In this document: in pieces, positions 1 through 64,000 of the stretch | Layout of the letters: each line of letters begins with the position of its first letter | Position numbering within the stretch: position 1 is the stretch's first letter | From: Ascidiella aspersa | Lineage: Eukaryota | DNA length: 64,000 bases | Reading direction: 5' to 3' | NCBI GenBank assembly: GCA_963924565.1 | Contig: OZ004608.1 | Span: 23,126,001 to 23,190,000 of the forward strand | Notes under the pieces: generated by a model | The model's input: the letters and a program-made list of their open reading frames with translations, nothing else | Databases searched by the model: none | Told to the model about the DNA's origin: nothing | Program-made: the position numbers and the translations under genes

Positions 1-476
1 GATTTAAGTTGTGCGGTAATTTGGGAAAAATAAAATTGAATGAGAAAATGTTTTAACGCAATTCCAATTGGGCTGTAATACATAGGTAGAAAAGTCAATG
101 ACCTTAGCATAAACCGCGAAATTGTTTTGGCATTTACGTCTAGTTAACTAGTTAAAATAAACCTAGTCATATTTTACCTTTGCACACCCCTGCTTAACAC
201 CGGGATTTTTGTGTATCACACTACAAAAATCGCCAAAACATTCGTGGTTCTGTTTCCGCAATGAAAGCAATAAATCAAGATTCTTACATCGATCGGATCA
301 GGCAATCAGTAAAAGAAAAATAAATACCAAAAACGTTTGCGGCGTGGCTTGTATCAACATTAGTTCACTCACACTGAAGCTATTGCATACCAACATTTGA
401 CATACCTCTTGGCAATTACGTATTTGTTATGGAGTTAAGTAAATACAAATAAATAACAAGTTTTTGCTACTCTTAC

Positions 477-1561
477 CATATGCCGGATTCGGATTCATTA
501 AGTTGCATTTTAACCATGGACAAGATTTGATCCTCATCGTAAGTCAAATACAAATCATACCCCAACGAGGTTTTTACCACGGTGATAGGGACAGGGCAGA
601 ACAGTAATGCACTCTCGTACTCGCAAGAGGATGCTGTGTGAATGGTCTCGTGGAGGTATGCTCCTCGTTTCTGCAGTTCTGAATTGTCAGCATTGTTTTC
701 CATATATCGGAGGAGCGAGTTATAAGCTAAAGAAGAGGCGCCACTTCGTCGTGACGACATTTCGGGGCTGGAGGCTGATTTTACTATGGATTCGGCGCGG
801 TTCGTTTTTTGGTTGGATTTTGCGAGTGTACTGTTCGACACTGCAGGTTTTGGAGATCGAGTGGAAGACACGACTGACTCATTAACTGTCGGCAACGACG
901 AAGAAGAGTAAATGACCGAGGAATGCTGCGAGGTCAAAGATGATGCAGCATAGAGCGAGGAATTCGGGGTACTCGAAATGTTACAATCGCTTCTTGAATT
1001 ACTTGATTTGCTAACAGTACTTTCGACATTTTTAATGTCAATTTGTTTAGAGTCGAACAGGGAACTGTTTCTGTGTGTTGAAGTGGGTCTATCGGAAAGT
1101 AACGTTGGACTCTGAACATCCATTTTCCTTGTTCTACGCCAATGTTGGTGACCGCTAACGGCTGGATCTTCACTCAAACTAGAGCGAGCTTTATAGCGCG
1201 ATTCACTTGAACCTATACCTGAGCATCCTGAATCTCGCCGCAATTTTTCTGATATTCGTTTGGACAACAGTGAAGATGTCACATTTTTGTCTGCGTTTGG
1301 GTCGTTGTTGTTGACGTACCTTGGCGAGGACGAGGTAGTTGTGTTACACATTCTTACACCGGTTCGGGTTGGGTCGGGATCTGCCGCTCGAGAACCATTG
1401 TGGCTGCGATAAGTTTTTAGCATTGATCGTGACTTCAACAGTGCCTCATTAACTGGTAGCGGCTTCAGCATTCCCCCAGTGGAATTAGAGGAACTGTATC
1501 TGCCCGTATATGCAGATTCATCGCAGTTTTGAGCGTTCACTAGGCTTCTTGTGTGTTCCAT
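477..1561 (-). CDS. PDE4: Alternative N-terminal coding exon (361 aa, Ser-rich), probably of the PDE4 gene
   Basis: Long ORF with first ATG at 1561, ending ...ESESGI-TG|GTAAGA. The phase-2 donor matches the recognisable PDE4 leader exons upstream on the same strand. Assigned by phase and context only; no homologue recognised. Confidence 0.65.
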
Positions 1562-3770
1562 TGTCACGGCTGTGCTATACTTACTGTACAAACTTTTCTA
1601 ACTACCGGACCTTCATATTCACTACAAAGTGTAACTAAATCCGAAATTGACTTCGTTTTTCAAACTTGTTTTCGTTTTAGAAACATTAAGCTTTCATTTA
1701 GGCGAAGTGAAAAACTTTTACAAATGTAACTGTTGCGGTCTGCTTACAGCAGCTGGAATACATTAAAGAAAAAAGGCGAAAGAGCTGTCAACGCTTCATC
1801 CCAGACCTCGTCACACATAATTGACTAACAACATACAGTTTGGCATACCGGGGTAGATCACTTTGGGATTTTCTACTAATTTACAAGAATTGGCAAAATG
1901 TGACAGACATCAGTTGATCGGATGTTTGCCTGCAAAATTTCGTGTTCTGCGTGTCGACATTGGGAGACGGATGTTAACACTTTTTGAATAATATGCACGC
2001 AATATTTTTAAAACCATGTTTACTACAGTAGTATATGTGCTTTGTAATGCCGCCAGTGTTAAACTAATACAATTTCAATAGATATTGTGAAAATTAAACT
2101 GTTCCGCTCAACATCATTTTAAATTTCCCAAGTTAACTTTTGACCATAAGACCTACATCCCACACATGTCACAAGAGAATCACAAACACGTCAGTTCATT
2201 AAGACGTGAGAATGACGTCAATCTCCCGTAACGCATTGCTGATTATTCCATTAACTAATCATTGAAACTTATTTTGCTTTTCATCGCACGGCTGCATTTA
2301 AAGGGTTGACAACCATCTTTAGCAAAAATGTAACAAAAAGTTAAACTAATATAATTCTTTGGTATATTTCTGCCCCCCCAACACCCCCAAAGTCAATCAT
2401 TCTCAAATTTTATCTTTGACAATTAAAACAATTTCGGTATAAAGACATATTGCATGAATCCAGATAAAAATAAAAACAATGCCTAAATGGGTTAAAAATA
2501 TTTACGGAAAATACCGAAGTTCAATTAAAAATTCATATAAAACATACAATATAATTAGGCAACTAATTCGAGTTCTAGCAATTGTAGATATAAAAACAAG
2601 CAATCCTAATTCTATTTTTAGCAAAAGTGATTTAACAAACAACTTATTTCAAGTTAGTTATTAAAATTAAATAATCGTATACATTGATCAAGAGCGGATC
2701 AATAATATAATTTATGTTTTGGGTTTGAAGGGGTGGAATGGTTTGCAAATATGTAACCGAAGTTAAGTTAACAGCGCGAAGTGCAAAATAATGCGTGTAA
2801 ACGGCTATATTTTTACCGTAATGAGTCTTCACACACTTGGATTAGAAGACATATAAAATATTGTCTACTAGACGTTATAGACTTGTGTAAATGCCAAAAA
2901 GTACATTAAACATACATTTAGGCAGAAAATGCTTTTGTGAAGAGTCTTGAGTCTGCACAGTGCTAGGCTTGCGTACACAAAGAAATGGAAATAACACTAC
3001 ACAGTGCCTTTAGGCTGAAAAGATTCTTTTCGGATCGAGAAAATGTAGGAACGAATCGAAATAACTTAAAACCGTAGTATAGAATAAAATATGGATGTAT
3101 TGGGCACTGCAAAATTTGTTATTTCGAAGTTATTTTGTGTTGATTGTTGGATAAACTGTTGAGAGTTTGTTGATTAAACACCTGTTTGTCTGTGTGTTTT
3201 TTGTGACCATTAACTTAGTTTCAGGTATATAGCCTAGTTTTGTAACATGCAGGATATAAACGTCATTTTAGAGCTGCTGTTTATTTATAAAAAGGTGGAC
3301 GCAGTTTTTATTTTTGGGGTCTACTGTTTTAATGAAGTTCAATCATAAAATAATTATGTTTTCACCAATCCAAAGTCTTCAGTCACAACTTGCGATTGTT
3401 TCTGCGGAGGGCAAGTTATTGTGTATACCAATTTTAATTGTGGTGTATGGGTCGATAAAGCGGCTGGAAACCACTTAATGAGAACATATTTTTTGATATT
3501 TGTCTAACGCTAAATCTGGAAGTCAGAAGGCACTGTTAAATAAATGTTTTCTTTCGCCTAACCGTGCTCTATCAGGCCAATGTAGAAAAATAGTGCCACC
3601 TGATGTCTAGATTTAAGTAGAACACTGACCGGGAAAGCAGTCCGTTTTAGCCAGATGTTTTATTTTTTGCGAAAACGATGATCTAGTAAATTTGTAATAT
3701 TAAGCACTTTCTAAAATAGTAATTCCAAAGTAGCAATAGAATTATCTGGTAGATTTTACTAACATCTTAC

Positions 3771-4108
3771 CGCTTTATCCGCAAGATATCAGGACTGAAG
3801 GAGGTCGGAGTACAAGGACTGCTGCAAGCCCTACGCACAGGAATCGGAATTGGTCTTGAGCTGCCTGTCATTATAATAGCGTTTCTTTTCTGGACAACCC
3901 GTTTTTCCCCACAAGTCATCATTTGCTGGCAGTAAGATTGCTGTTGGAACTTTTTGCGCAATTGAAGGACAGGTTGCTTTTTTTTGTCTTGTCGGGAAAA
4001 AATTATATTTGTTTCTGACATAGTGGCCAGATCGGCAGCATCCAACAACGATTGCAAATGGCGATGACAATCATGTTTTAACTTACAGTTTCGGGTTTCA
4101 ACAGACAT
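3771..4108 (-). CDS. PDE4: Alternative N-terminal coding exon (112 aa), probably of the PDE4 gene
   Basis: ATG ORF ending ...DILRIK-CG|GTAAGA (phase-2 donor, 338 nt = 112 codons + 2). Perfect CRE at 4572. Assigned by phase and context. Confidence 0.65.
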
Positions 4109-6844
4109 TTTTCTTGGAATTCGACGATTCTATCTTTCAAATAACACAAACTCTTTTCACGCAGCCTTATAATCAGAAACAGGTAACAACTATTAATGTA
4201 AGCCACTAAAATGAGAAAACTCCAATATGTAAACGTTTTCAATTTGTACGGATTAATACCATAGACAAATAACATACATCCGTAAAGTCATCTCTTTATA
4301 TTTGGACAACACAGATTTGTTGGGCGAAAGTGTTTTTTAATACTCGTATAGGCCTACTGATTTTAAATGTATCTTAACGAGCTCGTGAGATTGTTTGTCG
4401 ATAAACCTTGTATAGCACTATAAGTACATCACAGTCCAAACCATCAGGTGGTCGTACTAACAATACAGTCCAATTTAACCAGGTCGATGATTAACCGTGG
4501 GTATAACGATTGTTGTAAAACTCGTGGTTCCCTCACACCCTCCTATTCAAGTGCGTCCTAAAGCTATCGATTGACGTCAGTGATCGTTTGCGCGTGGGCC
4601 AACTGTGTAGCCCGTCGGTATAGAATACGGCCAAGTCACAGGACTCAAAGGATTTAATCGTTTAGTAAACATAATCTAATACGCCTAAATCAATGAAATA
4701 TAAAAACGAATATGTCCGGATAAGCTAATCTGTAAAGTACAACGTTGTTAGTGTTGTAACATACCTACATATTCTACAATGTAGATGTATATTGGGCGAA
4801 TAATTTCGGTGGTTAGAATAAAAACAAAGTTTCGGATTATGTCTAAAAATATATATTATGTTGCTGCATGTAGTGTACTGAAATGTTTTATCATTTTAAC
4901 TTCTAACCAAAAAATATTAAAAACAACATGATCATTCTTATGAATTTTACTTTTCTAAACTCATACGTAGATTTCAGATTTAAAAATTGCTAAAGCTTGT
5001 TCAACATTGGGTGTTGAGTAGTGACTGTTAAACTCATAATTGAAAACATATACAGTAGTAAAATACCAGCTGCATTTACCAAAAATACCGCCATATTATT
5101 CCAACAAGCATCTTTATTTATTCGCAACCACAGTACATCATACATAGCTATAACAGTTGGCCTGACGACTAACTGATTATCATAAATTACTGCAGCGATA
5201 GCGTCTGAATTTGTTTGGAAAATCAAACAGGGCGAAGCACGAGCTATATCGCCGTAGCCACCCGTAAGACTCCTAAACAAACTTTACCAAATGATGCGAG
5301 TAAAATAGATTTTATGGAGCAAAGTGGTAAACTGCTATCAAAATTTATTTTGAATTTCGATATGCCATGAATTCCGATGTAAAACAAAACCATTTGAACT
5401 TGGTGAAAATAAATATTAACAATGAATATTAAACTTTATAACTGTACTTAAACAGTAGCCTACCTAAAAAGCACATTTATATACAAATAACTGATTTTTT
5501 AAAGAAACCTGATTTCTTCTTATTTTGATCGCAATTACTAATTTCTGGTATGATCACAACCCTATAGTTGAATAAACTAGGTAAAAATATACATCGACCC
5601 TTCGAAGTAAAACACAATAAACATTCTTTCACAATAGTTGACACACAACACCAATTATATCTACATCAAAAGGCAATGCTCTGGAGACTAGGTCGCAATC
5701 AGTAAACGTAAGATCTGCATTGTATTGCTTGAAGAGATATATACTAACCACAGCGAACAGAGCTATCTTAATTTTCAATAGAATTCATTCTGTTTTCGCA
5801 AAACATAATTTTTTCACTGCTTTGGTTTTGTTAAATAGTGGCATCTGAATTGCACCTCAACCCTGTCCTCAATCGCATCCTTGTCGATGTGCCATTTTGC
5901 CTTTTGCTGACTATAGCCGCATTTAACATATTTATTCAGTAAAAGCCAACGGCTAATAAAAAGTTACACAGGAAACATAACGCTAAGACTTAAGTAAATT
6001 ATGAAAGCAACCTGACACTTCCCCACAGCACATTTCGATTACAACCATGATTCATCTACGGTTGGTGTTTTTTTTTTTCGTTTACAAAAACTAAGCGCAA
6101 GGAAAACGTGTGCAACAGCCAAGCACATTTGTTCTGCAGTTCACTAACAGCCAGCCACGGACATCAATTGTAAGTTAATATAAAACAGCTTTTCAAAACC
6201 AAGGGAAAATCGAACGTTTGCGTCTGCAAATCCGCTTTTGTTTGGAACTGAGACGAATGATGAAACGTGGCACAATGCATCGAGTATTGATTGTAATAAA
6301 TGCGTTTGCTTGCGTATTTGTATGTCAATGTATCTATCTATGGTCCTTTCAAACATATGTTCTTAGCGTCCTTTCGGACGGGTGTTATAGATTCTGCAGG
6401 ATTGGTTAATTCGTTAACGTGCAAAAAAAAATTTCGGTTGTGAGACCAGCGCAAACTTTACCTGTAATAAACATATATATCAATAGAATATTTTTGTAAG
6501 TCGTATACCTAAATTTTTGCGTTATTACCATAAAATTACAACAGGAGGTAAAATGGTTCCTTGGTAACTAAGTGATATATAAATACTATAAATAAATAAA
6601 TATAATATTAATTCGTAGAACATCTTGCCTTCCTTTTTTTAAATGTATTCGTGTATGTGTTACCATATTAATGCAACTTTCGCGTATATAAAGGTCAAGC
6701 GTACATTTTTCATTAAACCCAACACTTTCAACAACATGAGATTAAGGAGCAACGAAACTCGGTTAAGCACAACTTACATAGGGGTAATAGGGGTTCTCAA
6801 ATTTGTTAGGCCACCCGCCCCTAAAAAAATCATCGAAACTCGGC

Positions 6845-7392
6845 AAAAAAACTTGAAACAGTACACACCAACCGTAGACAAGGTAAAAAAGCCCTGTTAA
6901 TTGGTTGCAAATCAATCATAAACAAAAACTCTGCATAAAGAAACTCACCAATAGAACTAAATTGAAATTAAAAACAAATGGAATTAAAAAGAAGGATATA
7001 ATATCTCTCGGCACACTTGAGAGTTAGAAACGGCACCCCAAAGCCCCGATTAGGAACAACTGGTTACCTTTTAACGTGGAATTGAATTGGAATTAAAAAA
7101 ATAAAGTTAAAAAAAATTGAAAAATTGGAATTAAAAAGTGGTTAAATGCAATATCGCAAAAAAAACTTGAAACAGCAAACACCAACCGTACACAAGGTAA
7201 AAAAGCCCTGTTAATTGGTTGCAAATCAATCGTTCAGAAAAACTGTGCATAAAGAAGCTCACCAATAGAACTAAATTGAAAAAAAAAGGAATTAAAAAGA
7301 AGAATATAATACCTCTCGGCACACTTAAGAGTTAGAAACGGCACCCTAAAGCCCCGGTTAGGAACCACTGATTATACCTTTTAACGTAGAAT
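6845..7392. repeat. Diverged direct duplication of about 240 bp (about 6845-7083 and 7160-7392)
   Basis: Both copies run from AAAAAACTTGAAACAG through GCCCTGTTAATTGGTTGCAAATCAATC to TACCTTTTAACGT. Confidence 0.85.
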
Positions 7393-8360
7393 TTTATGCA
7401 TTACCATTACACAACCAGGATTTTTAGATCAAACATGAGTCGCTTAAAATTTAAATCCTGAATTTTTTTGCGTAAAGTTGTTTGATATCGATTGTTTTCT
7501 CAACTGTTGTTTCCCTAGCTAAACTGCAAATGTAAATCTATAGCCCAACGAAGGTTTTTGTTATGTCACAATTACGAACTGTATGAAGGTGTGCCGGAAT
7601 TAATAATGGGAAAAGTCTAAATAAAATAATAGGTCAGTGGTTTTCAAACTTTTTTCCTCGACGCCCTTATAAAAGTTTGTTAATCTTGCGACAGACCCAG
7701 GAAAAGGAACTTAGTAATATTTATTATCTTAGTTGTGTATAAAAAAAACACACTTTAAGGTACTTTTTAACAATTAATCCGAATTGACACGAAAATTGTA
7801 TATATCATCAAGTTATCGTCTATTACCGTAAAACAAAATAGTTTTTCACTGATTCAACTACCAGGAGTATAAACATACAACAATTGTTTTCAAACTCGAA
7901 CACTAAAGATAAAGAGAGATTAACCATACGCTTGAAACCCGTGAAATAATATTGTAAATATATTATTGACATTTTGCGATGGTATAATTAGTCTTGGCAT
8001 CTGTTTCGAAAAATAAATTAAACAAAAATACAAAGCATCAATGTCAGGTTTCCTTTTTTCGAATGCTATTAAAAGTCCTCTTTCTCTAATCAGGTATTGC
8101 AAGAGGGTACAATTTTCAGGACTCTGATTGGCTTCAGAAATTTTAAGAAGTTTTCAAAATCGAAAAATCAGATAATGAAGTAATGTAATATGTATTTTTT
8201 TGCGCCCTATGGCGCGTTTCATCACAAATCACTCCTTGTCTATAATGTTTGCTGGTGTTGCCTATTGTCTATCGACATATTTCGTAGGTGTGGCGCCGAA
8301 TTGTTTTAGCTCTGTTGGTGTGCCGCAAGAGAAAAAGGGTTGCGGAGCAATGGTCTATAG

Positions 8361-9240
8361 CAGCGCTTCTCAACCGGTGCGCCATGGAAGGCTGCCAGGT
8401 GCGCCGCGAGCAAATCGAAAAACTAATTTAATATATAAAACATGTATTTTTACTTTTCTTTAAAGCTTAGCTCATTGATTTCGCAGTACTTTCAAGTAGA
8501 AAACACAATAAGATAGCAAACAACAACATCTAAATCAGATAATCTATAGCCTAATATCACAGTACTATACGTCGTTTTTAAGACCACCGACATAATAACG
8601 CCAAATTCGCAGTAATTACCACGACAGAATAAGATCTATAATAGGCTAGATAAGACCTAAACATGTCAAATTAAGCCCAAAATTAATCGGAGTAAGACTT
8701 AAATAGACAAAACTACGCCCAAGACTGTAGGGAGAGGGTATAGAATGATTGGGGGACACCTGCTTGGCATTGGCTGTTTGCTGTCGGCATTTGGGCGCCG
8801 CTGTTTTTGCCCCCGTTTGGGGTTATGGGCGGGTAGTTGGTGGTGCTAGGAATTGGGTTAGGGTTGAAAATATTCGGGGATTAATGATAGTTATGGATGG
8901 TGTTTGGGGTTAGATAAAAGGTTATATAGGCCTTATTTTGGCCATTTAGGTCTGATTCCGATTTCGTCATTATTACGACTATTAGGTTTTAATCTTATGT
9001 ACGCCTTATTTCTAACTGTATTTTATTCCGAAGTTGATGTTGTTCTTATTTTGGTCTCAAGGCTGGAGTCTCTTTTAAGATATGCAACTATAAAGCTTAT
9101 ATAATAAAAAATTGCAAGCAATTTAAAAGAAATAGAGGTACACCTCAAAAATTTCGCGCTCGCTTCGCTCGCAAAGTGCGCCGCCTCGTTTTAAAATTTC
9201 TCTAGGTGCGCCACAAAGTAAAAAAGGTTAAGAAACACTG
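8361..9240. mobile_element. Non-autonomous hAT (Charlie-like) element
   Basis: TIRs CAGCGCTTCTCAACC / GGTTAAGAAACACTG; 8-bp TSD GTCTATAG (8353-8360 and 9241-9248); GTGCGCC subterminal repeats. Sits among further hAT-like ends at 7635, 8352 and 9703. Confidence 0.88.
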
Positions 9241-11069
9241 GTCTATAGTATGCCATTGCAACAAAACAAACGAGGTCAGGGTTTCCTCGTCTAAAATGTA
9301 AACCATGAAAATTTGACAAAAGTCATTGTTCTAGCTAACAATCCTTTAAGAGCCATCATCTTTAATCGTATATTTTCGTTTTGGCTGCAACATTAGCTTT
9401 CACTGTTTTATCTATAAACCAGGGGCAATATGCACTATATATCTTAAGTGCCAACAATATATAGGCAGTGATACAATTAACTTCTCCAGCCCTTATTGGA
9501 CGCGCGCCGTCGCTAAACTAAATCCGAATTGAGAGATGTGATTGTTAAATCATAGTCAACTGGTACAGTTTTGTCTTAATGAATGAGGGAATAAAATTAT
9601 CTGGCAGCATTTCATAGATTTCAATATGGAATCATTGTGCGACCCTCGTTAAAGATTAAAACGACGCACCAGGGCGTCGCAACGCAAAGTTTGAGAACCT
9701 CTGCATTGGATAAAAATAAAAATGATAATTAGGTCTAACTACATGCTTCATATTTATTGCACACTTAAGTAGCATGATAATAATTAGATTAACAAATAAG
9801 CGTTATCCTCTGTTTTGTCATGCACTGATCGACAAAGAATTTTTTTGTTGAAAACGGTGCCAAATTTGAACATGGTATAACATACCTTGACTCTAAAACA
9901 GTGTTTCTCACAGTTTTTAAGCTTAATGCACACTAAAAAAATAAAAACAAAAGGCGACACACTTCTTATATTTCGACACTGCGTGAATGCGTAATTATTA
10001 AGTTTGCGTCCTGCATGCCTGTTTGTATTCGAATATTTTTTTCCAAAATTACAAAGTTTTCGCGGTAAACTTGAGAATCTCTCGAGGCACACTTGTGTGT
10101 CGCGGTATACAGTTAAAAACCACTGCGTTAAACTATAATTTGTGACGCAATGCTGGAGTGAACCGCTTTTTTGACAGGTTTGGGCTCGGTTATAGTTCGG
10201 CTTTTTTTCAAAATTTCGTTTCAGTTGAATTCTTACAAAACATGTTTCAGGTTTAGCTACGGTTAACAAAAATATCTTAAAACCGGTTCATACTCCCTGA
10301 GATATTGTGCGCTTTATACATCCTAGTGGGTGTTTTCATAGAAGTTTCGTTGGAAAACTTTAAACTGTATACCAGTTGATTACGTCGAATTAGGGAGTCG
10401 AATAATTCGTGCGAAAAAACTCGCCTTTATTTCATTTTTTTACATACAAGCTGACCCTCTTTAAGTTACATGTTACGCTATGACGTATCTTTGTGACTTC
10501 GTACCTAAATGACCACAAAAATTGCTATCTGGTGGTTGTTTCAAAGCGTCCCGATTTTAAGCATAAAATAAGGCAGCCCAATAGTTATTATGGTAATGTA
10601 AGTTTTGCATAAAATTAATGGTACTATAGTCAACTTTTAAATATAACTGTAAATTTCACTTTTCCGTAATGCGTATACTATAGTGACAGGGAATCCCAAC
10701 CAATTTCTCGGTCTTAATACATGCATATTCTCATAAATGGTTAACTAAATTACATCGTGTAAATATCAGGGGCATGAGGAGATGGAAACTCATCTAATAG
10801 AAGTCATTCCTTATAATGGAAGCCCAGCGATGTTCGTCACCCTTTGCGCCATTTTTTAACGTTTTTGTCGCACATTTTGTGACTTTATGTGTCAAAAGTG
10901 TTATGACAAAAACAGAAAAAATTAGTTTTTGCCTGTAAGAGGAATGGTAATATTTTTGTTCCGTGATCACAGTTTAATATAAAACAATGTCATAACCACT
11001 AGTTAAAGGCAAGTTTTTGCACGGTAAATTATGTAGGTGCAGCATCAATAAAAACGAATAGTCACATAC

Positions 11070-11677
11070 CATATCCACGAGTGGCGTCGGAATTGAGGTG
11101 GGCGACCTACTGACAAATGGAAATGCGGCAATCTGTTGAAACGATGTTGTTGAAGGCTTTCGTAACCTCTTTTTTCAGCTATCTCATGCTTACTGCTACC
11201 AGTGCGACACGATAGTTCGTCATTCACACCAAGGTCGATATCGTCCCCACTACTTTGACTCTCACAACAGTCGCTATCACCCACAGATCCCCCACCGAAC
11301 CCGAAGTGGCCACGCGTTCCAGCAGATCTGCGTGGCTTGTGTCCATGTTTTGCCTTATTTTGCTTATTAGGTAAGTCAAGACTTGTCCTGTCTCCCGATT
11401 GGTGGTGGTTACAATACAAAGATGATATGACTGAATGTGACTCTACATTAGACGAAGGCGACGATAAGCCACCTGATTTGTTGGCAGTCATTGGTGCAAG
11501 TTTATAAATCCCTGGTCGTATTTTGACGCTGGCCGTCAGCAAATCGTCATCTGGAGCGTTAACGTCGTTCAGTTTGATAATAGGAAGCAGCGGAAGGTTG
11601 TTGGACATTGGTAAACATACAGATTCACTAGGTGAGAAGTGTTGCATATTTTTTAAATTATCTAGCGCCGCAGGCAT
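11070..11677 (-). CDS. PDE4: PDE4D3-like alternative N-terminal exon of cAMP-specific phosphodiesterase 4
   Basis: Ends QFRRHSWI-TG|GTATGT. The vertebrate PDE4D3 leader ends PFRRHSWIC (PKA site RRHS) just before the common exon. Phase 2; strong acceptor TCTCTTTGTAACAG| at 11752. Confidence 0.88.
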
Positions 11678-12841
11678 AAAGTGATAAATGCATATACAAC
11701 TCCACTAATTTTTTTAGTAAGCCACAGCACAACAACTTGTAAAGTAATATCCTGTTACAAAGAGACCCAGTCGCATGATTAATACGATTATTTATTATTA
11801 TTATTAACATTATTGGCTATTACAAGAAATTCCTTATTGTACAACTATACTCAAGGCTTCCTGTGATCTTTATTAAACATACTGGGCTGCAGTCGAAAAA
11901 GTAAAATCGAACTATTTTCATCTCTACACAATCGCCTTTTAAACAACCTGATTAAGGTAATGTCTTTGAAATAAAACTCAGAAATTGTTTTCCATTTTTA
12001 AGCCTCGACTACTGAGGTGGTAAGCTACACACTCAACGCAGCGCAACCAAAAATAATATATGTAATTCCAATTAGGCATTTCAATCAATCGTGCTCCTTA
12101 AAACCTTTTTTATGGCAGACCAATGGCGGGCATGCAAACAATTGGATTGTTAAGAGTTGTGCGACCAAGAGGTGGCCATTAATTTCCTGTCCCTGCAACA
12201 ATGAGCTAGCCATAATATAATGCAACCAGTTTAATAAATTACACTTTAGGAAAAGGTCGAATGGCGACTAATTCATAATTTTGGTACACTAAAAACCAAC
12301 CTATAAGTTTATGCATAAAAATCCACCAAAAATGTTAACCAAATAAGCCAAAGCATGAGAAAAATTAGGACAGCTTGAACGTTTACTTTTAGGTCAAGAA
12401 GTTTTCTAACAGATTATAAACATTATTAATACTGACAAACCATACACTAGACGAGGCCTTCTACACAACTTCGATCATTAAAATATCTGTATTTCCATAG
12501 CTTGTCATTAAGTCAACGGTCACATTAAAATAAAGCAATACGTTGTAGCTTTGCAGACATGTGGTTGCACAACCCCACAAAATGATACGTTCGCGTTCGT
12601 TTTAACAGGAAAGTCGATTAGTAGGGATGGCGGTCGATGCATTGTCATACGACTGGTTCTATTATTTATTACGGCATTATAATATTTATGATTCAGGAAA
12701 AAACACAAGTGATACCAAAGGCGATTTTCAGGACAAAAAATTATGAACGACTTTATAAAATATAAGGTACTACAGATGCTTAATTTAAACATGAAGTTAT
12801 GTTTAAATTGAGATGGAAATATACTGCATAACATGAACTTA

Positions 12842-13170
12842 ATGATGATTTTCCAAGCCAAAAAGTCAAGATGCCATCATCTTGATTAAGACGTTTCGAT
12901 ACGAACTTGTATCATCTTCAGTTCATGTGACTGATACAAGTTCGTATTGAAGATGATACAAGTTCGTATCGAAGATGATACAAGTTCGTATCGAAACGTC
13001 TTTATCAGGATGATGTCGATCTACTTGACGTTTTTGACTTTGAAATTCATTATCAAGCTACATTACAGATCCGTGCATAGTGTACCAAGTATTGGTATCC
13101 TTTTCGAACTTAATCTTTGTGTTAACAAAATAAAAAGGGTCGAGTAGATCGACATCATCCTGATGACTCG
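12842..13170. mobile_element. Imperfect palindrome, probable Penelope-like pseudo-LTR remnant with minimal hammerhead motif
   Basis: Arms about 12842-12919 and 12971-13052; 22-bp tandem unit GAAGATGATACAAGTTCGTATC. The minus strand reads CTGAAGA-T-GATAC-AAGTTC-GTATC-GAAACGTC. A second inverted copy lies at 13143-13163. Confidence 0.55.
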
Positions 13171-13348
13171 ACATACAATGCGCAAAAGTATATAAATATG
13201 CTTATTCTTTACTACTGTTTTTTTCACTACTGGGGGCATGTTTTTACTGATTTATTATAGCTGCACCAGAAGTTAGCGCCTAACACTAAATGCAAAGTTA
13301 TACAATTGTTGTCTTGCACAGATCAGCTCCACAATAGCCTCCAGCTTG

Positions 13349-13419
13349 TATTTAAACTATTTAGCCTATTTAAACTATTTAAACTATTTAAACTATTTAA
13401 ACTATTTAAACTATTTAGC
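13349..13419. repeat. 9-bp tandem repeat (TATTTAAAC)n, about 8 units
   Basis: Direct reading. Confidence 0.92.
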
Positions 13420-16229
13420 TTTAATATTTTCATTTTTTTTCAAATTAGATTAAATTTAAAATAACAATAATTAAAATCGTAAAAAATGTACAAATTAATC
13501 CACATTAAGATTGGCACTTTTCAGGCTGAACAATCCACTTGCTTGTATAAACATTCTGGCTAGAAAACTAAAAAAGTGCCTCCGACAAGTAGCATTTTAA
13601 TTACAAACAGAAATTAGGTTTGAATTAGAACGAGCAGAATGTCGCTCATTCGTCGAACTTTACTCGACTACAGGTATCCAGGTGTCCAAGTCTGCTGTTT
13701 TGAAATGTATGTGTTTTTAACATTAATCGTTGTATTACTCTATTTCAATCCAAATTGAAATGTATTTTTAAAAATTACAAAATAATAAACGTTTTATTGC
13801 TGCCTTAACTTTGGTTTACAGTTTCACTGAGATTTTTAATTTCACCTGGCCAGCAAAGGATATAACGTGCTTATACCGGTATACGCTGATGTTTCTGGTT
13901 GCAAAATATATACAGGAACACTGACTTATGTTTATCTACTATTTCAATGGTTACGTGCCTGACAAAAAGCAAGAGATAAACAGTAAAACATACCACAGTG
14001 AAAAGAGTGTAACAATAGTATTTGTACAAGAACAAAATTGCTTTAAATTATACGTAACTTAACGCTACATTATTGACGTGACGTAAACACAACATTATTG
14101 CTTAGCTGGTCTCCCTTCAAATTACTGTGGCGTGCGAACTACCCACAGAACTGCACACAACCCCCTGTTTTTCGTTGGACGATCGGTGATAGGTGATGTC
14201 GTTTGTACAGCGCTCGACGCTGAGTCCTATCTGATTACACGTAAGCTGGCTGAACAATGCAAGCAATATAATAGGCGGGTGTAAAATAACAGGCCTTGTC
14301 GATTACTGAGTTTCGCCAAACAAAACTCTTTAACAGCATACATTTATAAACAGATGTCATTTAAAGCTCAAAAGTAAACATAGCATCACACAAAATTGTC
14401 CCATTTTGCCTCGGACAAGCAAAGTATAAACACGTTGGCGCGAGGCATGCGGTATACTCCTTCACGCTAAACCTGCATTGTAAAACAGCAATGTGCGATA
14501 TTGCTTTTTAGCATTTCTTCGCGCAACTCTTTATCGGCAATGTTGACAGGCCAAACATGGGTCGCTTCCACGACTAGACCGCCATTCACCTCAGCTGCGC
14601 GATTAACTTTTGTCGCCTTTCCACGGTTTTATGAGTTGTATGTCCGGACACACCATGGCGTCAGACTTTTTTCCGAAATATGCGCTCTAAAGTGAAAAGC
14701 AAACAGACAGAGTAAACCACAAATCTGCTTTTAATGGAATTCGCGCGGGCTGAGCTTCCTGACTCCGCAGTTAAGACACGTTTACCCCTTCACACAACGC
14801 CTATGCACACTTATACAATAGGTTGAGCGAATGGCACACCAAAAAAAAACATGCAGATTTAGCACAAACTTAACACAAGCGCGGGTTATGGCAATGACAC
14901 GCCCACTTTACAGTCGTTCCGGTGTGGAGACGCATTTGTATAAAACTCTTAACCTTACCAGACCAAGTTGTTCAAGTGGAACATCAACAATTAACAAAAC
15001 TAACATCACTATATAACACCCATTTCAATTACCGACGAAATGGTGTAATTGTTGCGCAGTTTATTTTATTGGCTACTCTATGTGTTGTTTTCATTTTATT
15101 CACCATTCCTGTTTTATTCACTGCATTTTTCACACATATTTGTTCTCCGCTGCACCTCAATGTCTATTCCTATCTTTTTACGTTTTCGGACACCTTTTAT
15201 CATTAGATATATTCGGCACTCTTATTTCTCATCACGTTTATTTGTGAAAAAGATTTTCGAGATTCGCTATACTAAACAGTTGTGCCCCTTTTTAGATATT
15301 GTACGCTTATTATTTTATCCTCTAAATTGTCTATTGTAGTCTACTGTCGTCTCAGACATCGGGCAGACCATTAAGCAGAGCTCAATATTTTGTGGGAACA
15401 ATAAGAATTTGTCATATGGAAACATTATTACTGTGTTAGGTGATATATATTTCTATAAGAACTGATTTAATATGTTTTGGTATAAGTTTTTAAACTCAAA
15501 TGTAGCTAGGGGTTATGGCTGGGTAATAGCCTTAACCCGAGCTCCATCAAACTTTTTCTAACTGAGATAGGAAACATTTGGGAGGTATAGGTCACAGACT
15601 ATAACAGACTAAACAAAAAATCCAATTCTATAATGGCGCCGAGGTACTTTAGTACAGCAATAAAAATATCATTTTTGTAAACCAAGTTCTATCAAACTAC
15701 AATACCAAAAAAAACTTGAATTATTAGAACAGTATGACTACAAAGTTGAATAAATCGACTTAGTAATTTAAAATTGAAATACTATTGAACGGTATATTGA
15801 TCAAACGTCCTAACCTTAAACTGTATGGAAATTTTAACAATTCGCAATTTAAAGCCCCTTTGAAGCATAACAGTTCATGAAATATTCATAAATGCTTAGC
15901 AGCCTCTGGCTCACAATTATGGTAAAGTCATTGAAAAAACGTTTTTTAAAGTTAGGTCTGTAGTATATAGGACAATATAAGAAATGGTTTACATTTGTAA
16001 GTTACGACAATAAAAGTGAAATATTTGTAAATCAACAGCTCAGAAGTGGTACAGATAAATTTAGGCAAAATAGGTAACTTCTACTTAACCCTAGCAAATT
16101 CGATGTACTGTTTAGAAAATCATGGTGAAATACGTTCTTCCAGAGTCTAGGCCCCATCTCCCCTTTTTGCTTTTAGTTGATATCATGACTAAATCACTGG
16201 CCATCAGTGATGATTCAAAATCTATCTAA

Positions 16230-16314
16230 AAAGGGGCGGGAAAACACGCTCGATGTACCTAATGGACATTCGGCACCACCTGGGAACTCATACCTCGACC
16301 GTTACACCATTGCC
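16230..16314 (-). mobile_element. Possible degenerate tRNA-derived SINE head
   Basis: A-box-like TGGTGTAACGG followed closely by a degenerate B-box-like GGTATGAGTTCC; spacing is too short for an intact tRNA. Confidence 0.25.
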
Positions 16315-16726
16315 AAGTATGATTGTTTTTGTTTTGCGTTCACGGTACAAAAACAATGAATATATCTAGGCAAAGTTGTGTAGAAACGGCTCAAAACGCA
16401 AGGTGTTGGTAAAACCAGAAAAAATACATATTAAGTTGCAATAGATTTAAATCATATGGGGATACGTTAGTAATATTAAGCTTGCTGCAATACTGCTAAT
16501 ATATATAGGACTGAAAACTATTTAACAGGCATATTTTACTAAATTGCAACTCATCGGAAGGTGTCTACAATATAGTGATGCTACACTACAGTTTCACTAA
16601 AGTCGAAAAAAGATTTATACTATTTTCACAGCACAGGATAATTTAACTAATCATGTTCAACGTAACGATTCACTTCAGCTGTTTTTTGTTCTGCGGATAC
16701 GCTAGTGTGAACAATGAACACGTTAC

Positions 16727-17289
16727 CTGGTTCTTGCCACAGTAAATCGCCTGCTTGTTTCCCCGCCTCGCTTCACCATAAAACGCCTCATTGTTTGGGG
16801 AGAAACGGGCGGAGAAGGCCCGGGACTGATACCTCCCGGCAGAAGTCCACAGCGTTGCTTCTCCTGTTGGATTTTTGCCAGGTGATGCTTATGCTCGAGC
16901 CTCCGAAGCGTTCCAGGCGATAAGTGAGGAACCAAGCAGTTGGGATGGGCGTTGCTGTGTTGGCTGTACATTGGGCCGTCATCCGGTTCTCTAACTTCCA
17001 TTCTAGGATAATTTTTTGCAGTTGTTTTTTGAGTTGGGGCATCCATCAAAACTTGTAGATTTTCTACAGAAGTAGGTTGTGGTTCAGAGATGGACTTCTC
17101 TGGTAGAGTACAGAGTTTGCTTGAACGGCGATTGAACGCAGGCGACGTAAGTAAACTTCGTCGATCTGGTTCGCTGAAGGTTTGGCCTTTGGCAAGCGAC
17201 TGTTTTTTCTGTTGACTGTCTTCATTGCGATGAGTTGAAGTAAAACTAAACGGTCGAAAAGTAGCTAGTTCTTTATCACCTTTTGACAT
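16727..17289 (-). CDS. PDE4: PDE4D5/PDE4B3-like alternative N-terminal exon
   Basis: Ends ISPGPSPPVSPQTMRRFM...RRFTVART-AG|GTAACG, versus PDE4D5 ...SPVISPRNSPRLLRRM...RRFTVAHTC. Phase 2; strong acceptor TTTTTGTTTTTAG| at 17386. Confidence 0.9.
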
Positions 17290-18917
17290 TTTGGGTTTCT
17301 ATGCTTCCAATGTATTTGAATAACAAATTACACTCTTATAAAGTTAAATAGCTTGAATAAAACATAATAAAAGTACAATTTACATCTAAAAACAAAAATT
17401 TTTGTTTGGAAGATTTAAGGTACCTACAAATAATGACCATTTCATTAAACATTAGTATAATATAATATGCTTTTAGGGGTACCTACATGAAGTTGATTTG
17501 AAATTTAATTCTTATTGACTTGTTATAATGTTTTGACTTTTACAGATTTTCCATATATTTATGAATCAACCGGACTAAACCAAACAGTTGCTATAACAAA
17601 TAAAAGATTCGTGATGCAAGGAAAATTAGATAAATTAGCTTTGTAACAGAGCAGAAGAATAGTTCTTTGATAATATCTTGGTAAATTTTCAACATAAGTA
17701 TTAACAAATCAGTAATTCAACTGGTATACGTATGCTGCCTAATTTTTGCTCTATATTTCTTGACACTCATAGTGGTCTCAGTTTTTTCTGTTTATCTCGA
17801 TACCTAATTATAAAATGTATGACAATATCCAAGAGAGTTATTGATTTTTCTCGTTTACCAGCAGGTCCACACAGACCAAGGCTTGCATAAGGTCAGCTAA
17901 GTACATTTAATATTTTTTGTCCAATACATGCTTGAACGACACCGATCTATTTAAAGCCCTTTGAGTTTAACGTGTAGAAAAACAGCATCTGTATTTGCTA
18001 TTTAACGTGTTTGTTGGGCGTATTGAGAATGAATCTCTGTTTAAAATCGTCATTCCACACTTAACCCCGTAATCCGTATGTGTCCTGCTGATGCAGTCGG
18101 CAACTGACGCAACAAATAAGCAGTCGCTCTAGTGGCATTTAGTTTGGCACGGCTGCCGGAAAAACTCAACTAGACTGAACTGTAGACACAACTATTATAT
18201 TGCAATACTTTCACGAGGTGCCCGCGCTGTGAGCTGTATTCATTAAATGCGCAATTATGCTGGATTTTTTTGTAGTTTGTAGTTTCGATTTAGTGGAGTT
18301 GAATTGTACCGGTACGGCTGTCTCACCTGTTAAAATATACAACTTGCTTAGTTCGTTTTTTTATTTAAATTATTAGCTAAACTTTACTTAAGGGCTGACC
18401 AATTCATCAGAAAAACGGTTGTACTCTGACAGTTTTGTCGTCACATATCAGTATACTATATGTTATGAAAGCTACTGGTTTCGGCTTAGGAGATTGTTTC
18501 TTCGGGTTCTGCATACATACTATATTATTTCTTCGGAAATAATATTAAATAACAAGCTGATAATATACTACCATATTTCCCCACGTTTGTTATATATCTA
18601 CTGTGGCTTGTTAGATGGATTTATCGAACACAGCAAAAAACTAATGGAGGTACATCTTGCACCAACACAAGCCCTGAACAATCCATGTGATGGTTATTTA
18701 GAAATACAGAAAAACATTCCTTTTTAGCTTTCCGTTAAACGTTTATTTGTTTCCACTAATTATATGTATACATGATCTAGTTGGCGTAATAATCGCCTGA
18801 ATTTAAGACTTGCATGTAAGGCGCTTATACCGGCGCAGAAGGTGCGGGGTAATTTGGCCGCAAAAATGATATCTGAATAAATGCAATGTATATAGGATAT
18901 CATCTTGTTATACTAAC

Positions 18918-19067
18918 GGTTTTATTTTTGCATGGTCGTAACTAACAACTCGCGCGTCACTGTCTAATAGAGTATTGAATGTCAAATATGTCAATTGTAT
19001 AGCTCGCAAGCAGGATTTCCCATCAAAACTTCTCTTCGACGCTGCGCCTTCGCGCATGCTGTAAACT
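18918..19067 (-). CDS. Candidate additional PDE4 cassette/leader exon
   Basis: TATTGCAG|150 nt open in phase 2 (VYSMREGAASKRSFDG...HAKIK)|GTTAGT. Phase-compatible, but no recognisable motif. Confidence 0.25.
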
Positions 19068-22000
19068 CTGCAATACAAGTTAGTTTTCTGACTATGAATG
19101 GTGAACAAAATGTCACTGTTAAACAGCACAGACTACTTTTAAATAGTAGGATCGTTTAGGCTTGGGTCCAGTAAACCGTTTGTTATGATTATTTCAAAAC
19201 ATCGTAACAACAACAAAACAGCAGTTGATAACCAAAATGTCACTGTAAAACAGCACAAGCCTGCAGTCTGGTCTGCTAATTACCAACTATACTGCATTGT
19301 CACAAAAGGTACCTTGTTGTTTCACCGCGGCTAACCTCAATTCACCGTTGGCCAATGCTTAACTGGTATCAATAACTATTTCTAAAATACACAATACAAT
19401 TACATTGCAAAATGTGTTGTGACCGCATTATAGTGCATCTCTAGGAAAATGAGATCTGGTCTACAATGATTTAATATAGGTTAACCAAATTTTTCAGTTT
19501 TGAACAAACCACTTCCTCATGGATAGACATTCTGTATTTACAATTAAATAAATGCGTATCATTGAAAGTGTGCAGTGCTAATTAAGGTTCGACAGATTAT
19601 AATGATGTGGTGCTCTGGGCATCGGGCCATCGTAGTGTGTGCGATTAACTGTAACACCCAAATTGTTTTTGTAATGTTTTGATAACATTATCGCAAAAAA
19701 CGAAGAGCTTCAGGCAATATTTCAATGTATCTGCTACTGCTGTTTAAATTTATTTAGACCTAAGTCTGGTGGTGGTAACAAACGTATATAGAACAACAAC
19801 TTATACATTTCACGCTGTACTGCATTCTTCTATTTGGCTTCTCTCTCCATAGTAAAGCACACAACTTTCACTAGTTTAAGCGCTAATGAATTTTAGTATT
19901 CTCTCGACTTGCGCAAACAGGTGAACGTCACAGTCAATACGGTCTACCCAATCTATGTGCTCTTGGTCGAGTTTAAACTGTTTGTTAACAGATTGACAAC
20001 GCGTAGTTGTTTTTCAACAGAGAAACAACACGTAGTTGGATATGGCTGGAATAATATTAGTCACGGAATACAAATAAAAAAACTTAGACAGTAATACCAA
20101 ACTTTTTGATGTGTGATCTATTTAGTAGCTGTAACTGAGAGCCATACCGACGGATCTTTATGTAAATACTTATAGTTACCGACAAGATAGCTACGAATAA
20201 AACATACATTGGAAATGCGAACCGCTTAAACTTAAAGGATAAGTTTTTAAATATAAATGAATAGGTTTGGTTTGCCATTTCTTAGAAATGCCTTCATATA
20301 ACTGCAAATAATACGGAAGCTTGTTGTATTACTAAATTTCTTACTTTTTTAGAAAATATGTTGTGAGTCAAGTCATTTGTTAGCACCTAATGCACTATTA
20401 GTTTTGTTAAGAGACTTGTTTTTATAGTATTGGGTTGTTAGTAAAGAACTACAGGTGTTGATACTGACAGGCTTTCAACCACAAAATATGCCAACTATAG
20501 AGTAGTGAACTGATAAAGTAACAAGTTTTTCCGATATAAGTCCGATACCACATTTCGAATAATTTTGTGGCGTTTTGACTAGTTTTTCATCAAATTGTGA
20601 GCACGGTTCGTTTCTATGAACTTCAAACAGCAATAAACGAAAGGGTTTGACTCCATTTATAATTTGAAATACAGCGTTGCTTCAGAATCCTGTGCAAATT
20701 CCAAACACTAATAATAAATAAATGGCAGTTTACGTGCTTACTTAAACTGAAGTATTCCTAAGACTTAATAGGACTTAATTCACCAATGAATGTGTGCGAA
20801 TTGCAAGTAATTTCCCTAAATATAGTATTTTTCGCCAAAATACTTGAACGTCACACTAGAATTACACAATATGACGTTGTTCAGACGAATAAAAACAACC
20901 TATAGATCCCACCTAACTTCATTGTTGGTCACTAATAATATTATAAGCAATAAACTTTTTTCCTCCACACGGTTGAATCACAAATACTGAAATAACAAAA
21001 ACTCTGTGCTTAGTACTATTCTTAACTATTTAAGTAACGCAAATTTGAGAAACGTAACTTGTAAAATTATGTGCGGCCCTCTCTACATACGGTGTTGTAT
21101 TTAGCAACAAACGTATTGATTGGCACAACTAGAAAATGATAACCTACAAATGATATTAACATAAACGCTAAGTTTATTTAAGTAGATCGACATGATTTGT
21201 TTGGTGAAGTTTTAGAAACAATTTTTGTCGCTGTCGATCGCTTTGGACTATTCTTACACCGTAGCTTTCTAAATTTTCTTTTATTATTTATGTTGTATAG
21301 TATACAAATGATCTACTGTGTATCAATTTTCACGTATTCCTGCCATCGCTTTGCCTGAAGGCATTACAGAAAAACGACCTTAGTAAAACTGATACACCAA
21401 AAAGCACTGCATGCTTCGACAAAGACTAAGTCAGTAAAATGCTTCAACCAAGCCCTTCAGTGCTCTGGATAACTACATTACTTCCCCGGTGCTCATATTG
21501 AATTTATCTTACTTTTTGCAAACAATACGGCATCGCGGCTGCATTTGACAAACATAAATTATTTAGCGTAGCATTGGCGTTTTCGGCAGCTCCTTGCAAA
21601 TGATGCCAACATGAACGTGAACGCACAAGTGCGCTATCAAAACTCTGCTAATAAACACAAAAAATACAATGCAAACGATTTTTCCCAACGAAACGTCAAA
21701 ACCAGACATGGCAAGTAAACTAACTGAAAGCCAAGGCACGGTCGGACCTTATTGTCTCGCGCAATGCACAATAAAGGATGGTGTTTTGTTACAGGTTTAA
21801 CAACGCGGGCCATGTGTTCAAAACAACTGCATACAATGATTGAGAGTACAAGTTCTGTTCTTTAACGTTGTGGTACCCGGTGATGTAGAATGCAATAGGA
21901 CTATCATTTTACAAAGGACTGTAAACTATTTATTTGTGCTGACATATATGAGAAACACGAAAACTTTATTGGAATGGAACACAAATGTTAGTTTCTTTCC

Positions 22001-25000
22001 TTCAGAGTAACACAATTACAACTTTTTACGACAACACATAAAACACCAACATTTACGCACATCTAAAGTAGAACAACAAAATTTTAGGGCATTAATAATA
22101 TTATGCCTTCCATAAAGGGAATTATCTCACTTGAATAATGCCCAGCACTAAGTTTGTATGTATTTAAAGCATTTTTTATATTATAAAAATGAATCTGACC
22201 AATCAAGAAATTTGGTCAGAATCATATAGATAGAAGAACCTACGTTGTACACAGGGGTAGGGAACCAGACAGCGCCACTCAAATGATATTTTTGCTAACT
22301 TAAACGATGTAAATTGTAAACAAAAAAGCTTTTCGCTTCGCGCAATTTAAGTTTTGCTATATATTGCTTTGGGGACATCGTTTTAGGTTAAGGTTTCGTG
22401 CTTACCATGACAAGTTTCCGTATTTAAAAAATACACATATAATTGAAAGTATACCGGCCACTATTCAACAATAAACAACGGCCTTTAACAATAAACAACG
22501 GCCTTACATGGTGTTTTCAAGATCATTTCGATAAATTCTGTTATGTCGAACAATGTGATTTTTTGTTTTCTCGGTGCGTCACTCTACTTCTAAATTAAAC
22601 GTTCCTTCCATCTAAATCTATTAAATGCGTTTTTGTTCGCATAGTTCGCGAGATGCAACTTTGTTTGCATTTTTGCGTACGAGTTTGCTCGAATACAGTC
22701 AGTTTCTTAGATAACTTGTTTTAGGACGTCAAGTTACGCCGCAAATTTGTAACATTTAAATAAAAAATGTCATACCTCTCCCCCCTACAAAAAATCGGAG
22801 TCCGCTCTTATTCCCTATAAGAAATTAAACCTTGTTCAAAAATAAATTCGCCTAAATCTAGTTGCCAAGAATCACTAATTGTCTTAGTAGCGTGTAATCG
22901 ACAAAAATAAAATTTATTTTTATATGGTACTTATTTAATGTCTTAGGGGGCGGAATTACAAAAGAGGGGCCTGATACAAAAAAGTTAGAAAACACTGATT
23001 TACGGGATAGCAATGGTTAATTATCTTACCAAAAAGTTAGAAAATGGCAAATCTAGATCTTAGGCCAAGCATTCCAGGTGCACAAACTGTGATTTGTTTT
23101 TTTTTCGTTTAAAGTATTGCTTACCCAAAATTGCTTATCGTTCGCAGGATACATTGTGCAAAGTCTCCCGGCACAAATAAACTCGCCACCAACAAAAAGT
23201 GTGAGTAAAAAGACAAAAAACGTTTTAGTAACCAAATGAATGTAACCCTAACCTTTATTTTTTTGGTTAATAAACAAGAAAAAGGGTCAAAGGTGCATTG
23301 ATGCCTAAAATTTAAGTAAGGGAAGGTAATTGGTCGCGCGTATTATTTTTAAATTATTAGTTGAATATCTTTATGGAAAAGTCCTAACACAGTTCCCAAC
23401 ACGGTAAGTAAGTAACTAAGTAGGTAAGTTAATTAGCGTGTTCGTTTTGCGTGTGCTCTTGAAAAGTCTGTTAAATTAGTTTTGGCTGTTTCCTTTCCGT
23501 TTACATCCTGCCTGGTTGCTGAACTGACCATTTAATCCCTAACGCATACGCATTCCTGCAAACGTTAGTGTAATTCGAATTCTGCTGCATGAGACAACGA
23601 AATGCACGCCTTACTGGCGAGACGTGTTTTTACTGCACTGTAAGATATTTTGTTGAAATCGAACTATGCTGAATTTTTCGAGTTTACAATAAATCTATAA
23701 GCGACCTGGCAGAATGCACTTTGTTATGCAATGGCAGTTTGTTTAGTTTCGATTTAGATTTTTTGGGGGAGTTGAAATAGCACTGTGGTTAATGTCTTAC
23801 CTGTTGAAATATACAGACAAAACATATTTTTTGAGCTATATATTGTTCTGGGGTTAGGTTTACATTTTGCACTCCAGGGCAGCCACAGGTTGTTTATAAA
23901 CAGCCAAGTAACTCTCTAGCTCCCCCTAGCAATAGTAACAAGAAAAATGAATGTCGGAACACGGAGTTTAGTTAGGCCATCTAAACATTTTGCGTTTTTT
24001 TTAGAATTTTTTTTAGAACCTGACTAATTTAACGACATTCATAGTAAGGCGAGTGTATAAAAAGGGAGGGTAAACAATAACTTAAACGTAAACCTGTTTT
24101 TCCATACGTTGTTTACATAGCGTAAATAGCGACTTCAAAACGTGTTATCATTCAAAACAGTATTGATAACAATGCATCAACAGTGACTTAACTGCAAACA
24201 ACGCAAAATGTCGTGAAAGGGTATCTTGTTCGCTAACTGACAAACAGCTTTCTTGAAGGTCCTAAATGTTCTGCTATTTAGGGCACAACAAATTGAGAAA
24301 AATATTATTTCACACATATTGCCTTTTCCAAACTCTAAAATGCTATGATTTCTAGAGTAATAGAGAAGTTAAATAGCCAATATGAGGAAGGATAGTTGTT
24401 GGGCATGTCCGTTAGGGACGTGTGGTCGTAAAACAACAAAGGAAATTATGTTAGCAGATAGTACATATCTTTAAAAAGGTTGAATGTTCGGTCTCCAGGC
24501 GGCAAATGGAAAATTATTGATCATTTCAAATGTCAACAAGGAAAGAGTCGCACGAAATCTTATGACGTGCGTCTTTTTGTACAGTCCTAGTTACGCCCAC
24601 AGGCGGCAGTGAAACAGCACAGACGGGAATCGATGTGTGTCAGTTACAACCGTGTTTTGGAAACGCATAATCGAACGAGAAACCTATTAAGAAGGCAACG
24701 AAAAATATCTATTGTAAAGTAGGGTAGGAAGACACAATAAAATCCAAATCCCTGGCGGGGCGACATTTAGTAACATCAATCTGTATATCGAAGTAGACCT
24801 TTGAAAAACAAACATTTTCATACGATCAGCGTTTTTAATTTTAGAACCGAAACTCAAAAAACAAAAGTCAGTCTTCATTATTTTTGACTTGAGTATGGTA
24901 TGGCAAACAAATTATGTATGACTTTTCACAAAATCGACAGACTGGTTGTCGTCTTTATTTGATAACCACACTACGTATTCATCTGAATAAAGTGAAATTT

Positions 25001-25562
25001 AGCGAAATCGTTTAAGATCGATAAACCATTCAGTCTAAAAAAATTCAAAAAAAATGAACAGTATATTTAAATAACAAACGAACAACATTGGTTTGGTACT
25101 TAATTGGGAACTTTCTGTCACAAATAATGTCATTTGGCCTGTTGTTATTGTGATTTATGACTTATCAGTCAAATGCTGACCGATTGCCAAAACAGCTGGC
25201 TGGTAAACACGGAAAGGCAATGGATTGAATTTTCAGCATTTGAATAATTTACGAGTGTTGCTGTGCTGTGACAGTAAAAAATGCGTCGACCAACGTACAC
25301 ATATATTAAAGAGAGGCATAAACAAGGTACAACAAAAACACTATGACAGATACGGCTCTCGGCTTGTCGCGACCCGCATATTCCCATAAAATATAATTGA
25401 ATTGTATAGCTTACATAAACATGCATTTGTACGTGTACTGTTATTCCAACTTCTAAAGGTAGGCAATACATTTCTCAACAAACCAAGGCACAATCTGCAC
25501 TAACTTACACATTGTTGAAGCTGAACAATAAGTTAGATTCGTGTAATATTACAAAGCCTTAC

Positions 25563-25695
25563 TTGTTGAACGTTTGATAGGACCACTCGCTCATTCGGCG
25601 TCTTGCATTAAGGCTCGGGAGGCGAGCGGCAGATGCACGTCGTAGATAAAGCGGGCGATACAGGCTATCTTCGTAAATAAAAGACAATGGGTCGC
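25563..25695 (-). CDS. PDE4: PDE4D7/PDE4B1-like N-terminus, exon 3 (not in the ORF track)
   Basis: CCTTCTTTAG|...|GTAAGG, 133 nt, phase 1 to 2. Encodes GDPLSFIYEDSLYRPLYLRRASAARLPSLNARRRMSEWSYQTFN, versus PDE4D7 DPFRGMEPYLVRRLSCRNIQLPPL. Confidence 0.75.
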
Positions 25696-26145
25696 CTAAA
25701 GAAGGAATGAATCAAAATCTTTACAATACAATAGGAAATTGTGAAAGCGAACAAACTTTTATGCAATATCTGTGGCCGAAAAAGCCAGACAGGTTTGCGT
25801 ATCAGTTTGATTTTTTAAAACACATTGTATTTAAAAAAGCAAGTGTAAAGCAGCATAGCCATTTGGTAGTAAAACACTAGTGATAAGTTACGTTTAACGT
25901 TTTATTATTTTACATTAAATGTATTAGTATATTCTAGCCAGTAAATATGTTTAAAACGAAAATTGTATTGATGAAAGTTCAGCTGTTTTTGTAATGGAAT
26001 AATGCCAGGTGTAATGTTCAACCGGTTATCGTTACCGCAGATAAGTGCGTTATTCGCAAAGAATAACTGTGGAATGGGGCTGCTAGCTATGGAACCTGTG
26101 TTTACTAACATAACACAGGCAACATTATTACGTTGAAAGGAATAC

Positions 26146-26241
26146 CTTCGCTACATCCGAGCCGTGGTCGGTGACCCGTAACAGCATCTCCAGCTGATTT
26201 CGATCGACCCATGGTGATACCTTTCTTCGACTCTTCAACGG
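26146..26241 (-). CDS. PDE4: PDE4D7-like N-terminus, exon 2
   Basis: TGTTTCAG|96 nt|GTATTC, phase 1 to 1. Encodes VEESKKGITMGRSKSAGDAVTGHRPRLGCSE; RSKSA occurs in the PDE4D7 leader. Joins both neighbouring exons in frame. Confidence 0.72.
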
Positions 26242-28636
26242 CTGAAACATAAAACAAAATTACTTTACAATCAAAGATAACAACCAAAGGAAAAATTAGG
26301 ACAGTAAAAAAATCTGGTGTGCTAAAGAAATTGTTGTCAAGTTTTGTTGTCTGGAAGATATTTAGCTTCCTCAAAAAAGTGGACGATCCTAAAAGCTTTT
26401 AAAACCACACAAAAAAAGTCATAGTACGATAATAAAATTAACATTGAAATCAGCACATATAAACTATAGTTCTAAATTAAGCAAAAAAATATTTTGTTAA
26501 GCAGAAACACTTCATAGGTTGAAATTCTAATCGACCTATAGTTATGAGACATCGCTAGTCACAGTTAACATTTTTCAAATTATTTATAATAAGAAATGTT
26601 TAAAGAGGAAGTAGGATATCAAACAATGTACACTGTTGACAAAGCATTTAGGCGCGGCAGTCCTCATCCTCAAATTGTTTCAACAATGTTCTGTCGCGAA
26701 GTGTTTAAGAAATAGAACATCTAACAATATATTTAGAGGGTTTCGGGCCTTCTTATTTGGCGTTTCCAAGTGCTAGTGTCGTTTAGGTTGGTTTCTTACT
26801 AATAGGTCGACTAAATTTTACTGCGGATCGTTTCGTGTTTTTAAAGGAGGTACCCATTCGACTTTCTTTACCAATACAATTTTTAAGTATCGTAAAATTA
26901 GTATTGTCTTTACAATTAAATAGCATAATTATAAATGCTCGATTTCCAAGTGGGATGTTTCTATTGGATGTAGATTGCAGTTATGTATATTTTTACAATA
27001 CCGACAATATGTTTGTAAAAGGTTGGCGTCAAATGGCTGTACTGCAGTTGGTAAAGAACATAGTTTCCAAGAGGACAAAAAACAAAAAACTTTTTTTCGT
27101 ACCGGTCAAAAAAAGTCGACTGTTTTTTAACCTAATATTGCACATGTCGTACGGTGCTGTATAATAACAATTCGAACTATCTTACATGTCGAACACTGAT
27201 TATAGAAGAATGAGGCCCTAAACCCTAGCGTTTTTATACCTTGATCTTTGCCAATGCAACAAATTTTGTGTTTTCCATGGCTCAGACCAAAAAATATATG
27301 TAAATTGAACGAAATAATAAACAATCTCGCGCTATGTTCGATTGTTTACCGTCCCTGCAATATGACCGTTCGGCGTTCACCCGTGTGAGTACCATAGTCA
27401 ATTTAAATATGAAATTAAATTCTATTTAAAATAAACGTAGTTTTATTGTTCGACGTGCAAAGGTTTTGTGTTTTTAGGTTGCTATAGTGGTGAGGAACAG
27501 CGACACTTATCAAAAACAGCGACTAATGTTTTTTTGAATGACTTTTGGGGGTACGAGAAAGTGTAGCTCGATTTACCCAAATAACACATGTTTTGGGATA
27601 CGATTTAGTTATTTTGACACACAAAACGTTTAACAAAACATGGCTAGTTTGACTTAATGCTACAATCTACATAATAAAAGAGAAAGTTTGTGGGATGTGT
27701 GTGTGTGTGTGGCAACATGTTCGACCAGTCATTTTACAATATATTTGTGTTACATCACAATGGAAATGTTACGTCACACTCAATGCGATTTACAACATGG
27801 TACAATGTTACCAAGATAGTGTTCAAGCATGTATCCCAAGCCCCAGCGTAGTTAATTTAATATGGTATATTTAGAAGATTTGTGGACCCCCGGTTGAGAA
27901 CCACTGTTATAAACCAAATTTCGGCAGACAATTATCGCGTTTGTTGTTGCAGTAAGTAAAAGATAGTCCAAGTTTAATTTACCTGCCGGGAAATAAAAAA
28001 ATAAAACCAAGTACATTTTCTTCATAAAGTAAAATTTTAATGTTTCCAACTAAGACTATTATCTTTAGGGTCTTATTGATGCCTGTTTACGCGTAAAATT
28101 TAGGTAGAGTTCGCAAATTTACGAAGAATTGAATTTTTATTTTTAAGCCATTTGTTAGCGATAGTGATTGAGGCCAAAGCCTAATGACTTCTTACAATGT
28201 GTTTACCCACGCAATACTTAGCAGAGTTCGCGAAATCTTGCGTTTATTGCAGTAGTTAACAGTAAGCATTTGTTTTTTCAGTGAGAATTTTTCTCACGTT
28301 TGACGCAGTTTAGCACCAGGATTACGTATTTGCTTAAACATGACGCTATCAAGCAAGTCTAAGCAATTGCTGCTGCATCCTAAAGTTTTACGTTTAGGAG
28401 TTATTCTCAATTGACAAACGTCACGGGTTTTCGTTAAAGATGTATTGCATGCTTAGCCAAGTGTTGTGCGCTATAGTTAACCGACTTCACATCACATGAT
28501 TTGAAATTTCTATTTAGTGTCACTTAGTTGAAACGTTTAGGCATAAGCAAATTTGTTATGACATTTAAAAAAATATGTTTGCATTATTTATGTCATTTAC
28601 GAAGATCTTACGAATAAATGTAAAAATTCTATTTAA

Positions 28637-28664
28637 CCTGGGCAACGCCGGGTATTTCGTCTAG
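28637..28664 (+). mobile_element. Helitron-type 3' terminus
   Basis: Hairpin CCTGGGCAACGCCGGG followed 8 nt later by CTAG|T; the 5' end was not located. Confidence 0.6.
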
Positions 28665-30140
28665 TAAATTCTAAAACCACTCGAGTCATATAGAAACCTT
28701 AGTAGTTTAACTTTTATGCAAGCGTGTTTTGTCCTACTGCATAATAATGCATGAATGTTTGACTTATCCTTGCTATTCCAACAGTTTAGTTATTAATACA
28801 AAACAAAGCAATGTTACAACTTATTACTTAAAGCAAAAATCTCCCAGTCAAAACCTTCCGACAACTGGAGTTAAAAAAACAAATGTAGCATACCCGCTGC
28901 ACTAGGTGGCCATTAGGCAACGCAAAAAAACTATGCAAACAAAATAAGTTTTAAAAACTATGCAAACAAAATAAGTTGTTTTAATTACCAACCTATAAGG
29001 TATGAGAAAAGCTCAGTCATGCTGAACAAGAAAGACCAATAGATATTTAAAGTATAGTTGTAGTAACTTAAAGCCTACAAAGCAAACAGTCTTTTATTGT
29101 TTGTCAGCTCAAGAATTAAATGTTTATTGGACAATCTTCTCGCAATACAACCAATAAACGGTAAAAAATCAGATTTTCTTAAACGGATTCCACAACAAAC
29201 CTGACATACGACCTTTTCATAATGTCGAATCGCTGAGAGGCTGCCTAGCGCCTAATCTTTCTTACTGCGCGGGCATTCGCAAGCAACCGTCTAGCTTCTG
29301 GCTTACGTCTTGGTTATGACGTCACACACCTTCAAGGCAACAGTAATTTGTGCTTTTTTTCTTAGGTCTGCTAAAAATCTGAAGGAAGACTGCGAGATTA
29401 TTTCAGATTTGCTGAAAGCAGCAGTTCTTGTCTGCTAACCAAATAACAAGATTTACTTTTGTTGAAACGTGGGGTGTTAGTCACTTACGATGATACAACT
29501 TTTGCGGCTGGCCCGCTAATGTAAACGTAAACACAGCATTTGTCAGCAATTGAATTGTACACATGTCTGTACAAATACTTGCAAGTGATTGCTAAAACAT
29601 TTTCAAAGATTTTGTTTTACAGATTTAATTCCCAGTTTAGCTTTTCAGGGTGCACCTTGATCCTTTCAAGTGCCTTCAGTCTAAAAACCCAAAGCAAAGT
29701 AATTTTTTTTATAAATAAATCTGTCTTTTATAATATGTCTGATTGTCTGGGTACTTGTATTTCCGTACCGTTTTATGTTGATCTTTAAATATATTATATT
29801 GCTTCAGTATTGCCTGTGGGCCGTCGCCGCTTTCGGCTGCCTGTTAAGCGGACATATCGCATAGTTATTTAACAGCCCTTTCTTATATGCATTTCAGCTG
29901 CAAAGGTTAAAAAACAATCACATCACGAAAAGTATGTTTTTTGTGGTTATGTAACTCAGCGGCAGCGCTTTTCAGTAAATATGCTTATTCAACTGTTTCA
30001 TTTTGACGTTGAAAAAATTTGAAATGTACAAAGTTTAGGCAGTGCAACAACATTACAAAAATAGTTAACATTATCGTAAAATTGCGCACGTGACAAAATA
30101 CTTTGCCTTTTCACTCGTTTAGGCTTATCAAAATACTTAC

Positions 30141-30369
30141 GTGTTGAAAAGGGTTGCTTTGCCCAGCGAAGACGTATCCGATATTGTGATTCTTCTTCGC
30201 ATATTAAGTCCTCACTGTCATCGCTATCACAATTCTGATCCCGAAACTTGTTATTATTGGACGGCAAAGTTTCACAGGAAAATCGTTCTAAGAATTCTTC
30301 CCAGCTACATATTTCATTGTTTTGAGGTAATTTACCTTCTTTGGATTTTGTCGAAGTCCTTTTAAACAT
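30141..30369 (-). CDS. PDE4: PDE4 distal N-terminus, exon 1
   Basis: ATG at 30369, MFKRTSTKSKEGKLPQ...WAKQPFST-C|GTAAGT. Consensus phase-1 donor that reads in frame into the exon starting at 26241. Confidence 0.62.
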
Positions 30370-33300
30370 GTCTCATAAAAACTGCAATTTGGATTGGGTC
30401 AGTTTTCAGGTGAATTAATAGTCGTCCATTTATACCACATTTTCACAATTTTACTTCAGACTGGCAATCATAGGAATACAAAATAAAGTTTGTATCCTGC
30501 TACCTAAGCTAACATTCTGCAGATTTTGAGTAGGCGTAAGTAAGTAAGGTTAGGCTACAAAATCCAAAGCTTAAAATCTTTCCAAATGCCACAACTGCAA
30601 AGCTTTCTATGTAAGTACAGCAAACAACAGCTCAAACCTTTACTTGAAAACTTCCCTTAATGTAGTATTCTTGTCACAGCAGGTTTAAAATGTATACCGG
30701 ACATAGGCTGTCACTTCACTGTAAAAGTCGCCCACTCACATAATAGTCAAAGATAACAGTAGCAGGCCCTCTTCACAACGCATTTGGGCCATAGCATATA
30801 GCTGCGAAAGTCGAATCTGTGTGATTCGTACTACTCTGACTTGAAAAGCTGTGTTATTACCACTTGAAGCGGTTCAGAAGCATTCGTCAGCGTTCTACAA
30901 ACGTAACAGATTGTTTACAGACTGCTGCTGTTTAACAAGCAAGCTTTTCAACACACACCACACTACAGCAAATTCAATGGTTTCAGTGATGCGTTCGCCG
31001 TACATAAATGCGATTTCATTGTGTATGTAGGCTATAGCGACATGTTCAAAAATTGATGCGTCGTGGTTCAGTTTGCGTCGTTTGTAGCCTGAATACGTGC
31101 AGCGACTCTTTTTAGGGGGATAATCTACGTGACGCCAAATATTATTACAATAATCCAACGTAGATATTGAGGGATTGCCCTTTATATCTGACCAAAACTT
31201 GAAAGAAAAAATCTACCAACACCACAATAGTTGTTTACTGTTAATCTAACTGCACTTATGCACATCGTTTAAAGTACTAGGCTTAATATCAAGTTGGGTC
31301 GTAGGTTAGTGTAGCTGCAACACGCACAAAACGTTTGTAGCAATGTGTATGAATCACTGCAAATCGCGTTTTTGTTTTAATTGGTACAATATACAGCTGT
31401 GGGATCAACACAAGTTATCATAATGTACTTTTGTTACAACTGGGGCGATATGGTAACGTTTATAACGGTTAATTTTAAACAAATATAAATGCCGTAGTGA
31501 TCATTTATAAATATATTTTTTCTACACTTAACAATGGAGTAGATATGCCATCGTCTTAACTATCACAGTTCCTAGTGAACCCTGTAGGCAAATAGTTTAG
31601 TCTCGAAAAAGCTATAAATGCCAACTGATGCTGTACGAAAGCTCACAAAAGACAGGAAACCCGATTAGCTGGCATGCAACTATTTTCCGTCATGTTAGTG
31701 TGGGCTTGATATAAGTACTATACATTGTCGTGCATGAATGATTAAACACATACATTAGTTTTGTTATTACAAAATTATCAAATGCTGAGAAAATATCGAT
31801 TAAAATATTTCTATTTAGGCATTCCCGAACATGTATAGTACTAAAATCGAACCCACAAACATATGTCACGTCACAATTCAATAAGTTATTGAATTACGTC
31901 TATAAACACATTATATATGAAAAATGTTGGAAAAAAACCCTAACTTACCTCGTAGGTGGAAAAACATGCTATTCCAACTTGTAAGTCACGAAACTTAGGC
32001 AAGTAGTTCTTCACGGTTTTTAAACGGATTTCAAGTTTTACTTAGCAGCAGCAATGTTATTTTTGACATAAGTTTCAATAGGCCTATGCTTCTATAAATA
32101 TCAATAAACGAATTATATAACGGTAGATTCCGATGTGTGACTATACAGGTCACTAGCCCCTTAAAAATACTAGTCCCTAAAATCGTTAAAATGTCTTCTA
32201 AACACATGGCAAATATTGATCGCAAAAGGTGTTTTTTCCATTCTTAAACCCAATTACTCGTTCTCGTTAAGTATACTGTTGATGAAAAACGCGGCTGTGG
32301 TGTAAGTCAAGATTATTTCGCCTCCAGCTAAACTCGCTTTTTAATGAAAGCATAGGTTTTTTAATTTCCAGTGATTTATAATGTTTCTTGAGTTGGGGCT
32401 GGCATCTATTGCATAATTTGAAATGGTTTGCAGCATAAGTAACAATTTATAGTGAGTTTATTAGTCATACCCATGGCGAAGATTTTTTTTTTTCTTTTTT
32501 TAACGTCAATATTTGTTGTAAAGAAACTTGAGAGTGTTTTCTGATCACCTGTGAAATGCGAATTCGTTTGTTTTCGTAGTTGGTTGATATTTTGGGCATA
32601 TAGAAAATACCAAACAGTTATGAATATCCCTCTGTACGAAAAACAGGCTCGCTATTCTTTAAAATTGCAGTTGAAACTTGTCGATTTTCTAGGTTATTAG
32701 GCCACCAATCCCTTCAGCATTATAAACTTTATCTACTTTTACAGAAATATTTACCATAAAAGGTTGAATCGATGCTTACATTTGTATATTAATTAGGTAT
32801 CGGATCGGCACCGACACCACTGTACAAGTCATTGAGTTGACGTTCGCATTCGCCAATCGAAAAACTAGAGGACTCGGATTCACCAAACCATTTTTTTGAC
32901 CTTACCAAAATAAATTGACGTTTTGCATAGTGGAAATGTTTCTAACTTTGTTTGACAATAGCAGGGTGTACTGTGTCACCTACAAATGATTATCACCTAA
33001 ATTAATATTTAAACACTTTAACTAGATAAAAGCTTCTTTAGAAGTTTTTGGTGATTTGTGGGGCCTGGATCCGCCCCTTTCATCACTACTTCTTAATAGA
33101 AAGTATGTTTTAGGAAGGAAGACTTGTTTAAGGAAGTTTAAAAAACTAAACTCAATAATGATTAACGTATCACTTTGAGTTTCCCATACTATACTGTATA
33201 TTTTTAAAGTAAGTGGCGTTTAGAGCATTTTACACAATTATGTAGAAAACTTTGATACTGAAATCAAATTTGTAAACAACGTCACTCGTTTTCAGTTTTT

Positions 33301-35025
33301 GCAAGCGGCTACATTTAGGAATCTTTCTTTACATCGCGGTCCACTTTTCCACTATAAGCTTTCTTACCCTGTGACCCACTTTTAACAAGAATTTGTTTGG
33401 AAGATCACATTACGGTTTGCTGGCAAAATATAGATACAACATAGAATACATGCATTCACTTTCAATTCAAAACCGACAGGTTTCAAACAGAAGGGAGACT
33501 TTAGGCTTTTCGCATTGGGAACACAACGAATCGCTCGTCCTCTATACATTGACTTTTATCAAGCTGATTTAGACAAACATGTTGTGAGGTCAATGACTAA
33601 ATAATTGCAAGGCTGCGTACAAACCTCGTAACAATGTTGTTCTGACTAAAGATAGCTCAAATCGGCCGTAAAAAGTAGCAATTATAGTCCAAAGACCGAT
33701 ACTTTAAAAAATTACCAGCGAAGTTCGCAACAAATCATGAACTATTTCTTTAGTTACTTACTACACACGTTAAATTTTAATGTAAAGTATAGCACACCAT
33801 AACAACAGAATGAACACCAAACGAAAACATTAAAAATCACCGAAAAAAATTAAATAGTGAAGTAGGCTATAGCTCATCGCGCCTACTCTGAGTCGCACAA
33901 TTAACCGAAAAAATGAAAGGCTTTAATTTAAAATAATTTACACGTTAAAATTTTCAATTTAAACAGCAGTTCTGACTGTTAAACATAACTATTTGACCAT
34001 GTATCCTAATTAAACTTTATATTATTTTTAAAGCAGAAGTCTTTTAAAAAAACATTACATCGGTTTATTATTTTTATTGGTAAACGGAACTACCTCATGT
34101 ATACTAGACCAGTGATCGGCAAATGCCGGTCCGCGAGGAGTTCGTTACCTGTCCGTAGCAGGGTTGTCAGATTAAAATTTTAATTTACCCCGAACTGTAT
34201 TTAAAAAATCTGGAACAACGTCAAAAACAATTAAGTATTTTTATATTCAAAACACATTAACTTTCGTATAACCTACTCCATGTTTGATTGGTACAAAAAA
34301 ATCGCAAAAAATCGCACCAAGCCCTCGAGAGGTTCAAAACAGCCAATGTGCTGTGACCATATAAGCTACATAGCACGTTGACATCATCCAAATATATATA
34401 TTTTTATTGCAAAATCCAACTCCTAGTACCGGTTCTCACAAAATATCGAAAAATGTGCCAAAATATCATGTTTTTCACGTTCAAGGGTGCTCACCCTAAA
34501 GTGCAATAGACTAAATTCATGCAAACAATGTTTATAAACAATGTCCAATAATAATGAAATCATTTATTATTTTGATATTTAGGCAGGAAAGGGTTCGAAA
34601 AAACGTATGCATTTTAATTAGTTTTAGTCTCTATGAAAATAACAGAATAAAGCCAAAAATAACAATTATTTTGCTAACATCAACCACGTTGAAAAGAGCT
34701 AGATTTTAGAAATTGGTTGTCAAAAGAGCTAAGTAACAAGCCTTGTACGTATGTCTATTCTATACTTTTCAAGGTGTCGGTCTGTGGTTCGTACTTTTTC
34801 ATATTGCCTTTACTTAATTATTTTGTATTACGTAACTATAGAAAGTGTCTTGTAGGGCAGGGGTCGGCAACCTTTTATGCAATGCAGACCGGTTTACAAA
34901 TAAAATTTTGTCGCGGACCGGCCTTTAAAAATAACAATGTTCAGTAAAGGAATTTTATTACAATTTTATTCAATGCGAAAGCTTGTTTTGCCGCAAAGAG
35001 ATGCTTCCATCTTGGAATTATCATC

Positions 35026-35165
35026 AAAATTTATTTTCGGGACATATCTTGTTTTTGCTCGAATTATATGGGCCGAAAATTTATTTTCGGGACATATCTT
35101 GTTTTTGCTCGAATTATATGGGCCGAAAATTTATTTTCGGGACATATCTTGTTTTTGCTCGAATT
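35026..35165. repeat. 50-bp tandem repeat, 2.8 identical copies
   Basis: Unit AAAATTTATTTTCGGGACATATCTTGTTTTTGCTCGAATTATATGGGCCG at 35026, 35076 and 35126 (last copy partial). Confidence 0.95.
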
Positions 35166-35429
35166 CTTTTATAGTTTTTTTGGTTTGTTTCAGACCGTTT
35201 TTTGTCCAGAGTTTTACAGGAAAACTATAATGAAGAGACTTCAAATGTCCATAAAAAATGGAGGCGTATATGTAGATGAGCCTTTAAGGGTTTAGACGTC
35301 TATTTACCCAGGGGCCTTAAGCTGAGGGTACAAATTGCAAACAAAATATGACGTCATCGCAAAATTGTTTTTAGCTCTGTACTCCAACTTAGCGGTAGCA
35401 ATATTTCCCAAAAAGGATATGGTTAGAAC

Positions 35430-35630
35430 GAAACCGGCAGACTGTCTCGCGTTACGCGACAAAGGGGCACTGTTAAATCAGCGAAACAGATTCCGCCAAG
35501 GGAGTACATTCTGCTTTGAAACGCCAGACACAAGTATGTCAATACTTACAGCCGAAACCTAAACATCTTCCCTGCCATCGGCTGTTATCTGCAATTACGA
35601 AAACTGTCCATTATGTTTTTATAAGCCTAT
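35430..35630 (+). repeat. Dispersed repeat, second diverged copy at about 38150-38340
   Basis: Shared GACAAAGGGGCACT...CAGCGAAACAGATT...AACGCCAGA...AAACCTAAA...GCCATCGG. Confidence 0.75.
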
Positions 35631-35742
35631 AGATTTGTGTAACTTTATTCATTAATGCATTAGGCAAACCACAATATAATCCATTCTTTGAAATGTATCA
35701 TGTTACTCTAAAAACCCTTACTACGGTGTGTAGTGGCTACGG

Positions 35743-37030
35743 CAACGGTGTCCAACCTGCGGCCGTCGATGAAAAATTGTGCGGCTGTTAACACGTATTT
35801 TAATAAGCATGTGTTGGCGGCCGTGACCGTGCTAGCATGCGTTAATGGTTGATATGATAAATGCAGATTAGAATTTTTTACGACTTAAGGGACTGCAGTT
35901 AAATCAGTGAGCTAGGCTCTTCGCTACATTCTCAGTGAACAGCATTCTTATGTGCCCTAAAAAAACTTGATTTCATTGATTGATTGATGCACAAATAAAT
36001 CAGTGTATGACAGGTGTAGGCAACCTACGGCCCGCGGACCGGATCGGCTCGCTAATGTAATTCATCCGGCCCGCGGCCTCTTTGGACAAACTAGACACGA
36101 GTCCATTACAAATACTTTTTGACTATTTTAACTATAGGTAACTGCGTAAAAATTTTTGCGCTTCGCGCGAATGATATGTCTACGTCCGCTTCGTTTACGT
36201 TTGAGGCTGTCTTTTGAACTAGATCAGCACTTTTTTTACCGTTGAACAGTGGAATGCTGACAAATGGGTTGCGGACAAACGGAAACCGTATTCAAAAATA
36301 TTGGACATATATTTTTATTTTTTATGTTTTATTTTTAGCAATATAATAAAACCTTGCACGAAATTTAAAACAAATGCCAGTATAGAAAAAAAAATGCTAA
36401 AATTGGAACTTTGAGACAGGTCTAAAATTAGACGGGGTTTTTATAGGCCAGCCAGACATTCGTGTATCATTGCTGGTCATTAGATTGGCTAAGAGCATTA
36501 GAGCAGTGGTGGATCCAGAGGGGGCACCTGGCCATGCCCCAAAAAATATTACGTTTGACAAATTTCAATGCAAACACACTTTTTTCGCGCTTCGCGCGAA
36601 CTTCTTCTATCTGTTTTATTGTATTTTAGTCCCTTTGAAGTAAATCCGTTAATATCAAAAGTGTTATTTATATCATGGCATATTGCGCCGCATTACTAAT
36701 AAAATCCAATTCTTACATAAATGCTTGTGTTTATAACAATATGCGATTATTTTATGCGCCTAAGCCCATTTCGATTAAATTGAAAGTTTTGCCAAATTTA
36801 AACCTAATAAACGCATTTTATTTTGCGCTTCGCGCGATCAAACTGCATTTAGGCTCCATATTTTTTCCACGAGTTCGTCAGACAAGAAAACATCTTTTTA
36901 AGATTAATTATGTTATGTCGTTACGATTTGACAACTTTTTGAGTCACCCCTAAAAAAATTTAACTTGCGGCCGTGAGGAAAATAAGACTGTCAATGCGGC
37001 CGCCAAGAGCTAAAAGGTTGGACACCCCTG
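35743..37030. mobile_element. Non-autonomous hAT element with nested MITE fragments
   Basis: TIRs CAACGGTGTCCAACCT / AGGTTGGACACCCCTG; 8-bp TSD GGCTACGG (35735-35742 and 37031-37038). Extra MITE-like starts at 36011 and 36504; three GCGCTTCGCGCG motifs. Confidence 0.85.
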
Positions 37031-39995
37031 GGCTACGGTATGTTATGGATTCTACACTAAAATATAACATTGTATAACGTTATAACGCCCTAGTATAATT
37101 CAGCTCGTTTTAATGGAATCGTTGCGCAATTTTATAAGATTTGCAAAAGTAAATTTTGTATATCATGAAGCTCTTTGTAAAAAACTTGTCAATTTTGGTT
37201 TAAATGTTTAAAAAACGATTCTCAATTGAAAAATTATTTTTTCAAATTTAATGTCCCAATAATATGTCAATTGCAGTCTTAGGATTTTAGGAAAATCATT
37301 TTTAAAACAAAAACACAATTTATAAGTGTCTTTCATTCATTATGTCACAGTTGGGCGCACAAACGTTTGACGTCTTTTTCGCAGCTGCAGTCTGGGGGAG
37401 TTTATACTGCTCTGTAGAGAAATGATCTTTGGTTGGCTGCATTATATTGAAACTGATGCCTGACCGCCCTAAACAGACACCGCGTAACGCAATATAATTT
37501 GTGTTTATTGTCGCGTACAAACTGCAGTAATGCGGTTCTAAAGAGCTCCAACGCACCTCATGGGAACGAAAATACGTAATGAATAGCGAAACATAATAAT
37601 CAAACCGAATTAGGCTACGCTTAATCAGAACCGTAACCTTTTACGCGCTTGCGATTACCCAACGACGTTTATTTATTGCTTCACTACCATAAAAATATAA
37701 AAGGAATTAGAAAGAATTACAATTTTGAATTTTAACTGGAAAAATGAATTACACAAAAACTGTAAAACTTTTCGCTTGCTATGGTAGAATATAATGGGCA
37801 ATTTTAAAACGACATCAGTTTTTTTTTTGTGGTTTTGGAAAATTCGTTTCCTGTTTTAAAAGAACTAAACGAGTTTGCCGCAATTTATTAAGTGGAACAT
37901 GCACTAAATGTTTTATTAATGCACAGAGCAAAATATTTTCACTTTTATCCAAAACACACACTTCAAAGAAACATTACAATCTCCATTACCAGGATTATCA
38001 TTTAAAACGCAAAGGCTGGCATGGGTTATGTTAAAAGTCGAATATTGGGCAAGATCCATTATAAGTGTGGTACAACTTTAATATTTGGTACAGCTGTTCG
38101 GACTATAATTTCGATAGCCATAATAGGTTGAAAGGAAAATGTTGTGGAGGCTGTTTCGCGCTAATAAATGACAAAGGGGCACTTTGATTGCAGCGAAACA
38201 GATTTCGTCAAAGCGTTGTATTTTGCTTTAAAACGCCAGAAGCCAGTATGCCAAACAAATACAGAAAAAACCTAAAAGTCTCCCTGGCCATCGGATGTCA
38301 TGTGAATCTATGGAAACTGTTTAGTATGTTACCATAAGCATTTATTTTAATTGTTTTTACCATGTTCATTGTTCTTATTTGAAAACGGATTTTATTAATT
38401 GTGCCTCAAAAGTTTTGAGGGTCTATAATCTAGTACTCATAAAGTTAACCTTTAAAACTTGACACATTCGGCTTTTTTATCTTTAAAATTTATATTTATT
38501 ATGTAATTTTGGTTTATAGGTTTAAAATTATGAGCTGGTCCTATTTTTTCGCAATAAAATAGTGTAACGTTAAGTTATGAAGCTCTCTACGCCTACCTAG
38601 CGACAGTAATATCTAGCAATATATCTCCCTTTATTAAGTGGTCGCCAATATGCTAGTTATTTAAATCAACCCGCTAGCAAACCATAAAAATGATACTACG
38701 AATCCCTTTTTAGTTTTTCACGCCTAAACAACCCAACAATCAGGTGCCTTTGGGGAAAATTAATACAAAAAGTTAATTTGAATTTAGATAAAAAAAGATG
38801 ATGAAGAAGGTTGTAGATTTTTGTGGTTTTGGCCCAAGAGTTGGGGTAGCATTTTTTGAAGGGGTGTTTAAAAAAATTTAAGAATATTGTTTTGTTAATG
38901 AAATATTTACTCCCGGGTGGAGAATGTTAGTTTTATTTATCGTTTATCTTTGGTTTCGGGGTAATCAAACATATTTTTTTAATGGATTGTAGTTTTTTTA
39001 ATAATAAGGGGGAATAAGTTTTATCTGGTTTGGGGGAGGGTGTTAAATCAATAGGCATTTTTGTTTTGTAAAAATATTTGCATCTTCGTCAAAAGTGAAG
39101 GCAGTAAGATTTTCGGCCCATATTTGTTTTTGATTGCAGAAACAAGACAAGAGAAAGTACAACTTAATGTAAAGCGTAAAACGAATAAACCAAAGTATAA
39201 TACGTAATACTGCAAAAACAACCTGGTAGAGAACTCTATTCATAATGACCCAATTATTGAATCACCAATGAAATAAGGCCCTGAAAAATACCCCATGACA
39301 AAATATACAACAACCGCATCCCCGTCTAGTTACACTTGTAGACCATTAAACTACACTTGTATAGCATTATTACCTATTCATACTCTTACCAGCTTATGTC
39401 GAAATAAAGATATTCAAAGCCTTCTTTTAAAATAAGTCACACTTTGTAATAATTCACATCCTTTTTTGACAAAGCCCTACATTCTAGAAGACACATCTTT
39501 TTTCTAAATAGACTCGCTGTTTCTTAATCACGGGCGCCAGTTCACAGATATAAAAGAGTCGCAGGTTGCCCACTAATGCCTACATTTTAAGTTACAAACA
39601 TACAATATGTCTCATCATTTATTTCCTCTTCGTTGATATTAACTATATCAATCTTTTTAACGCAGTCATCCTTTTCGCGTTTTCACTTAAACACTGCCCA
39701 TTTCCTTATCAAGGCTTGCTATCTAATTTGGACTGCATTGATTTTTTTCTTTATTGTTTGTTGGTTTTGTGGGTAGTCGCGCTTATTTTATATTTAACAT
39801 ATGTTCAAGGGGAGCCGTGGTAACCAGTGACGTGCGGTGAGGTTCCTAGATGTTCAGCCACAAATTTTTTCCAGTCACGTTTTTCTTTAACAACCACAAA
39901 AACGGCATAGTATACTAATAAAAAAATAAATAAACTCAAAAACCATTCAGAGATCAAAAATAAAACTACTAAAAAGTAGTAAAACTACAATAATA

Positions 39996-40075
39996 TAGCA
40001 AACGTAATAATGACTACATCGTTTATGACGTAACAGTGCATGACTATTGAAGGTGTGGCATGCCCGCGATCGACT
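39996..40075 (-). repeat. Dispersed repeat, inverted copy at about 57611-57690
   Basis: TGACGTAACAGTGCATGACTATTGAAGGTGTGGCATGCC is the near reverse complement of GGCATGCCACACCTTCAATTGTCATGGACTGTTACGTCA. Confidence 0.75.
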
Positions 40076-43000
40076 ATTGTGGTAGGCTACCGCTCATAAA
40101 AGCTATAAAACAAATTATTATTAAAAGTACAATATTTATAAATTTCTGGGTGGCCATGGCCCCCCTGGCTACGCCTATGACAGCTACACATCTACTTCCT
40201 TTTAACAAATCTCTTTGAAAGTTGCGGGTTATTTTATTTTATTTTTTACTTTTTGGTCCAGTCGTCTGATGCAAAAGTTTTAAATTTGCAACAGGTCTGC
40301 CTTTATTTATGACTTCAACTTTAGAGCTTTACACTACAAGAAGTTAATGTAGAGTTCGTACACATACTATGCGGGCGCCGGGCATTCAAGCTGGACGAAG
40401 AAAGGTTTCATAGCTGGAACGTCACAATTGAGGCATGCCTCAAATTATAGCTAAATCGTTCATTATGTTTTCCGAGAGAATTAGCGAAAGAAAAAGGCAC
40501 GCATAATGCAGTGTATGTCACTTTTGTGATCTGAAGAGAGGCACGGCTTGGCGCTGCCTCTCTTTGTGTATTTCAATGATTTTCACCGGGTGAACGCTTG
40601 ATATGAATAACGCAACAGAAATAGAAGAAAAAAAAGTACACTTTGGGTATAGAAACGTAAAATTTGCGGTAGAGATATAACTGATGTAACTTTTGCTTGA
40701 TATATATTTTGCTTTGCCAGATGTTGACAGGTACGTCCCTGGTGGTAACATACGCGGATCGCCAAAAATCTAGCTCCTGTTAATTATTTCTAATTCCATA
40801 AAGATAGCCTATATCAGGAAAAAAAAACGTCCCTCAAAACATCATCGTGATAAAACGCATTCTCGAAGAAAGAATGATGCCACCACAAATTCTAGCTAAT
40901 TATTTTTATAATCGAGGGGGGCCACGAGGACTAAAAGCCTTTCTAAGGGGGCCACGAGGCATAAAAGGTTGAGAACCGCTGGCCTATATATTAAGGGCAC
41001 AAATAATGCGTCGCGATCCAAATTAAGTTGTAGGCCTACAATTCACTTTTGGTTATGAAAATCTTAAAGCGACGTATTTTTTATGATTTATGGTTTGCAG
41101 TAGCACAAAAAAACAAATTAAACGCAAAACTGACCCTGTTTTTACTTTTACTTTTGCGATAAATTTGTCTTACAATATCTTTCTCAATGTTTATTTTAAC
41201 ATCACGTAATACTTAAACTTCACCACGGAAATTAAACTTCACCACGAAAAGTTACTTCAGTTATTCGATATGTTACTCCCGCGTCAATGGACGATATAGT
41301 TGAAAGTGTTCTAGATTCGTAACCATCGAAAAAACAAGTGATTTCTTATACCTAGTCGCAACATATTCGCAATACGTGAGATAAATTTCGTAAGTGTGAA
41401 ATATTGGGCTCCCTGGTATTTTGTGAATAGGGCTCTCCCCTAATAACACATTGCACTGTTTCCATTAATATATTAGCATATTATACAGTTTTCGATCTTG
41501 TCCATAATATATTTCCTAAAGTTGGTTTACATGTTTGCCACTTTACGGAGGGAGAGTACTATTGTTCCCAAAAGCCAATACCTCTGAATAAGAACAGCAA
41601 AATCCAAGCCGGTTACTTTATTTTTTTTAAGTAAGTTTTGTATTACGGTATCGACTGTTTCTCTTAAAGTGTATGTGTATATTGAGACTGGTCATTGTCA
41701 ATTAATTACTCATCCATTGATCGTGAATCGTGCATCGTCTTATTCCGAAAAAGTGCTCGATAACTCGTATAAAAGCTCTTTTTTAGACGAAACATATGAC
41801 GTCATAATGATTAGACGAAACATATGGCGTCCTAATGACATCACGAACTTCAATTTTAGGGAGTTTCATTACCACGAGAAAATTCAAAATTTAACCATAA
41901 TTTTGGAAACGTATTACATAAATGTTAAGTAAATAGTCTTTAATGTACGAGCAAATTTAACCGGACGGCTGCTTTTTGAAATACAAATTTACCTATTAAA
42001 TGTACCTTTGTGTCTAAAAGTTTAATATTATTATACCGACAAATTGACTAACGCAAGGAAACACTTGTAAAAGATCAATATTTTTTAGTAACGTACCGGT
42101 ATTTTACAAAAATCCAGACAAGCCTAGTTTATTTTGTCTGATGAACTGTGATATAATTGACCTGTGAACTGTAATATAAAGTTTATTAAATAGTAATTTG
42201 TCGCTTTGAGATTAACAAAAAGTGTGTAATTTATAAACTTTTTTTGATAATAAACGTTATGCTGCAACTGAGAGACAACTTTTTTTCAAAAAGATGTTTC
42301 TCATTATATGAAAGGACGATAAGTTGACGACTAGTAACGTTTTCTCTTGGACGACAACGCTTGCATTGCCCATATGCAATGATTTACTGCAAACCATGCT
42401 TCATATAGGTAGGCTACATTTTACAGTTGTGTGCATTGCATGTAGTTACGTCTTACAACCAAAACAGGTTTAGTGCCGAAGCAATTGAAATTCGTTATAA
42501 CAGGCTTTATTTTATATAATAAACGGGCTAAATATTAAAATGTAACGCCTCTGGTAAAAATGTTTGTTCTCCAACGTTTACCAAGCTATTTTATTTTTTA
42601 ACTACAGATTTGCTACAGCGTTTCAATTAGAGATGTCTACCGAGAAGCATTTGCAGGCTCTTGCGCGGTTTGGCAAAGTTGCAACACAGCGCCGAGTAAA
42701 CAAATCTGCATATATTACTGCACCGTACCGCATACCGTGTGTTGTATTGTAGAGTTTTTTTATTAGTAATTAACGTTAAATAGAGATTAAATATCAACCA
42801 TAAAACGTATATAGGCTATTATGTTCTCGAAGTGTTGTATCCATTGCAGAATGCAGGTATATATACATTTATTGTATATAATGCTTACTTTTTACAAAAA
42901 TGTGCTCTTATAAAACCCAACTCTGTTAAATCCAACATCACCATTCAAATACAATCGTTTATCATCTAACAATTTAATAAGATTCCCGAACGTTGCCGTA

Positions 43001-45421
43001 CAGTGCAGCTTAGGATTTCGAAAACAATTTGCTGTGCGGTGCTGTGCTGTGCAGCTTGCAAACAATTTCTTAAAATGCAGTGCGGTCCGTGAACACAAAT
43101 TTTCTCCCAGCATTATCTCTTGTTGTACTCTACCTCTGTTGGCAAAAGTATTCTTTGTAAACAATTCACATTTAGTATAATTTAGGTAAACACCGCCTCA
43201 TGCGGTAACCAAGTCGTCTCATTTTTTTGCTGGAAACGTATAGGCGTTTTGTTTTGCTAAAGTTTTTGAACTGCTAAGGCTTTATTATTAATGTCTTAAC
43301 AAAAGTAATTTAAAGCTTAGTTTAAAACCAACTGTATCAAGTTACATTTGCTGTGCATTTAAAAGTTATTTGAACCCAACATTTGCTCAGTATATAATAA
43401 TCTTAAGAATCATCATTAGAGTACTTTTCATTTGTAACGGCAAATGTTTTCATAGTGCCACAATAATTAGCCTGAATATAATGTTACAATTACAGTGTGA
43501 CTTAGTAACTATAATATACACAATCTTTAATTGAAGATCCAGGCACAAAACTATTCGGTGAGACTTATTTTGTTGTTTGCTTGTGTAAAGTGTATATATA
43601 ATATGCCCATTCGTTAATTTTGGAAAATCGATAACTCGCCTGTATAGACTATTTGCTCGTCCTGCCAATTGCAGCATTAAAATCTTGTCACCAATAATAA
43701 AATTCGTTGGATGATACCTTTGTGAAGTTTTGGGGGAGAGAACCGTACTTGTATATAGGAGAGCAAGTTTTTGAAAAGTTAAACCTGAAGTACCCGATCG
43801 GGCGTCTGCGCAGGTCTGGGGAGCGGAAGTAGACGTTTTACAACCTCTATGCAAAATTGTTTAGTGGAACACCTACGACCTACGTTATACTACAAGCTTT
43901 CGTTGAACCTCAAATAAAAGTGTTTGTGGATGACTGCACGTGATGCCATAAATATAAATCTAAAAAAACTGTCGTTCTTTCGCAAAGCCGCTCAATTATG
44001 CAGGCAAACTCCTAAAGAAAAAATGCGGCTATTAGATGGTTTAAATGTCATAACTTTCAATTTCAAAGAATTCGTGACCCCAGGAGATGAAAAGAAGGCT
44101 ATAAATGCTGATGCGCCCACTTATACAGGTACAGTACCGTAATATAGTCTCTCAATGGTTGATTGCAACTTAAGCTATCTATTTTATATCGGTTAAGGCT
44201 CACGGTTTTAACACACAACCCCTTTCATTGTGGCACCGGTCAGTCGGCGGTTGATAACCACTTTTTTAGAGGACGTTTTTGCCAAACCCCTGAATAACAA
44301 CCAAGGCTAGTCAGCAAATAATTTCTGGCAGATTATTTCAACGTCAAAATAAACTTAATTACGTATATTTTTTTCGAAAAAAATTTTTACCACCATCTTG
44401 AGAATGGACTATATTTCTTAGATTTTGAAAAAAAAAATTAATATTCGAAAAAATATTAATATTCAATATTAATATTCGCCATAAAAAATAAATTAAAATT
44501 TTCATCCCAGGTTGAAACTCATATTTTTGAGTAGCGCAGGAGTAAACCTTTCCAATGATGCCTCGCTTGCTATAAATTTGTTGGGGAGTAAGGGTTTAAT
44601 TCGGCAAAAACCGATAGTAATATTCATGACATATCGCGATAATTTTTGAAAGTCTCTAGTACCCTTATTAAAAATCACAATCGAACGAAACTTTCACACG
44701 TTCATTTTCAAAGACGTAGTTTGTCAAAGAACAAAAAAAATTTAAAAATTTTTAAAGTTTTAAAAATTTCATATTAATCTATTAATAGTCCCGATATCGC
44801 GATTTTTCACCCCAAAAACATCCGACCACAATAGGCACAAATAACTTTCATCCCACCATAAAACCAAACACATTGCATAGACATTGATCTCACCTTTCCA
44901 ATGATGCCTCGCTTGCTATAAATTTGTTGGGGAGTAAGGGTTTAATTCGGCAAAAACCGATAGTAATATTCATGACATATCCCAATAATTTTCCAAAGTT
45001 TCTATGACATATCGCGTTGCCTTTGTTTTGAATTAAGCGCGTAGTGCTAAAAAATTCCTTTGTTTAATCAATTGTTAGACCTCATTGTCCTTCTGCGAGT
45101 TTTTTTCTGTCTCTGCAAGATACTATTGTTCTTCTAAAAGCTAAAGGATGTTATCACTTCGCACCAATTTTAGCACTATCGGTATGAAGCGAAAAAGTTC
45201 TTATGGACCACAGCTTTTTATAAGTTCAATTTCATGGTCATTTCATTTCAGTTTTAAGATCGTGATGAGTATACATTATATAAAGCATGGTTTAATCAAG
45301 CAGGAACTGTTGCTGAATTCTATTTTCAAATAAGTGGAATCCAGTAGTGTTTTTGTCAAATGCGCATTGAAATAGATAATTTAATTCAAGGAATATTTGC
45401 TCTTTGACCAGTGGTGTTTCA

Positions 45422-46574
45422 ATGAGTAAGAACTCTCAGGCATGTCCTAATATCGTTAACGAACGCAATAAAAAAATTAAATTTGACACCCGTATTTTAA
45501 GTAAACATTCAATTAGCTTCAGGAAAATCAGTATTTTTTCCCCAGGTTTCTCGCTGTTCGGAAGATTGTGGGACACGCGCGGTGAAAAAAGCTTCATTCA
45601 AGCCTGTGGTGGGTAAAGCAAATGTTACCCTTCGATAACTGTAAAAACACTAATGATTTTGAATTTTCTAGACCTTTCCGCGGGCACCAATGTGCGAAGC
45701 ACCACCAGTTGCATCGAAGTTGTTTTTTGGTTTTCCCGCGAACGTGGTGTGTCTGTGAAAACGCTTGTGTGTATAACAATTTCTAAACACTGCTTTATGT
45801 ATTTTCTTGTAGAAGACGGTTGGAGCACGGACATTTGCTCCACCGACCAACGGACCGAGGATAAAGGTATCCACCAATGCGGTAAGTGTTTTTTGCAAAA
45901 CTATTGGTTGTCAAAGTAGGTGTGCTGAATCATCTAACTATATTTTCTTGTAGAAGACCGTTGGAGCAGGGGCATCTGCTCCTTCGTTTAGCGGGTCAAC
46001 GGAAAAGGTACCTACCCCTGGGGTGAGTTGTTCTTTTGCAAAACTTTAATCATCTGTCAATGCTTAGTTTAAATCACAAATGTATTTACTTTCAGGGGGA
46101 GGAAAATGGGTGGATAGTCGTGGGTTCAAGGAGGTCAAGAAAAGTCACACCCACCCTTGCGGTAAGTTTTGTTGCAAAACTTTTGGTTGTCAAAGTAGGT
46201 GTGCTGAGTCATCTAACTATATTTTTTTGTAGAGGACCGTTGGAGCACGGACATGTGCTCCTTCGACCAGCGGGCTAAAACAGGAGGACTCCAAGCCTGT
46301 GGTAAGTGCTGTGGTTCAACTCTATATTGTCCTCAATACTTTAGTAGTTTAGATTGGATCGTCTAACTCTGTCTTCTTGTAGAGGAACGTTGGAGCAACG
46401 ACCTCTGTTCCATCGAACAATGAGCTCAAACCCACGAGTGCTTTAACAGATTATTATTTTTGCAGAGAGATTCAACGAATTTATGGCGGTGCCCTTAGTA
46501 CATTATCGAATGATGATAAGATAAAGTCGATAAAGGTCGCCATTGAATCGTTCGATGGACTATTGATAGATTAA
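45422..46574 (+). CDS. Predicted spliced gene inside the foldback element, about 206 aa, repetitive and low complexity, function unknown
   Basis: Phase-0 exons 45546-45608, 45672-45746, 45813-45881, 45954-46022, 46096-46161, 46233-46301 and 46383-46574 are all open in one frame, with GT-AG introns of 63-81 nt. Putative first exon 45422-45439 (MSKNSQ, GC donor). Confidence 0.7.
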
Positions 46575-47493
46575 TATGAAATTTTTAAAACTTTAAAATT
46601 TTAAACATTTTTTTTGTTCTTTGACAAACTACGCCTTTGAAAATGAACGTGTGAAAGTTTCGTTCGATTGTGATTTTTAATGAGGGTACTGGAGACTTTC
46701 AAAGATTATCGCGATATGTCATGAATATTAATATCGGTTTTTGCCGAATTAAACCCTTACTCCCCAACAAATTTATAGCAAGCGAGGCATCATTGGAAAG
46801 GTGAGATCAATGTCTATGCAATGTGTTTGGTTTTATGGTGGGATGAAAGTTATTTGTGCCTATTGTGGTCGGATGGTTTTGGGGTGAAAAATCGCGATAT
46901 TGGGACTATTAATAGATTAATATGAAATTTTTAAAACTTTAAAATTTTTAAATATTTGTTTGTTCTTTGACAAACTACGCCTTTGAAAATGAACGTGTGA
47001 AAGTTTCGTTCGATTGTGATTTTTAATGAGGGTACTAGAGACTTTCAAAGATTATCGCGATATGTCATGAATATTAATATCGGTTTTTGCCGAATTAAAC
47101 CCTTACTCCCCAACAAATTTATAGCAAGCGAGGCATCATTGGAAAGGTGAGATCAATGTCTATGCAATGTGTTTGGTTTTATGGTGGGATGAAAGTTATT
47201 TGTGCCTATTGTGGTCGGATGTTTTTGGGGTGAAAAATCGCGATATCGGGACTATTAATAGATTAATATGAAATTTTTAAAACTTTAAAATTTTTAAAAT
47301 TTTTTTTGTTCTTTGACAAACTACGTCTTTGAAAATGAACGTGTGAAAGTTTCGTTCGATTGTGATTTTTAATAAGGGTACTAGAGACTTTCAAAAATTA
47401 TCGCGATATGTTATGAATATTACTATCGGATTTTGCCGAATTAAACCCTTACTCCCCAACAAATTTATAGCAAGCGAGGCATCATTGGAAAGG
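46558..47493. repeat. 346-bp tandem repeat (about 2.7 units) in the right TIR; about 1.3 inverted units at 44546-45000
   Basis: CATCATTGGAAAG ends at 46800, 47146 and 47492; the inverse ACCTTTCCAATGATG starts at 44546 and 44892. Confidence 0.92.
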
Positions 47494-48492
47494 TTTACTC
47501 CTGTGCTACTCAAAAATATTAGTTTAAACCTGGGATGAAATTTTTAATTTATTTTTTATGGCGAATATTAATATTTTTTCGAATATTAATTTTTTTTTTC
47601 AAAATCTAAGAAATATAGTCCATTCTCAAGATGGTGGTAAATTTTTTTTTGAAAAAAATATACGTAATTAAGTTTATTCTGACGTTGAAATAATCTGCCA
47701 GAAATTATTTGCTGACTAGCTTTTGGTCTGAATAACGTCATTTAGCCTTTCCACATGGCCGCTTCAAAGGTGGCTTTAAAGGTGGCCTGGCCACCTTTGC
47801 CTCCGAAAAAGCCACTTTTCCGCCAAAAAGGTGGCTTTTCGCTGGCCCTACTCCAGAGTAGGTCCAGGCCACTGTGGCTTTTGCGAAAGGTGGCTTTTGG
47901 GTGTGCGTATCGTAAGGTTTTCGGTTTGCACGGTTCACCTTCTACCTAATTTCGGTTTATGTGTTATCAAGTGACGATTTTTGCGCAGCCATGCGTTCCA
48001 TAGCGAAAGCAAGGTACATTTTAGTGACAAAAGGTGTATTGTAATTAAAATTTATTGTATAGTTAACGGTTTTATAAAACTGTGTGCTAGGTTCACCTTA
48101 TTTTGTACTTTGCAACACACGTTGCTGTGATTTAAACCATCAGTTTTTTTGCGCGACAAAGCTATTTGCACCTGCCACAACGTGTTTGGAGAGGTCAGCA
48201 GCACATGCCTTGTTATGGAAAAAATAATTTTGCTGAAGAACCCGCAGTTGCTTTAGAGTTAAATTGCAGTATGTTTATCTGTTTTTTGGGGGGTATTGTA
48301 TATTTTCTAAATCACTCCGGTAAGTGTGTGATGCTATATTTTGCTAACAACTTACCAACAATATTTTTGGGTTGTTTTAGCAACTGTTCTGTATTTTAAT
48401 TATTTTGTTACAAAACAAAAGTGTTCTATTTCCTAACTTCAATTCTCTTTACTAGCTTGCCATGAATTCTAGGGCAAAATGGTCAGAACAAG

Positions 48493-48800
48493 TGAAGTAA
48501 CTAACAATAAACGTCGTCAAGTTCGTTTACTATAGCTTTAATCAACAATTTACAACATAGAGTGCTGTAACAAAAAGAACGTTATTGGTAACGAATATAA
48601 AAGAGTACCCAATAAGAGAAACTGACAAAGACTGACGAAGCATAGTAAAGTTACGCGAGTTATAAAGGGAAGGAAAGAATGTAACAAGACGCGGGACGTA
48701 TAATGATAATTACGGAGAGAGGCAAGGAAAAGAAAGGAGAAACGCACAGAAGCAAATAGCATAGAAATCAGAGTGAACAATAGAAACATAAATCATTACA
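48493..48800 (-). repeat. 3' LTR
   Basis: 306/308 identical to 52598-52905. Confidence 0.95.
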
Positions 48801-48826
48801 TTCATCCCTTCTAGATAAAAGACCCT

Positions 48827-51800
48827 TCAGACAGTCCAGTCTCCGTAGCGGACAGGAGCCCGACGTTCACGACCCGATCGTCGGATGTCGGGGAGAGGTA
48901 CCTCGACTCCAGGAGAGGAGGCGGGTTCCGAGGTCGGTTCATCTTCAACCGGTACCGGTGCCTCGCCTTCAGAGGTCCGAGAGGTTTCGGCGTCGCAAGG
49001 GGGAAAAGCGTCTTGGAGCGACTCAGGAGAACCAGGACACGGAGCGAGGTCGGATGTAGAGACTGTACTTTCGCGCCCATCAGAAAACCGAACATGGGCG
49101 TAGGATGGATTCGCGTCGAGCAATGTGACAGGGTCACACTGGGGCTCTCCCTTGGTTCGAACAAACCTACGTAAAAGAACAACACCACGATTAAGTAGCC
49201 ACGAAGGCATAGCGGTACCGGTTAAAGCTCGTCTCGGGAAACGGAGGAATCTTTCATGAGGTGTTTCGTTAGTCGCCGTACAGAGAAGCGAACGAATAGC
49301 GTGAAGAGCCTCTGGCAACACTTCCCCCCAGCGGTTGCCTGACAGACCACGACTGTGAAGTAGAAGTTTAATAGTTCTGCAAACCGTTTGGTTTGTCTTT
49401 TCGCACTGACCATTACCTTGTGGATGATAGGGCGTTGATTTACTGTTGCAATGCCCCGAGTAGTAAGAAACTGACGAGTTTCTTTGCTGATAAAAGAAGT
49501 CCCACGATCACTGTGAATATATTCGGGAAAACCGAATAAACAGAAGAGGACGGAGAGACACTCGATGACGGAGCGGGACGTCATGTCTCTGCAAGGAAAA
49601 ACAAACGGATATCGACTATACTCGTCAACTAGCACTAGAAGGTACGGATTCGGTCCCTGTACAGGACCCTTGAAGTCCATGCTCAGTCGCTCCCACGATC
49701 TCGTTGCTTTGACCAGATCCCGAGGTTCCGGTCTGTAGAAACGTGGTTTTAGTTCGGCGCAAGAGCGACAGTTACGCCCGACGGCTTTGGTTTCCTCGGG
49801 AGTGAACGGCAGGTTCTTACTTTTTATGAAGTGATACATACGGGCGTATCCCGGATGTCCCATCGCTTTATGCAACTCCTCAAGATTTCGCGTAGAACCT
49901 GTGAAAGCACATACCCGTGATAGAGCGTCGGGGACCACGTTTTGGACACCAGGGCGATGACGGATATCGTAAGAATATTGACCCAACTCTAGCCTCCACG
50001 AAGTGATCTTGGCGTTTTTAATTTTACCTCGATTGGTTCGGTCGAACATATAGGACACAGACTTTTGATCAGTGATGAGAGTAAAACTTCGGCCCTTTAG
50101 AAAGTGAGCCCACTTGCGGACTGCTTCGACAATGGCGGTCGCTTCCTTCTCAATAGCAGGATAGTTCCGCTCATACTTGCTAAGAGTACGTGACATAAAA
50201 GCTACCGGGCGCCCGTTCTGAGATAAAACTGCAGCAATAGCGAAGTCAGAAGCATCGGTTTCCACCTCGAAGGGAACGCCGTCGCGAATAGCCCCAAGAG
50301 TTATCCTTTCGAGCTCAGTCTTTAAATCACGGAAGGAACGGATGGCCGTCTCATTCAGAGGAAAACGATTTGCAGTGAGCAAAGGCTGTACGCGACGAGA
50401 AAAGTCCTTGATCCACTTAGCGTAGTAGGAGAACATCCCCAAGACGCGTTTCAAGGCTTTGGGTGACGTGGGTGGCGAGAGCTCGAGAAGAGGCTGTAGA
50501 CGTTGAGGATCCGGCTGTATTTTGTTTTGACTAATCCGGTATCCCAGGAAATCTAAAGAACTACGGCGAATCATTGACTTCTCTTCATTAAGAGTGAGAT
50601 TCTGCCGAGCAGCAGCTTGAAGTAGAGCTCGAAGGTTGCTGTCATGTTCCTCCAAAGTCGAACCCGTTACAGTTATGTCGTCGAGATAGGCATAGACCTT
50701 TTTCAGCTTATTAGCTTCAATAAACTCGTCAATAGCGCGCTGAAACGCGGCGACCCCATCAGTGACGCCGAACGGCAGGCGTTTGTATTGATACAGTTTT
50801 CCGCCAGCTTCAAAAGCCGTGTAGTGTCGCTCACCAGGTAACAACGGAACTTGATGATAAGCGGAACGCAGGTCGAGCGAACTAAAGAACTTATCTTGAG
50901 CGACCTTGTTTACTATTTCCTCAATCTTCGGCAATGGATAGGCGTCCAACTGGGTAAATCGGTTTATGGTGAGAGAGTAGTCGACAACCAGTCTCTTCTT
51001 GTTACCACGAGAAACCACTAGTACAGGAGCTCTCCAAGGAGAACGAGCAGGTTCTATAATATCAGACTCTAAGAGACGCCTGATCTCATCATTGATAAAC
51101 TTCCAGTCTTCTTTACTATATCGACGAGAGCGTGCAGCTATGGGAGTACAACCTGGAAGCAAAAACTCAAATAGGCGAGGGGGGGTTTAAGTCAGCGACG
51201 GCCAAAGAAAGGTGGGATAAATCATTGAATCCAATTTTCAGGGGTGCTTCCGATCCACCCATGAAGAAACTAACCTCGATATGTTTCTTCAGAAAGTCCT
51301 GACCGAGAACAACGTCAGCGCAAAGGTCATCTAAAACACTAAAGGTTAGGAGGTATGATCGACCTAGTAGGGCTATGGTAGCGGTGGTTCTTCCCGAAGT
51401 AGCGATAGAGAGACGAGAGGAGGCCATGGAAATGGAGGAGTGGGGTCCGAAGGTCTTCAGACGAAGCTTGGTGGCTAACCTTTTGTTGACAAAGTTTTCG
51501 GAAGCCCCGGATTCGATCAAAACTTGGACCGGAGTGGATTGTAGAGTCGCATCGACTAACGCAGGACCCAGACAGGAAGGAGCACCGGCCAGGAACGAGG
51601 GCGGAAGATGACCGGAAATCATGGAAGAACCAACGGCGGTAGGAGACGCGGGTCGTGGATTCACTCGGCGGGAGGAATTCGAAGAACGACTCTGGCAGAC
51701 TCGTGAAAAGTGTCTCTTTTTTCCACATTGGTAACAAGTAGCGTTACGGGCAGGACAGGTCGCGCGGCTGCTGTGCTGTCCACCACCGCAGAAATAGCAC

Positions 51801-52503
51801 AAGTTACCTTTAGCTTTTAAGCTTAAGGAACACAAGTTACCTTTAGCTTTTAAGCTTAAGAAACAGACTCGGGAGAAGTGGCGGAACTTCCATTCCCGTC
51901 GCTTTCCAGCTCTTTAAAGGCGGGAACAGACGCCACAGAAGGAATTGTCTTGCCCATCAAAACAGACTGCTGCTGCGCTTTGGACAGGCTTTCGGCAAGC
52001 TGAGAAGCCTTAGTTAAATCAAGATCTTCTATTTCCAAGAGACGTTGACGGATGAACGGAGCCGAAAGACCGTTTATGAAAGCATCTCTGGTAAGATCGT
52101 CTTTGTATTGATGAGCCGATACTGGAAGAAAAGTACAATCCTTCGCTAAAAGTTTAAGTTCCCGCAAATACTCCGCGAGTGTCTCGTCGGAGCCTTGATG
52201 ACGACTTACAAGTAGATAGCGAGCGAATACGTTATTTTTCTTCTTCACGTACATTTGTTTTAAAGTACTGACGATTTCTTCGAAGGAGTCAACATCCTCT
52301 ACATAAGAGAATATGTCTGGAGATAAACAGTTGACAATGATGCGCTTCCTGTTTGCAGCGGAAGTGGTGTTATCGCCTTCGTCGAGATGGTCGATAAAGT
52401 CGTTAACGGAGCGTAACCAATACGCGAAGTGTCGAGCAGCATTAGGAGCTTCGGGCTCGATCGTCAAAGTTTTAGGCCGCAAAAGTTGTCGGTTTTCCAT
52501 CAT
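48827..52503 (-). pseudogene. gag-pol: gag-pol polyprotein disrupted by three frameshifts
   Basis: Gag; two zinc knuckles (e.g. CYQCGKKRHFSRVC); protease LIESGA; RT YLDD; RNase H ETDAS; integrase HHCC and D,D,E. Frame breaks at about 51860, 51180 (G7 run) and 49444. Confidence 0.92.
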
Positions 52504-52597
52504 GGAAATGTTGTTGATTAAATTGAAGTCTTTTATATTGTCTTTTATATTCGTTACTAATAACGTTCTTTTTGTTACAGCACTCTATGTTTTAAAT

Positions 52598-52905
52598 TGA
52601 AGTAACTAACAATAAACGTCGTCAAGTTCGTTTACTATAGCTTTAATCAACAATTTACAACATAGAGTGCTGTAACAAAAAGAACGTTATTAGTAACGAA
52701 TATAAAAGAGTTCCCAATAAGAGAAACTGACAAAGACTGACGAAGCATAGTAAAGTTACGCGAGTTATAAAGGGAAGGAAAGAATGTAACAAGACGCGGG
52801 ACGTATAATGATAATTACGGAGAGAGGCAAGGAAAAGAAAGGAGAAACGCACAGAAGCAAATAGCATAGAAATCAGAGTGAACAATAGAAACATAAATCA
52901 TTACA
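52598..52905 (-). repeat. 5' LTR with TATAA (52765-52769), Inr-like TCAGT (about 52738) and ATTAAA (52642-52647)
   Basis: Direct reading; TATA-to-Inr spacing is about 31 nt. Confidence 0.93.
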
Positions 52906-53495
52906 ACAAGCAACCTGTAATCTTATAATTGTATTCAATAGAATAATTTGTTGGAAAAATGAATTTGAATAATGTCCGATTTTTTGTTTGACGCAATTAC
53001 AAAGGATATTCCTCCTCAAAGTAAGTGCATGAAGATTTTTCAATTTGTTTGCTTATTTGTAATGACAGTTCATCAAACAGGTTACGGACAAAATGACAAA
53101 TGGAAACAAAATCAAGAAACTTGCAATGACCTTTGTGGTGGTTTAAATGAATATTGTCCTCATCAACCAAAGCAATGTCTCCACCATATTTCCAACTATA
53201 CAGAACATTAGCAATCCTGTCCTAGCAGTATGGTATGTTTTATTGCAATTTTAATTATCAGGTAATATATTGCTAAATTATTTTCATCCTGCTGGTTTTT
53301 TGATAACTTTTGGGTATTTAAATATGTTCTATAATGTAAAAAGTTTAGCAGTGTCTTGCTGTCTTTAGGCATCCACCAGTGAGGGTGTTGAATTGATACA
53401 AATTCAAACTCAGGAACATCAATTCTCATCTCAAGTTGTTGACAACTGATGAACCAGCACACCGCAGCAGTCGCTGAGTCAGTTGGGGTAACAGG

Positions 53496-54320
53496 CCAGG
53501 TTGGAAAGTTTGGCCTGCGCGGGGGATTTATCCAGCAGCACCTTTAGCCGCGGTCACAGCCGCGCATTTTATAGAAAATGTGTTCAGCCGCGCAAACCTG
53601 ACTCAAGCAAACGCGCAAAACTTCAGCCGCGCAAACTTCTGTATGGAAGTAAATTACCTAAAAATGAGTAATACTACTAAAATATAAATACGGGCTTTAA
53701 CAAACTTTACTATTTACGAGAAGTATATTAACGTAATAGAAACGTTAGTATGGCTCCTGTAATACTGACGTCACATTTATTCACTCATCACTCGTGTATG
53801 ACCGAAAATGTGTCACCTTAAATCAGGCCTGCACAACTAAAATGGTACAAGGGCCACAACAAGCACAATAAAAATTGGCGGGCCGCATACTGAAGTTGCA
53901 TAACATTTTTAAACGCTAATCTATAAGACGTATAGAATACAATGCATCATATAAAATACCCTGCGAAACGCTAAAAACGCACAGTTCGGCGTTTTGGTCA
54001 CGCATCAGGGGACAACGGTCACGTGTTTAGTGACGTCAAATTAGGCAATATCGAGTAACATTGCACATTAAATGCTACACAATCCAGATTTTTAAATATT
54101 TAGCTGCGCCCGCACACCAACCAAAAATTGCTCAGTGCTTCAAGCATTCCATGAACGCTGTAAACCTGCAAGTTTATTATTATATCGCAACTTACAACGT
54201 TCGGTAGCCTGGTGGTTTATTTTCAGCCGCGCAAGTATAAGTCGAAATTTTATTTTCAGCCGCGCATTTTTTCAGCTGCAAAACATCTCCCCCGCGCAAT
54301 ACCCAAAGTTTCCAATCTGG
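53496..54320. mobile_element. 825-bp non-autonomous TIR element nested in the Harbinger
   Basis: TIRs CCAGGTTGGAAAGTTTGG / CCAAAGTTTCCAATCTGG; TSD GTAACAGG (53488-53495 and 54321-54328); CAGCCGCGCA repeats. Superfamily uncertain. Confidence 0.8.
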
Positions 54321-54699
54321 GTAACAGGTAAAATTTGAGTTTTATTTTGTTTATTTAGTAAAACTCTTAGTTTTGTCCGCATGTCAACATATTAAAGAAA
54401 TGTTTTTTCTTGTTCGTTTTTGTCATTCTGTTTTTAAATGCACTGTACACGTTTTTTTTGTAATTTATTATCTTGCTATATCATTTTTGTTATTAACATT
54501 TGCTATACATTCTTGAGTTTTTATTTGAATACACATTTAAAAATATCAAAATTGATAACTTGTTATCATTGCACAATTGTCAGCAAGATATTGACAGATG
54601 ATGTTCCTCACTAAACTATTCTTTGTTGAGCCTGTACCTTGTGGTATATAATGGCAGGTAACCTTGTGGTATAATGGCAGGCTTAGATATATCTCTATA

Positions 54700-54830
54700 A
54701 AATATGGAAGGTCTGGGGTTCTTTTATGTTCACAAATATTATGCAAAATACAACAAATTGTGAAAATCCTTGGTGCATCTGAAACTTTGACAGCAATCCG
54801 CTTTTGCAAAATCATCTTTAATAGGAAAAA
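54700..54830 (-). pseudogene. Harbinger transposase (DDE_Tnp_4-like) C-terminal remnant
   Basis: LQKRIAVKVSDAPRIFTICCILHNICEH matches the P-x-I-x-x-x-CC-x-LHN-x-C end motif of Harbinger/HARBI1 transposases; the DDE core is absent. Confidence 0.7.
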
Positions 54831-55421
54831 ATGAGGATATAACAATTTGTAGTCAGCAACCGCCGTCTCTTTCTTACTTTTGTTTTCAAAATAAACTTGT
54901 CTCTTTTAGGTACTATTTCATAAATCTCCAAAATACTACATCTTGGAAATAATTTTTCGGTCTCTTATCGCTTATATACTCAAAGACAACCGTACGAATG
55001 ATAGAAAACTGTGGCACAAACAGCGTTCACTTTATCTGAACGACCATGTGAATTGACCGCTAAAAGTGGCCAAAAAAGCCACCTTTTTCAGCCGGCCACC
55101 TTTGAAAAAGCCACCTTTCAAGTTGGCCATGTGGAAAGGCTAATTGTAACTTCACAAAAGTAAAATTTAAGGAGAAAGTCCGTCAATACAAAAAATTTTA
55201 AAATTTAGTTAATTGTATCAAAAATCAATTGCCCGAATCTCTATGAACATTACTTTTGGGGAAGCCATTTAGGTTGGAAAAAGTAAAATCGATAAAGCTA
55301 TGTTACTCTCGCCGTATTCACTGATTTTTGAAGACGAAAAAAATTTGCACCCAATTAGAAAATTTCGTTTCATAGAGATTTTATTTGTATAACTTACATG
55401 TAAAAGAATGCCAGTGTGAGT

Positions 55422-57541
55422 TGTCGCAACACGTCAGCACATCAAATTAATTCTTTGTTTTATCGCCTTAATGTTGCGTCATGAAAGCTTTTGTTTAAAT
55501 TCGATTGCCGATATCTCTTGCTAGAGTTTGCAACGAATGCCTTGTTACACCAATTTTTATGCGTCAGAGCTGTATGTGATGTTACGTATATCCGTTTAAA
55601 GTTAACGCATGTTTTGAAATTCGCCTTATTGTCAACAATCCGGTATTTTTTAGAATCGAACGCCAGTTACGTCGCTATGTAGATCGAAGCGCTTTTGTTC
55701 AAGCCATATTGGGACTAAAATATTATTTCCGTCTATAAGAGTCGAGAGAAAAAGGTTTAGACCACGCCTTGTTATCACGTGATATTTTGTTAAGTATTAT
55801 AAGAATTAATGACGTAAATCTTTCTTTGTTCGCAGAAATTTTTTTAACTGATTCTCGTCTATAAATAGCGTGTTCAATCAATATAAAATGGGGAGGCTTT
55901 TACAGCTTTTACTAAGACAGAAAAATTGACTGTTCATGTATCTGAACTAAAGGAAAGAATTGGACCTGAATGGCCTCAGGAAGACAAGCCATCTCAAATC
56001 TTGTAGGAGTGTGGTCGATTCATCTTGGCAATTATATAAATGAAGACTCATTAATCTGACCCACCCCCTCAAATTGGCGCGACCCGAGTAAGGATCGAAG
56101 AACTCAAATTTCACGCATATGTACAAGAAAAGATCTGCCTTAGTCTGTAGGGACCAGCTACAAGCGACCGCCTAAAAACTGTCATGTTTGGAACTTGCAA
56201 GAAGCCAGCTTTAGAAGAAAATAATCTCATCGAAAGATACGTGAAGAGACGCTCCATAGCGTCAGCAAAGCATTTGCTTGGATTACGGAACACTAAATAT
56301 AAACAAGCGTATTTTCTTGTGATGCGTCGTTATTTTAAAACTTACATTGAACGAATTGTGCAAACTAAAAAATGCAAATTTTTAAGGAAATGTTGCTTAA
56401 TGTTAAAAATCAATAGAATTTAATTTTGTATTGAATCGCAAAAGATTTTGAAATTTTAGAAAACAAACACAACAAGCGTTGGACAAAGCGATAGATCGAG
56501 ATGCAACGCGCAAAACAACGGCTTCCTGGTGACGTCAGAATTGCAACGCACCGCGCAGGGATTTTCTCCTGCAAGCCGCACAGATTTCCTGAAAAGCAAA
56601 AAGCCACAGCAAACTGCTCTGGCGTGTCGATGAAACACATTTCAAGCAACCAGCGAACGCTGACATCAAAATCCTCGTTGCCAGTTCAGGCACAAACGAA
56701 AATTTTCTCGAGGAATCAGGAATCGAACCAAAAACAATTGCGCAAATGCGTTAAATGATCGGACAATTTCGCGTCCAATGCTCCATAAGCATTTCACAAC
56801 AGCTGAAACACAACACACGAAAACAATTGGAAAATAATGTCATTCCTATATATTCGAAATGACTGCAAAACCTTTGCAAAGGGAGTATTTGTCGCAACAC
56901 GTCAGCACATCAAATTAATTCTTAGTTTTATCGCCTTAATGTTGCGTCATGAAAGTTTTTGTTTAAATTCGATTGCCGATATCTCTTGCTAGAGTTTGCA
57001 ACGAATGCCTTGTTACACCAATTTTTATGCGTCAGAGCTGTATGTGATGTTACGTATATCCGTTTAAAGTTAACGCATGTTTTGAAATTCGCCTTATTGT
57101 CAACAATCCGGTATTTTTTAGAATCGAACGCCAGTTACGTCGCAATGTAGATCGAAGCGCTTTTGTTCAAGCCATATTGGGACAAAAATATTATTTCCGT
57201 CTATAAGAGTCGAGAGAAAAAGGTTTAGACCACGCCTTGTTATCACGTGATATTTTGTTAAGTATTATAAGAATTAATGACGTAAATCTTTCTTTGTTCG
57301 CAGAAATTTTCTTAACTGATTCTCGTCTATAAATAGCGTGTTCAATCAATATAAAATGGGGAGGCTTTTACAGCTTTTACTAAGACAGCAAAGTTGACTG
57401 TTCATGTATCTGAACTAAAGGAAAGAATTGGACCTGAATGGCCTCAGGAAGACAGGCCATCTCAAATCTTGTAGGAGTGTGGTCGATTCATCTTGGCAAT
57501 TATATAAATGAAGACTCATTAATCTGACCCATACCCCTACA
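55422..57541 (+). mobile_element. Non-autonomous LTR retrotransposon (about 650-bp LTRs, about 820-bp internal region)
   Basis: LTRs 55422-56071 and 56890-57541 (TG...CA, about 98% identical); 4-bp TSD GAGT; PBS-like TGGCGCGACC at 56075; PPT-like AAAGGGAG before the 3' LTR; no pol. Confidence 0.88.
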
Positions 57542-59825
57542 GAGTAATCGAAAAAACTGTTATTTTACCCTTAATAATTTGTTTTAAGCATTTATGAGCA
57601 GTAACACAACAGTCGATCACAGGCATGCCACACCTTCAATTGTCATGGACTGTTACGTCACAAACAATTTAGTTAATGTTACGTTTGCTACGCATTAATG
57701 TAGGAATCACAGCATTTTTTAAAAGTCATTGTAATGTTAATATATTGGAATACTGGGTTTTCACGGTACACGTCATAAATGTGGATATTGTACGGAAAAA
57801 TAGTTACTCCGAGACGTAAATCACTATGAGTGAAAAGTTGGTCAACAAACAAGAAAATGCCGGCTTACACACAGATCAGGCAATAAACTTCTTCCCGTGC
57901 CAAAGTTTCGTAACCGAACCAGTTCTTTTTAATCATAAAAGCGCCTTTTTTACCAAAAATAAGAACGTTTATTTAAACTTGAAAAAAAAACTGTCTAGTA
58001 GAAATGCGCATCACTACATCAAAGTGTCTCTCGGTGAGCTGACTTTTGTTTCTTCACACCAAGCTATATAATATTATGTGAATGCTAGCCTCCACCCAGT
58101 ATAAGTTACTATATCAAAAGTAATTGTTGTGATTGCCGCGATTGTTTTATATTTCGAACAAATAAAGGTATATTGTGAACAAACAATGGCAGTTGGCTGT
58201 ATAACAAATTTGGTATTTTCTGACAATTGGCTGAATGACAAATTGAGCTTTTTCGAAAAGTTTACCTTGGAGTCTTTGACGTATACTTAATGCATAAAAG
58301 ATTAAAACTGTATCATCTCCACAGCTGAATGGCGGCACCCGCAATCATGTAAATAGTTAGTGCTGCGTCTTGATGCCGAAAATACTGCCATGCCATAAAG
58401 TAAAACATATTATAAAAGAAAGAATATACGCGCAAAGCTCGAAATATTTTGCGTTTACGTAGTTAAAGTTGGAAAAAATATAGTTTGACGGGCACTCACA
58501 GGGTCACATTTGTCACGCTTGCCTGAACCACGTTGAGACATTATAAAAATTGTTAGCCGTACAAACTTTTAAAATACAATACAATATATCTACAGCATTC
58601 ACGCGGCCCACAACTACATGATAAAACTAAACTATTAACAAGTAGCTCACGGCCCACTGAAAATGACTCTGCGGCCCACAGTTTGCCGACCACTGACCAA
58701 GGGAGAGTCTCCTTACGTATAATGGCGGTGCGAAGGCATAATCTGCAACAAAGGTAGTCTGGCACAAATTTGTTGTCTAAGAATGAATGTGAGATGATAA
58801 GATAACCTGAGTCAAGGTTGCTAAGATGGTTTACTTTTTCACTTTGCAATTTAGCAGTGACAATTAAGAATTAATATATTTTATTTAATTTATGCAATTA
58901 ACACTTATGACGCAATCAATACGTCATGTCGTATATGCCGTGTGGTTGTCGGACTTTGTTGCTATTTATGGCCGCTCTGCGGTACATTTAGATGTTAATA
59001 GCAATTTAGTTGACGCATCACGTGGACTAATTGATTTTGTCCAACTGACTGTTTTGCGAACCGAACTGACTGTTTTGCGAAATAAACGTAACTATAGATG
59101 CTATTTAGACTTTTTGTGGGAGTTTATGGCACCTTTCCCGTGATGAAAGAACAAAACCACTTTCCGTTGCAATATGATTTTTTTATTATCATTTTGGACC
59201 TAAATATAGCCGTCGTCCAAATTAATATTTGGACATTTTGGAGGAAAAACGTTTATATACAATTTGCGCAGCAGTTTAACACATATTTTTAAATTAAAGA
59301 TTTCTAACTTGAGAACAATTACTTGTTTTATAAGTATTATGACAATATGCTAATATTAGTGCAAGCCGTACTAAATTGAGCGCGATTTTTTTAAACCTGT
59401 TACGACCTGTTTCTGGTTAAATATTTGATCTGGTTGTCAGTTCAAAAGATCTCCATAGCAGATGTTCGAATAAGCCAACTACATAGCGACAGTGCTACAA
59501 AGTTAAAAATTAACAAAAATTCCCAGCCACCTTAGCTTGCATTCGTATGAATAAATTTTTGATATGTAAAGAAATTTATGAATGGCTTTCCTACAAGTAT
59601 TTTGCTTCACGAACAATATGACTTTTTAATAAGCAACCTGTTTATTACACTTTTTTGTTGTTCTTAGTGCCGCAACGTAACGAATGTGCCCATAGTAATT
59701 GAGATATTTTAGTGAGATTACCCGAAGAGTGGCACAAATGTGATTAGAAGAGTTAGGTTATTATTTAGCGCATTTATTTGTTTGAGGTGCGGACGACACT
59801 TTGTGTGACTACAGTTCAACTAATC

Positions 59826-60126
59826 CAGTGCTTCTCAACCTATGGGTCGCGACCCAAAATTGGGTCGCTGTTTGATTTGGTTGGGTCGCCGACCGCAGTA
59901 GCTCACATGTTTATACTAATTGAGATTGGTTCCGAGAAAGGTTTCTCAATTTGGAAAATTAAGGACAATACAAATAATGTCTTATAATAATTTTTCGAAG
60001 AAATTCGAAATTCTTTATGCTAATGCCTATTTTTTGTTCGCTTACAAGAAAAAACAATTGGGTCGCTTAGTTGTCATACTTACGCTTAATATTTGGGTCG
60101 CCGCGAAAAAAGGTTGAGAAGCACTG
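59826..60126. mobile_element. 301-bp hAT MITE
   Basis: Perfect 15-bp TIR CAGTGCTTCTCAACC; 8-bp TSD AACTAATC; five GGGTCGC repeats. Confidence 0.95.
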
Positions 60127-61131
60127 AACTAATCTGTAAGAAGAATAGCAAACTCTTTCCGATCATGTTTTGTGAGGGAAGTAAACAATACTGACTGGAC
60201 GCTTTATAGTAATGAGAGGAAGATGGATTTTTGGTCATGTTAGTCAAAACACAGTGGACCCACTGTGACTTTAATGGAAGCGTAATTACTCAGTATATCG
60301 TGGTTTGGACGTTTGGTCACGATTTGTTGTGATAAGCTGCCATGTCAAGGGTCGTGAATGCGCACGTAGTTCTGACCGCACAATGCGAACTGGCCGATGT
60401 AACTTCTTTGTACGCAACGTTGACCCCACGCCGACTTCAATGTGTTCTGTATCAGGATTAAAATTTTGAGTTTACTTTCCCTTATCTTTACATTCAGAAA
60501 CGTTTCAGTATAAAGCTCAAGCTGTTAAGATAAATTTTGCTTCGAGGTTTAAAGCGTTGTTCGTATCATATTAAGATCTTGCTTTAGATATCATCTATAT
60601 TGTAGTAAATATTTCAATATTTCGTCCGAAAAACTAGGCTTAACCAGTCAGTTTGTTTTAGGTTGTTCATCAAGAAACGAATATTCAAAGTAACAAACAG
60701 ATTTTCGTTAGTACCAACAGATTTGTTTGAAAATATTATGTTAACTAACGTAGGGCATTAATAGCTTTTTTCATTTTAGTCTTTCAAAAAGAGGTTCCTA
60801 GCAATATGTTTTTGGTCGCTTAATATCTTAACTTACGATTTCTTATCGTCTTTTCCCATTCAAAAAATATATTTGTTCCGATTCCGACCGAAAGTATCAA
60901 AATGAACGTGCCACAGCAGAGCTAAAATGTTTCCTGAAAACAATATTTATTTTACGTTTATAAATTTTAATTGTGTTTCTACCAAATAGTTGTTTCTATT
61001 ATATTTCTTATTTTGTTTACCTTAAACGAAATACTTTTAGCAGCGGTTTGATGGGTTAAGGTTATCTAATATATAGTTAATCCATAAAAGGTTCATGTTG
61101 TGGAGGCTTTACTAAAAAAAATACTCAAAGA

Positions 61132-61191
61132 TGATGTCACAAAGTTACGTCATGCCGTGACGTCACAAGGTTACACCTAATCGTTACGTCA
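61132..61191. promoter_or_regulatory. CRE/ATF site cluster upstream of the coiled-coil gene
   Basis: TGATGTCA, TTACGTCA, TGACGTCA and TTACGTCA within 60 bp, about 450 bp before ATG 61639. Confidence 0.5.
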
Positions 61192-61638
61192 TAAATAAGT
61201 ACCTTAAAGAACAACAGATAGGGCGTTTACTAGTGTTTTAATTTGGCTCGGTGTTACTAAAAATACAAAAGCCGTATAACAAAGAATTATCACAAAACGA
61301 AAAACACTGTTTTGGTTGCCAAATCTGTCATTTTAGAAGATGTATGGCTTTGTGTCCCCCTGAATCCGTCCCTTGGCAATGCTTTTACTTTACGTGTCAC
61401 AAGACTTCGTTCAACAGACAACACCTCTAAACTTGCAACTTTCGTATTTGTGACATTCAACCTATTCAACCCTATTTAATCAAAGTAGTAGCATTGGATC
61501 AGACGGCAACGCTTTTGGCCTAAAATGTTAGGAAAATAACAGGACTACTTAGTTTTACGTAGTTTTTTATTCATGTAAACAATATGCAAAGTTTTGGGTT
61601 CTTGAAACGTAGTTCATATATATATTGGCTTAGCATAC

Positions 61639-61860
61639 ATGGCAATGAAGGTAAAATTTGCACCCAACAATCTGCCTTTAAAAGAAAGCAAACAAGGCAT
61701 CAAAGTTTCAACAACAGTTGACGATGACGATGGTAAGATAGGAAGCGTGGTATATGGACTAAATCAAGGAAGTGATTTTTCACAGAACATTGGTGACACG
61801 AATACAACTCGCAATTATGTCCCAAGCGAGTTGTTAATTCAACGTGACGAAGCTTTAAAG
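61639..61860 (+). CDS. Coiled-coil protein, first coding exon
   Basis: MAMKVKFAP...IQRDEALK|GTTTGA, phase 0, in frame with the next two exons. Confidence 0.65.
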
Positions 61861-62382
61861 GTTTGATATAAATGAAACTTAGTTAATAAAAGTATCTTAA
61901 ATACAATACCGATATAGAAAGCTTTATGGTAGTACATGTGCTGCAGTATCTTCAATATACATTGCGATAAGAATTAAACAGTTTTTTAAAGGAGTATTTA
62001 ATATTCATTTTGAGTATTAATAATCATTTTGTGACAATTCATCGACAGTCAAAGATTTGGGTTTTATTAATAACCCACTTAGTTTCCCTAGCAATATCAT
62101 GTTTAAAGCAACAAGCCTTACAACGCTTTTGCGAATAATGGTGTCGATTTTAAGATAACATAAAGACCTTAGGGAAATGTGGTCCAACGGTGCTTTGTAA
62201 CTTTGCCTTGTGTTATTTAAGGGGCTAAAATTGCGTCGATCCATCGCCCAAAAGCAAAGCAACGATAACCATTCCTGTCAAATACCACCTCACAAAGGTT
62301 GTTTTTTCTAGGGGCGGCTATATAAGTTGTGCGAAAAGAAATACACACTCTGTATAGTCTGACTTTACTTTCTTGTTTCTAG

Positions 62383-62550
62383 CGCGAGGAAGCAGCCCGG
62401 GATAGGCTTAAACTACAGGAAAGCATTCACTTGAGGCAAATGCAAGAGTTGCGCGCTCAAGTAAAGAAACTGGCGGTTGAAAACCTTAAACTTCAGCGCT
62501 CTTCTTGGGCAGGATCAAACACGAAATCCGACAAGAAAAAGGATGGCAAG
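62383..62550 (+). CDS. Coiled-coil protein, exon 2 (not in the ORF track)
   Basis: TTCTTGTTTCTAG|REEAARDRLKLQESIHLRQMQELRAQVKKLAVENLKLQRSSWAGSNTKSDKKKDGK|GTTAAC; 168 nt, heptad pattern. Confidence 0.78.
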
Positions 62551-63170
62551 GTTAACGTTTTAATGTAGCAACAGCCTCTACTTAGTTTTTAACCTAACTG
62601 TGGGAAATTTTAGGAAATGGCTTACCTTACGACATGCTAAAAATCTTTTATAATCTTTAGGTTTCAATTCAAACAATTTTAAGTCTTAAACAGTCAGATA
62701 AAAGAGTTTAGATAAATTTGAATCAAATCTAAATTACTTCGTGATATATAATAAGCATTTTTTGTTTACACAAACAGAATGAGCCAAATTGCAAATTAAT
62801 CCGGATTTTTTTAGAATGAAGCGAAAGTGGTTTACGAGGTTGCTGCATTAGTCAGTTGATGTAAAAATTCCGCTAATATATACGCAACACTATTTAATAT
62901 TGTTAAATATATGATTAAAGTTTTTGCAAGATTAATTTACATTTCGCTTTCGGATAATGCGGGTACGCATTTTATGCCGATTAAAGCGGTCCGGATTAAC
63001 AAGATTTATTTGTATTTACCACATTTTTTGTATTATAAATTAAAAGGCTTAGGGCAATAAATTAACAATTAAAATTTGGTGACATTTATAAATTGCACGT
63101 TGGTCCATTCCAAGTAGCTTATGCTGTCTTGTTTTATCGCACGCCTGAACAGGGTAATAATGTTTTGTAG

Positions 63171-63269
63171 AGTCGTGAAGTACGGGAACTGAACAAATCT
63201 ATCGATTGTCTTCGAAATGAAAACTTATCACTGCAACGGAAGCTAGATGAATTGTCTGAGTTTATTCAG
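63171..63269 (+). CDS. Coiled-coil protein, exon 3; the gene probably continues beyond the window
   Basis: TTTTGTAG|SREVRELNKSIDCLRNENLSLQRKLDELSEFIQ|GTCATT; 99 nt, phase 0, heptad pattern. Confidence 0.75.
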
Positions 63270-64000
63270 GTCATTAAAAAACATTACTATATTAAAGGTT
63301 TACCTTGATATTTTTTCGTTTTTATATTAGCATATTGGTGTTGGCGAGCAACGGAGCTGAGTCGGTCTAGTTTTGAAGGCTCGTCAGTCTTGCTTTTCGT
63401 CATTTCGACAAGATTTAGAATTATAAGTTATATTTTCCCCGATATCTAAAGGTTATTAAAGTTTGCTTTTATTAATGCGAAAACTACTAGGCTGAAGTAC
63501 GCTTAGGCTTTACTTAGGCTTTAAGGCTTTACTAAGCACAGACAGAGTCAAACATAAATAAAGGACATAACATGGAAACACACAATAAGACCAAAAAATC
63601 AACAAAAGCAGAAAAATCTAAAAAATTGTAGTATTAATACCAATTTTATTTAGACTTGCCTGCAGTTGACAAATACTAACCTATAACCTGAGGACAATGG
63701 TCAACAAGATAGTGGGCAGGCATGTTGAAAAAAGGGCTAGCCCGGGTAAAACAAAACATTTAAAAAAAAACAAAAAACATATTTTTTTACCGATGCTACC
63801 TAAACAAATTGTCGTTATGGATTCTGGCTCCTTTCACCACTGGTTAATTGTGGCCTAAGGTTATGGCAATCTTGGACACTCTGAAAACAGTGGTATATTG
63901 TGGCCCTCGGGTTGATCTATACATGGTTACATTTGGCCAGCAGAGCAATTTGAGTTTGAAACACTTGGTCTCAAGAACTCTAATGCGGTGAAATCGAAAT

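Follow-up and report, generated by a model that had tools for sequence, protein, structure and literature searches.

A single ascidian PDE4 gene with alternative leaders, two of them probably orthologous to vertebrate PDE4D5/4B1- and PDE4D3-type leaders

Introduction

The Drosophila dunce gene is an invertebrate PDE4 gene with several promoters and alternative 5′ exons. Leader sets like the one described here are already in databases for other tunicates: RefSeq holds PDE4 isoforms X1–X10 of Ciona intestinalis, X1–X11 of Styela clava and X1–X9 of Clavelina lepadiformis, and a cDNA-derived PDE4 protein is available from Phallusia mammillata. Our literature search found no paper describing the tunicate PDE4 isoform sets of Ciona, Styela, Clavelina and Phallusia, and the present locus adds another species to them.

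In vertebrate PDE4D, the long-isoform leaders are ordered D7, D4, D5, D3, D8, D9 according to the Fig. 6 legend of PMC2929239, a source that presents most long-form leaders as having been added stepwise within vertebrates and mammals. PDE4D3 is described as phosphorylated by PKA in its unique N-terminus (PMC4346272), and the D5-type leader as binding RACK1 and beta-arrestin (PMC7460819). Here, we analyse a window of 64,000 nucleotides (the whole stretch of DNA) together with its left flank. Positions 477–30369 of the minus strand very probably constitute the 5′ part of a single ascidian PDE4 gene with alternative leaders, of which leaders B and C would be orthologous to the D5/4B1- and D3-type leaders of vertebrates.

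Results

Leaders A (three exons), B, C, D and E lie within the window in 5′-to-3′ order, and leaders G and F sit outside it, in the 7 kb to its left, before the first common exon. Exon boundaries are marked with a slash.

30141..30369 (-): leader A exon 1; ATG 30369, 76 codons + 1 base, donor C/gtaagt, phase 1
26146..26241 (-): leader A middle exon; 96 nt, acceptor tttcag/CC, donor GAAG/gtattc
25563..25695 (-): leader A last exon (A2); acceptor tttag/GC, phase 1, donor AA/gtaagg, phase 2
16727..17289 (-): leader B; ATG 17289, 187 codons + 2 bases, donor AG/gtaacg, phase 2
11070..11677 (-): leader C; ATG 11677, 202 codons + 2 bases, donor TG/gtatgt, phase 2
3771..4108 (-): leader D; ATG 4108, 112 codons + 2 bases, donor CG/gtaaga, phase 2
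477..1561 (-): leader E; ATG 1561, 361 codons + 2 bases, donor TG/gtaaga, phase 2
L006 6929, left of the window: leader G donor, AA/gtaagg, phase 2
L006 3818, left of the window: leader F donor, CG/gtttgt, weak, phase 2
C2:23118994-23118803 = L006 2994..2803 (-): first common (UCR1) exon, ~7.0 kb left of window base 1

The array comprises seven leader units over about 37 kb, with reading frames open across 31–361 codons. An earlier, sequence-only reading had named five phase-2 donors on the minus strand (477, 3771, 11070, 16727 and 25563), and all were found at those positions, 5/5 being phase 2 by exon length modulo 3; the donors of G and F are likewise phase 2. Its count of five N-termini gives way to seven leader units, and the 25563 exon carries an acceptor and hence is not a first exon.

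The phase-2 common exon with the UCR1 motif RRESF, which that reading had predicted to the left, is indeed present ~7 kb from the window. Its acceptor (ttttacag/T) is phase 2 and its first base completes the split codon, exactly what the phase-2 donors need; the phase fits for 7/7 leaders, and the split-codon residues predicted from the donors (S, C, R, C) are those present in tunicate proteins. The exon product runs FDVENG...QRRESFLY and includes the UCR1 PKA site RRESF. Further downstream are two matches to PF18100 (PDE4_UCR; C2:23114409-23114789 (-); 50.6 and 47.9 bits, both above the cut-off), the sole ones in the 308.6-Mb genome, followed on the same strand by three exon matches to PF00233 (PDEase_I; C2:23104743-23108109 (-)). 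Tunicate PDE4 proteins align one exon after another between L006 2993 and L004 ~7785, and the catalytic exons are 65–97% identical to the Phallusia protein. The gene downstream of the leaders is PDE4 (a dunce-type, cAMP-specific phosphodiesterase), single in the genome, as the sole PDE4_UCR matches and the catalytic exons behind the UCR1 exon establish for an identity first proposed from the leaders. The common exon is most similar to that of Clavelina lepadiformis (76% identity), then to those of Phallusia, Ciona and Styela. By these best PDE4 matches, the host is an ascidian tunicate, an invertebrate chordate as had been supposed, and not a vertebrate.

We mapped 29 tunicate leader sequences on the region. 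Each type that matched has one locus, and the seven types fall in one consistent 5′-to-3′ order. Types A–G immediately precede FDVENG in RefSeq/UniProt proteins of Clavelina, Ciona, Styela and Phallusia, these junctions resting on the relatives' models, mostly automatic RefSeq predictions. The leader search against tunicates agrees, with A2, B, C, D and E all matching PDE4 N-termini directly before FDVENG, more strongly than chance would produce.

Leader B ends in ..SRRFTVART(S) and matches Clavelina X1 (E = 4.5e-33, including Clavelina's own 5′ part), Ciona (E = 6e-27, with 17172 as the exact start) and Styela X5 (E = 3.5e-17). When set against D5-type leaders of vertebrates, leader B aligns over 73–76 residues in blastp (E 3.6e-6 to 3e-3) and reaches a Smith-Waterman score of 82, compared with 36.9 +/- 5.6 for shuffled sequences (0/300 reach the score); with a bat PDE4D5-type leader, the Smith-Waterman alignment covers 73 residues and extends into the N-terminal half of the bat leader. 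A D5 HMM ranks leader B first among 2502 ORFs (E = 2e-4), and hhalign returns 95.5% (E = 1.4e-8). In the alignment, SP..SP..SP..[FL]R[RK]..RRFT[VL]A.T is kept across tunicates, hagfish, lamprey, stingray and mammals, and leader B has the PDE4D5/4B1 arrangement, with ..RRFT[VL]A.T[CS] ending at FDV[DE]NG after SP..SP..SP and [FL]R[RK][LIM]. As judged by sequence, leader B is the likely orthologue of the vertebrate PDE4D5/4B1-type leader.

Leader C ends in ..PPQFRRHSWI(C), the split codon TG/T encoding C. The same RRHSWIC/FDVENG ending occurs in Ciona X5, Ciona F7AP89 and Styela X3, and the tunicate match has E = 0.007 plus an exact RRHSWI. R[RK]HSW is found at the junction in 50 vertebrate proteins, RRHSW[IVL][CG] is kept in the alignment of tunicates, hagfish, lamprey, stingray and mammals, and in leader C, as in PDE4D3, RRHSW[IVL]C forms the last residues before FDV[DE]NG. 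The Smith-Waterman score against the D3 type is 44, compared with 27.2 +/- 4.0 for shuffles (0/300 reach it), a D3 HMM ranks leader C first among 2502 ORFs (E = 0.018), and hhalign returns 95.1% (E = 3.1e-8). Upstream of RRHSWI, the alignment reveals no similarity to vertebrates, and the match covers the last 7–8 residues only. The short D3 leader form (~15 residues, MMHVNNFPF..) is not seen, leader C having 202 codons; C-type leaders are 159 residues long in Ciona and 198 in Styela, and 34 in Ciona F7AP89. The conserved ending makes leader C a probable orthologue of the vertebrate PDE4D3-type leader.

The brevity of the C match, together with the poor conservation and low complexity of the leaders elsewhere, is what would be expected if the likeness of B and C to D5 and D3 were convergence or chance on the short basic motifs RRFT and RRHS. 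We consider this very improbable. Tunicates, hagfish, lamprey, stingray, teleosts, birds and mammals all carry the motifs as the final residues ahead of one and the same splice junction, where the split codon (C or S) is shared too, and the alignment of B with D5-type leaders covers 73–76 residues. Neither score was reached by any shuffle, each HMM places the right ORF first, and hhalign gives E ~1e-8 for B-D5 and C-D3, whereas the remaining 47/49 type pairs have E of at least 0.0023.

Leader A comprises three exons. Its exon 1 is a weak match to residues 2-86 of Clavelina isoform X3 (tblastn E = 0.019), and the two have an acidic ...DESDD...EESEYR... stretch in common. The conserved middle exon, absent from the sequence-only reading, encodes ..GRSKSAGDAVTGHRPR.., for which tblastn finds counterparts in Styela X6/X7 (E = 4e-8, 6e-8) and in Ciona (E = 0.004); the exon is phase 1 at both ends and so could be skipped without loss of frame. 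Exon A2 encodes ..YLRRASAARLPSLNARRRMSEWS..; its matches have E = 6e-11 in Clavelina X3/X5/X7, E = 1.4e-5 in Ciona and E = 1e-3 in Styela. FDVENG follows immediately after an exon of this type in those three Clavelina isoforms, in Ciona X8 and in Styela X6/X7.

Elements of leader A (RSKSA / DPL / YLRRAS..RLPSL.ARR) follow the same order as those of D7 (SRSKSAS / EDPL / YLVRRLS..QLPPLAFRQ), for which PMC4346272 gives the PDE4D7 sequence LVRRLSCR. The D7 type is characterised by an MK[KR]..S.. start and by an RR.S PKA site with LQLPPL..R after it. Of the seven tunicate leader types, A scores best against D7, and the pair is reciprocal-best, though not significantly so, by hhalign (44 aligned columns, probability 0.8%, E = 0.067; 8/300 column shuffles reach the score). 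Clavelina X7 scores against a D7 protein at a level reached by 6/500 shuffles. For A2 alone against D7, the score is reached by 114/300 and, separately, 30/500 shuffles, and for the middle exon alone by 186/500; the A ORFs are not among the top six ORFs of the D7 HMM. Neither tblastn with 14 D7-class N-termini nor the D7 HMM detected a counterpart of the last D7 leader exon (..QRPT[ST]LPL..IAITSAD..) in the window or segments L004-L006, and tunicate A leaders end in ..RRRMSEWS plus 5-8 residues. A D7-like nature of leader A is only faintly suggested. Of the order first proposed for this strand, a D5-type leader at 16727 followed by a D3-type leader at 11070 holds, whereas the D7-like label for 25563/30369 is weakly supported. 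The PKA-type motifs RRAS, RRFT and RRHS are all present, with RRAS kept as RR.S in only 2/4 tunicates.

Leader A may also act as a multi-exon 5′ module, its 25563 donor joining not only the common exon but also leader G or a candidate internal phase-2 acceptor of leader B (ccttcag/C at 17175-17174), so as to yield A+B′, A+G or A alone. Ciona X2-X4 contain an A2-like segment upstream of a B-like segment within one protein, and the homology of X2/X3 begins exactly one base past ccttcag/C, in a phase that fits the A2 donor. Ciona X6 has A2 and then a G-type leader, and leader G has an in-frame ttattag/T site upstream of its ATG; in Ciona X8, A2 stands directly before FDVENG. Against this, the B-type exon of Clavelina X1 supplies that protein's own initial Met, and the 5′ part of X1 matches window 17250-17173, so B works as a first exon too; the Ciona A2 composites are automatic models, and none of the sampled RNA reads falls on this region. 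We regard such a module as plausible, though somewhat less likely than not. Either way, the Ciona models that join A2 to B′ and G indicate that the leader units are not all simple exclusive first exons. The joining of alternative N-termini to one UCR1 exon is borne out by the relatives' models, whereas the strict mutual exclusivity once assumed is contradicted by Ciona RefSeq.

Tunicates alone provide clear relatives of leaders D and E. Leader D encodes ..SSRPIPIPVRRACSSPCTP...LRIK(R). Its match to Clavelina X4 has E = 1e-8 and that to Ciona X7 has E = 1.5e-6, and PPIPIP is present in Styela X8; its likeness to a vertebrate '..PIDI..KRR' class is weak (hhalign 3.5%, E = 0.012, 1/100 shuffles reach the score). 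Leader E, a long serine-rich sequence, carries the conserved C-terminal block ..LLFCPVPITVVKTSLGYDLYLTYDEDQILSMVKMQLNES.. and is 42.5% identical to the Phallusia PDE4 N-terminus over 381 columns (E = 4e-66), with further matches in Ciona X1 (E = 5e-31) and Styela X1 (E = 5e-14). No Pfam family and, convincingly, no vertebrate leader class matched leader E. Leader F and D9 are a weak reciprocal-best pair (16.6, compared with 8.2 +/- 1.7; 0/100 shuffles reach the score), and G and D8 are not reciprocal (6/100 shuffles reach the score).

RNA reads were sampled from one run (~6/100 of it read) over 11500-17499, where neither B (16727-17289) nor the 5′ part of C showed any depth. All 175 placed reads fall in four depth bins (12700-13099, 16100-16499), mostly on a repeat near 12.7-13.1 kb. 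Zero depth, the weak F donor (gtttgt) and the weak match of A exon 1 to relatives would agree with some ORFs being unexpressed relics or chance, and fewer leaders being used in this species. We find this improbable: each leader ORF is open and has a correctly phased donor at its end, the leaders are conserved as protein in species of just 42-76% identity, and the RNA sample is a small fraction of one run of unspecified tissue.

Discussion

The seven phase-2 donors and the one fitting acceptor make at least seven long-form enzymes possible, differing only N-terminally. We infer that each leader unit is probably under its own promoter, and that in this species the phase-2 donor of each final leader exon would splice to the single phase-2 acceptor of the UCR1 exon. 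By analogy with mammals, the leaders may target the enzyme to different partners.

Since B and C are probably orthologous to the D5- and D3-type leaders, at least these two, in this order, would predate the vertebrate genome duplications, and part of the vertebrate PDE4 isoform set would be older than vertebrates. D7-, D5- and D3-type leaders occur together in a stingray '4C-like' gene too, which fits an origin of the leaders before the paralogue split. The proposal that an isoform code older than those duplications fits in about 30 kb is thus partly supported, for leaders B and C, in an array that really spans ~37 kb.

A bolder scheme is that the ancestral chordate PDE4 already had a battery of five or more leaders in a fixed order, collinear for more than 500 million years, with A, B, C, ..., F equivalent to D7, D5, D3, ..., D9 and G perhaps to D8. 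All mapped leader pairs are collinear with D7, D4, D5, D3, D8, D9, the strong pairs being B-D5 and C-D3; we nevertheless treat the scheme as speculative and rather unlikely. If true, it would overturn the view of stepwise leader gain in vertebrates and mammals put forward in PMC2929239, and leaders D and E (E with its conserved ~45-residue module) would have been lost by vertebrates or added by tunicates.

Among described systems, the Ciona, Styela, Clavelina and Phallusia sets have the same leader types A–G and the same junction residues, in species that differ from ours (76% identity to Clavelina in the common exon, 42.5% to Phallusia in leader E). The vertebrate genes are more distant. One gene here compares with four vertebrate paralogues, and no D4- or D8-type exon is detectable here; D7 and D9 have only weak correspondents, clear relatives of leaders D and E are confined to tunicates, and leader C has 202 residues, compared with ~15 in PDE4D3. 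Seven leaders here occupy ~37 kb, against ~1.5 Mb reported for the whole human PDE4D locus (PMC5342582), so that, if the battery is ancestral, the tunicate keeps its leader set in a far smaller space. Despite these differences, vertebrate PDE4D likewise places several alternative 5′ exons before one UCR1 exon starting FDV[DE]NG, has a PKA-type RRxS site in its D3-type leader and, in the order given in PMC2929239, carries the D5-type leader (..RRFTVAHTC) upstream of the D3-type leader (..RRHSWIC), as this ascidian gene does.

Results

Five open reading frames of 372, 113, 210, 188 and 123 codons lie on the minus strand at window positions 477-30369; the window is C2:23126001-23190000 of an assembly of 308.6 Mb in 75 contigs. 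The sequence-only reading had ended each of them in a phase-2 donor (477, 3771, 11070, 16727 and 25563), which is correct as written because GT follows two codon bases in all five when read from the DNA, and the exon lengths modulo 3 agree. The shared downstream exon expected to the left, a UCR1 exon, is present in L006, the 10 kb adjoining the window, at 2994..2803 on the minus strand. Its acceptor, ttttacag/T at 2996-2994 (slashes mark splice boundaries), supplies the base that finishes a codon, its product begins FDVENG, and it ends in the donor CC/gtaagt. The exon is confirmed as PDE4: two matches to PF18100 (PDE4_UCR), the sole ones genome-wide, fall 11.2-11.6 kb left of the window on the minus strand, with three exon matches to PF00233 beyond them at C2:23104743-23108109 on the same contig. 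Tunicate PDE4 proteins, with exons searched singly, each on its own in place of a joined spliced model, match exon by exon from the common exon down to about 7785 in L004, a block farther left, giving a gene of about 52.6 kb. With the 63 residues of the common exon as query, phmmer returned 289 proteins at E ≤ 0.001. The closest was Clavelina lepadiformis PDE4 isoform X4 (76% identity); next came Phallusia mammillata, Ciona intestinalis, Ciona savignyi and Styela clava, and after these the vertebrates. Judged by this exon, the host genome is that of an ascidian-type tunicate, not a vertebrate, and is distinct from the Clavelina, Phallusia, Ciona and Styela species matched.

Twenty-nine tunicate leaders (all residues before FDVENG, from RefSeq and UniProt) were mapped on the window and on blocks L004-L006, and their clear matches form a single collinear series across the window and L006.

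Leader units and their tunicate matches (X numbers are RefSeq isoforms; for window donors, GT after two codon bases was read from the DNA)
Window 30381-30163, minus strand: A1, Clavelina X3 (E = 0.019)
Window 26251-26117, minus strand: A-mid, Styela (E = 4e-8)
Window 25675-25580, minus strand: A2, Clavelina (E = 6e-11); donor 25563, AA/gtaagg
Window 17250-16729, minus strand: B, Clavelina X1 (E = 4.5e-33), Ciona (E = 6e-27), Styela X5 (E = 3.5e-17); donor 16727, AG/gtaacg
Window 11602-11072, minus strand: C, Styela X3 (E = 0.007); donor 11070, TG/gtatgt
Window 3904-3770, minus strand: D, Clavelina X4 (E = 1e-8), Ciona X7 (E = 1.5e-6); donor 3771, CG/gtaaga
Window 1561-479, minus strand: E, Phallusia (E = 4e-66), Ciona X1 (E = 5e-31), Styela X1 (E = 5e-14); donor 477, TG/gtaaga
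L006 7020-6931, minus strand: G, Clavelina X9 (E = 3e-10), Ciona (E = 1e-7)
L006 4020-3826, minus strand: F, Ciona X9 (E = 8e-4), Clavelina X6 (E = 0.017)

The five leaders read earlier stand, but the array comprises seven units in about 37.4 kb, counted from the 30369 ATG as far as the acceptor of the common exon, and not five in about 30 kb. Three exons had been missed: A-mid (window 26241..26146, 96 nt, phase 1 at both ends, product GRSKSAGDAVTGHRPR), leader G (L006 7023..6929, product MMPKGHVIPTPLSIVYSISTPTPKIKRIFSF, donor AA/gtaagg) and leader F (L006 4047..3818, donor CG/gtttgt). The 25563 exon, A2, is internal, and its acceptor, tttag/GC, is compatible in phase with the phase-1 donors of A1 (30369..30141, C/gtaagt) and A-mid. 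A regex scan upstream of A-mid revealed no 'M..SHL' mini first exon, and Pfam searches of six ORFs gave sub-threshold chance matches and nothing else. In the proteins of the relatives every leader type directly precedes FDVENG, and the junction residue is the one predicted from the split codons of the window (S for B, C for leaders C and E, R for D, N for G). By these matches the leaders are real, and more numerous than first described.

Vertebrate N-termini were classed by the motif preceding FDV[DE]NG, and the labels D3, D4, D5, D7, D8 and D9, after the PDE4D long-isoform leaders, are ones we in part assume for these regex groups. The D7 label is anchored by LVRRLSCR, given for PDE4D7 in PMC4346272. 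Leader B matches the D5/4B1 class in blastp against 221 N-termini (E = 3.6e-6 to 3e-3), in Smith-Waterman alignment (82 vs 36.9 +/- 5.6, 0/300 shuffles as high) and in hhalign (95.5%, E = 1.4e-8). When 279 vertebrate N-termini were run against the DNA by tblastn, all 12 of the 12 best matches were D5-class, at 16729-16947, and a D5 HMM ranked the B ORF first among 2502 stop-to-stop ORFs (E = 2e-4). Leader C ends in FRRHSWI plus a split-codon Cys, and the RRHSWIC ending recurs in 50 vertebrate proteins (4D, 4B and 4C types) as well as in Ciona X5 and Styela X3. It matches the D3 class by Smith-Waterman (44 vs 27.2 +/- 4.0, 0/300 shuffles as high), by HMM (top-ranked of 2502 ORFs, E = 0.018) and by hhalign (95.1%, E = 3.1e-8); the remaining 47 of 49 type pairs in the hhalign matrix lie at E ≥ 0.0023. 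B is upstream of C, as D5 precedes D3 in the order D7, D4, D5, D3, D8, D9 of the Fig. 6 legend in PMC2929239. As judged by leader homology, this shows that D5- and D3-type leaders, ordered as in that legend, were already present in the tunicate-vertebrate common ancestor. The proposal that the isoform set predates the vertebrate duplications holds for the D5 and D3 types and is possible for its D7 part.

Assignment of C to a second vertebrate class was rejected: HLSVGRPPQFR aligned with HLSLGKVPRFR of the '..PIDI..' class at 2/300 shuffles, failed with a second member (score 23) and gave hhalign E = 0.17. That class ends ..SP.A.N[KR]PIDI...[KR]RR before FDV[DE]NG (P0036, P0089, P0350, P0351, P0046 and P0166 in our set). 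Further correspondences are weak at the sequence level: F with D9 (hhalign E = 0.0023, 0/100 shuffles, reciprocal-best), D with 'PIDI' (E = 0.012, 1/100, reciprocal-best) and G with D8 (E = 0.033, 6/100, non-reciprocal). Leader D, for which 'PIDI' is this weak reciprocal-best match, contains ..SSRPIPIP...

Leader A had been called D7-like. Against D7, A2 alone was equalled by 114/300 Smith-Waterman shuffles and reached hhalign E = 0.18, and the A ORFs were absent from the top 6 of the D7 HMM scan; the D7 class in these three comparisons included at least three misclassified sequences, and A2 was the master row for type A in that first hhalign matrix, with A-mid outside. Window exons taken singly were not significant (A2 30/500 shuffles as high, A-mid 186/500), and a counterpart of the last D7 exon (..QRPT[ST]LPL..) was not found. 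Once A-mid and the complete A leaders from the relatives are taken in, however, RSKSA, DPL and YLRRAS..RLPSL.ARR run collinear with SRSKSAS, EDPL and YLVRRLS..QLPPLAFRQ of D7. Clavelina X7 scored 48 against one D7 protein (vs 32.5 +/- 4.8, 6/500 shuffles as high). In later hhalign profiles, covering A-mid and with D7 cleaned to six sequences, A aligned over 44 columns (14.0 vs 9.0 +/- 1.9, 8/300 shuffles, probability 0.8%) and was the best of seven tunicate types, the other six scoring 8.1-10.3. A D7-type identity of leader A is, on this pattern, possible but unproven.

A D4/4A-type identity for A, resting on a by-eye likeness of DAVTGHRPR (A-mid) and RRRMSEWS (A2), was unsupported by the tests. 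The hhalign score of 8.1 was equalled in 73/100 shuffles, and Smith-Waterman shuffles were as high in 34/500 for A-mid, 370/500 for A2, 404/500 for Clavelina and 107/500 for Ciona; the Styela A leader, alone among those tested, gave a low count (6/500).

Leader E had no counterpart within the vertebrate N-terminus set compared. Its Smith-Waterman match to D9 (1/300 shuffles) proved to be a spurious serine-rich alignment, and a homologue search with Phallusia leader E returned the query alone, an uninformative result because serine-rich words dominated the 8000 candidates that were scored. The C-terminal third (window 479-808, minus strand) reads ..AYNSLLRYMEN.. and then LLFCPVPITVVKTSLGYDLYLTYDEDQILSMVKMQL; it is near-identical in Phallusia and can still be recognised in Ciona and Styela, with 27 invariant columns across the four species. 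This block looks like a small folded module, one with no Pfam name.

The leaders had been described as mutually exclusive. In RefSeq, A2-type sequence is joined straight to FDVENG in three genera (Clavelina X3/X5/X7, Ciona X8, Styela X6/X7), but automatic models of one relative also splice leaders to each other: in each of Ciona X2-X4, A2-type sequence precedes B-type sequence within one protein, and in X6 it precedes a G-type leader. The similarity of Ciona X2/X3 starts exactly at window 17172, one base past ccttcag/C (17175-17174), a site compatible in phase with the 25563 donor, and Clavelina X1, matching window 17250-17173, has its own Met within the B exon. Because of this start beside the candidate internal acceptor and this Met, B is probably both a first exon and a second exon. 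Just 5' of the leader G ATG lies an in-frame ttattag/T (L006 7044-7043, minus strand), a candidate phase-2 acceptor that could serve an A2-to-G composite as in Ciona X6.

One RNA-seq run with the same species label, of which about 6/100 was sampled, was mapped on window 11500-17499. It placed 175 reads, 169 fitting partly, with depth confined to four bins, mostly near a repeat at 12.7-13.1 kb, and zero over B and the 5' part of C. This result neither supports nor refutes leader expression. The pile-up at 12700-13100 (depth to about 30, partial fits, numerous loose ends, numerous variant letters) probably marks a dispersed repeat that is transcribed at another place in the genome.

Two neighbouring features were noted. 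Upstream of the leaders, an LTR-retrotransposon coding region (window 48827-52503, minus strand) coincides with a GC-rich stretch at 48-52 kb. Its ORFs, of 215, 222 and 646 codons, carry gag (PF03732, weak), aspartyl protease, reverse transcriptase, RNase H and integrase. A 298-codon ORF (L005 4089-4985, minus strand; C2:23110089-23110985) sits within the intron that separates the UCR2 exons from the PDE4 exon after them. It has no Pfam family, matched none of the PDE4 proteins compared, and might be the leader of a short form without UCR1, or chance.

Discussion

The exon anatomy and leader homology are demonstrated here. In the likely mechanism, a promoter upstream of each leader unit would, by promoter choice, select that unit, and its phase-2 donor would be spliced to the sole phase-2 acceptor of the UCR1 exon. 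The outcome would be long-form PDE4 enzymes that share a catalytic core but differ in their N-terminal regions, which by analogy with mammals may bring the enzyme to different partners. Extra RRxS/T sites in the leaders may be phosphorylated; the PKA-type motifs said to be kept are all present (RRAS in A2, RRFT in B, RRHS in C), although RR.S occurs in only two of four tunicate A leaders.

PDE4 leaders set where in the cell cAMP is degraded, and their mammalian partners include RACK1 and beta-arrestin for PDE4D5 and mAKAP for PDE4D3. Knowing which leaders are ancient indicates which targeting partnerships are likely fundamental. Transgenesis is routine in some species of this animal group, and a 37-kb single-copy counterpart of the 1.5-Mb human locus offers a practical model for promoter choice and leader function.

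The multi-leader PDE4 gene is of an already known type, and the interpretation first placed on this locus is partly supported. Leader types common to paralogous vertebrate PDE4 genes are familiar to the field, so a pre-duplication origin is no great surprise. The gain is limited, that origin being already implied by the paralogues and the tunicate isoforms being already in RefSeq: public annotation has the array, with at least 9 isoforms in Clavelina, 10 in Ciona and 11 in Styela. Our literature search found no paper on a tunicate PDE4 leader array or a tunicate link to D5 and D3; the additional files of PMC2929239 may list Ciona variants. In its accessible text that paper, the sole dedicated evolutionary study found, uses Ciona only as an outgroup and concludes that leaders were gained progressively, the conservation of D3, D4, D5, D7 and D8 being chiefly mammalian and that of D3 and D5 'primarily in mammals'. 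As worded there, this mammal-centred view is contradicted for D5 and D3 by the tunicate leaders as classed here, and likewise by a stingray '4C-like' gene with D7-, D5- and D3-type leaders and by hagfish and lamprey leaders of D5 type. The compact single-copy locus places two mammalian leader types already in the ancestor shared by tunicates and vertebrates.

Follow-up and report, generated by a model that had tools for sequence, protein, structure and literature searches.

Ulp1, OTU and USP domains have been known for more than 15 years on proteins of MULE, Ginger and Helitron transposons. Ulp1-like proteases cut after Gly-Gly. SGNH/GDSL esterases are also found in the ORF1 proteins of CR1/L2 elements. 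MULE and Ginger1 transposases, like the element described here, carry a C-terminal Ulp1-like protease and a PHD finger fused to a DDE transposase; a role in host ubiquitin/SUMO pathways has been proposed for the protease, and the accessible text of that account, in which the string "cleav" occurs 0 times, describes no N-terminal esterase and no internal Gly-Gly site (PMC2836005). Among viruses, adenain, which is structurally related to Ulp1, cuts (M/I/L)XGG-X, and the coronavirus protease PLpro cuts LXGG in its own polyprotein (PMC7464072); viral DUB domains serve as polyprotein processors (PMC3417536). A bacterial CE protease autoprocesses without need for its catalytic Cys and is not a direct precedent (PMC13125535).

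Rehavkus foldback elements, a sister group of MULEs, have a 9-bp target-site duplication (TSD), a single ORF, a PHD finger and terminal inverted repeats (TIRs) with tandem repeats in their subterminal part, as does the element reported here (PMC6446971, PMC12581902). Their hosts are given as arthropods and annelids, and the accessible parts of these accounts say nothing of a protease, an SGNH domain, a repeat linker, introns or a di-glycine motif (PMC6446971, PMC12581902). The closest named homologs of the present element come from ascidians and sea cucumbers. The accessible part of PMC13359780 makes no mention of a protease. We describe the present element as Rehavkus-like by its TSD, ORF, PHD and TIR features, a likeness that extends to these features.

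The locus lies in a window of 64,000 nucleotides from the ascidian Ascidiella aspersa. The explanation that we favor as a whole, and consider rather probable, is that it is a deleted MULE copy of a one-gene family whose product is likely a self-cut polyprotein.

Anatomy of the window element and its longer relatives

The element occupies positions 44299-47727 of the window and is flanked by identical copies of a 9-bp TSD; a TSD of this length was also present in 5/5 other element copies checked. Its features are as follows.

44290-44298: left 9-bp target-site duplication, identical to 47728-47736
44299-45004, plus strand: left TIR, a terminal part of about 247 bp and about 1.3 copies of a 346-bp subterminal unit
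45005-45533, plus strand: 5' non-coding region of the element, containing ATG 45422; 98% to locus L033
45533/45534: junction of the 5' deletion, which removed about 1.5 kb including the ATG exon and the SGNH exons
45546-45608, plus strand: linker exon A, 63 nt, phase 0; directly after the last SGNH exon in L049/L033
45672-45746, plus strand: linker exon B, 75 nt, phase 0
45813-45881, plus strand: linker exon C, 69 nt, TVGA-type
45954-46022, plus strand: linker exon D, 69 nt, TVGA-type
46096-46161, plus strand: linker exon E, 66 nt, acidic-W-x-V-V-basic type; also in family L081/L083
46233-46301, plus strand: linker exon F, 69 nt, TVGA-type; repeated 3-5 times in L031, L033 and L034
46383-46556, plus strand: exon G, the 5' end (58 codons) of a large last exon that encodes 1228 aa in L031
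46476-46490, plus strand: RIYGG codons, conserved di-glycine motif and predicted C48 cleavage site
46556/46557: junction of the 3' deletion, which removed the helical domains, the DDE core, the C48 protease and the PHD finger
46557-47727, minus strand: right TIR, 2.7 copies of the 346-bp unit and the terminal part; supplies the stop at 46572-46574
47728-47736: right 9-bp target-site duplication, matching the left one

The left and right TIRs match over 706 nt at 95%. Their subterminal units measure 345/346 bp and differ in copy number between elements. In the 309-Mb genome the element interior has 99 matches and the TIR end at least 42, with 40 of 332 candidates scored. The 9-bp TSD, the long TIRs and the loss of the core at 46556/46557 agree with the original prediction of a foldback/MULE element without a transposase core.

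The six internal exons first described from the letters of the window (63, 75, 69, 69, 66 and 69 nt) were reproduced at their coordinates, with AG acceptors, GT donors and introns of 63-81 nt, all in phase 0 and free of stops. Four of them had been said to begin with (K/R)(T/N)VGA; three of the six do begin with (K/R)TVGA, and the fourth such start is that of the terminal exon (46383). Between the introns at 45882 and 46162 the identity is 93%, which upholds the view that exon-intron units were tandemly duplicated, and the number of units in the array varies between genomic copies. A predicted 206-aa product was likewise recovered. It runs from ATG 45422 to a TAA at 46572-46574, inside the right TIR as had been claimed, and requires a GC donor at 45440. 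The gene limits held in part: an open model exists, but ATG 45422 differs from the conserved family start, and the final six residues and the stop are TIR sequence. Both ends of the model are by-products, because the start and SGNH exons and the part after 46556 have been deleted.

Two side observations concern the array. The exon type at 46096-46161 (L081:6094-6008 in another subfamily) keeps its acidic residues, W-x-V-V and basic residues across subfamilies; we presume that it resembles a short linear motif, such as an Atg8-interacting one. The last intron before RIYGG has shrunk to 28 nt in the window's subfamily (46438-46466) and is read through; it is intact in some subfamilies and absent in L045, L046 and L049. 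These states appear to be stages of an intron loss in which the frame was kept.

Longer copies in the same genome show what the window copy has lost. At 46556 the window sequence departs from the transposase ORF and enters a TIR unit; in L031 and L034 its last exon continues as an ORF of 1228 and 1227 aa, respectively, encoding two small helical domains, a putative MULE-type DDE core, a C48/Ulp1-like protease and a PHD finger (Pfam E 2.8e-6). The approximately 1.5 kb missing at 45533/45534 is present in L033, L081, L083 and L085, and in L033 it holds an ATG exon and SGNH-hydrolase-like exons that are conserved in four subfamilies. The copies fetched from the window's own subfamily are incomplete, L031 and L034 lacking the 5' part and L033 the core. 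Intact relatives have one open CDS of 11-20 exons and 1619-1838 aa: L081 (11 exons, 1619 aa) and L083 (20 exons, 1838 aa) are open from the ATG to the stop after the PHD finger, with GT-AG introns. L101, from a family with an intronless linker, has an open CDS of 4 exons and 1540 aa. The domain order is SGNH hydrolase-like domain, mini-exon linker, RIYGG, helical domains, DDE core, Ulp1-like (C48) protease and PHD finger. Comparison of genomic copies, a check proposed with the original prediction, turned up a putative MULE-type transposase encoded in the same gene. Since intact copies read through SGNH exons, mini-exons and transposase, the mini-exons almost certainly encode a linker between the SGNH domain and the transposase in one gene, and with the same high confidence the window copy derives from a Rehavkus-like foldback MULE by two deletions. 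The locus itself is an ordinary dead derivative; it is presumably moved in trans and would make no functional protein.

Assignment of the domains draws on motifs and profiles. P0001 has D-x-T-G, a second D, CxxH and E motifs in common with P0003, a pattern that we take to be that of a MULE-type DDE core; the window copy has no core. The Pfam MULE model gave no match to P0001 and a weak match to P0007, 34% identical to it (E 0.0014, under the cut-off), and a word-indexed protein search with P0001 gave 1 match among 3787 candidates. The N-terminal domain shows SGNH blocks I, II, III and V with the catalytic Ser and His, retaining the serine, GTND and DxxH blocks. Pfam Lipase_GDSL_2 reached E 9e-6 for a Ciona homolog, P0157 (under the cut-off), and E 0.18 for one exon. 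A search with the SGNH exon against longer proteins matched 0 of 218 candidates, which is weak evidence. We regard the domain as SGNH hydrolase-like, a putative esterase. In the protease, the residues of a His-Asp-Cys triad and oxyanion Gln are invariant in 7/7 aligned sequences. Pfam C48 scores P0001 at E 4e-4 and 20.6 bits, just under the cut-off of 20.7; the nearest PDB sequences are those of SENP1 (E 0.01), and the structure model has a pLDDT of 39.9, too low for a statement on the fold.

Other repeats were seen in the genome and in the window. L035:2217-3059 is a derivative with three tandem 121-aa helical-domain units and no mini-exons. A dense cluster of decayed, rearranged family copies at G000:C2:37.0-37.95 Mb (L050, L098, L099 and L119) is possibly a silencing (piRNA-like) locus. 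On the minus strand of the window, 48490-52905 is a Ty3/gypsy-like LTR retrotransposon with gag-, protease- and pol-like ORFs in separate frames, bounded by 311-bp direct repeats that are 99% identical (48490-48800 and 52595-52905). Also on the minus strand, 473-1597, 11045-11704, 16723-17298 and 29998-30372 are long low-complexity open frames resembling exons of a large host gene. Positions 55421-56069 and 56889-57538 form a 650-bp direct repeat of 98.5% identity. A short G/C-rich repeat cluster at 47745-47900 adjoins the right end of the element; it is possibly the terminus of another transposon beside which the element inserted.

The Gly-Gly junction and its possible cleavage

Directly after the linker, RIYGG is shared by the five subfamilies that make up the window's clade, whose cores are 83% identical where this can be measured. 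In 6/6 copies compared the motif is invariant even though the codons of R, Y, G and G differ synonymously; its neighbors vary. Genome searches with the SGNH exon and with a distant core found further families, of 46-47% and about 24% core identity, that have the same domain order and linkers made of intronless tandem repeats of unrelated sequence. A Gly-Gly is found at the linker/helical boundary in 12/12 in-genome representatives tabulated, down to 24% core identity, the motifs beside RIYGG being RLLGG, LRVGG, LKVGG, LRFGG, IRIGG and IKTGG. Only the two glycines are invariant; at P4, some families have a hydrophobic residue and others a basic one.

Gly-Gly at this boundary was predicted before the last 20 loci were read. 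Two of these were continuation stretches, nine had no helical domain, and nine retain the region. Among the latter, Gly-Gly is present in eight, including three new families, and the ninth is frameshifted there. In L121, L126 and L140 the helical profile gave no match, and Gly-Gly was placed by position or downstream likeness. Two sister families, L121+L122 (G000:C8:25927500-25943000) and L124+L125 (G000:C6:919000-934000), have single open frames of 2850 and 2917 aa with C48-like and USP (C19) protease domains both after the DDE core; in the close relative P0006, PHD fingers precede the core.

An external search of 1.84 billion representatives gave 3938 matches, and the findings given here come from the 150 listed. 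Among these, ascidians and sea cucumbers supply the closest named homologs. In Ciona intestinalis, XP_026695318.1 and its cluster member P0157 contain the SGNH domain, repeat linker, LCGG, helical domain and start of the core, so that Ciona gene models combine everything from SGNH to the beginning of the core in a single protein. At the linker/helical boundary the sequence is QSGG in Styela clava XP_077975817.1 and LKGG in Apostichopus japonicus XP_071847526.1. The strict pattern [RK][ILVMF]xGG upstream of the core was found in 1 of 34 external homologs with at least 120 aa upstream, which does not exceed the level in shuffled sequences (mean 0.48) and speaks against a conserved site; in most of these 34 proteins the helical domain was not located. 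It was located in ten external proteins. Gly-Gly is present in 5/5 of those with at least 25 aa before the domain, against a background of 8.7% of windows, a comparison whose P is inflated since the seeds were hand-picked, three of them after Gly-Gly had been seen. The other five start at a Met 9-17 residues before the helical domain, without Gly-Gly, and four of the five show no protease domain. The exception, P0136, has its Met start at the helical domain yet retains the start of a USP domain. This pattern fits a leader, Gly-Gly and protease that go together across homologs, but truncation of the Met-start proteins by the gene caller could also explain it. A metagenome contig scan for DNA upstream of the Met-start homologs returned 506 pattern matches, none confirmed.

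Because the C48 residues are intact, adenain and PLpro offer precedents at xGG sites and the Gly-Gly is conserved, we predict, at about even confidence, that the element makes a polyprotein in which its own C48 protease cuts after Gly-Gly and frees the transposase. Translation would give a single polyprotein of SGNH domain, linker, Gly-Gly, helical domain, DDE core, protease and PHD finger. The C48 domain would then cut after Gly-Gly, as happens in viral polyproteins. The products would be a leader of SGNH domain plus linker and a mature transposase beginning with the helical domain, which likely binds the TIRs. On this view the linker is a disordered spacer of free length, in which length counts for more than sequence, and could therefore expand by any kind of tandem duplication: exon-intron units here, intronless repeats in sister families.

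Paired domains have a Gly-Gly linker, and the main rival draws on that parallel. Here the Gly-Gly would be part of a flexible minor-groove-binding arm in front of a helical DNA-binding domain, the protein would stay a single chain, and the protease would act on host SUMO/ubiquitin conjugates. This is a tentative reading that we think unlikely, although several observations suit it. The first helix of the small three-helix domain follows the Gly-Gly at a distance of 7-20 residues, and the residues around the motif are often basic. The helical domain (model pLDDT 61.5) weakly resembles HTH/Myb-like DNA-binding folds, all at Z below 5 and TM below 0.5; its fold found no match at Z of at least 5 among 48,161 chains, and an Atlas search with the Ciona homolog gave no usable feature match. 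Ulp1/OTU domains of transposable elements may act on host repair factors, according to the accessible text of PMC2836005. Against a DNA-binding arm, residues after the Gly-Gly are not conserved, the five homologs with Met at that position do without it, and so does the duplicated second helical domain, which is not decisive.

It is improbable that an enzyme other than C48 makes the cut after Gly-Gly in the polyprotein, be it a host deubiquitinase, a host SUMO protease or the USP domain that some of the sister families also have. The motif does resemble the LXGG end of ubiquitin, ISG15 and NEDD8 (PMC7464072), and the L121 and L124 families carry USP domains too. However, the window's family has a C48 domain only, with intact catalytic residues, and the USP-bearing families keep a C48-like triad. 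Host enzymes usually need a ubiquitin fold in front of Gly-Gly, and none precedes it here.

Coding and splicing of the linker

The original prediction offered two origins for the mini-exons, a stand-alone accessory protein or a Pack-MULE-like capture. Either reading, a 206-aa accessory gene in its own right or host sequence taken up by the element, with combinatorial skipping, is now very improbable and already largely refuted. A 206-aa open model can indeed be built in the window copy, and symmetric exons permit skipping; however, the model depends on the GC donor, its start lacks conservation across subfamilies, its stop is TIR sequence brought in by deletion, and longer, intact copies place the exons within the transposase CDS. 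As for capture, the interior is collinear with the element's own transposase gene in the part of the 99 matches inspected, and SGNH exons lie upstream in the same frame. Combinatorial skipping would be possible in principle.

That the mini-exons are coding is suggested by their frame. TVGA-type units numbered 96 in 23 oriented loci, of which 84 have a donor; the 12 without one were left out, and the copies are related, so that the counts are not independent. Unit length is divisible by 3 in 83/84, and stops fall in 2/84 units in phase 0, 15/84 in phase 1 and 35/84 in phase 2. Pairwise pN/pS among 46 unique 69-nt units is 0.62, 1.18 and 1.13 in phases 0, 1 and 2, and a tree-based codon model gives omega of 0.73, 1.74 and 1.22. 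The phase-0 omega of 0.73 is not significantly below 1 (2dlnL 3.2). Constraint is stronger in the SGNH exon (pN/pS 0.28) and in the RIYGG and helical region (0.44). Since stops and pN/pS are reduced in phase 0 and omega is not significantly below 1, the linker is probably constrained in its frame more than in its residues, as expected of a spacer.

Read in phase 1, the mini-exons yield an attractive W/C-rich peptide, but this reading was rejected; it has stops in 15/84 units, pN/pS of 1.18 and omega of 1.74, and it is out of frame with the SGNH domain and the last exon.

RNA data came from one run, of which about 6% was read. Two targets drew 64 and 126 reads, on both strands and in some cases intron-containing; no mini-exon junction reads were listed for either target, and most of the L081 linker was without coverage. 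Two reads join the ends of a predicted SGNH intron (L033 4133-4237). At this thin coverage, splicing of the mini-exons stays a prediction.

The least probable alternative, in which the array is a selfish non-coding tandem repeat, spliced out or retained, and the transposase starts at a Met in the last exon, can appeal to the missing junction reads, the intron-containing reads and the phase-0 omega, but it sits poorly with 83/84 units being multiples of 3, with stops depleted in phase 0 only, with the fused Ciona gene model, and with RIYGG, which is conserved at the protein level although in P0001 the first Met of the last exon comes only about 110 residues after it.

Comparison with known systems

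What is new is the junction, a Gly-Gly between linker and helical domain kept across divergent families. Neither an SGNH-fused MULE transposase nor a self-cleavage site was found in the accessible open-access literature, a scope that excludes Repbase Reports, subscription papers and supplements. Within this family one linker evolves in two ways, some subfamilies duplicating exon-intron units and others intronless repeats. The conserved internal Gly-Gly also names a concrete substrate for the protease, the transposase precursor; the earlier proposals in the accessible text of PMC2836005 concern host proteins. It is an evenly balanced proposition that a lineage of animal cut-and-paste transposons makes a virus-like polyprotein whose own Ulp1-like protease removes a leader of esterase and repeats from the transposase at a ubiquitin-mimicking Gly-Gly. 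If true, polyprotein processing would be added to the repertoire of DNA transposons, with an SGNH esterase co-translated with a DDE transposase and released from it. A self-substrate would explain deSUMOylase/deubiquitinase-like domains on transposases, and cleavage would provide a built-in switch for transposase activation or delivery.

Schistosome micro-exon genes, which are stand-alone genes for secreted proteins with very short symmetric exons and shown skipping, resemble the array in its small symmetric exons. They differ in that the exons here are of 63-87 nt and form an internal linker of a transposase CDS. Pack-MULEs are likewise TIR elements with an exon-bearing interior; the interior here is, in contrast, the element's own gene. 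Terminons and LTR elements, according to the accessible text of PMC6431247, also carry an SGNH/GDSL esterase on a mobile element. Unlike the esterases of retroelements, the domain reported here is in frame with the DDE transposase of a DNA transposon. Adenain and PLpro share with this element an Ulp1/DUB-type cysteine protease and an xGG site within the same protein (PMC7464072). The present system differs from them in being a cut-and-paste DNA transposon, in that cleavage is predicted, and in that about half of its sites have no hydrophobic residue at P4.

Follow-up and report, generated by a model that had tools for sequence, protein, structure and literature searches.

How does a Gypsy retrotransposon begin reverse transcription when no tRNA-binding site follows its 5' LTR? 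The question is raised by a minus-strand Ty3/gypsy LTR retrotransposon in a 64,000-nt stretch of the Ascidiella aspersa genome (contig OZ004608.1, positions 23,126,001 to 23,190,000; hereafter the window), which has TG...CA LTRs, a target duplication, a polypurine tract and coding domains in the order gag-PR-RT-RH-IN. A first-pass annotation of the window had reported that a TGG-type tRNA site is lacking downstream of the 5' LTR, which is borne out here, and had proposed that a 59-bp hairpin between the LTR and the bases just beyond it provides an internal primer. The features that bear on this question are listed below in window coordinates.

52598-52905, minus strand: 5' LTR, 308 bp, TG...CA
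48493-48800, minus strand: 3' LTR, 308 bp, without the 74-nt insertion
48488-48492, with partner 52906-52910, no strand: 5-bp target-site duplication
48801-48812, minus strand: polypurine tract, adjoining the 3' LTR
48827-52503, minus strand: gag-PR-RT-RH-IN coding region, in four reading-frame pieces in the window copy, with no chromodomain and no env
52642-52653, minus strand: 12-nt LTR arm, the predicted self-primer, which covaries with the primer-site 12-mer
52511-52522, minus strand: inherited 12-nt primer-binding-site equivalent, shifted 74 nt in the window copy
52598-52641, minus strand: 44-nt stretch from the arm to the LTR end, from which a very short minus-strand strong-stop DNA is predicted to be copied
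52524-52597, minus strand: private 74-nt insertion at the LTR/primer-site junction, one genome match
52541-52599, minus strand: downstream arm of the 59-bp hairpin, mostly private insertion
52651-52709, minus strand: upstream arm of the 59-bp hairpin, the LTR template of the insertion
52765-52769, minus strand: predicted TATA-like box; a TATA-like motif is present in 8 of 9 family A copies inspected, diverged ones included
52736-52741, minus strand: TCAGT initiator-like or splice-donor-like motif, the transcript start predicted by the first-pass annotation
52670-52694, minus strand: branch-point, polypyrimidine and AG motif, a candidate 3' splice acceptor or U-rich upstream polyadenylation element

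The 59-bp hairpin and the private 74-nt insertion

The inverted repeat itself is as described: 52541-52599 matches the reverse complement of 52651-52709 at 58 of 59 positions, 51 bp of it perfect, with 51 nt between the arms. In an RNA starting near 52740 it would form a very stable hairpin (-101 kcal/mol), as would suit a functional primer structure of the element. That role is scarcely credible, however, as the hairpin occurs once in the genome, in a copy whose coding region is broken, and the long arm is missing from that copy's own 3' LTR, from all 16 sister junctions and from contigs of sequencing runs X1 and X2, in which the LTR is joined directly to the internal region. When the genome was searched with the junction region, sister copies matched on both sides of a gap where the window copy has 74 additional bases. 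The canonical junction pattern gave 23 genome matches, 17 of them classed as members of the family (including the displaced junction of the window copy), and none of the other 16 family junctions contains the insertion, whose own junction has a single match in the 308-Mb genome. With one genome match and no counterpart at the sister junctions, the long hairpin was rejected as a feature of the family. If a parent RNA carrying the insertion had primed at the displaced site, we would expect the insertion in both LTRs; since the long arm is missing from the 3' LTR of the window copy, which differs from the 5' LTR at only two positions (52692 and 52712), it did not descend by way of priming at the displaced site. 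The hairpin is the trace of one insertion event in a single defective copy and is of little consequence in itself.

The composition of the insertion suggests how it arose. It consists of 6 bases of the junction, 51 nt of LTR sequence copied in inverted orientation, a tandemly duplicated 12-mer (52528-52551) and a re-used LTR end, and is likely, judging from this content, a fold-back templated insertion. A DNA end reading ...CAATTTAA probably folded onto an upstream TAAATTG, gained 51 nt and was then rejoined; the sole mismatch in the 59 bp falls at the spot where the canonical junction base would terminate the 7-bp fold-back primer. An origin of the repeated tract end by cap templating was considered and rejected, as a plain tandem duplication of the 12-mer suffices. 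The pattern matches snap-back synthesis-dependent microhomology-mediated end joining by polymerase theta, in which, in the available text of the source, a short inverted repeat primes limited synthesis and rejoining leaves a new long inverted repeat (PMC5728401). It differs from plain snap-back repair in lying exactly at the LTR/primer-site junction, where an error of reverse transcription would also fall. The event may have been a fault in plus-strand transfer during the last reverse transcription or polymerase-theta-type repair after integration, and because of this exact position we lean, by a little, toward the former over the latter.

Sequencing libraries can contain fold-back chimeras, and the insertion has been seen in one assembly only. 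It is nevertheless very unlikely to be an assembly or library artefact absent from the DNA of the animal, as the internal 12-mer tandem duplication and the duplication at the junction suggest more than one step in vivo. The element itself is polymorphic (48486-52905), with an empty site in sequencing runs X24, X1 and X2; reads from these other individuals are therefore uninformative on the 74-nt insertion. RNA reads that cross the insertion site belong mostly to a plus-strand host transcript.

Several further features were observed in the window. At the frame change in gag, the window copy has a 33-bp tandem duplication (51798-51863). A second, small LTR element at 55421-57531, probably non-autonomous, has two 643-bp repeats (98.8% alike) around approximately 825 bp; its first repeat is followed by a TGG-type site, and the element seems to have a 4-bp target duplication. 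A foldback-like element at 44303-47723 has inverted ends of approximately 700 bp made of 346-bp repeats.

An inherited 12-bp pairing between LTR and primer site

The first-pass annotation had overlooked an inherited 12-nt site, 52511-52522, that pairs with 52642-52653 in the LTR. In sister copies this primer-site equivalent starts 1 nt past the LTR end. Throughout the family of the window copy (family A), the 12 nt that begin one base past the LTR CA pair with an arm that ends 44 nt before the LTR end, and in the window copy this arm terminates in an ATTAAA hexamer resembling a poly(A) signal. Pairing of this extent was reached by 1 of 5000 shuffles in family A and by none of 5000 in each of six other families, and in 14 3' or solo LTRs the genomic flank pairs over only 3-6 nt. 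Arm and site agree in all 13 family A copies with a readable arm, across three alleles (9 GA, 3 AA and 1 GG), and the 3' LTR of the GG copy carries the same arm change. Three decayed copies have a disrupted arm and an intact site. No TGG-initiated tRNA site was found within 5 nt of the 5' LTR at any junction of family A or of two further families in the same genome (B and C), and the longest tRNA complement to the site was 4-6 nt, among about five isotypes from one genomic tRNA cluster.

We found self-pairing of this kind in ten families: A, B and C in the A. aspersa genome and seven from other contigs. Families B and C have an RT 57-68% identical and the same layout in different letters; in family B, arm and site agree in 10 of 11 readable copies, the discordant one being L061. 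Across the ten families, 118 of 120 pairs at the 12 positions are Watson-Crick, with two to four pair types at 8 of the positions, and arms combined with the sites of other families pair at a mean of 7.9 of 12. Arm and site covary within and between families. The spacer from LTR to site is always 1 nt (in five outside families the LTR end was deduced from the CA preceding the site and not from paired LTRs), the distance from arm to LTR end is 23-52 nt, and the arm ends in AAA in all ten families and contains AATAAA or ATTAAA in seven. Outside the A. aspersa genome we found 37 loci, 11 of which reach the start of gag; the other 26 were excluded from the pairing count. In eight of the 11 the pairing has no more than one mismatch in 12, L103 has two mismatches, and L109 and L110 have neither pairing nor a recognisable LTR end.

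Control loci from distant Gypsy elements have TGG after the LTR in 16 of 20 cases, the other four being unresolved, and none of the 13 tested has self-pairing of at least 8 nt. In an RT-RH tree of 39 rows (midpoint-rooted, with no chromovirus row), a branch with 100/100 support splits the 10 self-pairing rows from the 13 TGG rows; L062, a fragment too short, and L156 were left out. A domain scan of the 1226-aa ORF of a sister copy and of three relatives found no chromodomain at E <= 0.1. On their sequences, the ten families are one RT clade that lacks a chromodomain and is separate from the tRNA-primed families.

The RT-RH-IN region is 53-69% identical to animal elements and only remotely similar to Ty3 (193 bits versus 600-800). 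Among named proteins, those of Ciona intestinalis come closest (69% and 64% identity) and fall in the same subclade of the RT-RH tree; the self-pairing side of the tree also takes in proteins named from Ciona, Trichuris, Armadillidium, butterflies and an ant, known here from proteins alone. We take the clade probably to be Cigr-1, which likewise has a single ORF of approximately 1210-1230 aa and short LTRs; the name is a lead only. A scan of viral contigs found no relative.

Several individual loci showed further peculiarities. Eight contigs in bacterial genome bins (L153-L160) match the animal retrotransposon clade and are probably host contamination. In the LTR of a family copy (L173:580-610), a poly(A) tract whose flank is duplicated looks like a truncated LINE-type insertion, and nine identical truncated LTR pieces spread over approximately 240 kb (G000:C8:14186712-14424657) suggest amplification within a larger repeat. 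At L056, family B elements stand in tandem with apparently one LTR in common; a shared-LTR tandem form is described for integrase-independent Tf1 insertion in the available part of PMC11042837.

Probable self-priming and the 5' end of the transcript

Taken together, we think it probable that the window copy combines a one-off, likely fold-back insertion with an inherited 12-bp LTR/primer-site pairing that the lineage likely uses for self-priming. The idea of self-priming without a tRNA therefore stands, well supported at the level of family and clade, while the original version, in which a 59-nt hairpin is the internal primer, does not; the inversion is private, and the copies that lack it have no tRNA site either. 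By analogy with Tf1, we hold a Tf1-like mechanism to be likely for the lineage. In Tf1, according to the portion of the source at hand, the RNA's first 11 bases pair with the primer site, and cleavage by RNase H falls between bases 11 and 12 (PMC7175516), and about half of the cDNA retains a DNA copy of the primer (PMC11042837, in part). In the animal clade, the arm would likewise pair with the site, enclosing a loop of 24-53 nt, and RNase H would cleave directly 3' of the terminal AAA of the arm. The freed 3' end would prime a strong-stop DNA of approximately 25-55 nt, which would transfer to the RNA 3' end just beyond the poly(A) signal, and plus-strand synthesis would later copy the primer back into the primer site; in family A the strong-stop DNA would measure about 45 nt. 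The same helix may also mask the poly(A) signal's 5' copy. Such a scheme, whose catalytic steps we infer, would explain the fixed position of the site, the missing TGG and why arm and site are so closely coupled; changes in the arm would recur in the site because plus-strand synthesis would copy the primer back.

Covariation of arm and site also fits selection for any 12-bp helix. The AAA end of every arm and the AATAAA or ATTAAA of most would suit a helix whose chief role is to hide the 5' poly(A) signal, with priming left to a tRNA fragment or another small RNA. We consider this unlikely: the partner of the arm always starts 1 nt past the LTR CA, where priming must occur, and the site varies with the arm from family to family and from copy to copy, a pattern that a fixed host RNA could not follow. 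The short tRNA complements found (4-6 nt at most, about five isotypes) also argue against a small-RNA primer.

Under Tf1-like self-priming, the arm could be the first 11-12 nt of the transcript, acting as a 5'-end primer, or it could lie farther in. We lean slightly toward the former; an internal primer, a variant of the preferred explanation that differs solely in where the RNA starts, has somewhat less than an even chance. A pyrimidine-purine step lies 12/11 nt from the arm end in seven of the ten families (binomial p approximately 0.006, the families not being independent), and it is absent in family A and in L153; this register and the sharp 12-bp core speak against an internal primer. The start at approximately 52738 given by the first-pass annotation was a motif-based guess. 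The RNA reads come from one run on another individual (208 and 47 reads, copies mixed), and the 47 reads, too few to reveal a start or a poly(A) site, contain no pile-up at a transcript start. In fission yeast, start-site choice determines whether the self-primer is included in the RNA, as the available text of PMC5341516 has it, and more than one start is therefore possible in the clade.

The more specific form of an internal primer places the start near 52738 or further upstream and embeds the 12-20-nt arm in a longer leader that may be spliced or trans-spliced; cleavage 3' of the arm would then make the entire 5' piece the primer. We regard this form as possible, though the less probable course. 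In family A, a TATA-like box approximately 115 nt upstream of the arm is conserved among copies together with the TCAGT/GTGAGT motif, and no family of the ten has a TATA box 20-36 nt upstream of the arm, where a start at the arm itself would place one (-30). The duplex, which spans 12 bp in family A and from 12 to 20 bp in the clade as a whole, decays gradually past its core (7, 7, 6 and 5 of ten families still paired at positions 13, 14, 15 and 16) and reaches 14-20 nt in seven families, exceeding the need of an 11-nt capped primer, although the extra pairing could also stem from DNA fold-back. An acceptor-like motif lies at most 40 nt upstream in four of the ten families at p < 0.05, a post hoc result and a lead; in family A it is the motif at 52670-52694, 17 nt upstream of the last 11 nt of the arm (p 0.0035 against shuffles, also post hoc), which is kept in diverged copies. 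Against a leader stand the 133-bp LTR of family B, which has little room for one, and the lack of splice joints among the few RNA reads; none was seen across the family A donor- and acceptor-like motifs, at low read depth.

Within the family A LTR (52670-52741; L042, L045, L047, L048 and L051), a donor-like GTGAGT/GTCAGT was observed approximately 70 nt from the conserved acceptor-like tract.

Relation to known self-priming elements

The clade shares with Tf1 and Tf2 of Schizosaccharomyces pombe, with Tj1 and with the Tf1/sushi group the lack of a tRNA site, an 11-12-nt LTR complement of the primer site, an RT with its own RNase H and the predicted copying of the primer into the site. Unlike them, it lacks an integrase C-terminal chromodomain, given as a feature of the Tf1/sushi group in the accessible part of PMC10085805, and it has a loop of only 24-53 nt, an arm that overlaps the poly(A) signal and a 1-nt spacer between LTR and site. 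Because no chromodomain was found, we do not file the element under Tf1/sushi despite its likely Tf1-like working.

For Tf1/sushi elements, the same portion of PMC10085805 describes a "pretzel" of three duplexes, two of them flanking a central one. The central duplex is present in the clade. In the canonical family A junction, the minimum-free-energy fold stacks an inner stem within 52598-52641 on the primer helix (the stem alone has p 0.59 in family A); a stacked inner stem of this kind appears in the predicted folds of 6 of the 10 families and is significant only in B. Pairing of a third duplex with bases 3' of the site was no better than in shuffles in all ten families. The fold models thus lend weak support to one of the two flanking duplexes.

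In plants, self-priming of Tcn1 (gypsy) and of TAR, Houba and Osr-1 (copia) was predicted, in the sections available of PMC6317226, from a complement of at least 10 nt starting 0-5 nt past the LTR, and family A has a complement of this kind. These elements differ from the clade in host and lineage, Tcn1 grouping with Tf1/sushi and TAR being a copia element. With the Cigr-1 clade (Ciona, molluscs and annelids) the link is through C. intestinalis, whose proteins are the nearest named ones to the RT-RH-IN of the element. The available portions of PMC6238403, PMC8556966 and PMC3670739 contain no statement on priming in Cigr-1, and those of PMC2582038, PMC3601003, PMC4600332 and PMC5443660 contain none for the clade of the element; a search that lay outside Repbase, GyDB and most subscription papers and drew on partial texts turned up no account of self-priming for this clade.

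The real finding beneath the hairpin is a covarying 12-bp site of self-priming type in a non-chromovirus animal Gypsy clade; the type of mechanism is already known. In the portions of the literature available to us, the Gypsy elements linked with self-priming are the Tf1/sushi chromoviruses. A bolder reading, which we offer as speculative and rather doubtful as a whole, is that a widespread chromodomain-less animal Gypsy clade evolved self-priming independently of Tf1/sushi, with a primer cut from within a longer, possibly spliced leader, an arm that doubles as the poly(A) signal, and a single small hairpin that would both block premature polyadenylation and start a strong-stop DNA of 25-55 nt. 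Such elements would be overlooked or wrongly scored by LTR annotation tools that insist on a tRNA site. An arm that combines primer and poly(A) signal would make a small, testable model of how LTR RNA ends are told apart. If the clade is indeed a separate animal one, with named relatives, from proteins only, in tunicates, nematodes, crustaceans and insects, it would represent another origin of tRNA-free priming.
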